Origin: Dudresnaya verticillata
Taxonomy: Eukaryota
Assembly (NCBI GenBank): GCA_977862235.1
Contig: OZ374564.1
Location: forward strand, 62,001 to 126,000
Length of the DNA: 64,000 nucleotides
Reading direction: 5' to 3'
Both the position numbers and the translations under genes were made by a program. The notes under the pieces are model-generated. The model had not been told where the DNA came from and ran no database searches. It saw only the letters and a program-made list of their open reading frames with translations. Numbering within the stretch: the stretch's first letter is position 1; each line of letters starts with the position of its first letter. Of this stretch, positions 1 to 64,000 are shown in pieces.

Positions 1-1093
1 GATTTTCCAAATTACGCTCTGCCGCCGGTCGCCGAAACGAAAGTGCGCAGGTCTGTGTCTTTCGTTTCTCCGCAGCTGCCGTATGGAGCGTGGCGCGAGC
101 ACCATGGCGCTCAAGGCTGCGTCAACACCAACCGCCACCCACCCGCGCCGAACGCCGTCCGTCGTCCGCACCAACATCTGCCACGCTGCTGCTCGTGGAG
201 CTCAGCGGCGCCGCCTGTCGACAGCGCCCGCTAGCGGCGGACAAGCTGCGCGCGAAAGCCGCGCCTCCGGGACGCTCGCTGTGGGAACCACAAGCATGCG
301 CAAGAAGTGTGTGCCGCAGCGTCGGGCACAAGTTGTGCCTGCCTCGCGAGAACGAGATTTGCCGGCGCGTAGTGTATTGCGCGATGGTGGACGGGGAGAT
401 GTGTGTGCATTCAACGCAGTTGGTCCGGTTGGGTACCGTATGAAGTGCTTGCGCGAGCAATTGTTTGGTGATGCCAACAGTGCAGAACCGTCCCTGGCAA
501 TGTCCCACCGTCAAGCGCGGAACGCCAATGGCTGACTGATTCTGCTGTGCTTGTTGTCGCTCAAGGGCTGCTTCCGCACTTATGTACTGTACAACAAGTT
601 TGCCCGTTTGTGCTGATTCGGAGCAGTTCCGACCAATCCCGACAACCCTTTCGACCGCATTTCTTGGCTGCCCTTGCGACTCGGCTGGAGAAGTGTGCAA
701 GCAGATGAAGTCATACAGCTTCCAGTGACCCGCTTTGTTGCGCCCCGCAGGCGAGTCTGTGACTGAGAATACATCTGAGTTGTGTGACCACGAACGGCGG
801 TGTCGACATCACAACCGAATTTCAGAAAAACCGCGGAGAACTCACAGACTCGTACGCACCCAACCCGGGCGCACTACCCTTGGTAGACACTGGCCACGCC
901 ACGAGCCCACAAGCGTTTTCTGCTTCACAAGAACTTTCAAAGTACGAAACAGCAACGGTCTGTTCCCCGTCAACCGCCGCCCAAACTCCGGCTTTTGAGT
1001 CGTTTCCATTATCACCAAGCTCCCCAACTGCCCGATCGAGTACAAGACCAAATTCCGTTGCTTCTTTCTGTTGACTTTTTTTGCCTTCACACG

Positions 1094-4000
1094 ATGGTGG
1101 ACTCTGTGGTTTCTCTCCTCGAGACCAGTATCAAGGTTGTTCAGCACATTCGTAATAGTCTTGAAGCTCGCAAACAAAACGCAACATCCTTCGTGACGAT
1201 AGCCGATGGCATTGAACGTATTCGCTTGGGTTATCAAGACTTTCGCAAGAACCACTACCTCTCCGCCATCCATGACGATGTCAGCAGGCACATCAGCGCA
1301 GAGTTGGAAATGGTTCAGCCCCATTTGGAGGGACTTTCGCAGCAGATAGACAATCGAAGGCCTTTCCGCTCGTTGCTAGGCAGCATCGAAGCTCGTGAGG
1401 CGATCATACAGGTAAAATCCTTTGTGACAGGGCTAGAAAGACACTTGGATGCTTGTCGGCTCATGGTGAAACACTTTCAGATCCATGACTCCCGCCTCAG
1501 TGAAATATATGAACTGTTGCACAAGCATGTCATCAAAGAGGTTCCGAGCTCTTCCTCTGCGGGAGGGGTTACGGTACAAGAAGAGGTGACGGTAATCGAC
1601 GCTACCTCTGCGCGACTTCAAGGAACAGATCCAAGCAGCTCGAGTAGTCCCAGTCAGACCTCGCCCCACTCTCCAGGCCCGACAATGAGTATACAATCTG
1701 AACAGCTTGATAAGGAGGACGAGGACGAGATCCAATTCATATCATCGCTGCCCATGGCGATGAAGTTGATAGCGAAAAGCGATGTCCCGGAAGATGTGAA
1801 ACGGACGCTACAGCAGAAGATAGACGACTTCCAGACTCGGTGGGAGTTGAAGTTTGACGACTTGGTGTTTGAGAAAGACAGAAGGGGGTGGGTCGAGTTG
1901 GGTGAAGGTGGTTTCAGCAGGGTGTACAAAGCGAAGCTCCGCCAAGGTGAAACATTCCTGGAAGTGGCAGTCAAAGAGCTAAAGGTAGAGGAGTCGGAAC
2001 TGGAGAAGTTCAAGCCAAAGTTTTTGCGTGAGATGCACGGCCTGATTCAGTACCGGCATCGTTGTATCTTGGAGGCACATGGGGCCATCTGGGCGAGGAT
2101 CGGTGGGACTGAAGACGGTATCGTGCACAACCCGATGATTGTTCTAGAACGTATGACATGCAGCCTCCACAAAGCGATTCAAAAGCACTGGGCAGCGGTG
2201 GAGGACATGGGTGTGAGAAAGGGTATCGCGCTGGATGTGGCTGCCGCGCTCGCTCATCTGCACGAGAAGAGCGTTGTTCATAGGGACGTGAAGCCTGAAA
2301 ACGTGTTGTTGCGTGTTAGGGACGGTGAGGTTGTGAGGCCTGCCAAGCTGTGCGACTTTGGCGTATCGCGAGAAGTGCAGGTGACAAAGCAGATGGAGAC
2401 GTATACGCTGAGGAGTAGTAGAGGAGCTGCGTCAGGGACGGTTGTTTTCATGCCACCAGAGGTGCTCAAGGACCGAAGAAAGGCGCCGGCGCGTCCGTCG
2501 TGGGATGTGTGGAGCTTTGGACTACTTTTATGTTTCTTGGGGGGTGGGGCGACACCCTTTTCGGCACTGGATTTCATTAACGCCCCGGGTCTAGCAAGAG
2601 AGGATCAGCTTGGAGCGGTCGCACGAGGGTGGGCGGACTCCATTGGGGATGAGGCGATGAGGACGGCTGCGTTGCGTTGTTTACGGTCGAAGTGGAAGGA
2701 GCGTTGCACTATGGCTGATGTGGTGGCGATTATTTCGCAGGGTATACCAGGGGTCGGGAATGATGCTCCTAGTGACGCTGAATCAGCCATGGCAGATGTG
2801 GTGGGGACGATCTCGCAGGATGTACCAGAGCTCAGGGTTGATACTCCGAGTGACGCAGAATTTGCCATGGCGGATGTGGTGGGGATAGTCTCGCGGAATG
2901 TACCAGGGGTCGGGGTTGATGCTCCGAAAGATGTGGAATTTGCCAACGTTCTTCTTGACCCACGATGGATGACCATAGATAGCAGTCCTTTGGACATCCC
3001 TGGGTGGAAGGAGAATGTGAATGAGTTGCGGTGGGCGTGCTTGGCAAATGGGTTGGTTGGTGAAGAAGATTTCGATGCGGGCATGAAGTTGCTGCGGTCA
3101 GCAGCGCGAGAGAGCTGGCCGTTCATTTTTCGAAACCCGAGGGAGCTGATGTTCCAGATGCAGTCGCGATTGGTGGACTCAAGCGATGAGTCATGGCTCG
3201 TACGGCGGTACCTTGAGACGGCTAGCAAGGTTTCCCCCACACCCCGAGTTCGATCATTAACTCGGTGCTGGAACATTCCTGGTGGTCGACAAGAGATGGA
3301 AATCCCATGTGCGGACATTGTAAACAGCTTGGCTGTGACAGGGGATGAAGGAAAAGTTGTGGCAGGCATTGGGAACAAAGTAGTGCTCATGGACTTGGAA
3401 AGCAGTGTTGTCATCCGCGAGTACATCGGCCACGAGAATGCGGTGGGGTGCGTGGCGGTGACGCCAGACGGGCGGCACGTCGTGTCCGGATCGGACGATA
3501 TGACGTTGCGGGTGTGGGAGTTGGGGAGCGGCAAGCCCGTGGGGGAGCCGTTGCCCGGTCACACGTATCGGGTGCAGTGCGTGGCGGTGACGCCAGACGG
3601 GCGGCACGTCGTGTCCGGGTCATGGGACAAGACGTTGCGGGTGTGGGAGTTGGGGAGCGGCAAGCCCGTGGGGGAGCCGTTGCGCGGTCACGAGAATTTT
3701 GTGCAGTGCGTGGCGGTGACGCCAGACGGGCGTCACGTCGTGTCCGGGTCGTTCGACAAGACGTTGCAGGTGTGGGAGTTGGGGAGCGGCAAGCCCGTGG
3801 GGGAGCCGTTGCGCGGTCACACGGATTGGGTGCAGTGCGTGGCGGTGACGCCAGACGGACGGCACGTCGTGTCCGGGTCGCGGGACAAGACGTTGCGGGT
3901 GTGGGAGTTGGGGAGCGGCAAGCCCGTGGGGGAGCCGTTGCCCGGTCACACGGATTGGGTGCGGTGCGTGGCAGTGACGCCAGACGGGCGGCACGTCGTG

Positions 4001-4825
4001 TCCGGGTCGTGGGACAAGACGTTGCGGGTGTGGGAGTTGGGGAGGGGCAAGCCCGTGGGGGAGCCGTTGCGCGGTCACACGCGTTGGGTGTGGTCCGTGG
4101 CGGTGACGCCAGACGGGCGGCACGTCGTGTCCGGGTCGTGGGACAAGACGTTGCGGGTGTGGGAGTTGGGGAGCGGCAAGCCCGTGGGGGAGCCGTTGCG
4201 CGGTCACACAGATTGGGTGCGGTGCGTGGCAGTGACGCCAGACGGGCGGCACGTCGTGTCCGGGTCGCGGGACAAGACGTTGCGGGTGTGGGAGCTGGGG
4301 AGCGGCAAGCCCGTGGGGGAGCCGTTGCGCGGTCACACGCGTTGGGTGCTGTGCGTGGCGGTGACGCCAGACGGGCGGCACGTCGTGTCCGGGTCGTCGG
4401 ACGAAACGTTGCGGGTGTGGGAGTTGGGGAGCGGCAAGCCCGTGGGCGAACCGGAAGCGTTTTCGTCACGTGTTTTGAGTGTTGGATGTGTTGGGGCGAG
4501 TACTGTGAAGGCTCGTGATGAGGATCGGAATGAGCGTTACTTTGAGGTGAGTGGATATGGTCTGCGGGAGATTGATGCGGCTGTTGGAAGAGTTCGTGAG
4601 AGTGAAGTGCTGCGCGGGAGTGGAAGCCATCGGAGCGGGTCTGCAGCGGAGGCTGTCGTACGGGTCTCGGGGCGGTCAGTGCGCCTCGGGCAGGACGGGC
4701 CGATTCTCGCGACCCTTCCGGCAGCTTTGGCCGAGCCTGGGACGTGGGACTACAATGCTGCGGAAGGTCGACTGGTCGTCGGGCTCCGAGACGGACGTGT
4801 GTTGGCGTTGGAGGTGGAGACGTAA
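1094..4825 (+). CDS. Multidomain protein: N-terminal helical bundle (MLKL/HeLo/RPW8-like, tentative), Ser/Thr (TKL-like) protein kinase, Apaf-1-like helical segment, WD40 propeller
   Basis: Uninterrupted ORF; first in-frame ATG at 1094 (MVDSVVSLLE). Kinase motifs GEGGFSRVY, VAVK, HRDVKPEN, DFG, GTVVFMPPE and DVWSFG are all intact. C-terminal GH...W(E) WD40 repeats. Stop TAA at 4823-4825. Confidence 0.92.
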   Translation: MVDSVVSLLETSIKVVQHIRNSLEARKQNATSFVTIADGIERIRLGYQDFRKNHYLSAIHDDVSRHISAELEMVQPHLEGLSQQIDNRRPFRSLLGSIEAREAIIQVKSFVTGLERHLDACRLMVKHFQIHDSRLSEIYELLHKHVIKEVPSSSSAGGVTVQEEVTVIDATSARLQGTDPSSSSSPSQTSPHSPGPTMSIQSEQLDKEDEDEIQFISSLPMAMKLIAKSDVPEDVKRTLQQKIDDFQTRWELKFDDLVFEKDRRGWVELGEGGFSRVYKAKLRQGETFLEVAVKELKVEESELEKFKPKFLREMHGLIQYRHRCILEAHGAIWARIGGTEDGIVHNPMIVLERMTCSLHKAIQKHWAAVEDMGVRKGIALDVAAALAHLHEKSVVHRDVKPENVLLRVRDGEVVRPAKLCDFGVSREVQVTKQMETYTLRSSRGAASGTVVFMPPEVLKDRRKAPARPSWDVWSFGLLLCFLGGGATPFSALDFINAPGLAREDQLGAVARGWADSIGDEAMRTAALRCLRSKWKERCTMADVVAIISQGIPGVGNDAPSDAESAMADVVGTISQDVPELRVDTPSDAEFAMADVVGIVSRNVPGVGVDAPKDVEFANVLLDPRWMTIDSSPLDIPGWKENVNELRWACLANGLVGEEDFDAGMKLLRSAARESWPFIFRNPRELMFQMQSRLVDSSDESWLVRRYLETASKVSPTPRVRSLTRCWNIPGGRQEMEIPCADIVNSLAVTGDEGKVVAGIGNKVVLMDLESSVVIREYIGHENAVGCVAVTPDGRHVVSGSDDMTLRVWELGSGKPVGEPLPGHTYRVQCVAVTPDGRHVVSGSWDKTLRVWELGSGKPVGEPLRGHENFVQCVAVTPDGRHVVSGSFDKTLQVWELGSGKPVGEPLRGHTDWVQCVAVTPDGRHVVSGSRDKTLRVWELGSGKPVGEPLPGHTDWVRCVAVTPDGRHVVSGSWDKTLRVWELGRGKPVGEPLRGHTRWVWSVAVTPDGRHVVSGSWDKTLRVWELGSGKPVGEPLRGHTDWVRCVAVTPDGRHVVSGSRDKTLRVWELGSGKPVGEPLRGHTRWVLCVAVTPDGRHVVSGSSDETLRVWELGSGKPVGEPEAFSSRVLSVGCVGASTVKARDEDRNERYFEVSGYGLREIDAAVGRVRESEVLRGSGSHRSGSAAEAVVRVSGRSVRLGQDGPILATLPAALAEPGTWDYNAAEGRLVVGLRDGRVLALEVET
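2711..2944 (+). repeat. 3 x 78-bp (26-aa) tandem repeat at the kinase C-terminus
   Basis: Units MADVVAIISQGIPGVGNDAPSDAESA, MADVVGTISQDVPELRVDTPSDAEFA and MADVVGIVSRNVPGVGVDAPKDVEFA start at 2711, 2789 and 2867. Confidence 0.9.
3428..4459 (+). repeat. 8 x 129-bp (43-aa) highly homogenised WD40 tandem repeats
   Basis: Consensus GHxxxVxCVAVTPDGRHVVSGSxDKTLRVWELGSGKPVGEPLR with an exact 129-nt period (3428, 3557, ...), near-identical at DNA level. Confidence 0.97.
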
Positions 4826-6706
4826 AGGAAAGCAAAGGCGATGTCGAGTGCGGAGAAAGTGTGTTGCGCCATTGCAGAGAAGAGGAAGAAACTCAGCGAC
4901 GGGGAGCGCGGCGCTCTAAGAAGTGGCAGACGATGCGTTCCGCGTTCTGCGCGCTGGTTGGGCGTGCAGCGCGCGTCTGGACACGTGCGTCGTTTTGTGT
5001 GGGCCGTTGCGCGTCCCTCGTCAGAGCGCACGCGACCGCCCTTCGGCGCCACGCCTCAAGTGGGAACGGTTTAGACATTGTGACGCACAAAGGAGTTGGT
5101 CCACAACACCGCTGCTGTTGCAGGTTGGATCAAAAGACTAGCTCTGTCTGACAACTCTGCACAATGGCTTCGCAGCCGCTTTACTGTCCACATGCTTCCA
5201 CATACTGGAAACCGAGAAGGGCCCAGACGTGTTGCACACAGATGAGCTCCATTGCGTTTGATAGCATATGGAAAGAGCGAGGCAAGCCACAGCAACTAGC
5301 GACGCCATCTCAGACCAAGCTCAGGACTAGCCTTGTTGATCGCATAAGTGAAATCTTGACGCTGAGACGTGCGCCTAATGGGTCGTCACCCAACTCGTCG
5401 GTTATTCGAGTGCAACACAACAAGGGCACACGGACCGAACGTCCGCTACCCGTCTTCCATTTCTCCCTCTTTCCTTGCTGCGCGGCGGCTTCTAGTCGAG
5501 ATTTGCAACTGCGTTCTATATATCGCAACGTCTTCCCCTTAATATTATTTTCCATAACTTTGAACGCCGGCACCCCATCGACTCATTCAGCAGCAGCTAC
5601 AAGAGTCGGCATTCGAGTTTGCGTCGGAACGTCGCGGGGTGAGAAAACGAACAGATGCAATGCATTAGTGTAATAATTCAAGCAGACTCCATTCTAAACC
5701 TCATGATGGTTCAACAATTAAACACGAATGCCCTTTAGTTGGACAGAAATGCAAATTCTACAAAGGTAGTTCCCTGAAACAAAATGCTTGTCGTACTGCC
5801 TGCTCCATTGAAAAAGCCAGCCGTGTGTGCCCAAAAGAATCTGAATCAATTAGCAACAGATAAAACATTACGAGCTGGGAGGGCGGCGTCAGTCGCCACG
5901 ATTGTAACTTGTGTGCAAACAAAGCGAATGTGACAATGCTCCAGAAGCGAACAAATAATCTCCGCTTGGCGAATATTTTCTATATTACTATTGACCCATA
6001 CACGTAGGTTGGCCTCGTTCGTTTAAAATGGAGTCAAAGTCTCAACTTGAGGTGACCACGGAACGCGGAAAAAGAGAGGGTGGGAAGGGAGAAAGGATCA
6101 ACTTGGCTCGGGACTTTTCTCCCACCGAAGTCCAACGGTTAAATTTTGTTCCCTGCGGTGCGTGGAATGCAGTTTCAGGGGACTCACGTTGATTATTCTT
6201 CGACTTTTGACAGTCGTGCGGGAGAGACAACTCGATTGCCTGCAGGTCCCCAGTCCGCCGCATTGGCAGCCACCTATGGGGGACACGAGAAAGTCTGTGA
6301 CGATTTTCTACGCGGTTCGTATCAGTCGGGGAGAAAACGACGCTTTGTAACGCGGCCCGCATAAAGAGGGCCACTCGCGTACGCGGTGGTTGATAAAGGA
6401 GATAGAAAGGGAAAAGCGGAAGGCGAGGTTGGAGGCTAGGTCAGCGCGGGTTGTTGGCAGTTCCCTCGTCTGTGCTGACGCCCGCGGGCTGCCTTTATTA
6501 GGTAAAAAGCAGAGTGTGAGCTGTGCTGCTCAGGTCGTACGACCCACGCTATTTAGTGGACTGCACGATCGCAGCCTCCGCCCTGGATCTGATATGCATT
6601 GACCGAAGGAACGAAGCTATTCGGCAACGCGGATACTTTGTCATTGGATACGACAACTACCACTCTAACACGCCTATTCCGAAAGGATACGACTTTTACG
6701 TGAGGT

Positions 6707-7098
6707 TTGATAATTGGTGGAAAAGGGTCTGTAGCATGCAGATCAGTAGTGAGAGGGAAAGCGTGGTATTACAGTTGAAGTGTCAAAGTAGTTTTGATTG
6801 TGGTAGTAGATGGATACCTCAGAAAGCAGAGGAGTGCTTGTCGAGTCAATACTTATAGACTACAGTCCGCCACACAGAATCTATCGGACATGATAAAGTG
6901 ATGAGTATCGTCATCAACGGTATAGTCGTTCTAGTAACAACTAAAATACAATCGTAACAGTAAACTAGCAACGACTACAGTGCAAAAGATATTCGTGCCA
7001 TCTAAAACGATCACAAGTAGTTCTTCAAGCCATGAACGATTCCAAATACAGAACGCATTTCCAAGCTGTTCAAGCTTGTAGCAACTCAAAGTTAGACA
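6707..7098 (-). repeat. Copia 3' LTR (392 bp)
   Basis: Direct repeat of 11616-12005 with about 5 substitutions and a 2-bp indel. On the minus strand it is preceded by the PPT. Confidence 0.95.
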
Positions 7099-7111
7099 TT
7101 CCTCCTCCTTC
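7099..7111 (-). promoter_or_regulatory. Polypurine tract of the Copia element
   Basis: Minus-strand GAAGGAGGAGGAA immediately before the TGT of the 3' LTR. Confidence 0.85.
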
Positions 7112-7119
7112 GAGTGAAC

Positions 7120-10100
7120 CTATCCAAGGAAAGCATCAGATTCACGAGACTCGTGCATCGCGAGATCACAGGGTAGCTTGCCATCAAACATGAGTAGTTG
7201 TAAACTGTCTGATACAGCAGAATCAATCTTAGCTAGAGGGTCTGCGAAGTTAAGAGTCCCTGGAATCCATGTCACCTGATTGAGCGCATGTGTTTCGAAA
7301 TTGTACCTTAGTAGTGCAACATCAGCTGCAATTGACTTATCATCAGGCACTCTGCAGGTCGACATTGATGAAAATAAATCCTTAGAATCAACTGCTAGTC
7401 CCAAATGCACTGAACCTCCCAGAAGCAATTTGTATGTAGCTGTGATGACTTTTCCAGCATCAAGTGCCTCCCCTGCAGCCATAACTTCTGCAGAAGCACT
7501 AGATTTAGCTGGACGTCTTGATAAGTGGGATTGCCAGCTAAGTACATGAAACACAGACCCTTTTTTCAATGGGCCAATGCAAAGGCCAGCGACATATCCA
7601 AGTTGACCAAACTCGTTAGGTCTGGCAGCATCAGAAAACGTAAAAACACTTACATCATATGACCCCTTTTCTGGAGTTCTGAACTTGGTAGTAGACCCAA
7701 TTCTCTGAAGTTTTCTTACTAAACCTGCCTGTCGCTGCAAATCATGTATAGTTGTGGACGACCGTCGCTGTTGCATAAAACTTGTGTACAGAGATGCAAA
7801 GGGAGAGACATTTTGACCCAAGAATCCAAAAGACCCATTCATAGATGAGAAGGAGAAATCCTCAATTGCGTTCAATGAATCATCAACCTGCTTTCGTCTT
7901 GTTCTTGTTAACCTGTACGGGGTGAGAGCTTCAACTTTGTCTTCAGCAGATATATGAATAACTCCGTCTTCATCTTGAGTAATAGTTAGCCCAAAGAATA
8001 CGAACTCTCCTGGTAAATGAACGATTGTTCCGAGCTTATATCGTTTCGATAATGCATCTATGAACGAAGACTGAGCATTTTCTTCGCCAACAATCAGAAG
8101 GTCATCGACAACTTTGGCCACTAGTAGTACTAAAATACCATCCCTGTACATATAAAACAACTGGGGTATGTGAACGACAGATGAAAGTCCCAGGTCAAGA
8201 AGTGTGGAGTCAGAGTGGTATTGCCATTTTGTATTAGCATTAACCAACCCATAACTTGCGGTCAGTAGGAGCCAGTAGAACAATCGATTGACACACTCGC
8301 GTGATGGTATGACATACACATCTCTTTGCGCTCTTCCAGACTGTAGAAATGCGCTCTTAATGTCAATTTTGCTGATAAACCAACCGAATATAACTGCAAT
8401 GGACAATAATATTCTAAATCCCAACGGTGGGCATGCAGCAGAATCAGTCTTGAGTGATTTTCGCTCTCTGTCCTTATTGCCATGTGGTGCAATCCTAGCC
8501 TTGCACCTTTTCGAACCATCATCTAGACGCTTGACCTTGTACAAGACGTGACTTGAAATTATATTCGCTCCATGCGGAACCTTAGAGATGTGAATGCATT
8601 CACAGGTTTGCAAGAAGCTTTCTTCTTTACTTCGGTATGCATTTTGTACTACAGAAGGCGGTAGACCTTGCGCATCCTTCAATAAGAACTCCTTGGTCCC
8701 AAAGCGTTCATAATAGCTGTCCAACAGAATTTTGTCTGAAGGTGTTAGCATCTGTCCTGGTTGCAGAACAATATCAGCTGCATTAGCATTTCGAGCTTGT
8801 GAGCGTGTAACCATTTGGCGTCCATCGTCATTAGCATCACCAAGGGAATTTAGTTCACGTGTGCCAACAGGACCTGGAGGTGGGTGGTATGTAAGTGCAT
8901 CTGCACCAAACTGTCCATTGGGAGACACTGAGTCAGGGCTAGGGTGCACACCTTCACCTATATCCATGTAATTTCCATCTTGTACATTATTTATAGTTTT
9001 CTCATCAGCATCTACATCACCATTATTTGTTACATCAGTAACATTGGTCCATCCATTGTCTTCTAAATCATCATTATTTCCAATACAATTTCCATCATCA
9101 TCGTTTCCATCATCATCATTTCCATCTTCTACAATCACATCAATAGCTGAATATACTGCTGAGTTACATTGATCGATAGCAGCTTGAACCATGTGGGAAA
9201 AATCAGGCTGACTGGACAATGCGAACCGAACATCCTCGACTGCTGCTTGAACGACACGACCAGCCTTGCCAGGTACAGTAACAGTTTGAGATTTTTTGTC
9301 AAAGGAAAGAACAGGTCTTGGTAGAGTCCATTTGCCTCTTTTCTCATTGGGTTGCTTGATATAAAGTTCAACAAGAGTACCGACATCAATTGCTGCATCT
9401 TGTGAAGACTTAGAGCGTAATATTGCCGTAAGCTTGCGGCGTGCAGATAAATCATCGTGTGCTTTGATTATCTCATCTGGTATAGTAATTGGAGAGTCAG
9501 TGGGAATGATAGGACGAGTAAACCCTTTCGCTAGCTCATATGCGGAAGCTATATCATTACCATAGAGGTCATTTGATATCCTCATTGCCTGAATCACGAG
9601 TAGTCGTGCATTGGCATTTGGGTTGGCGTGACGCAATCGCATAAATATCGACTTAATAACTCTGTGCTTGGATTCCAATGCATTTTTTCTTGGACGGCGT
9701 GGGGGAGCTGGACGAAACATAGTTCCAATAGAATTCAAATGGTTTTTGAACTCAGCCACATTGAAGGCAGGGTCTCCCTGTACAGCAGCTGGATTCCAGA
9801 ACTGTGATATCCAATTTGATTCAAGCACATTAATAGCGTTGGTCATTCCCTTAGTTTGCACGCAATCCCCAGCAGAGTACCTTGATACAGAATCCATAAT
9901 GTGAAAAACTGATTCCTGCTCAGGAAAAAAATGATCAATATATACGAGCTGGTTAAATCCCCTAGAGAAATTATTCAGGGAAACAGTACGGGATTTGACT
10001 GGAAGATCCGTCTCGTGGCATCTTCTGCAGGACTCAAGTGTCTTGGATAAATATGATGCACACTCATCTGTCCAAAGGTTGTTTCTCTGAAGCAGTGTCT

Positions 10101-10173
10101 TGATGTCGAAGTAGTTTGAATGTCCACATACATGTTTGTGGACTTTATCAATAATGGATTCAAATCCCTCCAT
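7120..10173 (-). CDS. Copia pol: integrase, reverse transcriptase, RNase H (out of frame with gag-PR)
   Basis: HKHVCGH...CRRC zinc finger; IDH / GDP / LES DDE triad; KARIAPHG, IDIKSAFLQ, YGL and KVVDDLL RT motifs; FSDAA...AE...VDS...ADPL RNase H motifs. Confidence 0.92.
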   Translation of the reverse strand: MEGFESIIDKVHKHVCGHSNYFDIKTLLQRNNLWTDECASYLSKTLESCRRCHETDLPVKSRTVSLNNFSRGFNQLVYIDHFFPEQESVFHIMDSVSRYSAGDCVQTKGMTNAINVLESNWISQFWNPAAVQGDPAFNVAEFKNHLNSIGTMFRPAPPRRPRKNALESKHRVIKSIFMRLRHANPNANARLLVIQAMRISNDLYGNDIASAYELAKGFTRPIIPTDSPITIPDEIIKAHDDLSARRKLTAILRSKSSQDAAIDVGTLVELYIKQPNEKRGKWTLPRPVLSFDKKSQTVTVPGKAGRVVQAAVEDVRFALSSQPDFSHMVQAAIDQCNSAVYSAIDVIVEDGNDDDGNDDDGNCIGNNDDLEDNGWTNVTDVTNNGDVDADEKTINNVQDGNYMDIGEGVHPSPDSVSPNGQFGADALTYHPPPGPVGTRELNSLGDANDDGRQMVTRSQARNANAADIVLQPGQMLTPSDKILLDSYYERFGTKEFLLKDAQGLPPSVVQNAYRSKEESFLQTCECIHISKVPHGANIISSHVLYKVKRLDDGSKRCKARIAPHGNKDRERKSLKTDSAACPPLGFRILLSIAVIFGWFISKIDIKSAFLQSGRAQRDVYVIPSRECVNRLFYWLLLTASYGLVNANTKWQYHSDSTLLDLGLSSVVHIPQLFYMYRDGILVLLVAKVVDDLLIVGEENAQSSFIDALSKRYKLGTIVHLPGEFVFFGLTITQDEDGVIHISAEDKVEALTPYRLTRTRRKQVDDSLNAIEDFSFSSMNGSFGFLGQNVSPFASLYTSFMQQRRSSTTIHDLQRQAGLVRKLQRIGSTTKFRTPEKGSYDVSVFTFSDAARPNEFGQLGYVAGLCIGPLKKGSVFHVLSWQSHLSRRPAKSSASAEVMAAGEALDAGKVITATYKLLLGGSVHLGLAVDSKDLFSSMSTCRVPDDKSIAADVALLRYNFETHALNQVTWIPGTLNFADPLAKIDSAVSDSLQLLMFDGKLPCDLAMHESRESDAFLG

Positions 10174-10184
10174 GACAGTGAGTG

Positions 10185-11612
10185 CTAATTTTCTGATGCT
10201 TCAGTAGCAGCACGCAAACTGGAGCAAACAACATTATCCTTTGCCGCCGTAAACCTTGAAAACGGCAAATAGTCCAGGAATTCATGCTTCAATAGTGACA
10301 CAGTGTCATATTGTCCGTTGCTTAACTCAGTAGGCAATTGGAGAAAACGGCCATCAATGTGTTGAATGTTGCAGTGGTTGGTAACATTTTTTCCAACAAT
10401 CCATTGTGAGGACCCTTCAATAACAACATGTCGTACCTCTAAGACAGAACCAGAGTCACTTAACAACCGTAGAACAACGGAACCAATAATTTTTCTAGTG
10501 CTGCTCGCATGAGAGCCTTGACCGTACTGCCAATAAGGTCTATCGGCAATTGATTCAGGAATCTGTTCGAGGCATTCATCCCACGAACTTAGGACGAAGG
10601 GAGCAATTTTCCTTAGTTCAACAAGCCCAATGCCAGAGTAGGGTGCACCATCGTCAAGTAATGGGCCTGGAGCACGAAGTGGAGAGGCAGTAGCACTATG
10701 AATATTGACATTGTTGAATTTCAAGGTCTTTGTCTTACCCTTGTTATCACTTTCATTGTTCCCATTCGTGCCTTTCTGCGACACAAAACATTCAGCATCA
10801 CCGGCCCAATGGCCTTTCTCCTTGCACGCACGGCATCTGGAGTTCTTCTTGAAAGCAGCAAGTTCTTCAGCTGTCATATCCTTGAATGCCTTGCGTTTGA
10901 CAGGGCGAGTTCTAAATGGGCGATGGGTAGCACTATTACCCGACAATGGGGTAGTTTGTCGCAGAGAAAGCTCAGCAGGCTTGTCACATGCCCGCAAGAT
11001 CGAAGAGACTTCTTCATATTTGATCCCATTTAACATTCCATGGATCTTGTTTTGACCGGGTCTCTGACGAATTTCAGAAGGTCTGGGGGCAGCAGCAGCT
11101 AGAATAGATACGTGCTGTTGAGATTCCACATTTGCATTTGCAAGCAACAGAAAGGAGGTAATAGATTCAGGCAGTCTTGCATCACCAGCTGCAGCATTGA
11201 ATCTACTCAGCTTGGCATCAAACCGAGTCTCAAAGTTCTTAAATCCTTCAGAATCACCTCTCGTAGTCCCTAGCACAGACATAAATTTCTGGAATACGTC
11301 ATTGACCACTGCAAGAGGGTCGTCTTTGTGAAGAGCACGTGCTATTTCATTCGCACCATCATCCGACAGCAGCGTGTCTTCTGATATCTTCTTCACAATG
11401 TCTTGAGCACGCCCAAAAAGTTGAGCTTGCAACACAATCCCTTGAAGTCCTGGAGCAATCTTATTGCTGTTGGATTCCGGTAGCTTGTCATGGAACGATT
11501 TCCACAGCCGTACAGCACGTACAAACTCTTCTTGTGGACCACGACCGTCCGTCCAAGGAGCATCCTTGAGGGACCAAGAGAACTTGGGGCGAGATGGCAG
11601 ATCTGGGCCCAT
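10185..11612 (-). CDS. Copia gag and aspartic protease
   Basis: CCHC-type knuckle CRACKEKGHWAGDAEC, protease-like LLDDGAPYSG and WIVGKN. The ATG lies inside the PBS. Confidence 0.88.
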   Translation of the reverse strand: MGPDLPSRPKFSWSLKDAPWTDGRGPQEEFVRAVRLWKSFHDKLPESNSNKIAPGLQGIVLQAQLFGRAQDIVKKISEDTLLSDDGANEIARALHKDDPLAVVNDVFQKFMSVLGTTRGDSEGFKNFETRFDAKLSRFNAAAGDARLPESITSFLLLANANVESQQHVSILAAAAPRPSEIRQRPGQNKIHGMLNGIKYEEVSSILRACDKPAELSLRQTTPLSGNSATHRPFRTRPVKRKAFKDMTAEELAAFKKNSRCRACKEKGHWAGDAECFVSQKGTNGNNESDNKGKTKTLKFNNVNIHSATASPLRAPGPLLDDGAPYSGIGLVELRKIAPFVLSSWDECLEQIPESIADRPYWQYGQGSHASSTRKIIGSVVLRLLSDSGSVLEVRHVVIEGSSQWIVGKNVTNHCNIQHIDGRFLQLPTELSNGQYDTVSLLKHEFLDYLPFSRFTAAKDNVVCSSLRAATEASEN

Positions 11613-11615
11613 AAC
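11603..11615 (-). promoter_or_regulatory. Primer binding site complementary to the anticodon arm of initiator tRNA-Met (half-tRNA priming type)
   Basis: Minus strand GTTATGGGCCCAG directly after the 5' LTR, like the GGTTATGGGCCCAG PBS of Drosophila copia. Confidence 0.8.
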
Positions 11616-12005
11616 TTGATAATTGGTGGAAAAGGGTCTGTAGCATGCAGATCAGTAGTGAGAGGGAAAGCGTGGTACTACAGTTGAAGTGTCAAAGTAG
11701 TTTTGATTGTGGTAGTAGATGGATACCTCAGAAAGCAGAGGAGTGCTTGTCGAGTCAATACTTATAGACTACAGTCCGCCACACAGAATCTATCGGACAT
11801 GATAAAGTGATGAGTATCGTCATCAACGGTACAGTCGTTCTAGTAACAACTAAAATACAATCGTAACAATAAACTAGCAACGACTACAGTGCAAAAGATA
11901 TTCGTGTCATCTAAAACGATCACAAGTAGTTCTTCAAGCCATGAACGATTCCAAATACAGAACGCATTTCCAAGTTGTTCAAGCTTGTAGCAACTCAGTT
12001 AGACA
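11616..12005 (-). repeat. Copia 5' LTR (390 bp)
   Basis: Direct repeat of 6707-7098; minus strand reads TGTCT...TATCAA. Confidence 0.95.
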
Positions 12006-14649
12006 GAGGTACTCTCCAGATCACGTTGGTTCCCATTTTTACCTCAAGCCGAATGCCATACGCCTTGGAATTCAAGGTTGCCGGAAGAACACCAGATTCA
12101 TCTACAAATATAACGACGTTGTTCTTAAGCCAGGAATAGAAGATGGCTTCGCGAGGAACCGTGTTACTTTTCAACGTGAGTTTTTTAACAATAGTGCCCA
12201 TGCTGGTCTGATTATGGCCAGGAAATCTGAAAAAGTCAGCGAACTCATGTCTCTGTGGCAAGCCGGTGTTGGTCTTGCTGAAAACATAGAGCAGGATCAA
12301 ACCGTTTTCCGAGCCATCCAATTTGGAAGAAAGAGAATTTTCTCCTTAGCTCCGGCCGACTGGTACGGTATTCATGTCTACTCGGACATTTCCAACAGAA
12401 ATATAGCTCTTCAATTCCTTCAAATCAAGTATTCCTCTGCCATCTACTACATATATCTCTTCTGGGTAATTATTTTCTTGACCCTCGGAGTGCGGCATAC
12501 TATTTTTGCAGTGAGTTTCAATTGATTTGAGAGTATTCAGTGTGTTTCAATGCTTGGAAGACTTGTCTCAAAGATCGGTTCTGGCGACACAATACTACTG
12601 GCAACCCTACTCACCGTTTTTGGACTGCTTTCTTCGGATCCCTTCATGTTCAGTTGTTTCGTGGGAAAGAAAAGCAATAATCAGTCTCTAGATTACAATG
12701 CGGGATATCACTTGGTAACGGGATTGTACACTCGCTTGTGGATTGTCGGAGCAGACGTAGCCATAGGAAATGAAGAGATCGCGTGCAAAACAAGAAACGT
12801 TCTCAACTTGCCCCTATCGTATTAGGAGCAGTGCTGGACACATTTCATCTTCTGTCAACAGGATTCCCAGTGTTTCTACCGCTACAGTTTTTAATAGTTG
12901 GGAAGATATTGTCAATGTTTGTCAAATCTCTTCGACTACTTGACACAGATGCTCTTCACGTCAAGTTGTTAGAGCGGTACGCAAATCCTACTTCTAGCAA
13001 GGTTATGGTATAGCATATTTCCAGGCTTGTTTCTCCTTCCTTGTCAATAAGGACAGATGATGATGACGGACCTTTTCGCCAATCAGGAACCCCACAAGGG
13101 GGAAGCTACACCACATAATCCATTGTCATGATGTCGAACTGAGAACAGCCATTGACTCCAAAGTATGTTCAAATGTGGCATTCTTCTTGCCTTAGCGTTT
13201 CGTTCGAAATAGCTGCCTAACATTTCAAAGGCTGAATGAGGGATTGAGACTAAAAGCAGTGCCATAACAAGAATTCTGAACTTGACACTCCAGTATTACG
13301 TTCTATTTCTACCATGGGCATTCCGATTGACGAAACTTGCCGCTTGGGCTTCAGTGCTTTCCAAGACCCTCTGCTATCCCCGACTCAAACACAGCCGCAT
13401 AGTACTAGTCCAGTATTAAATTTAGAGTTGATCCCGTAGTTCAATCTCTTTGTTGCTTTTTGGTCTACTTTGCTCGTCGGAACATTCATCTACCAATAGG
13501 CGCATTCCCCTGGGCCCTCAATCGCAACCATGGCGAACCCTTCAAGACGTAAAGGCAAACCCCTCCTCTTATCTTTCCTCAGACCTTCGCGTTCGTCCTC
13601 GACCACAGGCAATATAACGGTCTGGTAATAGATCTTGCCTATAGGCCATCTCCGCCGATGCAAATGCCCCCTCAAGCTGGTCTCTTTAAAAGCTAGACAA
13701 CACGTTTCGTTTCTCATCGATTCTTTTCCATGTCTTGCTCTACCACCCAGGCTCGCGAAGAAAACTAGGTTCGCGTAAGAGTCATTATCCTCGTTTTCGT
13801 GAACGCGACCGTATGAGTCCTACTCAATCGTGATGGATATTTTCCTGACGATTGGTTGTGACAGTGGTCCAGGGTTTGATTGCATTCTCGAGCGTATTGG
13901 CAGCTTCCTCGCTATTCTAAATGGGCAAGGACCTTTACCGGGAGTTCGAAAGGATCTCTTTCCTACTGCTGAGAAAATCATCCTCTGACTTGGCTGACTT
14001 CACTGGTTGTTCAAAGTGGTGCAATATTAGCCATTCAGCGTAGACTACTTGATATCAGTACTGCATACTACTGTTCTTCATAGTCATTCTTATTCCCAGC
14101 TACAGACCTCATCTTTTACGAGCGCAACAATCCGGCCCTGTTATGTTGTTCACAGGGTCCGGACTCCCCTTGTTCTGCAGAGCCACTGACCAGTCGCCCC
14201 CCCATTCAGCCCCGACAACCACATCGCAACGACTATTTGTCCTTTGCGCAGCACTCCTAGTTAAAAGACCCCTGCCCCCATGGGCCATGGGCCATGGGAC
14301 GCAGTACACTTTTGCACTCTCGGACGGTGTGCGGGCGAGCGTACGGGCCTTCGCCTGCCCGCGCGCGGCAGCTTTGAGCAATAAAGAAATAGCCATCGGC
14401 TTTTGACACACAGTGAAGCTGGCGACTGTAATCGCGCTTCTGGTCGCGCTTCTGGGATGCCGCGCGTGGGAGATCCGGCCAATGGGGAACGCGCCCTTGG
14501 CACGGTGCGCGCGCGCCCGTACAGCACGCGCCAACAGCACACACGGGCGACACGTCTCCACGTGTACACGCGTAACACGCGCGCCGAATATATCTGAGGG
14601 AATCTTCGCTCGGGTGCGCACCAGCAATGCGCACCCTTAGATTACACTG

Positions 14650-15156
14650 ATTTACAGTGCGGTAGTAGTATTTCTACGCTAGGTATTTTTGCGCGATATT
14701 TTAGTGAGCTCGCGGTGCGCGCGCATGCCAAGTGTCAAGCGCACGGCGCCACACACGCGCGCGCATCTCCCGCGGGGGATACTTAGTACACGGGGTGAAC
14801 CCCCCTCACAGTAAAGCGCCAAGCAGGCCTAGGAACTCGAGGATACCCCCACCTTCGCACCCGGTGACGACATCGTACGCGACTTGGGCTTACGTACCCC
14901 GTTCTACTGCCTGGCTTCAACGGCACTCACCGGCGTAATCGCCTTCATCGTTCTACGTGCACTACAGCACTCCTACGTGGGCCGGGGGTTTACAGTCGAC
15001 CCCTCCCACGTTTCAACCATCCGGGGCACACCCCGTGTCCCTAGCTCTACCACCCAACCGGCGTCGGCCTCACCGCCGTCGCCAGCTACCAACCCGTGGG
15101 AGGACCACTCGGACTCTGGTTCTGGGGTTGCGCCCTTGTTCGGGCGTTGCACCACA
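14650..15156 (+). mobile_element. Gypsy-type LTR remnant (5' boundary uncertain)
   Basis: Ends in TGCACCACA like other LTRs here and contains the shared CAGTAAA...CAAGC box near 14810. No 5' terminus or TSD found. Confidence 0.55.
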
Positions 15157-17046
15157 AGCCGCTTGCTGGAAGCGTCTGAGATGCATTCGACACGGCTTGA
15201 AGAATCTGTGCGAGTGCTCTTAGGATCGCAACATGGCACCAGGGATGCTGCTGAAGCCGAAGATAACTGTCTCGTAGAAATGCTCACAGCTTTGGACAAA
15301 CGGCTATTTCGAAAGCCAGGGCATTCCACAGCGCAGCAAGTCTCTGGAAGAATCAACGAAGTGAATGTTCTCAATTCAATTCCTTACATTCATTCGGAGG
15401 GAGCTGCATGTCGCATTAGGGCTGGGTATTGTGATCATGAGAGTGTTGATGCGATCGTTGAACGTGGGCTGATTTGTAACAATGAAAATTCCAGCCTACT
15501 GTCCAGTGTTGACGGCATTCCAGTTGTGGACATGAGGTCGGGGATGCTTGACGGAGTGGAAGGGATCACAAGATATGAGATTGCTGTAGTGGAGTGCAAG
15601 ACGCATCATGATCAGCACTTTGCAGGTGCTGAAATGATTGCCGCCGACCTCGGCACCTCAAGATATGCCTTCATTGTTCTGGACCAGACAGGCCTCGAAT
15701 GGGCAAGCAGAGGGGGAATCCTGTCCAGTCGTTATGCCCGAGGACGAAATGATTTGGACAAGTTATTGCCGAACAGTGAACACAGAAGCCAGGTATTATA
15801 CCATATGGCGGTGTACAATGTACGCCGTGCGTTCTACGCCGTAGCTGGTCCGTGGAGTATTTCGTACGTTGTTGATATCAAGGATGAGAGTACACGCCAA
15901 ATCAAGAACTTATTGCGAATCGTCGTGGAGAAAATGCTTGCTGTCGGACTTAATCGTCTTTTCAGCTGCACTGTGGTTATCCCTGATGCAGTGCAGTCAC
16001 AATCATACCTTCAAAACACGGAGGCTCGCCAGCTTCACTTGGGAATTTCCCAAAGCCTTAAGGAGCTTGCAATGGGTTCAAAACATCCACTGCCAGAAGC
16101 CAAGTACATTTGCCCAAAAGCCGTACGCATGTGGAATGAGTTCGGTAAGACAGGCATGGACACATTCAGCAGGCTGGTGGTGGAAATGTTCCCTGCCAAA
16201 GTTGGAACACAAGATTCGATTTCAAAAGTCGTTCATCCACAGATAGCACTATGCACAACTAATGCGCTCTATGCGTGGCGCCTGGTCAAGGCAATATCAG
16301 ATATCACGCACGGGGATACGCTTTCGATGCGCATGAAGCTGGAGGCATCGAGCTTTGCATTGCTGAGAAATAAAATGTCCAGATCTTCGTCCATGCGTGC
16401 CTTTTTACGGTATGCATTGGAAGACAACGATCTCCCCACTCCGAAAGCGTTTCCGGGCTCCAAAGCCGTGCGGAGAACTACATTCCCACTCGCTCTGGCG
16501 GGTACCCGACAGGGCCCTGAGACACCTAATCACAGGATCAAAATGCCGAATGGGAGAAACTTCTTCTCCGTGTTTAATTCATCAAGAGGAAAGAAGGTGC
16601 AACTGAATGGGGAGCATCAAGCATGCATACCAGAAACGTACTCCGGCAAGAAGCTGAATGGGAAGACATTTTTTGTTTCTGGACCGAAAGGGAGTCCAAA
16701 CGAACCACATACATATCGGGCACGGGTGAAAACTGTATGCGTGCAGTGCTACAGCCCGTTTCTCTGCACACAGCAAAGGTATATCAGAGATGAATACGGT
16801 ACAGTCCGGTTATCACGTCTTTCGTGCTTTGAATACTTTCACTCAGCACATATTCTGGAACGACGCGTATCTGTTCGCCCGCCCATGCCGTCAGCCGTTC
16901 GTCACAGTTCCGAGTCTGATAGTGAAAGCAATGCGGAAGAACATGATCCGCACGGCCTCGAAAATGTACGTCAACCCGACTTCGGGGATGGAGAAATTGA
17001 GGGAGAGCACAAAAACGATAATTGTAGGAAGAGAGGTGTCAAGTGA
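15157..17046 (+). CDS. N-terminally truncated piggyBac-like transposase with a PD-(D/E)xK (YqaJ-like) nuclease domain and a C-terminal Cys-rich domain
   Basis: YqaJ-like motifs GRINE, GL...SSVDG, VVECKT and SQVLYHM. PiggyBac-like PKAVRMWNEFGKTGMDTFSR (cf. YN..MGGVD..D) and NALYAW. C-terminal CVQC..FLC...SCFEYFH. The first ~90 codons of the track ORF (14884-15156) are LTR sequence. Confidence 0.68.
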   Translation, partial: SRLLEASEMHSTRLEESVRVLLGSQHGTRDAAEAEDNCLVEMLTALDKRLFRKPGHSTAQQVSGRINEVNVLNSIPYIHSEGAACRIRAGYCDHESVDAIVERGLICNNENSSLLSSVDGIPVVDMRSGMLDGVEGITRYEIAVVECKTHHDQHFAGAEMIAADLGTSRYAFIVLDQTGLEWASRGGILSSRYARGRNDLDKLLPNSEHRSQVLYHMAVYNVRRAFYAVAGPWSISYVVDIKDESTRQIKNLLRIVVEKMLAVGLNRLFSCTVVIPDAVQSQSYLQNTEARQLHLGISQSLKELAMGSKHPLPEAKYICPKAVRMWNEFGKTGMDTFSRLVVEMFPAKVGTQDSISKVVHPQIALCTTNALYAWRLVKAISDITHGDTLSMRMKLEASSFALLRNKMSRSSSMRAFLRYALEDNDLPTPKAFPGSKAVRRTTFPLALAGTRQGPETPNHRIKMPNGRNFFSVFNSSRGKKVQLNGEHQACIPETYSGKKLNGKTFFVSGPKGSPNEPHTYRARVKTVCVQCYSPFLCTQQRYIRDEYGTVRLSRLSCFEYFHSAHILERRVSVRPPMPSAVRHSSESDSESNAEEHDPHGLENVRQPDFGDGEIEGEHKNDNCRKRGVK

Positions 17047-17651
17047 AGGAGGGTTATCTAGTGCGCGGAAGACGTTTGACAGCGACAAGCCCAGAACGTA
17101 TTCGTCCTGGGGCTTCCTTACGGAAGCGGAGAGTTAGGACGCCGCCACGAAGAGTGAAGCGTGCTAGAGTTAGGTCATCGTAAAAATGTACCGTCGTGCT
17201 TGCTTGTCGTGTGGATAATCTACCTTTGCATACCAAGGTGAAGGTTGCTCAATGGAAGCACGAGACCTGATGGATATTTTGACGACTGCTGCGATTTCAG
17301 CAATTGTGCTGATACTGCGCGAGGTATTCCGGCTATTTCGGAAGACCTGCCCTCAACCTCAGGCATTCCCTGGGAATGCCCCGAGGTGGAAAAGGAATAC
17401 GTTGGAATATGTCGGACAGAACTGGAAAAGACCCTCAATTTGAGCTTCAATTTAAATATAGTTGAGAGCTTGTTAACTCGGCGGGAAATAGAGTGTGCGC
17501 ATCCGTCTTTGCAGCACTGGAAAGCCCGTGCTCTTAGATTTCCATTGTTACAGCGCTGGGGTCTGGCAGTGCCACAGACACCGAGTAAGCGCAACAGATC
17601 GCGAACGCACCGAGCCCGGTCAGCGAGGTATTCCACCTAAAAAATCAAGGG
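15157..17651 (+). mobile_element. 5'-truncated piggyBac-like DNA transposon with a YqaJ/lambda-exonuclease-like domain
   Basis: Right end ...TCAAGGG followed by TTAA (17652-17655), exactly where the neighbouring Gypsy protease frame breaks off. Encodes piggyBac-like C-terminal motifs. Confidence 0.7.
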
Positions 17652-17655
17652 TTAA

Positions 17656-18501
17656 CTGTACTCCGTATCGGTGTTGTAACGAAGGCTTCGGTTCGATATG
17701 AATTAGTCCGAGTGCTTCCGAGGTCACGGTGACTAGCTTCTGCGAATAACTCGGTATGGTGACGCCGCGGTTCAAACGAATTGTACGGGTGTTTCGGTCC
17801 CAATCGTGGAGCTCGCGTTGATGTCGCTTCGATAGCGTTTTCTCGAATTTCTGCTTCGGATTTTTCGAATTAGTAGCGGGCGGAGCCGATCCAGCAATGC
17901 GGTTGATAATCGGAATCGTGCCTCCACTCTTCGTGATGAGCCTCCGTGGGCTGAGCTCGATGCTTCGTAAATGCGCGTCCATCCACGAAGTTCCAAGGAG
18001 AACGTCGACTGCGAGCTTCTCCGCAACCACGAAGGGTACGCGGTATCGAACGTTCCCAAGCCGGACTGTCAGGTAAACGATATCATCGAGTCGCAACGGG
18101 GTGCAATCAGCGGACGCGAGCCTCGGAGCTGATTCCATCGGGGACGCGTTCGCTTCCCAACCGGTGGGTAACGCAGCTCGGACTATTAGGTTGTAACCGG
18201 AACACGTATCGACTGCAAGCGTATGCGGCATCATTACGGAGCCATCGAGGCCAATGGATCCGGTCACGAGGAAGATCTCCGAAGTCATCAAGCAAACGTA
18301 TCCCTCGGTGGTAACCTCGGGTTCGATCTTCGAGATCGGTATCTTCTTCGAATTGTTTTCGCACGAAGCGGCTTTCGCGAGGACGCGACATCGCTTTCGG
18401 TCTCGTCGTCGTGCAGCGCGCTTCCTTCGCATCGCAGCGGCTCTCGGAATCGGAATACGCGGAGTGTCTCGGGGAACGGATTCAGACGAAGTACGTGTCA
18501 C
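17656..18501 (-). pseudogene. Gypsy G0 aspartic protease region, truncated
   Basis: AVDTCSGYNLI and VLLGTSWMD motifs; similar to the protease regions of the other Gypsy elements in the window. Confidence 0.8.
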
Positions 18502-18518
18502 AACGGGCGTCTTCGCCT

Positions 18519-20977
18519 TTACTCGTTTTCCGAACTCGAACTAGAATCAGAATTGCGAGCGTCCGCGTCCAATGGGGAGGTTGATCGATCACCTCTTCCG
18601 TTGTTCGCGGAATCTTCGTAAGCCTCCGAGGGCAGGTTCGGGTGACTCGGCTCAATCGCGTCAACGTTTTCACGGACTGCGAGAACCGGGTGACAGCCCG
18701 GGGCCTGCGCGTGTCTCGGATTGCGGAGGACGGTCGGCGGTCCTCGTCGCTCAAAGCTGACTTTACGCTGGGCTCGGTCCCTCGGGTAGCGCGTATCGCC
18801 TTGACGAAGATCTCGGAATACACGACTGTCACGTGATCCTCGGGAGTCTTGTCCACGGTGACCTCGATTGTCAACGGATGCAAACGAATTCCCTCTTGAT
18901 GCGCCGCGATTCACGAAGTTATTACGCGTATACGGTCTCGTTTCGAGTTGGTACAAGTAGTTCTGGTACGCGCAATAGAGTTGTTGCTCCTTCGTGAGAT
19001 ACGGACATGAATACATGAGGTGACCGATTTCGCGACAGAACCAACACGGCCACGCATCTTGATTCTTCGGTATCATCGAACGCGCCATCTCGATTTGCTC
19101 CGGGGCCATCGGGGGGACACGCGCGGGTACGAAACGCTCGATGCGACTCGTGAGATCTAACGTATCGTCCACGGAGACCGTTGTCGAAGTAGTCGGTGTA
19201 GCGGATGTGGACCCGGTTCCTGAACGAATCATCATCACGGCCATTTGCGTATCTTCGTTCATCGGGTACTCGTATTCACTCCCGGGAGTGTCGCAAGCTT
19301 CGATAAGCATCGTTCGTCCGAGCGGTTGGCGACTCTTCAGGTACGTAGCGGACGCTCGGTTCTTCGAATCACGCGACTGTTGGGCCGCGGTGTCACGTAG
19401 TTCGCGAGCTCGGAATGTCGAACCTTCGGATTGCGCGATTCGTTGTACGCTCATGAAATGCTTTTGCTCGGACAACGGTAAAGGCGAACCTGGTCGGCCA
19501 CGATTGGGTACGTAGTAGGTAGTAATCCACGAATAAACTGGTGCGTTAACGAAGAGTCATCGTAAACACCTGAGCAGACATCCGCGTAGCCTTGTATACG
19601 AGTCGCGAATTCCATCTCGTCTCGGTTTCTTCGGACTTCTGCTTCGCGGTAATCACGCGATCGTGTGCGTCAGCCGTTACGTCTTCCGTGAGAAATCGTT
19701 GTAGCAATACGTTCACGATAGCGGACCAGCAAACCAGGTTGCCAGTACAAACGCTTCCGAAGGCATACTGTTGATACACTTTGAGCGCGGTCTCGTCGAG
19801 GAACCACGAAATCGTTCGAACTGCTGCTCCTTCGGTGAGCCCGACTCCGTTCAGCGCTTGTCGAATATCACGAAGAAGTGCGAGAACCTTAATCGGATCG
19901 CGTCCCGTAAACTTCTCAAGTCTCGGCATCATCGAACGCATGCGCGAAACGGTTTTCGACGTGTTACCTCGGAAGACTTCGTGTTGATTATCCCGAGGTG
20001 ACAAATTCGTGAGTCGATACGATCGATAGCTTACGGCCCGCGCGAAGTCGGGAATGAGCGTCGGTATCGGTTCGACGCCCGGCTCGAGCGGTCTCTAGTG
20101 CCAGAACGATGACACGGGTCCGCGAGCGCTAACGGATTTTCGATTACGGGTCCTCCGGGGGACATAGGTGGTTGAAGTGAAGCTCGGAACACTGCGGGGT
20201 TGATACGGGGGTTGTCGGAGGCATCGGTTGCCTGATGCGATAGAGGGTGCGGGGACTGATTCGGATAAGTGTTTTTCGGTAACGTAGATTGGGCACCCGG
20301 GCCTTGCACGGGTTGAACTAGCGGCGAATTGGGGGGTCAGGACAGGCTTCGGGACGATCTTCGCGACTTCGAGTCTTTTCCTTCGGTAACGCGGCGGACA
20401 AGATGTCACGAATAGCGTTCAACTGTTACTCCGTAAATGCGTGCGAGCTGCGAAAGGAAAGCGAGGGACTTGCCTTGCCCACGGGGGCGGTTGCGTTGCG
20501 CTCGAGCACGAGGAAACGGTTGCTGACTCCCGAGAAGAGATCCCAGAGACTCTCGAGTGAGTCTTCGATCCTACGGACCGTGCTAGCGCGGAAATTTTCG
20601 AACTCTGCGTGAACTCGATTATGCGTATTACGAATTGAAGGCTGCGTGATACGGTACGCAGTGGAAAGCGCGTCGATGACCTCTTCGTAGAGTAAACTTA
20701 GTTTTGCACCGGAGACTTCCTTAATCGAGAAGAGGCGATCGACGGTATCCGAGGGAACGATTTCGAACGGAGTGTACGTATACGAAAGGTCGGACTGGCT
20801 ACCGTGAGCCTGCGAACGCGAGTCTGTGCGAAGATCGGGTACCGTTATTCGTGAAGCGCGAGTGCGAGAAAACGGTTCTTGGTCACTCGCGTTCGAGTCA
20901 AATAACGGGAGCTCCGGAATCGGTACGTCATCAGGTTTCGGTACCGGCGAATCGGGACGACTCGGAGCGTGAGACAT
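18519..20977 (-). pseudogene. Gypsy G0 gag (fragmented)
   Basis: KFTGRDPIKVL capsid-like motif (cf. FNGEDPVLIL and FNGSDPVMVL in the other gags) and a CCHC knuckle. Confidence 0.8.
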
Positions 20978-21030
20978 CGCGTCTCGGATAGAAACGAATT
21001 ACGAATAAATGCGAAACTTCGGAGCCACGT

Positions 21031-21047
21031 TCTAGGTCGGGAGACCA
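21031..21047 (-). promoter_or_regulatory. tRNA primer binding site (possibly tRNA-Tyr)
   Basis: TGGTCTCCCGACCTAGA one base after the LTR end ...ACCACA. The same PBS occurs at 28793 and 41506. Confidence 0.8.
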
Positions 21048-21739
21048 GTGTGGTATAACGAAGTCCACGGTGACGCGGGGAAGTCTCGCACTGTAAGGAA
21101 TGGCCTCGGAGCCTAACGAATGGCCTCGTAGCCTAACGGAAAACCAAAAGGGGTTGTAGCGTGGTAGAGCGGAGCGACCAACACGAAGGACCACGGTGTC
21201 AACGTATTCGTGTGCGGAAGGGAGCACTCGAGCGATCGACCGCCGGGGATGACTCCGGGTGCGTTAGGCTATCGAAAGCGAGGCTCGACCGTATCCGCGG
21301 TCACGAAGACGAAGACACCGAACTCGAAGAAACAGGCGTTTACCGAAGACTCCGAGGTCCGGGTGTGGTGCAATTCACCGGTGCTCATTTGCCTCAAATT
21401 GCGGACTCCCCGCCAGCAATGTACTTGGGGACTGCCCCTGTAAGGCGCCCGGCCTGTAAGTCCTGCGCGCCGGTGGCAACGGGTGGCGGATTATGGTGGC
21501 GGATCTTCGCTACTGTACGCACTGTCAGCCACCCTTAATTTTAGTTAATTTTAGTTAATCCCTTTCCGCGTGTCACGAATCTCCAAATGGCACGCTACCT
21601 TCCCCACTTCATTGCGAAAGCGTTCATTTTATCTTTGGGTCGGCTAAATCCTCCTTCTGGGGTGGTAAGCTGCCAACCTCTAGTCAAGGGGCGTAAATGA
21701 CGTTTTCGCCGGGTACTGCACTGTTGGTCTGCACACTTG

Positions 21740-24711
21740 TCACTGTTGTTTCGCGGTCCATGGCTGCATGTTGTTTGGGTCTGGGATCGTTCGAATTATA
21801 TCTATTGCTAGGGCTACTCGTTTCATTCTGGCTTCTGACAGACATGGTTCCTTCAGCCCCTGCAGTGCGTCTAGGAATCTTTGAAGACCTATGTTGCGGA
21901 GGTACCGATAGTGGATGGGAAAGTATCCAATGTGCCATAGGACAGCAATGCGGCGTTGTTCGGCTGTTTTTAGCTTAGGTGCCGGTGGCAGGCTCCTCGT
22001 CGACGTCGGGATGTGCCGGTGCCTGGTCATTGGTTGGTTTCGCCACCAGTCCTTGATCATCGTGGTGGTAACCTTCACGGGGTTGAACGGGTCTGGCACT
22101 ACTTCCGTGAATTGTTTTATCAGGGTTAGGCTACGGAGCGTTCTTGCAGCTTGTATCGCTGCATGACCTTGCCCAGATCGCAATTTGTTCATCCTAATTG
22201 CGAAGTTATTGGCGATACGTCGTTGGTGTAGTTCCGGAGGCACGATACGCAGAAGGGTGCGGAGGGCTGGCAGCTTTGCCAACGGCAGTGGCCTGTGGAA
22301 CACCGCACGAAAAAACGTAATATCGAAACGGTCTCGAGCCTGTCGAGTGGACAAAGACTCCGGTATTAGGAAAGATGCGAAGTCGAACGAGCTTTGAAAG
22401 AGGGAGAGGTAGATCGTGCGAGCAAATCGGGGCTGTACGCCGGAATAGAGCACCTTATGCTGCAGTAGCGTCGTCAGTCGCTTGAGGGCCACAGTGTACC
22501 TCCCGATACTGCAATCTGGCACAATCCCGTTCGCTCTGATTCTTATGCCAAGATATCCACTGCTTGTCGTTGCCATGATGATCCCCCTGAGAAGGGGAGT
22601 TGGGGAATTAGGCGTTTTTGGGAGGTTGTGAGTACCAATTCGCTCTTGCCGGGCCGTGTTGCCCAGACCATTCGAAATTGTCCGGCGTACTCTTCACATA
22701 TTTTAAGTGCTTTCATTATCGCCCATAGAGCGGTCATGATCAAAAGGACATCGTCGGCGTATAGTCGCACTACGAAATCCGTTGCGTGGCTTCCCAGTGC
22801 CCGCTGTAGTCGGATGGCTAGGAGGTTTATGTAGATGTTGAACAAGGTTGGGCTTGCCGGTCCCCCTTGTGTGACTCCCCTGTTAATTTTGCCCGTTGTG
22901 TGCGAATCGTCATGTGCTGTCTGCACTGTTAGGGCTTGCAGAAAGAGCGACACCATGTTTGTGGTCGTTGTGTCCAGGGCTGCAGCACATAGCTCCAAAA
23001 GCTTTTCTCTGCACACCGTATCGTACGCGGGGCGTAAATCGAGGACTGCCATCCATTTGTTCCCTTTTGATAGAGCTCCGCAGGTAGTTGCAAGTGCCAT
23101 TTCTACGCCCACCTGGGGCTGGAAGCCGAATTGCATCTCATACGGGGTGAATTGACGTCTTATATGCTTATCCACGGCCTTCTCAATTACCTTTCTTGCA
23201 CATGAGAGGAGGGATATCGGACGGTAGCTCTGCGGTTGTTCTGAGTCTCCCTTTTTGTAAACCGGTATGAGCACTCCTACGTTCCACTGCTCCGGAGTTG
23301 CACCGAGTTGGCCGAATGCCACCCAAAAGATGTATAGGAACTCACCTATTTCCTTGTCGCAAATCTTAAGCATTTCGTACCGGATCTCGTCAATTCCGGG
23401 AGCCGTCCCGTTGGGAAGGTGTACCATGGCGTCTTGGATGTCCTTCATGGAGGAAAGGGGTGGGATGAACTTGCGGGCGGGGACAGGGGTTGGGGCATGC
23501 GCGCTAGCCATGTGCTTAATGAATTCGGACGGGTCGAGCGGTGCTCCCCGCGTGGCGTTGTTCGCCAGTTGCGCAGCACGTTGCAGGCGCGTCTTCATCC
23601 ACTGTTGAGCTTCCGCCGGTGATGTCTCCAGTACTGCGGCCAGCTCTTGTTTCTTCCGCGCTCTTTTCTTTCTGCATACTGTCCTTTTGATTTCTCGATC
23701 TAACCTGCGGTGCGTTGCCCAGCATTCTGGGCTTTGCGTTGCTCGTGCGCTTTTGAATGCCCGATCCCTTTGTTTTGCTAAGCGCTGAAGCCGGTGGTCC
23801 CAGAGGGGCCGGAAATTGGCGGGGCGAGGTCGCTGCAACTGACGCCATGGTCTGGTCATTATCGTACAGAACTCGTTGTATGGGTTTTATAACTCCCTTT
23901 GGGATTGGGCTTCTCTGTCTCTGCCTATGAGCACGGGGAGTTTTGAGCGGTACTGAGCGTGTGCTGCTTCCTTGTGCGTCGGTCTAGAGAGGAGTCGGCT
24001 TCAGGTATGCATCTGTGTTGTGCTCTTCAACAGGCGGCCAGTGATTGTTGCCATCGTTGCGATGTGGTCGCTGGCCGCGTTCCACAAGCCGGGGAGCGCC
24101 CTCGGTTTTGTAACATGCAGGCCCTTGCTTATGAAAAGGTCAATGGTGCTAGATCCTCTTGAGTTTGCGAATGTCGGTTCGGGAGGGGCATGGATTGCTA
24201 ACTTAAACTTCCGGGCCCACTGCGCGACTGCTCTTCCTTGAGGGTTGTTATGCGAGCACCATTGCTTGGAGCGCGCGTTGAGATCGCCAACTAGCAGCAG
24301 CGGGTACCTAGCGCGTGCATGAATTTCTTGCAGGAATGTCTGCAGCAGGTCAGGCTTTGTTTTCGGGCGGATGTACACAGCCAACAGGTCGCACACTCCC
24401 GGAATGCGTGTCCAGAGGGCCGATACACCACCTGCAGCTGGGTTGCTGGTGTCACTGGTCGCGATCCTTCTGGTCACCTTAATCTTGTAGCCTGGTTTCA
24501 GCAGGACGGCGACACCCCCGGACGGTCGGCCGAACTCGGTCTGTGAGTCTGTTAATTGTTCGGATGTCCCAGTGGATGGAATCTGGCGTCCTGGCCGTAC
24601 CCAGGTCTCCGTAAGCACGCATATGTCTGGCTGGGAATGGGTGAGGAGCAGGTTTAGTTCGTCTGCCTTTTGGTCCACTCCGGCCACGTTCCAATTGACA
24701 ATCTTAAGCAT
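21740..24711 (-). pseudogene. LINE ORF2: AP endonuclease and reverse transcriptase, split into three ORF pieces
   Basis: APE motifs WNVAG, LTETW, GDLNA, STIDL and SDH. RT motifs APGIDEI, YRPISLL, QFGF, GVTQG...SPTLFN and YADD. Confidence 0.92.
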
Positions 24712-26258
24712 TACTGTGACATGCTCTCTGCAATGAGGGGGAACTGCTCTTTGGCTGATTGTAGTTGGGCGTTATACCAAACTCGTGCGGGTGGGTATGG
24801 GCAGCCTGTCGCGCATCTCGCCAGACGGGACAGGGCACCTTTCACGCAGATATCGATCCTTTCCTTGTCTGTGATCGGGATGTTCGCTTTGTCCAGGAAA
24901 CATAGCGGGTCTGATTGCTTTGTAACGGAAAATCCCATGTCTGTCAGGAGTGCTTTGGTGAAGTCGTATACTGCCTCCTCCGCCAGTAGCTCCATACCCT
25001 CTCTGCCAAAGAACGAGATTCCGCGCGTTGCAGCTGGGAGATTGAAGGAGTTTCGGAGCTGATGTGAGAACTCGCCAATTGGGCCGTGGAGGACTTTGGT
25101 GACATCGATTGGCCTCAGCGGGGTCTGGGCAGGTGGATGAACAAATGGCCTTGGGATCGGGGATGGGCGTACAAAATTCCGCATCGCCTCGACGTTCTGT
25201 TGCACTAGCGTATTGAAGTCTTTAGGGAGGTTGGCTGCCATTTCGGTTGGCAGGTGTCGTTTGACAATTTCGGCGTACGGGCGATTGTTGGGTGGGCCTG
25301 GCGGGTGGCGTCTGTTGGAGGGAGAGCTGTGTGGGCGGTGGGCGTCTGGGCGTGGGGTGTGGGTGTTCGCAGCTTGTTTCTTCAGCACGTCCATTTCCAA
25401 TTTCAAGGCCTCATGCTGCTTGCAGAGGGTGTTTAGCTTTTCGGAGACATTGCCTGCTTCACTCAGTTTTGCCGAAGTGTCGTCCGATGTCGCTCGAATC
25501 TCTGCCATTTGTGCATTGAGCTGGTCAGCGCTTTCTACGGCTTGGTTGGCGGTTGCTTCTGCTCTTTGTGCAATTGTTTTGGTCTCCTCGAGAGTCGTCA
25601 TGGCTTCCTTCGCCGTGGCTTCCTGTTTCTCCGCTGAGGATTTGGCGCACGACATAGCAGCTTCAGTTGTGGCCTCAACCTGAAGCATCCGGGCGGGTTG
25701 TTTGTTGTAGAAGTCTTTTTTTTCCTCTTGGATCGCACGTATCTTTGGGTTGAAGACGTTTCGCATTTCCGTTAAGTCGTCCTTCAGCGAGGTGTTAACG
25801 GCTTCCAGCGACTCCATCTTTGTCTCCAGCGTGTGCAGCTTCTCATCGTTCTTCGTTTCAAGGCAGTCCAACTTGGCCGACAGGGCGGCGAGATGGGAAG
25901 AGATTGCCTTTAATTCCAAGCCCAGAGCCTCGTCTCGCTCGCGGATGGTGGTCTGCGGCGTGTTATCGGCCATTCCCTGAGATGCGGGGGCCCTTTGGGC
26001 ACGAGCGAGTGCATAGTGAGCTTCCGCCTGGCGCAGCAGCGCCATGAATGGCTTGCTGTATGTGCGGGAGCCGCATTGGCGGCACTTTGCGGCCGGCGTC
26101 AACTCCGATCCGACATATTCAAGCGTCCCGAAGCTCGGGACCACCTTTGTGTTTTCGACGCATTTAGGGCATATGGCGTGGGCTTTGGCATTTTCAAAAC
26201 GCGCGTTGATACTGTCGTCGCGTGCGGGCGTCGGCGATGTGCTGGGTGCAGTGGGCAT
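24711..26258 (-). CDS. LINE ORF1 (N-terminal CxxC...CxxC zinc-ribbon-like motif, long coiled coil)
   Basis: ATG at 26258 (MPTAP). CPKC...CRQC and a heptad-rich region. The stop overlaps the ORF2 start (TAATG). Confidence 0.8.
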   Translation of the reverse strand: MPTAPSTSPTPARDDSINARFENAKAHAICPKCVENTKVVPSFGTLEYVGSELTPAAKCRQCGSRTYSKPFMALLRQAEAHYALARAQRAPASQGMADNTPQTTIRERDEALGLELKAISSHLAALSAKLDCLETKNDEKLHTLETKMESLEAVNTSLKDDLTEMRNVFNPKIRAIQEEKKDFYNKQPARMLQVEATTEAAMSCAKSSAEKQEATAKEAMTTLEETKTIAQRAEATANQAVESADQLNAQMAEIRATSDDTSAKLSEAGNVSEKLNTLCKQHEALKLEMDVLKKQAANTHTPRPDAHRPHSSPSNRRHPPGPPNNRPYAEIVKRHLPTEMAANLPKDFNTLVQQNVEAMRNFVRPSPIPRPFVHPPAQTPLRPIDVTKVLHGPIGEFSHQLRNSFNLPAATRGISFFGREGMELLAEEAVYDFTKALLTDMGFSVTKQSDPLCFLDKANIPITDKERIDICVKGALSRLARCATGCPYPPARVWYNAQLQSAKEQFPLIAESMSQ

Positions 26259-27056
26259 CGTAGCTTGAAGCGGATCGCACCTGATGCGTGCGCTGCGGTG
26301 GAGGTTTCGCTTCGAGCGTGACGGAGCGCGATATTTGCGCGGTGTCGTCCCGGCGCAGGCGCGCGCGGCGACACTTCCGCGGAGCCGCACTCGAGAGCGC
26401 CGCGCGAAGCGCAAGGCACTGCGCGGCACGGACGAGACAAACAAGGATTTGCAAACAAGCGAAGCGAAGAGAAGCGAATGGGATTGCGGCGCACACGCGT
26501 GTACATAGTATATGAGAGCTAGGGGCGCGCCCTCATTCAGTAAACAAGCCAAGCTCGGGCTCTACGACATACACCTCCCTACCCTTGACCGACATCTTCG
26601 TCGTCAGGAGGGACTCCAGTGCGTGCGTACCCCTTCTTCATCATACAGAACCCTGTTTTCCCCTTTTTCCTTTGCTTTTCCGCAATTTTAGGGTTCCTCC
26701 CTTTTTCTTTCGTCTCGTGGCGCTTTACAGTCGCGCTACGGGGCTACCCCCCACGCTCTACCACACCATCCCCTACTACCGCTACCCGCGGGTCCCGAAC
26801 GCCCGAGGTGTGTCCTCTGTTGTTGTTTTCAGCAGTGGATTTGCACCACACCGGGCGCTAGTCGCTTACCGGAAACCCTCGGAGGTTGTGCCAGACGACT
26901 GGTTAAGCAATACTACGTGAGCACGAATACACGTCAACGCGGGAGACGGTTCGTACTCGAATGATTCGTAACGGCCTCGGTGCCAACGAACGGCCGTCTC
27001 ACGTATGGTGGCGGTTACGAAGTGCGCCAGCGATGCATACGGAGGCGTATACCACA

Positions 27057-27999
27057 AGACGCGCGCGCTTCGTGGGCCTCGGTGCCGTTACGCGTGGGAA
27101 ACTATGGGAAAGTCACGAAGGTGTCAGCGATTTCGTATCGGGTGCGCACTGTAATGCGAATGCCATCGTGGCGCGCGCGATCACGAGGTCAGCTCGGAAT
27201 TCGTCCGGAGGTGTCAGCGATTTCGTATCACGTGCCTGCTGTAATGCGAATGCCATCGTGGCGCGCACACAGTGTGGCGCAACGGCGATTTGCGCCAAGT
27301 GGGCGTATTACGCTGTAATTCGAAACGGGCCAATGCCCCGTAAGACACTGTCATTGCTGGGCTTCGCCAGGATGTGGTATGTGATTGGCGCCTGGCGCGA
27401 AAACACCCGCACCTCAAACGCGCAATTGGCGCACGACCATTGGTGTGGCGCTGGGATATTTCCCGATTATTCGCCGCCACAGGGGCGTGGATCCGCCTCC
27501 CATTGCTCAATGTAATTCGTGTACAGTACACGGTAGTAGATAGTATTAGCACGGCACAAGCCCTATTTATTGGTCCCCTGAATAGCAGGGCACCCCTGAT
27601 TGAACCCCACGGGGAGTTTCTCGGTCTTGACCATTTTCTGGATTCCGGGCGCTTCCCGTTCCATTTCTGGACGCCAACTACAGGCTCGTCACCGTACGGC
27701 AGGTTCCCTGCGGAATACCGGGTCGCGTCCCCCTTTTCCTTTTCCTTTTTCCCGGCCTAGCGCCATTCTACCAAGCCTCTACCACACCCGAGCTACCCGT
27801 GAGCACGACGGTTCCGGGCAGGTGTCCTTTGTTCTCTTTGCTCTTCCTGGGCTGGACCCGTTGTGCTAGACACAGTATGCGCACTGTAACATGTTTGCCA
27901 TCCTGGCGTGCGCATTCACGGAGTCACTTCGAAATTCGTATTTCTCGATTATTTTCACGTAGACCACGGAGTCGTTTTGCGCACAGCGTCTATACCACA
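27057..27999 (+). mobile_element. 3' part of another Gypsy-type LTR (family D) with an internal 90-bp tandem duplication
   Basis: Ends TATACCACA. AGGTGTCAGCGATTTCGTATC... repeated at 27119 and 27209. An inverted partial copy lies at 54910-55042. Confidence 0.65.
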
Positions 28000-28278
28000 C
28001 TTAGGTAAGCCGTCCCAGACGTAGCAGTAAACGCCCGGGCAAGCCGGCCTTGGTCCAGACTTACCCGTTACGCACGCGCGTACCCTCCGCTACCGCTGCC
28101 TACGGCGTAGGCGTCTACCTCCCGTGCTTCCACGATCAACCACCGTCGTTGACGTGTTTCCTTTTTGTTCTCTTTTGTTCTTCTTTTCCGCCTCGGGCGT
28201 CTACAGTCCGCCCAACGCGTGTCAACCGCTCTACCACAAGCCGCCCTAAGCGAGGTTTCTCACCGCCAAGGGCGCAAT
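28000..28278 (+). mobile_element. Fragment of LTR family A (3' half)
   Basis: CTTAGGTAAGCCGTCCCAGACG...CAAGCCGGCCTTGGTCCAGACTT matches 54541 onward. Confidence 0.8.
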
Positions 28279-28282
28279 ACAG

Positions 28283-28809
28283 TGAAGGGCTTACAGAAGT
28301 GGGCCCTCTGCCCGCGTGTAGGCGCTGAAATAGCGTTACCTATAGAGCGCCAGCAGGGACAAGATGGGTAGCCTATGATTGGTCCAAGTGTCACCCTGTA
28401 GGTCAGTAGCTTAGTATCTGTCTATCTATTTTAGAAATTGTAGCTTACGATAGGGGGCGTGTATATAGCCCAGTATGAGGGTTGCTTCCTGACAGTCGGA
28501 GTACCATATAAGGGTATCTCCCGTAGCGGTCACTGTACAGTAAAGGTAAGCACCTTCCGGCCCCAACTACGTCTCCAAGCTATCGGCACCGCAGCACACT
28601 TGTCACCCGTGCCCGGTTAACGCCCGCCCAGTGAACTACCTTCAGTATCATGCTTCCAATCAAGTTACATGCCCTCGTCTACCCTCTGGGTTCCTCCCGC
28701 TCTACCACCGCTACCAGGCACCCGCTATGTGGCTTTCTCATTGAGTGCACTCTTTGCGTTCACAAGAGACCTAAAAGGTACTTCCTTACATCTGGTCTCC
28801 CGACCTAGA
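28283..28809 (+). mobile_element. 5' LTR and PBS of a further truncated Gypsy element (5' boundary approximate)
   Basis: LTR end ...CCTTACA at 28790 followed by PBS TGGTCTCCCGACCTAGA (28793-28809). CAGTAAA box near 28538. Confidence 0.7.
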
Positions 28810-29239
28810 AACGTCAAGGTTGGTGAGCCGTTAAGAGGACGACGAATATCGCAACCCAATTGGATATTGAAGAAAATCAACCTGTAGCAGTACGGCACCG
28901 GCCAGAAACAGCAAAGAACAAGAAGAGACAGTTGTCCGATGTCACACGCTAATGTGTGGTAGCTCGAAGGAGGTTCGGTAGAGGCTTGGAAGGAGGCGGG
29001 CCCTGATGACCCGAAAGGGGGGTGCGGAAGCGCGGTAAAGACTCGGCGCGACCGACTGAAGGAAGATTTAGAGATTGCGACCCTGTATTTCGTAGAGTAC
29101 GTGTCGTACGATGTCCAGGCCTGTACTGGGCGACCCCTGCAGGCGCGGAGCTTCCGAGCGACCAAAAGGTGGAAACCTTCCCAACAACTCCGCTGAGTGT
29201 TTATTCTGAGGGCGCCGGCTATTCCGGCGCCCATACAGG

Positions 29240-29389
29240 GGCAATTGCGATACGAAACGCATTGTCCCTCCACGTTTCCAAGTCTACTGTGCTTCGCAAC
29301 CTTCAAAATGCTGAAGAACTGAAGTTTATAAAAATGAAGACCTCCTTCTTTTTAACAAAGCTGCACAAGGTCAACAGGCTGACGTGGAC
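29240..29389 (+). pseudogene. Tc1/Tc3-type transposase fragment (second HTH and linker)
   Basis: AIRNALSLHVSKSTVLRNLQ...KMKTSFFLTKLHKVNRLTW resembles the vS..TvrR.L...k.P.Lt..Hk..Rl.w pattern. It is cut by the LTR at 29390. Confidence 0.65.
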
Positions 29390-30167
29390 TGTGGTGCAAT
29401 CCACTCGGTAGAATCGAGGATGCACCTCAGGCGGTTCGGGGGCGTGGCGGTAGCAGGTGAGGTAGTAGCGGTAGAGCAGGGGAGTAGCCCCGTAGTGCGA
29501 CTGTAAAACACTACAAGACCGAGAAAGCGGGTTACCCTAGAAAGGAAGAGAAAACAAAGGAAAAATAAGAGAAAAACAGGATTCTGTACGATGAAGAAGG
29601 GTAGCGTAGGTACTGGTGTCCAGCCTAGAGAGGGAGTCGATAGGGTAGGAGGGTACGTCTCGCTGGGCCCAAGCTTAGCCGTTTACTGTATGAGGGCACA
29701 CCTCAGGGCCCTAATATACTATGTAGGAGGCGGGTGTGCCTTGGTGGCGGATTAAGGTAGTGGAAGGGGGGCGCGCCACTTGGCATTACGTGGCGCGCGC
29801 AAATCTATGATTATCTACTAAAATATCAACTGTCAGCCTATTGGTAGTGTGGCTGGACAGTGTGCGCCAAGGGGGCGCACGTGTGTACATGTACGTGTTG
29901 TCGTCCTGCGGGGCCATCCTTGCTGGCAGAGGGCGTCGGGCACTGTCAGGCCGGGCGCCTTACAGGGGCACTTCCCCAGTGTCACTGCTGGCGTATGCGC
30001 GTGGTGCCAGAGCTTATTACAGAAACTGGCTCTGAGCTCAAACATACTGGTAGCGGTTGATCCGCGTGTATCGGCCGCTTCGGGCCGTCGTCCGCAGTGG
30101 CGCGAGCCGCGGGCGACGCCCATTATGAAGAACTCTTCCGTAGTGCGCGAAGGCGATTTGCGCCACA
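29390..30167 (-). repeat. G1 3' LTR (778 bp)
   Basis: Direct repeat of 41525-42302 with many substitutions; adjacent to the PPT. Confidence 0.92.
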
Positions 30168-30305
30168 TCTCCCCCCCGTTAAGCGGCGAGTACCCGCACG
30201 AGCCCACACGTGGTACGTTCACCCTGCGCAGGTCGGCGCTGCTCCTTACCATCGCGCCCGCGGGGGTCCGCTTGTCATCGGCGCTCTCGAAACGTACGCG
30301 CCGCT

Positions 30306-31943
30306 ATGCCGCCCCATTTCTCGCCTGCGGAGCTTGACCGCGTATTAATGCACGCGCCGCAGAGTTCTGCAAGCTACCCCACACCAGTCGACTTTGAAGG
30401 CAAAACGCCTTGGAACGACATCATCGAATTCGCGAACGCTCCGTGGATGTTCCACAATAATACCGGAAACAATGCGCTCATCGAGCAATACGTCTCCGAC
30501 CACAGTTTCTTGCCTGGAGGAAATCCCCTACGGGTGTTGCGGACGCCTGACTGGCGCCGGCACGGAGCGATTCGTCCTGACTGGATCCGGTGCCATGGCG
30601 GCGAGGATGTGCGTAGGGCCCGTCTGCGGTACATACGCTTGGTCTTTCAACGGTTTGGCCGTACGCCCTGTCGTGAGGTTGTGCCTAGTGGATATTGGCT
30701 CGACCTTGGCGTGTATCGCACCGTGGGGGAGATCCCCTATGCCGAAGAGTTGGAGGAATTCTCCATTCCGCATTCGTGGGCTGGCATCGAGCCGCGCGTT
30801 CGCCAATCGGCATTATTGCTAGGCGTGCAGTTGCGTGCGGAATTACGCTTCTTGCGCAAGCGCGACAACAACGCGTACTGGGATAAGGTGAGACGGGAGC
30901 GGCGTGCCCGTTCTCGGCTTGGGTTCCTCGTCCCGTATCAGAATGTCGAAGTCGACGCCTTACATCGCAACTACCGCGATCGGTGTTACGTGCGGGTGCC
31001 GGTTCCCCAATGGGGATTGGTGGAATCTTGTGAGGGTTTCCTCGTGGAGCTTTCGCCCGCGGTGAGTTACACCATGTCGACGGTTGTTGGATACCCGCAG
31101 TCGGGACTCTGGACATTGTATTACACGGAATTTGTGGCAAAGACCGCGGTGCAGTGGCTGTGGGAGCTTTACGACACGTACCGCATGTGGTACGTGACGC
31201 CCATAGTCCTGCAATTCTTCGCGCAGTTGGATTTGAGGCGTGTCCTCGGGGGCGTTAACAACGAAGCGGAGTTCCGCGCTAGGCTAGCATTCTATGCCCT
31301 AGTGGATTGGAACCACGACACGGGGCGTGACCCACTTTGTAATAATAAGAGGAGTTCCTCGGCAACCAACTTCTCGCCGGGGAGACGCCATCCGGTTTAC
31401 GGGGATTGGGCGTGGTTCGAACCGTGTCCGCGTACGTTCTTCACTGCGGAACATGCCGCTTGGCTCCGAGGTCACCCCCGCTCGATGCCGCCAGGCCAGC
31501 CGCGTGGATATCTGGAGGACCCCGAGACGGGTGTCATGGACAAGTCTGACTATGAGGAGGAGCCCTCGGACTTAGCTGAAAGTGAGGATTTCCCCGAGGA
31601 TGCTGCGATGACCATCGGGGCCCCAGTGGCGGAAGTGGACCGATCTGCAGGAACGCCTACGCCTTCGGATTCCCCGGGCGCAAATGCGGCAGTGCCCGCG
31701 ATTGAGGTTACTACGACGACACCGGCGTCTGATCCGGGGAGCCAGCTTTGTGCGCGCCGCGTGCGACTGAGCTTCAGTCAGCGCATTGCGGTTATTGGCT
31801 TATTGCGTCGCACGGGGATTCCCGAGAATACGATTCGTGGCACAGATGAGGAACTCCTCGAGACGGCCAAGGATAAGGGGTACGACCCGGAGAGAGAGGA
31901 AGCTGATGGTGGAGCGGGCCCTAGTGGGTCCGCTGAGGTCTAG
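30306..31943 (+). CDS. Antisense accessory ORF of G1, unknown function (545 aa from first ATG)
   Basis: Uninterrupted ORF opposite to gag-pol. Homologous to 51155-53458 over about 380 aa (PVDF.GK.P, FLPGG.PL, IEPRV..A.LLGV.L.A..R.L, VPYQ, CEGF.VEL.P.V.Y, YTE..A..A..WLWE.YDT.RM, GDW). Confidence 0.85.
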   Translation: MPPHFSPAELDRVLMHAPQSSASYPTPVDFEGKTPWNDIIEFANAPWMFHNNTGNNALIEQYVSDHSFLPGGNPLRVLRTPDWRRHGAIRPDWIRCHGGEDVRRARLRYIRLVFQRFGRTPCREVVPSGYWLDLGVYRTVGEIPYAEELEEFSIPHSWAGIEPRVRQSALLLGVQLRAELRFLRKRDNNAYWDKVRRERRARSRLGFLVPYQNVEVDALHRNYRDRCYVRVPVPQWGLVESCEGFLVELSPAVSYTMSTVVGYPQSGLWTLYYTEFVAKTAVQWLWELYDTYRMWYVTPIVLQFFAQLDLRRVLGGVNNEAEFRARLAFYALVDWNHDTGRDPLCNNKRSSSATNFSPGRRHPVYGDWAWFEPCPRTFFTAEHAAWLRGHPRSMPPGQPRGYLEDPETGVMDKSDYEEEPSDLAESEDFPEDAAMTIGAPVAEVDRSAGTPTPSDSPGANAAVPAIEVTTTTPASDPGSQLCARRVRLSFSQRIAVIGLLRRTGIPENTIRGTDEELLETAKDKGYDPEREEADGGAGPSGSAEV

Positions 31944-32199
31944 TCGACAATCGACGGATGGTGTGGGGCAACCGACCCTGCGGGTATAGCCCGTGCGCTG
32001 TACTAGGGAGAGCGTCACCATGATCAGGACTTATTAAAGTTTGCTTGGTTGTTGTTTTGTTTGCCGTAATATGTGGCGCGCCGCGCTTAGAGGAGTTCCC
32101 CTTGGAGATCACTTCAGTAGTAAGGCGTATCGACTCAAATAGGTAGCTGCCGGCGAGCGACGGATCGCGATGGGTCCTAATTGAGGCGTGCGCCGTTCA

Positions 32200-33720
32200 G
32201 TGTGGAAGTCCACATTTCGTTAGCGACTTGGACGTAGGGGTTCCCCAGTCGCTGGAGTTGCGAGCGCTCAAGGCCGTTGCCGGCCATGGGTGTTGTATAC
32301 GGAATCCCGTTTTGGTCATAGCTCGCAATTCTAACTTAGTCGTACACGACTTGGGGGAGGAGGTGAGGTGTACTTGCGGTCGTCCGCTAGGGTGGGCCGC
32401 TGTGTGGGCATACGGCAGGTGATTGGTGCGGAAGGCGTCGGCACCATGATTATCCAATGGGTATTCATGGAGTGGCGCAATGCACGTGACTGGAATGCCC
32501 ACTGCGGCGGGTACAGTAGACTAAACGCGTACTGTGGTCTAGCCACATTAATTGGGTATACAGAAGTCTGATATCGAGTGTGTTTGCCAATGTTGCATGC
32601 TGACCCGGTTGCGTAAGCGCCTACCTGAGTAGTTGGGCGATAGGGCGAGCCAGCCCGTTTACGTCTAGTCGAGTTCGACGTGAGAAAGGACGTAGCCGTC
32701 TAGCTAAGTGGAATGCCACGCGAAGTAGTGGCATGCCCACTGTAGGGGTGCCGAAGGGCTGGGGCGCGAACTCTCGGTCGTGTGGAATACCACTGATGTC
32801 AAACGCTTGCAGCGGTAGATGCCACATGAGCAAACGCAGGCGGAGGTACCCCCTTATCGTTGGGGCAGGGGTACACCAGTCCGCCAGTGGATCGTGGTTA
32901 GTGTTTACGGAATTCCGTTCAGCATAATTGCTTTTATAGCGTCTGCCGTAGACGACGGGGAGGTGGCTGCAGTAGTTGGTTGCGTCCTTTGTAGGGGTGC
33001 TCCCAATGGTTGTGCATAAAAGGCCTTTTAACCCCGGGTTTTCGTGGGACACCACATCTTAGGGAGGTAGGGACATCGCGTCGGGTTCGATGCGTACGCC
33101 CCATGATGTGGAATTCCACTTTTAGTGTGCGGCCTATGTGAGGGCATCCCTTTCACAGGGGGGAACGGGCGCCTAAGGCCATCGACGGCTCACGGTAGGG
33201 GCTTACGCAATCCCATGTTAGGCAAAAAGGCCTTTGGGTTCGCTGACCCATCCGTGGCGGCATCGGCCCTTCGATTACGGAATTCCGTTGTAAACAGAAC
33301 TGCTTTGTTAGGATCCGCTGTAGACGGCTTGGAGGCAGCTGTGTTGCTCGACTGCGCTTTGCTACGGCCGCTGCAGGGGTGTTCCCCATTTGGGTTTGCC
33401 AACAAGGGCGTTGTGGGGCGCCTCATATGAGCGGGGTCGTGAGCGTTGCGTTGTTTTTGACGCGAATGTCCCGCGATGCGGAATTCCGCTTTTTGTGTAC
33501 AACCTGCGCCGAGGCGTTCCCGTTCGTATAGGGGAGCGGCAGCTCAAGGCCGTTAGTGGCTAGGAGCAATCGTTACGGAATCCCGTTTTGTGCATGCTTG
33601 CGTCGTTGACTTAGTCGTATTCGACTTTGGGAGCCACGAGGGCGATCAATTGCGGCAGACCACTAGGGTGAGTGGGTGCGCGTGGGGAAGATCTGATTGG
33701 TGCGGTGATAATTATGTCGT
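32200..33720. repeat. Diverged ~370-bp tandem repeats containing about 10 short palindromes NNGG-N4-CCNN
   Basis: Palindromes at 32202, 32299, 32708, 32782, 32907, 33044, 33108, 33277, 33478 and 33575. Spacings of 201 and 97 bp recur between units. Confidence 0.75.
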
Positions 33721-33864
33721 GGCCGACCAATGAGATACTATATTGTGGCGTACAGTACCCTCATTGTAAGTGCGGCAGCTACTGTGGCATCGACTCCCCA
33801 ATGTGGTATGTCCACTCCATGTGCGACTTGAGCAGATATCTGCACACTTGCTATTTTGGAGGCT

Positions 33865-36800
33865 AGCCCACCATGGCCTTGGTAATGGTGGCGGGGACGC
33901 CGAGGCGTTTCCTTTTACAATAGGAGATGCCTTGGCTCCGGGGGAGGTGTTGTATGGGCTCCCACGTATTTTGGGATGACGGGTACCCATACCATTTCAC
34001 TTCAAACAGAAGTTCTGTATTATCATAACTGTGGTTCACCCCTTTTTAGATGATATACTCGTCACGTGGCGCAGTGTCTTCATTGTGTCGGCGCCTTGAT
34101 GACAGGGTTTCATCTGGTGCCGGTGCTTGAGGTGGGTCCTCTGGCCGAGTATCCAACTGTGACGCGCGTGGCGCGGCGGTAGCTATACGGCGACTCCGTC
34201 TGGGGCTTGGCGTGCCAATGGTCGCGGTTGTTTCTTGATTGCGGTCTGCCGCTTCTGGTCCGAGGTTCTGGCTCACGAGAGGCCGCGTAGGGATTTCCCT
34301 AATGATGCCGTCAAACTTGACGCCCTTTCTTGGTGGGCGTGGAGAATTCTCCTTGTGATGGTCTTGCGTTCTCAACGCGTCTGGCGCCACATCGCGTGTC
34401 GCCCTTTCAGGGGCGTAATCCTTCCCCTCAGCGGGTCGGGTTTCGGCCTGACTAGGGGGCCCTGACGCGGAGCTCTCGGTTACTCGGCGAGTAGGCGAGC
34501 CTTTGCGGAGTATGTCCGGCGTGGTTGCTTCTTGTGGAATATCCACATTATCAAGGGTAGTTCTCGTTGGTTGCGAGAGGGGCTTCCCTTGAGGAGTATG
34601 CCCCGGGGCGGAAGTCGTGCCTGTGTTGTGTGCAGATTGCCGCTGACGAGGCATTTCCTCCCCTACTGTACCGTCGACGGCCTTGGCGCCTTCTGAAGCA
34701 GCGTGCGGTTGATCCGCGATGGGGTGCCCATTTGCGCGGGCACACGGGCGTCGTTCGCTGGCCTGGATTCCGGCTCCGAACTTACGGACGCAGGAGTTGG
34801 CGTGGATGCGGCGGCTTCAACGCGTGTGGTAGGTGGTGAGTGAATTGTGGTAGTCCGCGTGCGGACCCCAGCGGTGCGTCCGGGTACTATGGGCGGCGGT
34901 AAATCCGCCAACCCGCGATCATTGCGTGGCTGTACGGCTGGCGCCACGGCATGAAAGGTAATTGGGGCATTCTCCCCGTGAGAGACAGTAGCTCCGGCAG
35001 AGCACTGTACTCGAGTATGATCGTTATTGAGATCGTTCTTTCGCGGTAAATCCGCATCTGTCGGGCCTGCCGTCCCTTCGGCGTTGGCTTGGTTGGTCGC
35101 GTCCCTTGGTGGGGCGGGTGCCAACACGACTCTGTCGCGGGAAATCCGCTCGTACTCAGGCCCGTCCTTCTCGATGGTGACCGTCTTATCATTTGCGTCA
35201 CTCACGCGATAGGGGCCGTCGGCGATAGGCGCTAGTTTGTGTTTTGGGGTATCCTTCCCATAGTACGCCTTGCGTACGTAGACGTAGGAGTCTACTCCGA
35301 TGACGTCGCGTGAGGGACGTACCCTGTTATCGAAATTGCGTTTGTATCGCGCATGTGTCTGGTCAACGCCTTTTGTGGCCGTTGACAGTAGTCCTGTGAG
35401 CCAGGACTGCCACTTGGCGTGGAATATAGCCGAACTCGGCACTGGTTCCAGTGAGGGGTTTGATTCGACGCTTAGAGCGGGTGGAGGTCTGGAAAGTACC
35501 AGCTGGAAGGGGGCCAGGTTCGTGGTAGAATGAACTTGCGTATTGTACGCGTAGGTGATGGCATCTGAGAATAAATCCCATTCACGCGGATGGTCCGGAA
35601 CGTAGTGCAGTAGCGCGGCGCGCATTGTGCGGTTGAACCGCTCAACCTGCCCATTGCATTGGGGGTGATAGGTTGTAGTAAAGAGGTTTTTGATCCCCAA
35701 CGTTCCACATAACGACTGAAACAACTTTGCGGCAAATTGTCCGCCATTGTCCGACAGTAGGTACAACGGAGGTCCGTAAACGTAGATCCAATGCGTAATG
35801 AACGCTTCGGCAACTTTCGCAGCCGTAATCTTCTTCATCGGAACTGTCAGAACGAGTTTGGAGAAACGGTCTGTGATAACCAAGAGGAATCGATTGCCTC
35901 GTTTCGTGCGAATCAGTTCGCCATAGATGTCAATGGAGACAAACTCCAGGGGTGCTTTTGCTGGAAACAGCTTCATTTGCTTGGTATTACGGCGTAGCAT
36001 AACGCGATTGCGTGCACACGTTGTGCAGTTTCTTACGGTGGCGTAACAGTCCACAGCCATGGAAGGCCAGTAGAATGATCTACGGAGTGAGTAATATATC
36101 TTGCGACCACCGGGATGTCCGGATAGTTTCAGGAAGTGTGCCAGGTGTAGTAAACGTGCGCGAAGAGTAAATGGTATCACAATTTGAGGAAGTGCCTCTC
36201 GTGTGCGAATGAGGACTCCTGTCTCGTCCAGCGCGAACGGTAACCCCTCCCCCCGTTAAGACGAGACGCAGGGAGGTGCAGAAAGCATCTGCTAATTGCG
36301 TTTGAAGAAGCTCTTCCGTCGTGATTGGGCGCAAGAGCTCGGGCTGTGATGAAGGCGGATTCGCCAGGAGGAGGAGATCGGCGACGGCGTCATCTAATTC
36401 GAGGCATTCCTCCGTATGGCAAACGGCGCAGGTTGAAGGAGCGTCCGCCTCAACGTGGAAACACGGAATTTCGTCGTCGATATCGACTTGGGTTTCGCCA
36501 AGCGTTTGAAGACGCGAAAGGGCGTCCGCTTGGGTGTTGATGCGTCCCTTCTTGTAGCGGACGTCAAAGTCGAATTCCGACATACGTAAGCGCCAGCGCA
36601 TAAGGCGCCCGGAGGGATAATTAATCTCCATTAGCCAACGAAGAGATGAGTGATCGGTGTGTATGGTAAACCTTTCCATTTGTAGATAGGGCCGTAAAGT
36701 GGTAACGGCCCACACCAATGCCAAACACTCCTTCTCGGAAACCGAGTAGTTTTTTTCGGCCGCTTGCAGAGAACGGGACCAGTACCCGAGGGGCTTCCTC

Positions 36801-39028
36801 GTACCGTCGGTGTGCGTTTGGAATAAGGCGCAGCCGACCTGGTAGTTCGACGCGTCGGTATCGACAGAATAGGGCAAGCCAGGTTTTGGCAGAGATAGTA
36901 CTGGTGGTTCCGTGACAGCTTTGATCAGCGTCTGGAACGCTGCCTCTTGTTTTTCGTCGAGCGACTCAATGTTGTCCGGGTGATCCTTTTTGAGGAGCCG
37001 GTTCAGTGGTCCTGCCACGTGAGAGTAGTTGGGGACAAACCTCCTATATACGTTACACAATCCGAGGAAAGACCTCAATTCCGTTTGTGTACGTGGGTGT
37101 TTTGCTTTGCGGAGTGCCGCAGTGACCATTGGGTCGACCCGCAGTTCGCCGGGGCGGATGATATGGCCCAGGTAGTTGACGGTGTTTGTGAACAAGTCAC
37201 ATTTCTTCAGTTTGAGGGCAACCCCGGCTTGGTCCAATGCAGTCAGGATCTGCTCGACGTGTTTAAAGTGGGATTCCACGTCCTTGGAGTAGATGATAAC
37301 ATCGTCCAAGTAAACGAGGCATGTCTGCCACTTGAAACCTGAGAGCAGGATATCCAGGGTCCGCTGGAAGGTGGCGGGTGCATTGGTAAGGCCAAATGGC
37401 ATTCTCTTGTAGCGGAAGGTTCCCGCATGGCATGTAAACGTGGTTTTGTCACGATCGCGACCGTTGATGGGGATTTGCCAATAACCCGAGTTGCAATCGA
37501 GCGTAGTGAAGACGTTTGCTTCGCCGAGTGAATCGATGCATTCATCGATGCGAGGTAACGGGTATGTATCCCGAACGGTCGCGGTATTTAAACGTCGGTA
37601 ATCGGCACAGAATCGTAAGGTACCGTCATTTTTAGGCACCAAAACAACTGGAGACGCCCAGGGAGATTGTGCCGGTTCTATGACGCCAGCTCGTAGCATG
37701 CGGTCAACTTCCGCTTGTTCCACTTGGCGTTGCTTCGGACCCGCCCGATAGGGCGGGCACGAGAACGGCCTCGTACCCGGAATCATATCGATGTAGTGTT
37801 CCGTAGTGGTGATTTCACCTAGTGAACCATCCCACATTGTAGAAAACCTACCAAGTAATTGCCGCACGCGCTCGGCGTGATTCTCCGTCAGGTGGGATAA
37901 ATCCACGTCGTCCACCGAAGGTGGGGGTTCATTTTCAGCTCCAAGGGTCTTCGCGTGAGCGTCACCTTTGTTTGTCGTATTCGACAGTCTTCCCAGTCGT
38001 TGGGTTCTTGTTGCAGTATCGTCCGCTAAGTCAGCCAACCCAAGCACGTCCGCCAGTCGGATGGGACTGGGCTCCACGGCGGTGGGGTGCGGGAGGGCGG
38101 TCGCGACGACCTGGTTCTTCGGAAGAACTTGGTCGTGCGAGGTGAAGTTCGCGACTAGAATGCGGAACGGCCGCTTTGGTTCAACATGGGCTATCCCATT
38201 CGTTGCAATGATTCCCTGCCGGTGATACGGCTTGTCGTAGGGCTGAAGGCAAACCAGTCCCGCGCGTTCTGTGGTTACTGACACCCACTTTTGCGCTTGG
38301 GCTGGGATTACGGTTCGTCCCGCTACGCGTATTTTCGTTGAGGTGTGACCTCGTAGTGGCTCATACTCCTGATCACCAGGTAGTGGCGGAGCCGTGGGCG
38401 GTCGCTTCAATGGTCGCCGTGTAATCGGCACGCGAGTCCCATTGTCGAGTTCGACGTCACGGCTCTTCGGATAGATGGCTTCTACGAAACGGTCGCAGAA
38501 GTCACATCCGAGAATGACCGGGGCGGCGAGTCTATCGCAGACAATAAAGTCAAGTTTGACAATGCGGTCGCCCAGTCGAACGACCAAGGCGATGACGCCG
38601 GATGTTTGCAACGGCCTATTGTTGGCGTCGCTGATCGTGGGGATGTCCTCTTCTCGAATGCGGGATTCCGCTTGAGGTGGTAGTTAAGATTTTCTGATAA
38701 AGTTGGGACCGGCATCTGTATCTAGCACAGTACGTTTACGCGATAGGTAGCTTGGGTGTAAACCCGTATCTGCGTATAATTTAAAGTTGCACTTTGCCGC
38801 TATCAGCAATTCGCCTTGTGCATGCGGCGGACGGTACCGGTGCCAGGGCCTGCGCAATCCTGTCATGGGTGGCGAAGCCGAGGTCCGACTAGTCCTTGCA
38901 GGGTTCTGCAGTATGATCTTTGGAGTGATATCCTCCTGCTTGTCGAGTCGTGACCCTTGAGCTTCGTTCGGAGATGGTTCCGGTTGAAGTTCCCCAGTCA
39001 AAGGGGGTGTGACCCCGACTAGTTTTCC
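33865..39028 (-). pseudogene. G1 pol: protease, RT, RNase H, integrase, chromodomain (frameshifted, stop-containing)
   Basis: VLDTDAGPNF, YLDD, VDTDAS, HHCC and DDE integrase motifs. Past an in-frame stop: EYII*K...FEVKWYGYPSSQNTWEP chromodomain. Confidence 0.93.
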
Positions 39029-41434
39029 GAATTGCGGATGTCCGCTCGTCCGTCGCGCCCATTCGCAGGGGACTGTCCAACGGGCGTGAATGCCTGAGGG
39101 TGGCGTTCGCTAGTGTAGGGTACCACATTGGGCGGTCCCTGGGGTCAACCTTGAGGACTTGCCTCATCGTATTGTGCCTGTGCTTTCGCCTTCATGTAAG
39201 ACGTAGCCGGCACACGCTCGCGGTCGACCGCACTGAGCGATTCATAATTCAGGATAATCCTCAGGTAGTCCTTCCATGCTAAGAAGCATTCGGGCGAAAC
39301 ATGCCCAGGCTTGTAGCAAATGTGACAGATGATTGTCTGCTTGGGACCGAGGTTTCTTTGGGGATTTCCCCTATCTTGCCAGCCCGGCCGTGCGCACGTC
39401 ATCCCAGGCGAATGCTCCTTGTATGGGATGCGCGGGGCCGGGACTTGACGAGAGCGCATAAGAAACGCGTTATCTTCGCTTTCGTAGGATCCTACTTGTG
39501 AGTCGGTCGGTGGGTCGGACGACAGCAGTGCCACGTCTGGATACAAGAGGTGTACCTCGGCATCCTGCTCGCCCACCTGCCTACGTGGAACTCCACTTCC
39601 GTCTCGAAATTCAATAGAAGACTCGGCCATCATAGCGGAATTTCCGCGTCCTGGACGACGACCTCCTGAAGTTGCGGTACGGCCAGCGAGTTGGTCTTGT
39701 CCAGTGCGTGGTGCGCGACTTCTTCCACGGTGAGTTTCACCTTCATCTTAAGCGTAATGCACTAGTCGTTCAAACGACAATTCATGACAAGGCGTTTCCT
39801 CTCGATACCGGGCGACTAGCGAGCGGATGATCGGATCGAGGCCGTCGATGAAGTACTTCATCTTCTCCCATTCCTTGTGGGCATTTCCACACATCGGTTA
39901 CACGCTTTCGAGACTCGCATCCCGAAGCGTGTTTCCGATTCGCCAGTGTTCTGCCGAAGGGCACGGAGCTCGAGGATTACCTCACGTAGCGCGCTCTGTG
40001 ACGCATAGGTCCGCAGAAGATACTGCACAGCTTCCGGTCATGAGGATACTCCTCCATTAGAACGGGGCGGAGCGGCCTTGACCGAACGAAATTGAGTAGC
40101 GGCATCTCCGCGTAAGAAGTAGGCCAAGGCGATGAACGCCTGCGCCTCCGACATGTCGAGAGTGTCGGCCTCGTCGACTAGCCTGCAGAGAAACTCCAAA
40201 ATCAACACGGGGTCTTCCCCATTAAAGGAACAATCCTTCATGGTTAACTCCTGTCTTTTGATCTGGTCCTTGATCTTGCCGGTCTGTCGGCTTGTACGGG
40301 ATTGTTCCGTATTCTGTAGGCAGTAGTGCCTGTAGGACAGCAATTGGTCATACAAGGGGTTCGTTGGTTTCAGCTCCTTGAGGTGCTTATAACGCGGCCC
40401 CTTGCGTCGTATACCATCATTGCGACGGGGATTTCCCCAAACTTCTCCATCGGAGCGGTCTGAGTCCGAATTGTCGGAAGCCGACCGGGAGGAACTTCCG
40501 TAGCCGTGGCGATGGTGACGGCGACTGCGGGTATTCCGCGTTGAGTCACGATGCCGGTTTTGACGCCGTTCTTCTCGGCGCTCTTGACGATAATCGTCCT
40601 CATGCTGATGGTCAGCACACCTGTAAGGGCAACTGTCCTTGGGATAAGTGTCCCCGTGTCGATGGCGATTGTCGAATTCTACTTGTCTTCTGTTTGCGCC
40701 TCGGCCATCGGGAGGCAGGGGCGGTTCCCGCTCATTGAGGCATATGCCCTCTAGTCGTTCCAAACGGTCGGCAATCCGCGTTATGCGATCATCGAGCGGG
40801 AGTTCCGCGGGTAAGCTTGGGGGCTAGGAAGGGGCCCCCTTGCGGGAGTAGCCCCGCAGGTTTCGAGGAGGCGGTTAAGGTCTCCTCGAAGTGTGCGGAC
40901 CTCGACGGCGAGGTCCGGGTGGTTCTGTGGAGGATTCTCCAGGACGAGGTCAATTCGAGTACCAACCTCGTCGATAAGTTGGTTTACCAAAGCGAGGCTG
41001 TCCTTTATCTCACGCGACAGCCGGGCGGCAAAAGCCTGGTCTTCCATGAGGCACACCTCCTGAATCGCACTTCGGGGAATAGTAGTCCCGTGTATGAAGG
41101 CAACGCGGGGTGCTTCCTCTTGGACTGTGGGTGGCTCCACCGGCGGCGGAAGTGATGCCGAAATCGGCGGTGGTGGATTGGGCAGCGGCGGCGGAGGTGC
41201 CGGCTGCCCGCCTTGGTCTTGGCCAGTCGGGAGAGTCCGGGCTGGGCCAGGAGGTACGATCTCCACCGAGGGGGGAATGCGAGGAACCCCCTCATTGGGT
41301 ATTGCGGAAAAAGCGGCTTGGACCGCAGGACTTGCCTGCGCACGTGCACGCGTCACTATATTGGCAGCGGTCTGCGTTGGTACAGACCTTGCCGATGACG
41401 GCTGTCGACGGGTGGGCATGGCAGATAACTGCAA
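39019..41434 (-). pseudogene. G1 gag (fragmented)
   Basis: FNGEDPVLILEFL...MSEAQAF capsid-like block; CHICYKPGHVSPEC knuckle; ends ...SEN* at 39019. Confidence 0.88.
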
Positions 41435-41524
41435 TGTAAGGGTTTGAACCAGAAGAACAGGATTTCCGTAACGTAGGCAACGTAGCCAATCGGAATTTCC
41501 GAACTTCTAGGTCGGGAGACCAAA

Positions 41525-42302
41525 TGTGGTGCAATCCACTCGGTAGAATCGAGGATGCACCTCAGGCGGTTCGGGGGCCTGGCGGTAGCAGGTGAGGTAG
41601 TAGCGGTAGAGCAGGAGAGTAGCCCCGTAGTGCGACTGTAAAACACTACAAGGCCGAGAAAGGGGGTTACCCTAGAAAGAAAGAGAAAACAAAGGAAACA
41701 TAAGAGAAAAACAGGATTCTGTACGATGAAGAAGGGTAGCGTACGTACTGAAGTCCAACCTAGCGAGGGAGTCGATAGGGTAGGAGGGTATGTCTCGCTG
41801 GGCCCAAACTTAGCCGTTTACTGTATGAGGGCGCACCTCGGGGCCCTAATATACTATGTAGGAGGTGGGTGCGCCTTGGTGGCGGATTAAGGTAGTGGAA
41901 GGGGGGCGCGCCACTTGGTATTACGTGGCGCGCGCAAATCTATAATTATCTACTAAAATATCAACTGTCAGCCTGTTGGTAGTGTGGCTTGACAGTTTGC
42001 GCCAAGGGGGCGCACGTGTGCACGTGTACGCGTTGTCGTCTTGCGGGGCCATCCTTGCTGGCAGAGGGCGTCGGGCACTGTCAGGCCGGGTGCCTTACAG
42101 GGGCACTTCCCCAGTGTCATTGCTGGCGTATGCGCGTGGTGCCAGAGCTTATTACAGGAATTGGCTCTGAGATCAAACATCCGCGCAGCGGTTGATCCGC
42201 AGGAGCCGGCCGCTGTGCGTCCGTCGTCCGCAGTCGCGTGAGCTGCGGGTGGCTGCATTATGAAGAATTCTTCAGCAGGGCGTGATGGCGATTTGCGCCA
42301 CA
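41525..42302 (-). repeat. G1 5' LTR (778 bp)
   Basis: Followed on the minus strand by PBS TGGTCTCCCGACCTAGA (41506-41522). Confidence 0.92.
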
Positions 42303-42330
42303 AACGATACGACGCGAACGGATCCGAGAG

Positions 42331-44250
42331 GTGTGCGTCTTGGAGGACGATGCGATGCTCGCTAGATTCGCCGGGTTGCTGGTCAGTGTCGGAGGAATCG
42401 CAAGTCGTCTAGAGACGTTGGAAGAGGATCGGAACGGCGCCCTACAAGGGCTTCGATCCGACCTCGACCGTCTATTGACGAACCAAAACGCCCAAGGCGA
42501 GGGTACACAACCACCGCCGGCAGTAACGGTTCATTCGCATTCTGATCTTAGCTCACGCGAACGCTTTCAGCGACTTGCGAACCGCTTAGAGCGTCTCAAA
42601 ACCGCCAAGTGGCGCAATGGTCCACCGTCGGGTGACGAGATCTCAGGCGAAGATCGTCACAGACGTAAGGATCGGAAGAAACGCCGTCGCAAGCTGCGTC
42701 AGAGACGGAAGAAGAACCGTCATCGACGTGGGGACTCATCCTCGTACTCTTCGGACTCGTCAAGTGACGGAGAGTCATCAAACTCTTCGTCTGAGGACGA
42801 CGACTTCCCAACGCTCGTCATTGCCGCAAGACCTCGCGAAAAGCGGTTCAAGGGGTTGAAGGAGCTACGCCCCTCCAACCCCCTTTTCGATCAGTTATTA
42901 TCGTACAGGACGTACCGTCTCAAAGACGTAGGGCAAAAACGCTCAGGGCGCGATACGGGTAAGGTCAAAGACCACATCAAGCGCTTGGAGCTGACCATGA
43001 AGGACGCCGCCTTCAACGGCAGCGACCCCGTCATGGTCCTCGAGTTCCTGACGCGTTACGCGGATGAAGCCGATACGCTGGAGATGAGCGAAGCCCAAGC
43101 GTTCGTCGCGCTGCCGTACTTCTTGCGAGGTACGGCAGCCACGCAATTCCGCTCCGTCAAGTCGACGTCTTCTCGCCATCGCGGCGGGGTGTCTTCGTAT
43201 CCGGAGGCGGTACAGTACCTCCTCCGTACGTATGTTACGCCAGCGGCGATCAGGGACGCTGTCCTCGCCCTACGGTCGACTGCCCAAAAGCAAGGCGAGG
43301 ACGAGACTACCGATGGGATGCGGCTAGCAGGTGCGTGTATTCGTTGCGGTAACGTATATCCCGATTGGGAAAAGATGACGCTGTACATCGACGGGTTAGA
43401 CCCGTCGATCAGGTCCCTGGTCGCTCGCTTCCGAGAAGAAACGCCAAGGGCGGAGTTGTCATTTGAGCGGCTGGTCCACTTCGCACAAGACAAAGGGGAT
43501 GCCAACCGCGCACGACACGGCAGGGCCGGTTCCGCGTCAGCACGACGTGACCTACTGACACCGGCTCAAGCCGTACGCACACCGCGATCCGCCATCGGCG
43601 ATGCCCGAGGGGTACTGCGTCCACCGACGAGAGGCACCAAGCCTGGAGCGCACGCTATGATAGCGGAGTCCTCCGTCGAGTTCCGAGACGTTAGTCGCCC
43701 TGTCGATGACATGGAAACACACGCCGAAGGCGATCTGTACTTGGCAGACGAGCAAGCGTCGGTGCCAAACTCGGCTCTACCGACGGACAGCTACGTCGAT
43801 AGCGAAGACGAAAGGGATATGGACCCTGCTCTCGCCTTTGGGCGCTCGGTCGTACCAGCGCTACGCGTCCCCTATTCCGAGTATCCTCCTCACGTTCACC
43901 GAGCAAGGCCCGGATGGCAGGACAGAGGCCCGCCCCGTCAAGACGCGCGTCGGCAGCTGGTATGCCACCAATGCTACGCCCGCGGACACATCGCGCCGGA
44001 CTGGTTCCTCCGCATGAGCGACTTCATGAAGGTTATTACCAACTGTGAAGGACTAACCGAAGCCGAGAAGGCTGGTGTCCCCGCTGATGCGTATGTACGT
44101 TGCAAGGAACGCGTGACCCGCGACGCTGCTCGCCGTGCTGCACGACCACAATCGCCACGAGGCGGACCCATGCCACACGCGGCAGAACGTCATCCGACGA
44201 TGATCAATCGCTATGTAGCGCCACAACCACCGCCGCAGGCGAAAAACTAA
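42331..44250 (+). CDS. G2 gag (5' end probably truncated)
   Basis: Strong similarity to G1 gag. Degenerate knuckle CHQCYARGHIAPDW. Ends G AAA AAC TAA. Confidence 0.88.
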   Translation: MCVLEDDAMLARFAGLLVSVGGIASRLETLEEDRNGALQGLRSDLDRLLTNQNAQGEGTQPPPAVTVHSHSDLSSRERFQRLANRLERLKTAKWRNGPPSGDEISGEDRHRRKDRKKRRRKLRQRRKKNRHRRGDSSSYSSDSSSDGESSNSSSEDDDFPTLVIAARPREKRFKGLKELRPSNPLFDQLLSYRTYRLKDVGQKRSGRDTGKVKDHIKRLELTMKDAAFNGSDPVMVLEFLTRYADEADTLEMSEAQAFVALPYFLRGTAATQFRSVKSTSSRHRGGVSSYPEAVQYLLRTYVTPAAIRDAVLALRSTAQKQGEDETTDGMRLAGACIRCGNVYPDWEKMTLYIDGLDPSIRSLVARFREETPRAELSFERLVHFAQDKGDANRARHGRAGSASARRDLLTPAQAVRTPRSAIGDARGVLRPPTRGTKPGAHAMIAESSVEFRDVSRPVDDMETHAEGDLYLADEQASVPNSALPTDSYVDSEDERDMDPALAFGRSVVPALRVPYSEYPPHVHRARPGWQDRGPPRQDARRQLVCHQCYARGHIAPDWFLRMSDFMKVITNCEGLTEAEKAGVPADAYVRCKERVTRDAARRAARPQSPRGGPMPHAAERHPTMINRYVAPQPPPQAKN

Positions 44251-47200
44251 CTCGGGCACCAACTCCTGACGCTGGGTTGTCGCACCGCGAAGAGAGGCCT
44301 AGGCCTCGGGTGCTGACACGGAAGGAGGGCCCGGAGTTAGTCACCGATGACGCCAACGGGCGGATAGAGTCGTCACAGACGTCATTAAAACGCCCGTGGC
44401 GAAGGTACCAGCCCCCCAGGCGCGAGGGCAGTTGTTCGTAATGGCCAAGAGGAACTATAAGATGTACGCCGATTTGGGCGCAACCGTTAGTACCTTGGCA
44501 CGTAAACGCACTGTCTTCGGCACGGGGGCTGGTCCGAATTTCATTCGCATTGACGAAATTCTGCTGGAAGCGCGATCGCGCATCGTGGCAAAGAGCCTCC
44601 CCGTCATAGCCGACGCCAACAATAAGGCGATCCAGACAAGAGGCACCATCGACCTGGTCGTTCGTCTAGGACGGAGAGTCGTCAAGTTGGAACTGATCGT
44701 TTGCGAACGACTCGCTGCGCCGGTTATACTCTGCTGCGACTTTTGCGACCGCTTCGTCGAAGCAATATATCCGCGAAGTCGTGAGGTTGAATTGGATGAC
44801 GGGACTCGTGTCCCTATAACGCACCGCCCGCTGCGCCGACCCCCGTCGTATCCTCCGTTACCAACGGAACAGGAATACGGCAAGGCCGAAGGGAGGACAT
44901 CGCCCAAGATCCGAGTCGCCGAGCGCGCGGTCATCCCGCCTAAGGCGCAGCAATGGGTATCGGTGACCACCGAGCGCGCTGGCATCATCACAATTCAACC
45001 GTTCGGAACGCTGTATGACAAACAAGGTCTGGCCGTTACGAACGGGATTGCTCAAGTGGAGCCGCTCAAAGCGTTTCGCATTCTGGTTGCCAACTGTGGT
45101 GCAAACGTCTGAGACGATAGACCGCCGAGCAGTTCGCGGCTCGGTGGGTAGCTGCGCCCTCGGCGATGCGTGGTCCCGCCGTGGGTGACTTGTTGGTAGA
45201 GCAAAGGAACACGCCTTGGGCGGACTGTAGGCGCCCGAGGCGGAAGGTGTGAAGGAAGGGAAAAGGATACAGAAAGGGAACACGTCAAGGACGATGGTAG
45301 ACGTGGAAGCACGGGAGGTAGACGCTTAGCCGTAGGCAGCGGTACGGTACGCGCGTGCGGAACAGGGAAGTCTGGACCAAGGCCGGCTTGCCCGGGCGTT
45401 TACTGTTACGTCTGGGACGGCTTACCTAAGTATAGTACGGCGATGCGGCAGCGGCGGTGCGTGTGCGTAGCGCGGGAACTTGGGACACGTGTCATCCCGA
45501 GGTGCGTCTGACAGATCACCCATCGTATGCACCCGCGCGCCTGACAGATTGCTGCACAACCCCCTGTGTGGGTGCTTACACGCACACGTGGACGCGTGTG
45601 CCTTACAGCCGTGCGCGCGCGCATACTGTAGAGCGTGCGCCTTGGATCTAATCCGATACTTGTCCGACCCCGATGCCATCCGGATCGGGCCAGCAATGCG
45701 AATACCCGCAGCCTTACAGGCGCGGATCTTACAGCTTAGGCGATCCGGATAGCCAATCTGGATACCGGATCCGGATCCCATCTGGATCCGTATTACAGTG
45801 CCCCGGGGCGCCACGTCGGCCCATCACCGTACAGTGCCCGCATGGCGCGCGGCGCGCAGTGTGCGCGCGCGCCCCAGTGAGCCGTCCATGACGTGTTCGC
45901 GCGCCAACGGCGGTGGTGAGCGCCGGTGGCGGTTTCTCCGTCGGGCGACGTATTTGGTCTGCCCGCTTTCAGCGAGAAAGGGCTCACCTCCCCTTGCACC
46001 ACACCAACTTCTCTCCCCGTCCGCAGGCGCTGGCCAAGGGCCAAGTCGTCGCGACGGCGTTACCACATCCGACAGCAGTGTTCCCCAGTCACGTAAGTCT
46101 AGCCGATGTTTTGGGCCTCACAGAGGAACAGACCGAGGACGAGGAGGCAAACCAAGATTTCCGTTTTCGAACAAACGATAACACTGCGGCACAGCCGGAT
46201 ACTTTCACGAAGTCTATCGAGGCAACCACTGCCAAACCTCCGTCAGTAGACGATTTAGACCTGGGACATCTCCCACCGAGCATCAAGGCCGGCTTAAGGA
46301 GATGTTGCGCAAGTATTCGTCTATGTGGGACGGTTCGTTGGGAGAAATCTCAACCACGGAGCACTACATCGACTTGCTTCCCGGCTCTAGACCGATATCG
46401 TCCCCGCCCTACCGAGCGGGGCCGAAGCAAAAACAACTCGCTCAAGCGGAAGTGGACCGCATGCTGGGGCAAGGGGTTATCGAACCCGCACAATCGCCAT
46501 GGGCGTCACCAGTGGTCTTCGCCTCCAAGAAGGACGGGACCCTCCGCTTTTGCGTGGACTACCGTCGTTTAAACGCAGTAACCGTACGGGACACGTACCC
46601 GCTGCCGCGTATCGACGAATGCATCGACAGTCTAGGGGAAGCAAACGTCTTCACCACCCTAGACTGTAACAGTGGGTACTGGCGGGTGCCGATCAATCCG
46701 CGAGACTACGATAAGACTGCGTTCACGTGCCACGCCGGACTGTTACGCTATAAGCGTATGCCATTCGGTCTCACGAACGCACCCGCTACGTTTCAACGAA
46801 CGTTGGACATACTGCTCGCTGGTTACAAGTGGCGTTCGTGCCTCGTCTACCTCGATGACGTAATAATCTTCTCCAGCGACATCGACAGCCACTTCCGTCA
46901 TGTTGACGAGATCCTTTCGACATTGCACCGCGCCGGGGTGATTCTGAAGTTGACCAAGTTTGACTTCTTCACCCCAACCGTCAACTACTTAGGACACGTC
47001 ATACGTCCAGGACGGTTAGAAGTTGACCGAACTGTCACTGCCGCGCTACGCGAAGTCAAGCATCCACGGGATCAGAAGGAGCTACGGAGTTTCCTCGGTC
47101 TTTGCAACGTCTACAGACGGTTCGTCTCGCGATACTCGCATGTCGCTGCCCCCGTCAACAAGTTGCTGAGGAAGGAACAGGACTTCCGGTTACAACCGTT

Positions 47201-49880
47201 TGATGAGACATAAGCCAAAGCGTTCAGTACACTCGTCGAGGCCGTGACTCATCCGCCTATACTGGCGCTACCACAGCAGGGTCTCCCCTATTCCGTCCAT
47301 TGTGACGCAAGCGAGTATCAGGTCGGCTGCGCTCTCTTTCAAACGCGGCCCGACGGGGAACGCAAGCCGCTCGGCTTCTGGTCCCGCTCGCTCACCGCTC
47401 CAGAGCGTAACTACTCGGTCTCCGAAAAAGAGTGCCTCGCAGTAGTATGGTCCGTCATGACGCTGCGACCTTACCTCCAGATGGAGTCGTTCAAAGTCCA
47501 TTCGGACCATTCGTCGTTGAGGTGGCTGATGGAAATCAGCGATCCCTCTGGACGGTTAATGCGGTGGCGCCTTCGCCTTTCCGAGTTCGACTTTGTCGTG
47601 AAGTACAAAAGGGGGTACCTGAATACTCAGGCAGATGCCCTTTCGCGTCTACAGACGAAGGGAGAAACCGTCGAGCCCATTGACGATGATATACCGTGCT
47701 ATCACGGAAGCTACGTCGAAGACGGGCATCAAACGTCACAAGACGATCTGTCAGACGCCGAAGGAGAGGTCGACTTCTCCGAACGAGAGTTCGAGGAGTT
47801 CGACCAAGTGTTGATCAACAACACGCCACCGGCGGAGGAGGTACTCCTTCGTCAAGTGACGCATGAAGAGTTGGTACACGCCCGACGCGATGACAAATAC
47901 TGTAACGATGTCAGGAAACGTCTGGATGACGGGATCATCGTACCGTTCGCAACGGATGAACAGGGCCTGTTGGTCCGAACAGTGTAAGTCCGTCCGCAAG
48001 TGGTCGTACCCGCCGCGTTACGCGCTCGCTTACTCCACCTCCGGCACCACGCCAAGTTGGCAGGGCACCCAGGGGGCGTAAGTTGTATCATACGCTTCGA
48101 CGCGAATACTATTGGCCATCGATGCCAGTGGACTGCTATGCGACCGTCCGCAACTGCGTAACCTGCGCTAAGAATCGCGTATTGCTGCGAAGGAACACCA
48201 AGCAATTGAAGTTATTCCCGGCAACCGAGCCTCTCGAATTCGTATCGATCGACATCCTGGGCGAACTCAGACGCACGAAGCGAGGAAACAAGTTCCTACT
48301 CGTCATTGTGGACCGCTTCTCGAAGCTGGTCCGGACGGTCCCACTGCGTAGTATTACGGCATTGGAAATCGCTAAGGCGTTTGTGCGACATTGGGTCTTC
48401 GTGTACGGTCCTCCCAAGAACCTTTTGTCCGACAACAGACCACAGTTTGTGGCTAAGCTGTTTCAGGATATCTGCCGTCTCTTGGGAGTGGAGAATCTCT
48501 TCACCACGACGTACCATCCGCAATGAAATGGCCAGGTAGAACGATTCAATCGAACTATCCTGGCCTCGCTGCGTCACTACGTTGCGGATCATCCGAGAGA
48601 CTGGGACCTGTTCACGGATGCCTTGACATTCGCATACAACACACAGTTGCATTCGTCTACGCATCTCGCTCCGTTTGAATTGATGCTGTCTAAGCCACCA
48701 CGGCCATTGTCGCGCGAAGCGGAACCGTCGCTCGAAAGCGTACCCACCGCGGGGCAATAATACAACAAGTGGCGAACCTGGTTGGCCGCACTGATGGGAA
48801 CCGCTAAAGCGTCGTTAGAGAAGATTCAAGCACGTTAAAAACGAAACTTCGATACCCGATTAAGGAAATCGAAGGAAGCAATCGCCATAGGCGACTTCTT
48901 ATTCGTACGTAAGGAATACTTCGCCCGAGGCGGGAGCACGGATCACGCAGAGCTTAAGCATAAGCTGGCGCCAGTGGCGGACGGACCATACCGGGTAACT
49001 CACGTTGATAACGAGACCGTAACCGTCGACAAGGGACGTGACGAGCTGGAACATTTGTCCCGAGACCGCGTGGTCTGGGCGCTGACCCCACCGGGTCAGG
49101 TGACCCCTCCAATTGTCGTACCACCAGGCCCGCCTGAGGAGCAGGAAGCAGTCGCCCCCACGTCACAAGACGAAGGGACGACTATCCCAGGCACGCCACC
49201 AGCGGACCCGGAGGAGGACGCAGACACTTCGCATACTGCGGCAGATCCGCAAGAGCGTACGATCGCCGCGTCACGCAGTCGTGGGTTGGCAGAGCTTTCG
49301 CCCTTCGCCGCCGATCCCGACGACCGCGCTTCGCAATCCGTCTCCAACGACGACAATACCCCAGGGGTTCGCACCCGTTTGGAACACGTCGCTACGGCAC
49401 CGCCGAATGAGAACAATGACTCCGCTGAAAGCGCGTCCGATAACGAAGAAGTTAACCGTGCAAGCACGAATCAAGGCGCTGCAAGCGATGAACTCGTCTC
49501 AAGACGCAACAACCCACTGACCGCTGATCGAGCGTCCGAGGCACAAGGCCAACGCCTTCAGCGATCAACTCGTCGAGTACACTTCGCCGAACCGGAACAG
49601 ATGCCCATAACGCAACGAGACGAACCGTCAAAGGCGCTGGAAAGTCCCACGTCCAAGCCGAACGCTGTGAGCGGGAAAGAATACGTGATTGAACGCATCG
49701 AGTCGCACGCGTACGCGGATGATGGAGAGACCCTCTAACGCGTCAAGTGGTTTGGATACCCCGCTTCAGCGAACACCTGGGAGCCCGTGTCTAGTTTGCC
49801 GCGATCACACGCCGTGCGGTACCACCGTCGGAAGCAAAGGCGCCTGCCTCCAAATATTGACGACGCCCAGCGCGGATAAC
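44247..49880 (+). pseudogene. G2 pol: PR (catalytic D to G), RT, RH, IN, chromodomain; several stops and frameshifts plus a solo-LTR insertion
   Basis: VFGTGAGPNF, YLDD, HCDAS, FVSID...LSDN; EYVIERIESH...*RVKWFGYPASANTWEP. Confidence 0.93.
45095..46003 (-). mobile_element. Solo LTR (family A, 909 bp) inserted antisense in G2 pol
   Basis: TGTGGTGCA...TGCACCACA termini; TSD CCAAC (45090-45094 and 46004-46008). Excision restores RILVAN|FSPRPQ. Reverse complement of 53968-54869. Confidence 0.95.
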
Positions 49881-51154
49881 CCTAATCCGGAAATGCCGCT
49901 GGAAGCGAATGGACGGACGATCGAAACCGCGTGCTCGACCTACGATCGCCAACGGCGAGGAAGCTCAACCCATGGTCTGTGGACGCGGTCGCCAGAGCGA
50001 CAGCGCCAAACACGTGTGCACGCCATGGACGAACGCGGACGCAAGTCGTTGCGTCATAGACGGCCTCGCGCACGCCACCTCGCAGCAGCCCCCATACGTA
50101 ACCTCTGGTTGGGTGCGCTGTTGACAGTGGATCCAGATTGCAAATCGAGATCCGTCGCCGGCGCCCCTCGGGCAATAGGAGGCAGTAGTTGGTCAAATTT
50201 TAATTTCCAAACACGGCAGCGCGCACCACCCCGCCGTCAACGCATGACGAACGCAATCATGCCAAGTGGCTGAGCAGGTGCTACGAGCCCCAACGACGAC
50301 AGGCGCAAGTGGCAGCGCGCAATAACCGTCTCCGACGTCGAGACGTGCACTCGCCCCACGGCCAAGTCCCTGGGACCGCCACCCTGCCGGCCACGGTCTC
50401 GCGCGAAAGCAACCGTGGAACGTCTCCGACGTAACTCGCCGGAGAAGGGGCGCACCGACAAACCCACCCCCGAAGGGGGGGAAGGTGGTTGAAGACGCAG
50501 TTGCTGTGGGTTCCGTGCACGACGCGCCAATAAATCGCCAACGACTCCGCCGCTGCCCGCGGCCGCCGCGGTCGCAGTCGCGCGAGCGCGACCGACAACT
50601 CTACCCTACCCCCAAAGAGGAACGTCGAAGACGAAAGGGGCAGCAACGCCAAGGCGTCAACACCTACCTCACCGCCTCCGCGACGCTCGTCGCGGACGCC
50701 GACAAACCACGCCCAAGGCGCAGTACGACACATGCATTCCAAAAACGCTAAGTAAGCGGAAATACGCCAACGCCGCACGTGAAACACGAAGAGAAAGGCT
50801 ACTACAGCGGACACTACCAGGCAAACACAGCCGAAACGCAACGCAAGGCCAAGGCTAAAGGCATCAAACGCCAACGCTACTGTAGCGGGCAATCAAGAAC
50901 ACGACGCAAAGTCGAAAGTGGATCATAAGTTACACCCTAAGGCCAACGCGAAACGCGACACGAAGAGACGCTGACAATGGCCGAAGTTTACTGGGCTAAA
51001 AACAAATGGGTACAACCCCTCGCCCTAGCGATCGACCACTACAGCTACATGAATCGTCAAAGACGAAGGGGAATCCCCGCTCATCGGTCCCACAATGGAG
51101 CCGAAGGGCAACACAATACGCACCTCGCGCCCGCTATCCGTTCCTGAAACGACA

Positions 51155-53458
51155 TCAAGACTCTTTCGTCGCAGACGAAGCGGGTTGTATATCCTCAGCG
51201 CCTTCGGCGGACTCACGCAACGCCTCTTCGTAGAGGTCGTCCTCCGTCGTCGACGGTACACTCACGGCAGGAGCCGGGGCAGACCGCAAAGGCCTCGCCA
51301 CCGCAACTGCCGGAGTAGTCGCAACAGGCGCCGCAGGCGAAAGGGGCGACTTATCAATCGCCTTTGGCGTCGTCGCGACGATATCCGCCAAAGTAGATGA
51401 AGCAATAACACCCGTCACCGGCGCAGAGCTCAAGCTATCGTCCGCCTTAGGCGCGGGCACAGCCCCATCCACTTTAAGCGTAATCAACGACTCTTCGACC
51501 GCCTTTGGCGTCAGTTCAGAAACCGCCTTCATTGGCGTCGCCTCTTCACTCGCCTTCGGCGTTGTTAATCCGACACCCGTCAATGACGCAGGAGCACCTA
51601 GCCCCTTTGGAACCGTCAACGACGCTATAGCGGCATTCGCTTCGCTCGCCGCAGGCGGTACAGTCATACTCACGTCTTTAGACGCCGGACCATTCGCCAT
51701 AGGCGACGAAGGCTTCTCCGCCACACCGTCCTCCGACGCAGAACCTACGACACTAGTCGACTTCGGCGCGGGCCCACCCTGAGGTGGGACCGCAGCCGAC
51801 AAAGATTGGCTCATCCACTCAGTGGGTGAGCCGCTCAGACCGCTAGTAGCGACGCCTGCAGCCTGCAATAACGCAAGCACGGTGCGGCGCTGCTCCTCGG
51901 TCCAAGCCGGTACCGAAGCTGGACCTCCAGAACCGTCTGCGACGTTCGATACTTCGCCTTGAGGCGTTACGGTCGGTGGAGCCGACTCCAATATTGGCGT
52001 CGCCATAACGGCATCGCCATCATCGTCAGCGACAGGAGCCGCAAGGTCCAGAGGCACAACAGCTGGCAGGCCAGCTGGCACTCCACCGCCACCGACAGCA
52101 CCTCCGGGCAAAGCCGAAGATGCGGGCGCAGGCTCGGCAGTCGACTCAACCGCCATAGGCGTAGTGATATCCGTCCCGGACGAGTTCCCCGGTCCGCCAT
52201 CGGCGTTAAACGCATCCTCCTCGGCCATTAAGGCACTCAAATGCGGAGGAAAATCACCGACAAAGTCGCAGCTCTTACGCAAACCACGCGGGTGATTACC
52301 CGGGGTGAAGCGGTCCGTTTTGCGATGGCGCTCCGCAACGTTCTTCGTCGTACGACGCTTTGTCCATGGATTATAATGGATCCAATCGCCACAGGCGGAG
52401 TGAGTACGACTCATCGCGAATCGCGGACGGTTCGCCTTACGGCGGTTGTTCGCATACGGCACTATTGCCGGGTCGTTCCAATCGATCTCATCCGCCACAG
52501 CGCGCAGGTTACAGAACTCCTCGGCGTTCCGGGACCCGCCAAATATTTCGACCAAGTCGAGGCTGCCAAGCTGAGCCACCACACGCGGGGGTAAGTGGTA
52601 CATACGGAAGGTGTCATACACCTCCCATAACCACGCATAGGCCACATTGGCGGCCCACTCCGTGTAAAACACGATCCAATACCTGGAATATGGGTCGGTC
52701 ATCAGCTCGGAACCAAGATACGTGACACACGGAGGAAGCTCTACGGAGAAACCCTCGCATATCTCAAACTCGCGCCATACAGGCGGCACCTTCACGAAAC
52801 AGAAGGGTAACTTACTACGCTCAATGCGATCGACCTGCATGTCTTGGTAAGGTACGAATGCGCCCTTTCGGCGACGCGTCTCGCAATCCCATCGGATACA
52901 ACGCTCCCAAAAGAACGTACCCGTACGATGCAAGTAACGGAAATCCGCTTTCAAGCGTACGCCTAATAGGTAAGCCTCTCCCAACACACGGGGCTCAATC
53001 GACACGCTCACATGTTTGAGCGATAACGTCCCGAGACGAGCACCATACTCGGCTTCGCCGGCTGTGCGGTATTGTCCCGCATCATAATTGAATAAGGGCG
53101 GCGTTAACGTCGACCCCGGATAACGCGTGAAGCGACGATACACGTCTGAGACGAACTGCGCGTGGACGTCCGCACGCGACTGTCCCGATCGCACCCAAAC
53201 CCATTCCGCAGGAACGGCGCAGCGTAACTTCCATTCCAACGTCCAGACGACGCCGAGGGGCAGGCCCCCCGGCAAGAAACCGCTAGTAGCGTAATGGGCG
53301 ACCAATTCTTCCTCGCGCAAAGCCTCTTGGTCAAACCGGGGGGCCCGCGCGAAGAAATGCGCGTGATCGCGAGGGTTCTTTCCGACGAAGTCGACCGGCG
53401 AAGCGTACACCGGCGCGGCCGAGGGCGCCGCCACCTGCATGCCATTGAACATCGGCAT
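51155..53458 (-). CDS. Antisense accessory ORF of G2, unknown function (767 aa; conserved N-terminal domain, Ala/Pro/Ser/Thr-rich tail)
   Basis: Uninterrupted, ATG-initiated, opposite to gag-pol; homologous to 30306-31943. Confidence 0.87.
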   Translation of the reverse strand: MPMFNGMQVAAPSAAPVYASPVDFVGKNPRDHAHFFARAPRFDQEALREEELVAHYATSGFLPGGLPLGVVWTLEWKLRCAVPAEWVWVRSGQSRADVHAQFVSDVYRRFTRYPGSTLTPPLFNYDAGQYRTAGEAEYGARLGTLSLKHVSVSIEPRVLGEAYLLGVRLKADFRYLHRTGTFFWERCIRWDCETRRRKGAFVPYQDMQVDRIERSKLPFCFVKVPPVWREFEICEGFSVELPPCVTYLGSELMTDPYSRYWIVFYTEWAANVAYAWLWEVYDTFRMYHLPPRVVAQLGSLDLVEIFGGSRNAEEFCNLRAVADEIDWNDPAIVPYANNRRKANRPRFAMSRTHSACGDWIHYNPWTKRRTTKNVAERHRKTDRFTPGNHPRGLRKSCDFVGDFPPHLSALMAEEDAFNADGGPGNSSGTDITTPMAVESTAEPAPASSALPGGAVGGGGVPAGLPAVVPLDLAAPVADDDGDAVMATPILESAPPTVTPQGEVSNVADGSGGPASVPAWTEEQRRTVLALLQAAGVATSGLSGSPTEWMSQSLSAAVPPQGGPAPKSTSVVGSASEDGVAEKPSSPMANGPASKDVSMTVPPAASEANAAIASLTVPKGLGAPASLTGVGLTTPKASEEATPMKAVSELTPKAVEESLITLKVDGAVPAPKADDSLSSAPVTGVIASSTLADIVATTPKAIDKSPLSPAAPVATTPAVAVARPLRSAPAPAVSVPSTTEDDLYEEALRESAEGAEDIQPASSATKES

Positions 53459-53967
53459 GACGTCAACGACGAGAATATGTTAGCGCCAACGGCGATGCCT
53501 GTTCAAACTTCAAAGGCGACTCGTGTTCTGCGCCACTGGCGAAAGCTTCGAGAAGCGTGCGTCGAAGACGATTACTGTTGTAACGCCTCAGGCGAGGAAA
53601 AGAAACCCACGTCAACGACGTTCAGCTGCTGCGCCACTGGCGATGCCAAAGGCAAACGACGTCGATGACGATTAAGTTGCGACGCCCCAGGCGAGGGATA
53701 TACGATAGACGTCAACGACGGAGAACGTTATGCGCCACGGGCGGTGATGTCGGGGCCGCGTCAACGCAGTCGCACAGACACAAGCACGCAACAAGAGCGA
53801 AGTTCTTTCGGCACAGCCGAGGTCGCAACGCGCCCGCGGGCGCACCAACACAATACGCGAAGGCGCGGGGACTCGTTCGCAAGGCGCGGAAGTTGGCAGG
53901 AACGCAACGGGAGGGCGCACGGCAGCAGGTTGAGGGTCGGGCGTGTTCGCGTTTTGGAGGGGGGTCG

Positions 53968-54869
53968 TGTGGTGCAAGGGGAGGTGAGCCCTTTTTCGCT
54001 GAAAGCGGGCAGACCAAATACGTCGACCGACGGAGAAACCGTCACCGGCGCTCACCACCGCCGTTGGCGCGCGAACACGTCATCGACGGCTCACTGTGGC
54101 GCGCGCGCACACTGCGCGCCGCGCGCCACGCGGGCACTGTACGGTGATGGGCCGACGTGGCGCCCCGGGGCACTGTAATACGGATCCAGATGGGATCCGG
54201 ATCCGGTATCCAGATTGGCTATCCGGATCGCCTAAGCTGTAAGATACGCACCTGTAAGGCTGCGGGTATTCGCATTGCTGGCCCGATCCGGATGGCATCG
54301 GGATCGGACAAGTATCGGATTAGATCCAAGGCGCACGCTCTACAGTACGCGCGCGCGCACGGCTGTAAGGCACACGCGTCCACGTGTACGTGTAAACACA
54401 CACACAGGGGGTTGTACGGCAATCTGTCAGGCGCGCGGCTGCATGCGATGGGTGATCTGTCAGACGCGCCTCGGGATGACACGTGTCCCGAGTTCCCGCG
54501 CTACGCACACGCACCGCCGCCGCCGCATCGCCGTACTATACTTAGGTAAGCCGTCCCAGACGTAACAGTAAACGCCCGGGCAAGCCGGCCTTGGTCCAGA
54601 CTTCCCCGTTCCGCACGCGCGTATCCTACCGCTGCCTACGGCTCAAGCGTCTACCTCCCGTGCTTCCACGTCTACCATCGTCCTTGGCGTGTTCCCTTTC
54701 TGTTTCCTTTTCCCTTCTTTTCCGCCTCGGGCGTTTACAGTCCGCCCAAGGCGTGTCCTTTGCTCTACCAACAACTCGCCCACGGCGAGGCTACTCAACG
54801 CCGAGGGCGCAGCTACCCACCGAGCCCCGAACTTCTCGGCGGTCTATCGTCTCAGAAGTTTGCACCACA
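53968..54869 (+). repeat. G2 3' LTR (family A, 902 bp)
   Basis: Preceded by the PPT; TGTGGTGCA...TGCACCACA termini; TATA-like and CAGTAAA boxes at about 54537-54572. Confidence 0.9.
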
Positions 54870-54909
54870 AAGCGGTGAGGCAATGTAAGGACTTAGGCTG
54901 AAAGTAGTC

Positions 54910-55042
54910 TGTGGTATAGACGCTATCCGTGAAACGACTCCGTGGCGTACGTGAAAATAATCGAGAAATACGAATTTCGAAATGACTCCTGCACGCACGT
55001 GATACGAAATCACTGACATCTCCGGACGAATCCCGAGCCGAC
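54910..55042 (-). mobile_element. Inverted fragment of LTR family D
   Basis: TGTGGTATAGACGCT...AAATAATCGAGAAATACGAATTTCGAA is the reverse complement of about 27920-27999, joined to sequence like 27187-27235. Confidence 0.75.
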
Positions 55043-55667
55043 TTGCGCCCTCTTGGTCAGATACAACTTTTCGTCCGTATCGGAGAGCTCCGTGCTCGCG
55101 TCCAGTTTCTAGTGGTCGCGAACTTGGCGGCTCCCTGTATTTTGGGAACCACCTTCATCGACCGCTACGTGAAGGCAATACTCCCTCCGTTACGGAAAGT
55201 TGTTTTTCATCACTACCCACCGGTATCCCTTGTTGGTCAAGCCAAAATTCCGAAGACAGGAACCACTGCAACCCTACAGCCCTCACCTCTCTCTACCGCT
55301 ACGGTTTCTCAGAAAATTCGTTTAGCAAAATCTACCCTTATTCCCCCTATGACTCAAACCACCGTAACGGTTAATACCCCCACGGGTGGGTTATGCTTTC
55401 TACAAAATCATCCTAAGCCGGCTTTTAAGCACCTTTCGTTAATGGCTAATGGTATTATGGATGTTTTACCTAACAAACAGTTTCGGATCTGGGTCTCTAA
55501 TTTTTCTAACAAGCCGGTACGGTTGCCCAAATCTACTGTCGTGGGCCTCGCTACTGCTGCCCCCTCTGCTATTTTTACCGTTGACGGTATATCTCCCTTT
55601 AAGGAGGGGGAGGAATTATTCAATCATTTAATTCTAACCCTACCTCCGAAAAGGCCAGCAGCATCTC

Positions 55668-56576
55668 TGTAGTGCAAAGCGTCTTTGACGGACACTGCCG
55701 AGCAGTTCGGGGCTCGGTGGTAGCGACGCCTGCGGCGATGAGTGGCCTCGCCGTGGGCGTCTGGTGGTAGAGCGGTTGACTCGCCTTGGGCGGACAGTAA
55801 ACGCCCTTGGCGGAAAAGAAGAACAAAAGGAAACAGAAAAGGAACACGTCGAGGACGGGTAGAGACGTGGAAGCACGGAGGTAGACGCTTAGCCGTAGGC
55901 AGCGGTAGGGTACGCGCGTGCTGAACGGGGAAGTCTGGACCAAGGCCGGCTTACCGGGGTTTACTGTGACGTCTGAGACGGATCAACTAAGTACAGGATT
56001 ACCTAGCGGCGGCGACGCGGATGTACGCGTAACGCGGGAACTCGGGACACGTGTTGTCCCGAGGCGCGTCTGACAGATCCGTCCGTCATGCAGCCGCGCT
56101 CCTGACAGATCACGCGTAGTTCCCCGCGCGAGTCCTTACACCTACACGTGGATCCTTTCCTTACAGCCACGCGCGCGCCTCATGGCGCGAGCGATCTCGA
56201 TCCGTACCGATCCCGATCCAGTCCGGATTCGGGCCAGCGATGCGGATGCGCCAGGCTTACAGGCGCGTGCCTTACACCCCTTAATCCCGATGTGGGATCC
56301 CGATGTGGGATCCCGATTGGATCCGGATTCGGGCCACGCTTACAGCGAACGTTCCCGCCACTGCGCCACGCGCGCACGCGTGGCGCCGTACAGTGGCCGG
56401 GTTCAGGCGTGCGGTCTGCACGCCCAGCGAGCCGTTCTGGCCCAAGTGGCCAGCGGCATGCGTCGGTGACGTGTTTGCGCCGCGGGCGGGTTGAGCGCGC
56501 CGTTGGCGGTCGTCCGTCGGTAGACGCTGCATATCAACGCTTGAAAGTGAAAACGGGGGACCCCCCTGGCACTACA
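55668..56576 (-). mobile_element. Solo LTR (family A relative, 909 bp) inserted antisense in G3 pol
   Basis: TGTAGTGC...GCACTACA termini; TSD ATCTC (55663-55667 and 56577-56581). Confidence 0.93.
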
Positions 56577-59500
56577 ATCTCCCCTCACGACAAGGAAGTA
56601 AGCAAACCCGTAACGGAAAATACAAATACTACCGACTGGAAGGATCAAGTCCAGATCGGCACAGAAGAAGCATCGCTCCGCAAACGGATTTTAACCCTAC
56701 TCGAGGAATATAAGTCGATGTGGAGTGGCGATCTTGGCAACATTACAGCTGCCAAGCACCGCATCGAGTTAACTCCCGGAGCTAAGCCAGTATATCAAGC
56801 CCCATACCGTGCCGGACATAAGCAGCGAGATCTCGAAAAGACAGAGATCGATCGCATGCTTTCCGCTAAGGTAATTGAACCAGCCTCATCGGAGTGGGCC
56901 AGCCCCGTGGTTTTCGTTCCAAAAAAGGACGGCACCATGCGGTTCTGTGTTGACTATAGAAGGCTCAATTCCGTAACGGTTAGGGACTCATATCCCTTGC
57001 CCAGGATGGATGAGTGCATAGATTCCCTTGGGGAAGCTACTGTATTTACCACCCTGGATTGCAATAGCGGATATTGGCAAGTCGAGATTCCGGAAGAGGA
57101 AAGGGGCAAAACTACCTTCACTAGCCATTTTGGCTTATACCGTTTTCGGAGAATGCCATTCGGATTGAAAAATGCACCGGCAACCTTCCAACGGGCAGTG
57201 GATATAATCCTTTCTACGGTTAAATGGCAATTTGCCCTCGTCTACCTAGACGATGTAATTGTCTACTCAAAAACCGTTACGGAACATTTCCACCACCTGA
57301 AGGAAGTCCTTACGCTTTTACGATCCGCTGGGGTAACGTTGAAATTGTCAAAGTGTGACTTCTTCAACGCGTCTGTACAATACCTGGGGCATGTTATCCG
57401 TCCCGGAAAATTAGAAGTGGATAATCGAAATATCCAATCCGTTAAGGTCGCGAAGCCGCCGAGTAACCAAACGGAATTGCGATCCTTCTTGGGAATGTGC
57501 AACGTGTATCGTCGATTTGTACCCAACTTCGCTCGGATCTCAGCACCGCTAAATAAGAAAACCGGCAAGGGCTCACCGTTTGAGTTTGGAATATTATCCG
57601 ATACGGAATATGAAGCCTTCGAGGAACTGAAGAGACGCCTTATCTCTCCACCTTTATTGGCTCTACCCCGTCACGGATATAAATATACATTGGACACTTA
57701 CGCATGTGACCATCAAGTCGGCTGTGTCCTTCTGCAGGAACAACCGAATGGCGATCACCTCCCTATTGGATACTGGAGCCGAAGCCTCACCGATGCGGAG
57801 AAAAATTATACGAAAACCGAAAAGGAATGCTTAGCCGTGGTCTGGAGCATGGTAGCACTCCGACCCTACCTTTACGGTGACAAGTTTATTCTCCGAACGG
57901 ATCACGATGCCCTGCGGTGGATCCTGAATCTCGCAGACTCATCTGGCCGCCTTGCCAGGTGGAGGCTCCGCCTATCGGAATTTGAATTTGAGGTGCAATA
58001 TCGTCCTGGAATTAAGCACCAACTCGCCGATGGGATGTCGCGGCTCCGAACGGATGGCGGTGACGATAGACCTTTGGATGAAGAGATACCCTGCTTTATC
58101 GCCGAAAATACCGTCGACGGATTATATGAGCATGGAGTTTATTCAACCGATTGGGCTACATCACAAGAAACCGCTACGGAAAATAACGTAATATGCGCCG
58201 TGGAGCCCGCCAGTGGGAGCGCATCCGCCTCCCCTGACAAGCCCGACGCAATACCGTCACGGTTTACTGTAATCCAAGAATCCGACGTTAAGGATGAGAC
58301 AACTACCAGGGAGGAGTTCCTCGAAGCGCAAGCCAGAGACCCTTTCTGCCGTCTCAAAGCCGATACGGTAGGCTCCCCTGGATCACAGTTTGACTATGAC
58401 CGTAACGGATTCTTGGTACGCAAGTCCCAATTGGATGGCGCTCTACAGAAGGTGGTGCCAAGCGAACTCCGTGGACGGGTATTGTATTTATCCCACTACA
58501 CCCTGATGTCGGGTCACCCAGGCAGAATTAAGATGTATTATACACTCCGACAGGATTATTATTGGCCTCATATGGCCAACGATGTATTTGAATCCGTTCG
58601 GACATGTCGCTCCTGCGTGAAGACAAAGGGAACCCGCTTTCGGAATCAAAGGTTTATGAAACTTTTCCCCGCTAGCGGACCTTTGGAGTTTGTCGCTATC
58701 GACATTCTCGGGCCACTTCCGAAGACAAAACGGGGTTATGTCTATGTCTTGGTAATTACCGATCGGTTCTCTAAGCTAACGCGCTGTATCCCGTTACGGA
58801 CAACAACAGCCGTTGTGGTGGCTAACGCCTTTTTGGACTTTTGGGTGTACGCCTACGGCGCACCCCAATTTGTCCTCACCGATAATGGACCGCAGTTTAC
58901 TGCTAAGTTCTTCGACGCGGTGTGTTCCTTACTCGGAGTCAGGCACCTGCTCACAGCTGCCTATCATCCGCAGACAAATGGGCAAGCCGAGCGATTTAAT
59001 AAGACAATCGCCCAACGGTTGCGCCATTACGTCGAGGATCGTCACTCCGATTGGGATTTGTACCTGCAGCCGTTGACATATGCGTACAACATGCAGGTAC
59101 ACCGTATTACGGAAACAACGCCATTTGATTGGTGCTGACACGCCACCCATCGGATATTGTTGTACGAGGGGCTCCTGTCGAGCATCAAGAAACCGTTACG
59201 GAAGGGCGTATGACCCCGGTGCTACAGAAGCGGAGCACCATGCGCCGTTTACGGTACGCGCTCCAGACAGCGCGCACGAAGCAGACAGTGGCTCAGCAAA
59301 AAGCCAAGGCACTGTTTGACCGTAAGGTGCGCTTTAGGCCCATAATCCGTAGCGGAGATCAAGTCTATGTCGACCGGCCGCCCCATAACTTGCGGCCGGC
59401 CGAACGCCGTGAGCGGGACCGATTGGAAGGCAAACCGGACGATGTGGGCGAGGTGGCTCAGGAAATGAAGAAACTCCTTCCGAGAGCCACGGGGCCTTAT

Positions 59501-59956
59501 GAAGTGGAATCCGCAACGGAACATGTCGTTACAATCCGCAAGGAAGGGGTATTGATCCCCGTAAGTATCGATCGCATCACGAAGGTTCCGATCGGAGTTG
59601 CGGTTCAGCCGGCACCCTTAACAGTGCCGCCTGTCACGCCATCAACCGTCTACGGAGAAGTAGTGCCACATCCAGAAGGTACTACAGTAGTACCTCCTTC
59701 TGAAGGTACTACTACCTCCGCGACGGAACCACTGCAAGCCGATACGGAATATGTGATCGACAAGATTGTCGGTCACCGCGACGATCCTACTGGGATGACG
59801 TACAAAGACCGCTGGTATGGTTACCCTCCGGATCAGGATACCTACGAACCCGCCGAGGAATTGCCGCAGAACTTCATCTACCGCTATTGGAAGCAAAAAC
59901 GCAAGAGCTCCGCTAAGGGAAAGCCACTGCGACGCCCAGCCAAGGCACGCCGCTAA
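56577..59956 (+). pseudogene. G3 pol: RT, RNase H, integrase, chromodomain (one frameshift near 59130)
   Basis: YLDD, HYTLMSGHPG...CRSC, VAID/TDNG/AERFN; EYVIDKIVGH...WYGYPPDQDTYEPAEELP. Confidence 0.93.
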
Positions 59957-61169
59957 CCGTAACGGAAAACAAGCTACTGTCGCTTGCGGTAATCGCAACT
60001 CCCCGCGATGTGGCGACCCGGTTACGGGAACTGCGTCTTGTCGACGCCTGCTACCGTTACGGGATGTCGTTGTTGCTCAAACTGGGGCATACCGCTCCGT
60101 CACGGATTTTGCCAGCGTGGGTCGGGTACCCTGCTGATGACGCGACCCATTTCCCGAAACGGTACTCTCGTTTTTCTGCAATATCGCAGCCGGCGTACTC
60201 TGCCCAGGTTCCACCGCTTACGCGGCACTCTTCCGTCACGGAAATCGCTCTGAACACCCCGTCAGCCACCGTAACGGTGTTCGTCGTCGACCTTTCCGGG
60301 AGGGGCACGCTTTTTTCTTGCCATGGGTGGCCGCACAATCACGTTTGGGCCAAGAACGGCCTCTTCCACGACGGCACAGGAAAATTCCTCGGTCTCATTA
60401 TTCTTCTCAGAGTCCCGGGGTATATATTAATATTGATGTTAATATTAATATTTTCAATATATTATTATTTTGAAAATACTATATTAACACCGTCGCGGGT
60501 TGGGTTCATCTCAAGAGGGAGAGGTTCGTGGTGTGTCTCATAAGGGCAGGGGTGAAGGTGTTCGCCTGTAACCGCTACGGATTCCTGAAACACGCAGCCT
60601 GCGACGGTTTGTGGCGTACCTAGCCCCCCAACTTCTCGCCACCCAAGTCGGAACAACTTCCGTCAGGAGGTAGCGGGTGTGAAGTACCGTCATCCGATCG
60701 GAGTACGAATTGTCCATTGTGGATATGGGAGCGTATGCGCGTTCGAGCAGACCGTTGGGGAAACTTATTCCGCTACGGTGAGAGCAACACTCTCCAAGAG
60801 TGTTTCCTCCTTTATGTGTGGTAGGACCCCCATGTCGGATTTTTGCAAATGCGGCTGTCTGTGAGGTGTCTGGATTGCACTCCCGTTACGGTGAAAGAGG
60901 GGGTAAGATCTGGCGGCTGCTCCGCTGACACACTGGAGGAACCCGTTGCGTCTGTTTATGAGGCAGAAGACTGGCGACCAGCCGGGGCAAGAAATCCTTG
61001 CGGATGGCGCGCGACACTCGCGTTAAGCGCGTTTTGGTTATTCTCCGTGACGGAAGTCCTGGTATTGGAGGTTCGTGGCGTTCCCAACGCATCGAAGCAA
61101 ACCGTGACGGCAGTAGAGAAGTTGATGAGAGACCTGGAAAAGCTTCTCGAATTCGTTGAAGGTGCGTCG

Positions 61170-62015
61170 TGTGGTGCAAAGCGTCTGTAGACGATGGACC
61201 GCCGAGCAGTTCGGGGCTCGGTGGGTAGCTGCGCCCTTGGCGAGGGGTGGTCCCGCCGTGGGCGACTTGGTGGTAGAGCAAAGGAACACGCCTTGGGCGG
61301 AATGTAGACGCCCGAGGCGGAAGGTGTGAAGGAAGGGGAAAGGAAACAGAAAGGGAGCACGTCAAGGACGATGGCAGACGTAGAAGCACGGGAGGTAGAC
61401 GCTTAGCCGTAGGCAGCGGTAGGGTACGCGCGTGCGCGGAACGGGGAAGTCTGGACCAGGGCCGGCTTGTCCGGGGTTTACTCAGCGTCTCAGACGGATT
61501 ACCTAATATACTACGCGAGCGACGGCGGCAGGTGCGGTGCGCGGGAACTCAGGACGCGTGTCGCGCCGTCGAGTGTCTGACACGTCGCCGTCGCCATGCA
61601 GCCGCGTGCGCGGGAGCTCAGGGGTAGCTTACAGACGCATGCGTGTAGCGGCGTGAGGAATCCGGATTCGGATCCAGATCCCTGCCAGCATTGCTGGCGC
61701 GCGGCCATTACAGGCGCGCTCCTTACATCACTGTAGATTCGGATGCTGGATCTCGATGTCCCATCCGGATCCGATCCGGACCCGGGCCAAGCTTACAGGC
61801 GGGCGCCTTGCGCCCGGCCGATCGGGATCGTGTATCCGGATCTGGCCGTACAGTGGGCGCGTGCGCCGCGCCGCGCGGGGTAACGGCTGCCGTATGCCCG
61901 TGGGCCAATCGTCTATGACGTGTTCGCGCGCCAACGGCGGTTGACGTGCCATCGGTAGACGATGGCATATAATACGCTCACAGCGAAAAAGGGGCAGCCC
62001 TCCCCTTGCACCACA
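61170..62015 (-). mobile_element. Solo LTR (family A relative, 846 bp)
   Basis: TGTGGTGCA...TGCACCACA termini; TSD CGTCG (61165-61169 and 62016-62020). Confidence 0.95.
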
Positions 62016-62261
62016 CGTCGGACCCAAGCCGCAACTTCTTGAAGGTGGGCGCCCGAGGACGTGGCGCCATTTAAGGAGGGGAGTCTGTGGTGAAGTGAGC
62101 CGTGGCGCGCATGCGGCCCACCGACGGCGAGCCAACCGTAACGGGTGATGTGGCAATACGCCACGCTGATGATCTGGCAACGTGTAACCGTGTCGGATGT
62201 TGTGCGCATTGCTGTACGCCGGTACGCATTGCTGTACAGCAGTGAAGCGCACCAACCATAC

Positions 62262-63107
62262 TGTGGTGCAAGGGGAGGGCTGCCCCTTTTTCGCTGTGAG
62301 CGTATTATATGCCATCGTCTACCGATGGCACGTCAACCGCCGTTGGCGCGCGAACACGTCATAGACGATTGGCCCACGGGCATACGGCCACCGTTACCCC
62401 GCGCGGCGCGGCGCACGCGCCCACTGTACGGCCAGATCCGGATACACGATCCCGATCGGCCGGGCGCAAGGCGCCCGCCTGTAAGCTTGGCCCGGGTCCG
62501 GATCGGATCCGGATGGGACATCGAGATCCAGCATCCGAATCTACAGTGATGTAAGGAGCGCGCCTGTAATGGCCGCGCGCCAGCAATGCTGGCAGGGATC
62601 TGGATCCGAATCCGGAATCCTCACGCCGCTACACGCATGCGTCTGTAAGCTACCCCTGAGCTCCCGCGCACGCGGCTGCATGGCGACGACGACGTGTCAG
62701 ACACTCGACGGCGTGACACGCGTCCTGCGTTCCCGCGCACCGCACCTGCCGCCGTCGCTCGCGTAGTATATTAGGTAATCCGTCTGAGACGCTGAGTAAA
62801 CCCCGGACAAGCCGGCCTTGGTCCAGACTTCCCCGTTCCGCGCACGCGCGTACCCTACCGCTGCCTACGGCTAAGCGTCTACCTCCCGTGCTTCCACGTC
62901 TGCCATCGTCCTTGACGTGCTCCCTTTCTGTTTCCTTTCCCCTTCCTTCACACCTTCCGCCTCGGGCGTCTACATTCCGCCCAAGGCGTGTTCCTTTGCT
63001 CTACCACCAAGTCGCCCACGGCGGGACCACCCCTCGCCAAGGGCGCAGCTACCCACCGAGCCCCGAACTGCTCGGCGGTCCATCGTCTACAGACGCTTTG
63101 CACCACA
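62262..63107 (+). mobile_element. Solo LTR (same subfamily, 846 bp), inverted relative to 61170-62015
   Basis: TSD CATAC (62257-62261 and 63108-63112); only a handful of differences from the neighbouring copy. Confidence 0.95.
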
Positions 63108-63202
63108 CATACCGGAGTATTTGTAGTGTTTATTCTTTATTTTTGTAGTATAGACGTCGGATCGATCCGACGTCTGATACTTGCTGGTCCGAAGCCGCCA
63201 CA

Positions 63203-64000
63203 CAGACCCGTCGATGGGTAGGTGTTGGGGTTGGTAGAGCGGTGTCGGCCGCGTGTGCCCCGCAGGTGCGGATCGACGGCGTCGATGCCGGAGCGCGCAC
63301 GGGGCGTACCGTACGCGGGTAGGCAGCGGCCGGATCCCAGCGTCCCTGTCGAAGGGCGGCACGAAGCCGACGGAAAGGAAAAGGAAAGGGGAAAGCCTAG
63401 CGAGGCAAGGGGAAAAAGGGAAACCGCCCGCTGGCGTAAGGCAAAGGGATCGAACCCGAAAAGGCTGGGGGCAAGCTTCAGCGCGAGCTGTTGCTTGACC
63501 GGTTTACTGAGCTGTCCATGGCCGACGGTCTTAAATACCCTACACTATGTGCACTACGACTACTTCTACAGTAGGTGCGCCCCACAACACCAACGCGGGA
63601 GGTGTGCGAGCGCGCGCCCATACACGTGTCGATACGTCCGGGTAACGGTTACCCGTGGGCGCGCGCGGGGCGTAACGGGCAGCGGCCCTCTCAACGGCTC
63701 GATGCCGGAGAGCGTCACAGGGGCGCGCCGTGTGCGGCACGGCGCGCGGCCGCTGCCGGCAGCAATGCGGTCGACCGCTACTAATTTCAACGAAAAAACT
63801 AAGGGCACGCTGCCCAACCACGACTCGCCAGCGGGCGTCATCGTGTGCACCATTACAGTGCAGCGCTGCCAGCATACCTTACAGCCGCTGCTGATAGTGT
63901 GCTGACAGCTATACTACAATTTTTAGTGAGTATCTGTACAGTATGTAGAGTAGTGCGCCAGCCAATGAGAATGCTGCGCATGTCCGTGTCGGAGATTGGG
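63203..64000 (-). mobile_element. Probable LTR of another family, minus orientation, running off the window
   Basis: Minus strand has the CAGTAAA...CAAGC box near 63493-63509, a pyrimidine-rich U5-like tract and CTGTAA motifs. Termini not identified. Confidence 0.5.

Follow-up and report, generated by a model that had tools for sequence, protein, structure and literature searches.

A gene of a red alga, found in the window analysed here (64,000 nucleotides of contig OZ374564.1 from Dudresnaya verticillata), encodes in order a helical N-terminus, an RD Ser/Thr kinase, a helical linker and eight WD40 repeats. It is plausibly a one-chain intracellular non-self receptor with a WD40 sensor, a kinase switch and the bundle as candidate cell-death output, a reading whose chances as a whole appear about even. 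Its parts differ in strength: it is probable that the protein is a sensor of non-self and rather likely that the kinase acts as switch in place of an NB-ARC ATPase, while a membrane-damaging role of the bundle, judged from modelled structure, is put forward tentatively, at slightly below even chances. Each individual part is of a kind already known. New to the literature searched are their combination and the modular bundle-kinase family, neither of which was found described there.

Domain layout and kinase

The preliminary description had proposed a helical N-terminus, kinase, linker and WD40 repeats without a P-loop, and this architecture was confirmed along one frame (Table 1), with the starts of family members aligning with Met1. 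The pattern [AG]xxxxGK[ST] has no occurrence across the 1243-aa protein, GxxxxGK[ST] is absent from all six frames of window positions 1-7000, and neither NB-ARC nor NACHT is among the best 25 of the 48 Pfam families for the protein, in agreement with the earlier claim that these domains are missing. In terms of NLR/STAND hallmarks, the central P-loop NTPase is therefore missing, with the kinase and a spacer filling that region, and the C-terminal superstructure-forming repeats are present as the eight WD40 repeats. The helical segment upstream of the kinase (~aa 207-248) can be aligned throughout the kinase family.

Table 1. Features of the gene, in window coordinates
Feature	Position	Strand	Basis or remark
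Whole coding frame	1094..4825	+	single stop-free frame, ATG 1094 to stop 4825; 1243 aa, no apparent intron
Predicted four-helix bundle, aa 1-149	1094..1540	+	AF2, VIA-align, family HMM
Ser/Pro-rich spacer (~aa 150-206) and pre-kinase helical segment (~aa 207-248)	1541..1837	+	sequence, alignment
Protein kinase, RD type, Ser/Thr-type catalytic loop	1838..2734	+	all catalytic motifs intact
78-nt (26-aa) unit, three copies, at kinase/linker junction	2711..2945	+	TRF period 78, 3.0 copies, 79% matches
Putative truncated Apaf-1-type helical domain (HD2/APAF1_C-like), aa 615-735	2936..3298	+	linker search, P0185, Atlas 0.83
First, divergent WD40-like blade, aa 736-778	3299..3427	+	Pfam propeller matches start at aa 739-746
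Eight near-identical WD40 repeats, 43 aa / 129 nt each	3428..4453	+	repeat finding, translation
Degenerate C-terminal tail	4454..4825	+	last ~68 aa common to NOD-less linker-WD40 proteins and P0184

The kinase is matched by Pfam Pkinase over aa 268-543 (E 7e-36) and, as previously described, keeps its catalytic motifs: the G-loop at 270, VAVK at 291 (K294), the αC Glu313, HRDVKPEN at 396, DFG at 421 and PPE at 454. From these residues it appears catalytically competent, unlike the kinase of animal MLKL; MLKL proper is defined by a catalytically dead pseudokinase, which the intact VAVK, αC Glu, HRD, DFG and PPE contradict. Its family forms a clade with support 99/96, and solved structures include no close relative. 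An intact kinase also allows signalling without any pore. The protein could be a receptor kinase for non-self that acts by phosphorylating other proteins, with the bundle only an oligomerisation or adaptor module that does no membrane damage; this alternative is considered unlikely, yet it draws on the same difference from the MLKL pseudokinase, and on plant kinase-NLRs, whose kinase domains alone can trigger an HRD-dependent response according to PMC11218826. It has to be set against the N-terminal position of the bundle, which is where CC, HeLo-like and MLKL-like bundles are effectors.

The N-terminal helical bundle

Single-sequence AlphaFold of aa 1-782 reached a pLDDT of only 37; with an 18-sequence alignment, AF2 modelled residues 1-151 as four long amphipathic helices (pLDDT 88), upholding the four-helix N-terminus proposed earlier. 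The predicted helices span aa 2-25, 31-52, 57-86 and 98-149, the fourth extending beyond the bundle in a manner resembling the MLKL brace. In VIA-align, a designed protein ranked first, and the top natural fold match was the potato Rx-CC (Z 11.7, rmsd 2.7, 107/107 aligned). The NRG1 CC-R matched at Z 9.6 and MLKL at Z 8.0, the latter having, at 22%, the highest identity among the fold matches listed; MLA13 is also among the structures resembling the model. The non-lytic bundles of CBL TKB, HIP1R and talin match as well, at Z 9-11, which is a further point for an output by phosphorylation alone. As modelled, Z values of 8-12 can also be reached by unrelated helical bundles, and the likeness to CC and MLKL bundles is not specific. 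A complex prediction with four copies of the bundle scored 0.29 against a mark of 0.32, which weighs neither for nor against such an assembly.

The Foldseek and profile comparisons suggested in the preliminary description gave a divided outcome. Foldseek with the bundle model returned no match at E<=0.001, Pfam MLKL_N left the query unmatched and matched only 1 of 13 family members (P0005, E 0.22), and a PDB sequence search with the N-terminus gave no link to MLKL. On the positive side, its Atlas neighbours are PigL_N, SesA and MLKL_N clusters (0.88-0.93), along with HeLo-like clusters. Within its own family the N-terminus is readily recognised: a leave-one-out family HMM matches it at E 2.4e-12, and the HMM built without the query gives it 47 bits against 14 for the best shuffle (475 of 500 shuffles scored). 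The N-termini of NB-ARC-WD40 proteins were also detected, 4 of 10 scoring 18-22 bits against at most 9.6 for reversed sequences, which suggests weak homology with the query N-terminus; kinase receptors and NB-ARC receptors may therefore be headed by the same bundle. Those NB-ARC-WD40 proteins carry no enzyme domain at their N-terminus, and even this weak detection argues against a mere adaptor to the kinase.

WD40 array, linker and origin

The eight WD40 repeats share 85-97% DNA identity, and the amino-acid self-identity is 0.94 over the best 80-residue stretch; the high internal repeat conservation described for HNWD-type proteins (>85% over at least 100 aa; PMC4986451) is thus found here. 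Among the eight repeats 9 of 41 columns differ, with variation clustering at repeat positions 3, 4, 5, 7, 23 and 25. The published diversifying codons of HET-E/D are 7, 9, 25 and 27 (PMC1805685), which correspond, matched by spacing, to repeat positions 5, 7, 23 and 25, and all four lie within the 5 of 41 columns having at least three residues (p 5e-5). At these positions pN is 0.43, compared to 0.035 at the other 37, and in the six inner repeats pN is 0.29 versus a pS of 0.077; when the repeat is taken as a whole, pN falls short of pS (0.078 against 0.108), all of these being pairwise counts among eight related repeats and hence non-independent. Repeat positions outside the variable set have a pN/pS of about 0.10, indicative of purifying selection. 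By sequence, diversification of the HNWD type is present at two pairs of top-face positions, and the earlier suggestion of non-self recognition thereby gains new backing; sensing of non-self is well supported. No paralogue occurs elsewhere in the window.

Homogenisation of the repeats could also be the work of neutral gene conversion in a non-immune WD40 scaffold kinase of the PkwA type, serving development or stress. Kinase-WD40 fusions do exist in bacteria, with conserved WD40 repeats following the kinase as in the query, and the GC3 of the array, 0.90 compared to 0.50-0.62 elsewhere in the gene, is as conversion predicts. Neutral conversion fails, however, to account for the placing of 16 of the 29 variable nucleotide sites in 6 of 41 codons (the choice of these six followed inspection of the data, unlike that of the four published positions), and both linker and bundle appear NLR-derived. 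The kinases of the bacterial PkwA-type proteins lie outside the clade of the query family, and none of these proteins scores against the bundle HMM. The scaffold reading is held to be improbable.

The linker motifs quoted in the preliminary description fall within aa 615-735. An index-free protein search with the linker yielded 48 proteins, 11 of which have a P-loop upstream of the matching helical linker. Homology with the Apaf-1-type pre-WD40 helical segment of these 11 NB-ARC-WD40 proteins, based on sequence, substantiates the proposed STAND-type linker, with the first HD2 helices of the NB-ARC relatives missing from the query. The tie to APAF1_C itself would be indirect, through an Atlas lead of 0.83 and through P0185, which has a WHD at 220-272, APAF1_C at 344-402 (E 0.005) and a linker match at 379-473 that overlaps APAF1_C and then continues beyond it. 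Taken alone, the linker has no Pfam match at E<=1, PDB sequence searches gave no link to Apaf-1 HD2 with either the linker or P0185 (WD40 matches only for the latter), a word-indexed search with aa 530-790 had no matches, and a metagenome contig scan produced 145 pattern matches and no relative. Profile comparison of alignments A3 and A4 gave a probability of 93%, a non-independent value as the query is in both. Two observations named beforehand as refuting, an N-terminus without a four-helix bundle and a linker without STAND likeness, failed to materialise.

A single protein of the 48, P0184, has the query's full domain order with an identical linker boundary, and is collinear with it over aa 181-1242 at 27% identity. 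P0184 and the closest sensor relatives have no conserved repeats (self-identity 0.17-0.29), and rapid diversification would therefore be particular to the query gene. The bundle-kinase half belongs to what appears from sequence to be a family with exchangeable tails, new in this analysis, in which the tail is Sel1 (P0002, P0003, P0128), Hsp70 (P0005), none recognised, or WD40. The sensor half clusters with NOD-less linker-WD40 proteins and not with full NLRs, which makes a two-module fusion likelier than the replacement of the NOD within an NLR that had been envisaged earlier; the most likely origin is that a bundle-kinase gene fused to a NOD-less HD2-WD40 gene, with repeat homogenisation following. 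In translation the 78-nt unit runs from the final kinase helix into the beginning of the linker, and its three copies form a triplicated fusion junction. Reading the NOD-less relatives as N-terminally cut NLRs was rejected: of the 8, 6 were inspected, and these lack the helix seen just ahead of the linker in NB-ARC proteins, although wrong gene starts may still play a part. A kinase-profile scan of metagenome contigs (1/64 of the collection) found generic kinases only (79 loci, unused), and no family member turned up by motif in the searched part of the Asparagopsis supplement. The hypervariable top-face positions, the junction triplication and the C-terminal tail of NOD-less relatives were unmentioned in the preliminary description.

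The other long frames in the window are mostly Copia-, LINE- and Gypsy-type retroelements. Such a transposon-rich setting, the tandem triplication at the junction and the absence of the exact protein from the protein collection searched would fit a chimera formed recently and without function, or else an error of assembly. This is very improbable, given an intact frame of 1243 codons with every kinase motif kept, the purifying selection noted above, and the recurrence of the same order and linker boundary in so distant a protein as P0184.

Proposed mechanism and known systems

In the favoured reading as a one-chain receptor, the variable top face of the WD40 propeller would be the binding site for a foreign or altered protein, and the truncated HD2 would keep the propeller against the kinase. 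Ligand binding would cluster chains, allowing the RD kinase to trans-autophosphorylate its own Ser/Thr-rich activation loop and so to replace the missing NB-ARC ATPase as switch. Phosphorylation could then free the bundle to oligomerise via its long fourth helix, and helix 1 might enter a membrane, the way it happens with MLKL and CC/CC-R NLRs; we infer both pore formation by the bundle and expression of the gene.

MLKL, plant MLKL-like proteins and fungal HELL-kinase proteins share with the query an N-terminal four-helix bundle, a long helix and a kinase fold. MLKL relies on another kinase, RIPK3, to switch it. In comparison to MLKL, the query has intact kinase motifs followed by a sensor of its own (HD2 remnant and variable WD40) and is without an MLKL_N Pfam match. 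The fungal layout of HELL with a kinase or pseudokinase is noted in PMC12881547. In a bolder and rather doubtful extension, red algae would possess a modular immune family, so far undescribed, whose members join an MLKL/CC-like bundle and an active kinase into a fixed cassette for killing, with interchangeable sensors (HD2-hypervariable WD40, Sel1, an Hsp70 decoy); the query would be a cassette that took an NLR sensor half, one chain that lacks an ATPase switch and acts as receptor, RIPK3 and MLKL at once.

Little beyond lists of WD40, Sel1 and NB-ARC genes is available on immune receptors and death executors of red seaweeds, for which the protein offers a concrete candidate executor module. 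It also indicates that NLR sensor halves recombine with a kinase in place of the ATPase. If the bundle kills, necroptosis-like signalling would reach a further eukaryotic lineage, with a natural one-chain sensor-kinase-pore design.

The HNWD receptors of Podospora (HET-E, HET-D, HET-R) resemble the query in their near-identical WD40 repeats with two equally spaced variable top-face pairs; they differ in that NACHT serves as their switch and HET as their effector, neither of which the query has. Plant kinase-NLRs (Pkn-NLR, wheat Tsn1) likewise place a kinase within an intracellular immune receptor, as described in PMC11218826, but they retain both NB-ARC and LRRs and carry the kinase at the N-terminal end, whereas in the query it sits centrally and NB-ARC is missing. 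Red algae also have Apaf-1-like NLRs of the NB-ARC-WD40 type whose N-termini are TIR or helical; these share with the query the homologous pre-WD40 segment, the WD40 sensor and a weakly homologous bundle; the query has a kinase instead of their NB-ARC, winged helix and first HD2 helices. These NLRs form an expanded red-algal repertoire, 58 of the 61 NB genes of Chondrus being NB-WD40 (PMC7145615), and the family is also present in the Asparagopsis annotation.

Gene, domain order and surroundings

The bundle-kinase-linker-WD40 protein under study (the query) is encoded by a large, apparently intronless gene set among retroelements, and the long frames elsewhere in the window are mostly of Copia, LINE and Gypsy type. 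The preliminary description had proposed a helical N-terminus, an intact kinase, a linker and WD40 repeats without a P-loop, and this order is confirmed by the reading frame, Pfam and a motif scan. Pfam recognizes the kinase (aa 268-543) and eight WD40 repeats; of the 48 Pfam families matching the query, the 25 listed include neither NB-ARC nor NACHT, and the P-loop pattern occurs neither in the protein nor in the six frames of window 1-7000. The catalytic landmarks of the kinase are complete (G-loop 270, K294, alphaC Glu313, HRD 396-398, DFG 421, PPE 454) with a Ser/Thr-type catalytic loop, and it is unlikely that the gene is a dead chimera.

The architecture is real, and its novelty lies in the combination of known parts. 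Plant MLKL-like proteins are known bundle-kinase proteins; other kinds already known are MLKL itself, fungal HELL-kinases, kinase-NLRs and variable WD40 NLRs. Full-text literature searches, which took in few subscription papers, turned up no account of a bundle-kinase-HD2-WD40 protein lacking a NOD (the NB-ARC/NACHT switch domain of NLRs), nor of a modular bundle-kinase family in red algae.

Features of the window, with the domains of the related database protein P0185
Feature	Coordinates	Strand	Remarks
Query coding frame	1094-4825	+	1243 codons, stop-free
Retroelements filling most of the window	7120-11612; 21740-26561; 34046-38683; 56106-59956	-; -; -; +	Copia-type (RVT_2), LINE-type (endonuclease + RT), Gypsy-type (RT, RNase H, integrase)
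Open frame between retroelements	14833-17046	+	737 codons; no Pfam match at E<=1
Long frame	30183-31943	+	Pfam-negative; similar by eye to the next; adjoins Gypsy-type element, possibly an additional ORF of it
Long frame	51155-53479	-	As for the preceding frame
P0185, NB-ARC (Pfam)	aa 28-174		
P0185, Apaf-1 winged helix (Pfam)	aa 220-272		
P0185, APAF1_C (Pfam)	aa 344-402		E 0.005

The N-terminal bundle and its family

As had been proposed, the N-terminus is modelled as a four-helix bundle (AlphaFold with an 18-sequence alignment, pLDDT 88; helices 2-25, 31-52, 57-86 and 98-149). Among 48,161 chains compared with this model, a designed protein ranked first (Z 11.9) and potato Rx-CC second (Z 11.7, rmsd 2.7, 107/107 aligned), with NRG1 CC-R (Z 9.6), MLA13 (Z 9.3) and MLKL (Z 8.0, rmsd 3.1, 93 aligned, 22% identity being the highest among the matches listed) further down; such Z-scores are unspecific for helical bundles, unrelated examples of which, e.g., CBL, HIP1R and talin, are numerous among the matches. 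Foldseek returned zero matches to the model at E<=0.001. Language-model neighbours of the N-terminus are fungal and oomycete N-terminal domains (0.88-0.93), whose members contain PigL_N (28%), SesA (26%) and MLKL_N (22%), three domains that have been placed in one MLKL-like superfamily (bioRxiv 10.1101/2022.03.16.484565). The suggested kinship with MLKL retains the fold likeness to MLKL and CC bundles, but is weakened by the unspecific Z-scores and by Pfam MLKL_N, which matches 1/13 relatives at E 0.22; the bundle likely belongs to the MLKL-like superfamily.

An HMM built from ten N-termini, the query left out, was run against 185 proteins and retrieved the query at E 2.4e-12; the four next-best matches outside the training set (E 4e-4 to 2e-3) were to NB-ARC-WD40 proteins, again at the N-terminus. 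The query scored 47 bits versus 14 for the best shuffle (475/500 shuffles scored); four of ten NB-ARC N-termini reached 18-22 bits, one 11.9 and five <7, and their reversed sequences gave <=9.6 bits. As these matches exceed the controls, they weakly suggest that the same bundle heads both the kinase and the NB-ARC proteins.

Family relatives, gathered by a query-kinase search and then a five-sequence profile search, have both kinase and N-terminal domain in common with the query, and 16 of the 33 kinases form a single clade in the kinase tree (support 99/96). Tails in the family consist of Sel1 repeats (P0002, P0003, P0128; partial in P0127 and P0130), Hsp70 (P0005) or linker-WD40 (the query and P0184), while P0006 and P0122-P0125 carry no recognised tail domain. 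The Hsp70 domain of P0005 breaks off at position 493 of the 599-position profile; this protein may be either an integrated decoy or a chimera produced by gene calling. Two kinase-clade members, P0012 and P0129, differ in their N-terminal domain, and their beta-rich C-terminal region lacks a convincing Pfam match.

The linker and a probable origin by fusion

An index-free search with query aa 615-774 returned 48 proteins: 11 have a P-loop upstream of the matching helical segment, eight start only 14-132 residues ahead of the linker and lack a NOD, one (P0184) has a kinase, and the remainder are fragments or similar through the first blade only. The linker aligns to P0185 379-473, and because this match extends beyond APAF1_C in that protein, the linker is best read as the later part of HD2, the Apaf-1-type helical domain 2. 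Together with the 11 P-loop-bearing proteins, it bears out the anticipated likeness to STAND helical domains. NB-ARC proteins have a helix ahead of the linker that is lacking in the query, in P0184 and in the six NOD-less proteins inspected. By itself the linker has no APAF1_C or PDB match, and Atlas offers APAF1_C as a lead (0.83). NB-ARC-WD40 and TIR-like NB-ARC-WD40 proteins, the kind to which the query's relatives belong, are reported in Chondrus (PMC7145615), and the Asparagopsis annotation (PMC12115072) also contains this kind. Such relatives, and a large gene that seems free of introns amid retroelements, point to a eukaryotic source that is probably a red alga.

The tree built from 29 linkers places the query and P0184 with NOD-less proteins (SH-aLRT 90), separate from the NB-ARC ones. 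An AU test rejects a grouping of the query with the 14 NB-ARC-type linkers, of which 11 come from full proteins and 3 from fragments (p 0.011), and does not reject a query-P0184 clade (p 0.73); the tree is a quick LG+G4 one of 131 columns with long branches, and the tested group was named post hoc from it. The C-terminal tail of the query matches 7/8 NOD-less proteins and P0184, and one NB-ARC protein only. It had been suggested that a bundle-kinase module replaced the NOD of an NLR; the net architecture is as described, but since linker tree and tail place the query with NOD-less proteins, the favoured origin, over an in-place swap, is the joining of two pre-existing genes, one for a bundle-kinase protein and one for a NOD-less HD2-WD40 protein. 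A 78-nt unit, running from the last kinase helix to the linker start in three copies, marks the kinase/linker junction. P0184 is 27% identical to the query and collinear over aa 181-1242, so this layout also exists outside the present assembly; as to whether the two descend from one shared fusion, the kinase tree is undecided. The NOD-less proteins (P0138-P0142, P0147, P0148, P0150) combine a truncated HD2, degenerate WD40s and a common C-terminal tail, four bearing an additional ~100-aa N-terminal region, and could serve the NLR system as stand-alone sensors or as decoys.

WD40 variation and a proposed mechanism

The eight WD40 repeats of the query share 85-97% DNA identity. Diversifying selection is reported for two codon pairs, 7, 9 and 25, 27, on the propeller top face of Podospora HET-E/D (PMC1805685, PMC2873952); judged by their spacing and by the conserved residues on either side, they correspond to query repeat positions 5, 7, 23 and 25. 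All four fall within the 5/41 columns holding at least three residues (p 5e-5), with seven different four-residue combinations in eight repeats and pN of 0.43 versus 0.035 elsewhere in the repeat. Among the six inner repeats, pN reaches 0.29 versus a pS of 0.077; across the whole repeat pN < pS, and the compared repeats are not independent. The query thus resembles HET-E/D in varying at two top-face position pairs of matching spacing, and from this pattern its sensor appears to bear the mark of non-self recognition, in keeping with the preliminary description; a non-immune scaffold is unlikely. What speaks against this sensor reading, besides the whole-repeat values and the interdependence of the repeats, is that by an internal repeat-conservation criterion taken from PMC4986451 conserved repeats are missing from the nearest NOD-less relatives and P0184 (0.17-0.29).

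The query would act as a one-chain receptor: a non-self protein would bind to the WD40 propeller, ligand-bound chains would cluster, autophosphorylation of the RD kinase would follow, and the bundle, once released, would oligomerise at a membrane. What the analysis establishes is the order of the domains, the motifs, the modelled fold, the homologies and the pattern of variability; every dynamic step is carried over from MLKL and CC-NLR biology (PMC12881547). The main rival keeps the same sensor with phosphorylation as the sole output, and is favoured by the reported ability of kinase domains of plant kinase-NLRs to act alone (PMC11218826). GC3 is 0.90 in the WD40 array (3428-4453) and 0.50-0.62 in the gene outside it, a difference that suggests recent homogenisation or import.

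Follow-up and report, generated by a model that had tools for sequence, protein, structure and literature searches.

What a long open reading frame (ORF) that runs antisense to gag-pol does for an LTR retrotransposon is described as an open question (PMC7264820; PMC11963269) and arises twice within the 64,000-nucleotide stretch of DNA analysed here (the window), where two Gypsy elements, G1 and G2, carry such a frame near their 3' LTR. Antisense 3' ORFs are already known from Retand, Grande, RIRE2 and Boty (PMC7264820; PMC11963269), and ORFs of this kind are for the most part heterogeneous and fold poorly (PMC6317226; PMC11728184). What appears to be novel in G1 and G2 is the protein family rather than the architecture. 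The family is deep and alignable, yields a high-confidence structure model and has intact carriers, which makes it directly testable with regard to structure, localisation and binding.

Two chromodomain-bearing Gypsy elements

G1 is a minus-strand element whose 3' LTR (29390..30167, 778 bp), the putative site of an antisense promoter, and 5' LTR (41525..42302) are 92.6% identical to each other. Between them lie, on the minus strand, the primer-binding site (PBS, 41506..41522), a gag-pol region encoding gag, PR, RT, RH, INT and a group-I-type chromodomain (33905..41419) and the polypurine tract (PPT, 30168..30177), while a spacer with degenerate repeats and GGAATNCC sites (31944..33900) separates pol from the antisense accessory ORF (aORF). 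The PBS is identical to that in the loci L002, L005 and L007 and in two other remnants in the window and, by an identity rule, we take it to be of the tRNA-Tyr type. It is not of the tRNA-iMet type that PMC3605345 reports for Beta chromoviruses.

G2 is a plus-strand element comprising a 5'-truncated gag (42304..44250), a pol with chromodomain (44351..49880), a PPT (53956-53964) and a 902-bp 3' LTR (53968..54869), all on the plus strand; a solo LTR of its own family, flanked by a 5-bp target duplication, is inserted in reverse within pol (45095..46003, minus strand). The order PR-RT-RH-INT between LTRs with PBS and PPT identifies a Ty3/Gypsy element, G2 being without 5' LTR and PBS. A 5' LTR of G2 is absent from the window, where the G1 5' LTR abuts the truncated G2 gag at 42303, and G1 lacks a target-site duplication. 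Both chromodomains align to the Pfam Chromo match of G3, a related chromovirus in the same window, and each contains one stop. They are located at the integrase C-terminus and feature the aromatic-cage residues Y, W and Y, which places them in group I according to the cage rule given in PMC3605345. In an RT tree built solely from window and L-locus sequences G1 and G2 form a pair with a support of 100.

Antisense reading frames under purifying selection

The aORFs of G1 (30306..31943, plus strand) and G2 (51155..53458, minus strand) both lie between chromodomain and PPT in antisense to gag-pol and start at distances of 138 nt (G1) and 509 nt (G2) from the 3' LTR, as initially described. They encode 545 aa and, including a low-complexity tail, 767 aa without any break, compared with longest stop-free runs of 264 (G1) and 335 (G2) codons in 500 dinucleotide shuffles per region. 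The proteins align colinearly over a core of 381 codons with 37% identity, in agreement with the roughly 380 aa first noticed, and BLASTP extends the match to 461 columns with 34% identity (E 7e-77). The alignment comprises a conserved domain (G1, 30348..31521, plus strand; G2, 52270-53428, minus strand), and a short distal motif is also common to both (31779..31875, plus strand; 51802-51892, minus strand).

Between the two domains the identities at the three codon positions are 0.51/0.59/0.30, and dN is 0.72 with dS saturated, a degree of conservation similar to that of gag. These values support long-term purifying selection on the antisense frame. The 509-nt leader of the G2 aORF (53459..53967, minus strand), which contains degenerate repeats of about 101 bp and spans the PPT, includes not a single ATG where 3.8 are expected (P 0.0075), the only indirect sign that an antisense transcript may be translated.

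It had further been proposed that the ORFs stay intact, and possibly under selection, while gag-pol decays. The gag-pol lesions are indeed as numerous as first estimated (about 6-9 per element), with four stops and four frameshifts in G1 and six stops, two frameshifts and the solo-LTR insertion in G2. The aORFs are free of lesions over 3.9 kb, compared with 16 point lesions in about 14 kb of gag-pol, and the conditional probability of two lesion-free full ORFs is 0.19 x 0.11 = 0.02 in this post hoc test with n=2. This count is what speaks for host selection (domestication), or selection for trans-acting helpers, having kept the two copies intact after the death of gag-pol, an explanation that we regard as very unlikely. 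The joint P rises to about 0.06 when the same post hoc test (n=2) is restricted to the domain, and the contrast is made less special by equally long clean runs in gag-pol itself, namely the G2 gag (1.94 kb) and the G1 PR-RT region (2.4 kb). Moreover, frameshifts close to the end of the low-complexity tails are hard to detect. The intactness of the ORFs stands, as does purifying selection on the family, whereas support is weak for selection still acting on G1 and G2, both of them decayed.

A large family with a predicted compact fold

A profile search retrieved 1,407 representatives, each standing for a cluster at 50% identity, with E<=1e-3; the number falls to 615 at 1e-10 and to 145 at 1e-30. 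The domain had initially gone unrecognised, and a Pfam scan of G1 and G2, five further members, 49 longer members and three L-locus ORFs found none that reached the cut-off; this set contained no match to PF04195, PF10536 or PF03078 (TRP28, PMD and Athila ORF1), nor to DUF1985 or DUF287. The family appears to be undescribed in the literature searched, with the Boty brtn and Plavaka PAG1 proteins compared by description only, and whatever its function it is a candidate for a new Pfam domain and for inclusion in TE annotation.

AlphaFold (AF2) run on an alignment of 146 sequences gave a pLDDT of 94.5 (93.9-94.5 in five models) and a pTM of 0.93 for a single compact fold of about 390 aa; a small distal helix-loop-helix on disordered linkers is predicted in addition. 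The short distal helix first seen in G1 and G2 corresponds to this helix-loop-helix motif, which 34 of 67 tails in the family contain; in a comparison with HeH/LEM/SAP profiles one of ten rows matched Pfam HeH/LEM (PF12949), weakly (E 0.12), and a PDB sequence search with the distal helices returned nothing significant. In a remote subfamily the motif is predicted to be replaced by a coiled coil.

The position of the gene, in the place of env between pol and the 3' LTR, could suggest an env-like or cell-to-cell movement protein, and hydropathy exceeds 1.6 in some 19-residue window in 24 of 154 sequences. An env gene would however be expected to run in the same direction as gag-pol and to encode a TM segment or signal peptide, whereas the aORFs are antisense and the hydropathy maxima of G1 and G2 are 1.05 and 1.39, in keeping with the lack of TM segments noted at the outset. 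Considering also the predicted soluble globular fold and the NLS-like tails of relatives, an env-like function is extremely improbable.

Six acidic residues of the domain, D133, E142, E198, E240, E275 and D367, are each 80-92% conserved. Together with the large and globular predicted fold, and with the enzymatic accessory genes that red-algal Plavaka elements bear according to bioRxiv 10.1101/2025.02.11.637652 (section 8), they could point to an enzyme whose acidic active site would be of an undescribed kind and whose substrate would be DNA, RNA or chromatin, akin to the methylase/oxygenase cargo of those DNA transposons. Such an enzyme is quite unlikely, as none of the columns is invariant among the 146 aligned rows, no Cys or His is conserved in the domain alignment and several of the acidic positions are lost in the L001 and L002 alignments.

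In the domain tree G1 and G2 group with the family member P0001 (SH-aLRT 99), and the family spans elements with about 54% RT identity. Genomic context was read for five to six members only, the 150 retrieved matches being without context. L001 and L002, from another dataset, have an unbroken gag, pol and chromodomain and carry antisense ORFs of 994 aa (L001) and 837 aa (L002) in which the domain is recognised (HMM iE 1.9e-16 and 2e-8; hhalign 97.5% and 95.7%). The related elements share the aORF-3R architecture, in which a long antisense ORF separates pol from the 3' LTR. As intact relatives with the same PBS have a remote homologue in the same place and orientation, the ORF is a regular accessory component of one Gypsy lineage with a chromodomain. 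No homologue was found in G3, so the gene may be dispensable. Overall, these comparisons support an element-encoded, uncharacterised, non-env protein family that is inherited with its lineage.

A candidate nuclear factor

We give slightly less than an even chance to the reading that the protein works in the nucleus and in trans, either against silencing or as an activator, and is expressed from an antisense promoter in the 3' LTR. The gene would have its own antisense mRNA initiated within the 3' LTR, and the protein would be imported into the nucleus, bind DNA or chromatin of the element and counter silencing or switch on transcription. A separate antisense transcript would allow the protein to be made despite silencing of the 5' LTR, and to act in trans on sister copies. 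Precedents are Grande gene23, which is transcribed in antisense and encodes a nuclear protein (PMC7264820), and the VANC proteins, which bind short motifs of their own element (PMC5735166). A basic NLS-like tail is present in four of four remote-subfamily ORFs examined (11-14 K/R among the last 40 aa). Against this reading, G1 and G2 lack such a tail, with four and two K/R in the same interval, and the domain is near-neutral rather than strongly basic (net charge -15 to +11, median about +1, in 57 members).

The commonest charged residue among the columns conserved at 75% or more is Arg (eight, with six Glu and three Asp), and Trp/Tyr are conserved as well. The conserved Arg and aromatics suit RNA as much as DNA and would also fit a post-transcriptional or particle-level cofactor that, like retroviral accessory proteins, would bind element RNA, to export it or to suppress RNA silencing, or else the pre-integration complex, to bring it into the nucleus or direct its insertion. 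Such a role has been proposed for 3' antisense ORFs (PMC7264820) and Tekay aORFs (PMC11728184), and it accords with the basic tails of the remote subfamily, the co-inheritance of the gene with RT and its gag-like evolutionary rate. Nevertheless, separate antisense expression would be unnecessary for a protein that assembles together with Gag or Pol, and the elements already possess a chromodomain for targeting, which leaves this alternative somewhat unlikely.

A bolder version of the anti-silencing reading is unlikely. It holds that an undescribed fold of more than 1,400 clusters, the standard antisense gene of an algal chromovirus lineage, would be a sequence-specific LTR-retrotransposon counterpart of VANC whose targets are short palindromes of the kind present in the G1 spacer, its trans action keeping the gene alive in dead copies. 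The G1 spacer holds nine GGAATNCC sites against 0.18 expected; that VANC-like dense motif arrays occur in this spacer only counts against the nuclear-factor reading in general, the five other spacers (G2, L001, L002, L003 and L005) showing none apart from one 77-bp repeat in L002. TE silencing in seaweeds is largely unexplored (Bostrychia preprint). An anti-silencing function, if true, would bear on the expansion of LTR elements in seaweed genomes and provide a candidate chromatin tool with programmable specificity.

Comparison with known accessory genes

Boty is a chromovirus and, as a Gypsy element from outside the plants that also has an ORF antisense to pol on the side of the 3' LTR, it is the closest in architecture. 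This ORF, brtn of Boty (BcGypsy1) from Botrytis cinerea (PMC7264820; bioRxiv 10.1101/2021.04.13.439636), was compared by description only. The G1/G2 gene belongs to a family of >1,400 clusters. The aORF-3R of plant Retand/Tat elements (Grande gene23, RIRE2, Retand ORF4/TRP28; PMC7264820; PMC11963269) is likewise a long antisense Gypsy ORF that lies between pol and 3' LTR, conserved across copies and accompanied by repeats, tandem or degenerate, in that part of the element. Retand is however a non-chromovirus lineage, its proteins contain another domain and the host of G1 and G2, likely a red alga, probably belongs to another kingdom too.

Like the G1/G2 protein, VANC of the VANDAL DNA transposons (PMC5735166) is an accessory protein encoded by the element itself, in which a conserved core stands beside regions that vary strongly, and G1 resembles it in the dense short motif within non-coding degenerate repeats. 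The G1/G2 gene resides in an LTR element instead, DUF1985/DUF287 are unmatched and the motif arrays are not general. Plavaka PAG1-3 of red algae are also transposon accessory cargo, but of DNA transposons; PAG2 and PAG3 have enzyme domains unmatched in G1/G2, and PAG1, a gene without assigned function (bioRxiv 10.1101/2025.02.11.637652), was compared by description only. The 5' aORFs of Tekay (PMC11728184) are chromovirus accessory ORFs conserved in a subgroup and predicted to be nuclear; they are largely disordered (92.5%, PMC11728184), in contrast to the 3' antisense G1/G2 ORFs with their predicted well-folded domain of ~390 aa.

Antisense ORFs in two decayed chromoviruses

The window is TE-dense eukaryotic DNA and includes two decayed Gypsy chromoviruses, G1 and G2. 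G1 lies on the minus strand between LTRs at 29390-30167 and 41525-42302 that are 92.6% identical, and has no target-site duplication. G2 is a plus-strand element with a 3' LTR at 53968-54869 and no 5' LTR; its truncated gag is abutted by the 5' LTR of G1, and a solo LTR of its own family sits reversed within its pol. Only short matches align between the G1 and G2 LTRs, which belong to different families as the initial annotation held. The same annotation had described a long antisense accessory ORF (aORF) in each element between the chromodomain and the polypurine tract, and this description is borne out: the aORFs at 30306-31943 (+) in G1 (545 aa) and 51155-53458 (-) in G2 (767 aa) are unbroken, run antisense to gag-pol, begin 138 nt (G1) and 509 nt (G2) away from the 3' LTR and encode homologous proteins (alignment E 7e-77). 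The longest stop-free runs by chance are 264 and 335 codons (500 shuffles per region).

A conserved protein family

Word-indexed searches returned four ENA proteins at 34-40% identity. A profile of five sequences, run on 1.84 billion representatives, matched 1,407 of them at E<=1e-3 (the best 150 of which were retrieved), 615 at 1e-10 and 145 at 1e-30. The resulting alignment of 146 sequences combines G1 and G2 with 144 of 152 collected sequences; the eight omitted are seven short fragments and P0107, a database protein of 1,202 aa, and 74-130 rows are occupied per block. Conserved columns are chiefly Pro, Leu, Arg, Glu, Gly, Trp and Tyr, and none of the alignment columns is a conserved Cys or His. 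Among 49 longer members scanned none reaches the Pfam cut-off, and four have unrelated weak matches (E 0.005-0.04). The AlphaFold2 model from this alignment (mean pLDDT 94.5, with at least 90 in 360 of 396 residues; pTM 0.93) predicts a single compact domain, mainly of helices, whose long loops are also ordered. That the protein is an enzyme is unlikely. The distal helix that had been noticed in both proteins is real, being a helix-loop-helix motif of ~35 residues in 34 of 67 tails downstream of the domain (24 of 57 non-seed tails; 0 of 67 reversed-tail controls). A quick tree, built from 57 domains that are nearly complete, places G1, G2 and the database protein P0001 together at SH-aLRT 99. 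The aORF represents a real, conserved accessory-protein family of a chromovirus-type lineage; no description of it was found in the literature searched, and it is apparently undescribed so far.

Related elements elsewhere

GTDB contigs scanned with the G1 RT gave seven loci (L001-L007) at 53-65% identity, all from one MAG titled uncultured Algimonas sp. and probably representing eukaryotic contigs mis-binned into a bacterial genome; they count as one dataset and not seven hosts. At least eight contigs of this MAG (G001), namely L001-L007 and L009, are from eukaryotic LTR retrotransposons and probably derive from contaminating host DNA. A red alga is the likely host, to judge from the intronless kinase-WD40 gene of the window, the GC level and the association of Algimonas with red algae. 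Three of the seven loci end inside pol and the remaining four reach further. Two of these four, L001 and L002, are intact through gag, pol and chromodomain, and each has a complete antisense ORF (994 and 837 aa) in which the domain is recognised (HMM iE 1.9e-16 and 2e-8; hhalign 97.5% and 95.7%); the gene is present in intact elements. The antisense ORF of L003 is partial and homologous to that of L001 (E 1e-83), L005 shows just a basic tail of 76 codons where its contig ends, and L009 has a homologous ORF, known without element context. Searched with a profile of these ORFs, the family yields 52 matches among 154 sequences at E<=1e-3, and both aORFs of the window match as well (iE 4e-7 and 0.005). 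The remote proteins carry a coiled coil downstream of the domain, judging from weak Pfam coiled-coil matches, and basic ends with 11-14 K/R per last 40 residues (G1 4, G2 2). A cofactor acting on RNA or at the level of integration is a less probable reading than the nuclear factor discussed below.

The 17-nt primer-binding site of G1 recurs unchanged in L002, L005, L007 and two further remnants in the window (window 21038, 28793, 41513; L002:925, L005:1006, L007:57), across elements that share only ~54% RT identity. It implies a non-Met primer, with an acceptor end probably of tRNA-Tyr type.

The third chromovirus of the window, G3 (54986-59956, +), is a related element whose RT-INT frame is long and intact and whose chromodomain is matched by Pfam. 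No homologue of the aORF is detectable in it, and it serves as a natural negative control. Its 3' end has received two solo LTRs, at 61170-62015 and 62262-63107, which are 99% identical, lie 246 bp apart in opposite orientations and are each flanked by a separate 5-bp target duplication. Together with the solo LTR at 45095, this pair suggests that related chromoviruses receive insertions of these LTR families.

Selection and decay

Over the 381-codon core G1 and G2 share 37% amino-acid identity, with codon-position identities of 0.51/0.59/0.30, dN 0.72 and saturated dS, compared with 53% and 39% in two gag segments and 71% in RT-RH. Purifying selection, at a gag-like rate, therefore acted on the aORF during activity of the families. 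Continued protection after the decay of gag-pol is a separate matter. G1 gag-pol has four stops and four frameshifts over 7.5 kb, and G2 six stops and two frameshifts over about 6.7 kb plus the solo-LTR insertion; conditional on these counts the chance of zero aORF lesions is 0.19 and 0.11 (joint 0.02), in a post hoc test of two copies, and about 0.06 for the domain alone with an earlier G2 lesion count. G2 gag (1.94 kb) and G1 PR-RT (2.4 kb) are just as unbroken. Because of these runs and the post hoc sample of two, the case for continued protection in the dead copies is weak, and selection on these particular copies, which is compatible with the other readings, appears improbable, slightly more so than an enzyme.

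Precedents and a possible mechanism

Antisense 3' ORFs are reported in Grande, RIRE2, Retand, PvRetro13 and the fungal Boty, with function described there as unknown; that of Grande is transcribed antisense and its product is nuclear (PMC7264820). The aORF architecture is therefore of a known kind. Retand is a non-chromovirus in which 97% of clusters encode TRP28 (PMC11963269), Tekay chromoviruses carry 5' aORFs (PMC11728184) and extra ORFs of plants are heterogeneous, with 314 groups in Gypsy (PMC6317226). VANC has DUF1985/DUF287 and binds short motifs in tandem repeats (PMC5735166). Red-algal Plavaka elements carry PAG1-3 (bioRxiv 10.1101/2025.02.11.637652). Further literature consulted comprises PMC3605345, PMC6338049, PMC6431247 and bioRxiv 10.1101/2021.04.13.439636. 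On the features tested the protein is neither TRP28 nor VANC nor env, and an env or movement protein is a very improbable reading.

From architecture and precedent it is tentatively proposed, as the leading reading, that the aORF product is a nuclear trans-acting factor. A putative antisense promoter in the 3' LTR would drive its expression, and the protein would enter the nucleus, act in trans and bind its own elements, there either countering their silencing or activating them. The 509-nt antisense leader of G2 is free of ATG where 3.8 would be expected (P 0.0075, with independence lowered by ~101-bp repeats), and the opposite strand has six; the G1 leader, at 138 nt, is not informative. The G1 spacer contains nine GGAATNCC sites against 0.18 expected, within degenerate repeats and for a motif picked only after it was seen there, and the other five spacers hold nothing comparable.

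Other features of the window

An intronless gene at 1094-4825 (+) encodes a protein of 1,243 aa in which a protein kinase is joined to about eight WD40 repeats (129 bp each and near-identical); it also has a helical N-terminal region and 78-bp repeats, and has the appearance of a fast-evolving gene of receptor type. A Copia-type element at 6707-12005 (-), whose ~392-bp LTRs are 98% identical and whose gag and pol ORFs are long and open, is probably young. An open frame of 737 codons at 14833-17046 (+), 621 aa from the ATG, has no Pfam match and shows by eye what we take to be piggyBac-like motifs and a cysteine-rich C-terminal end. A LINE-like element at 21740-26258 (-) lies in several pieces, in which ORF1, endonuclease and RT are recognised by eye.
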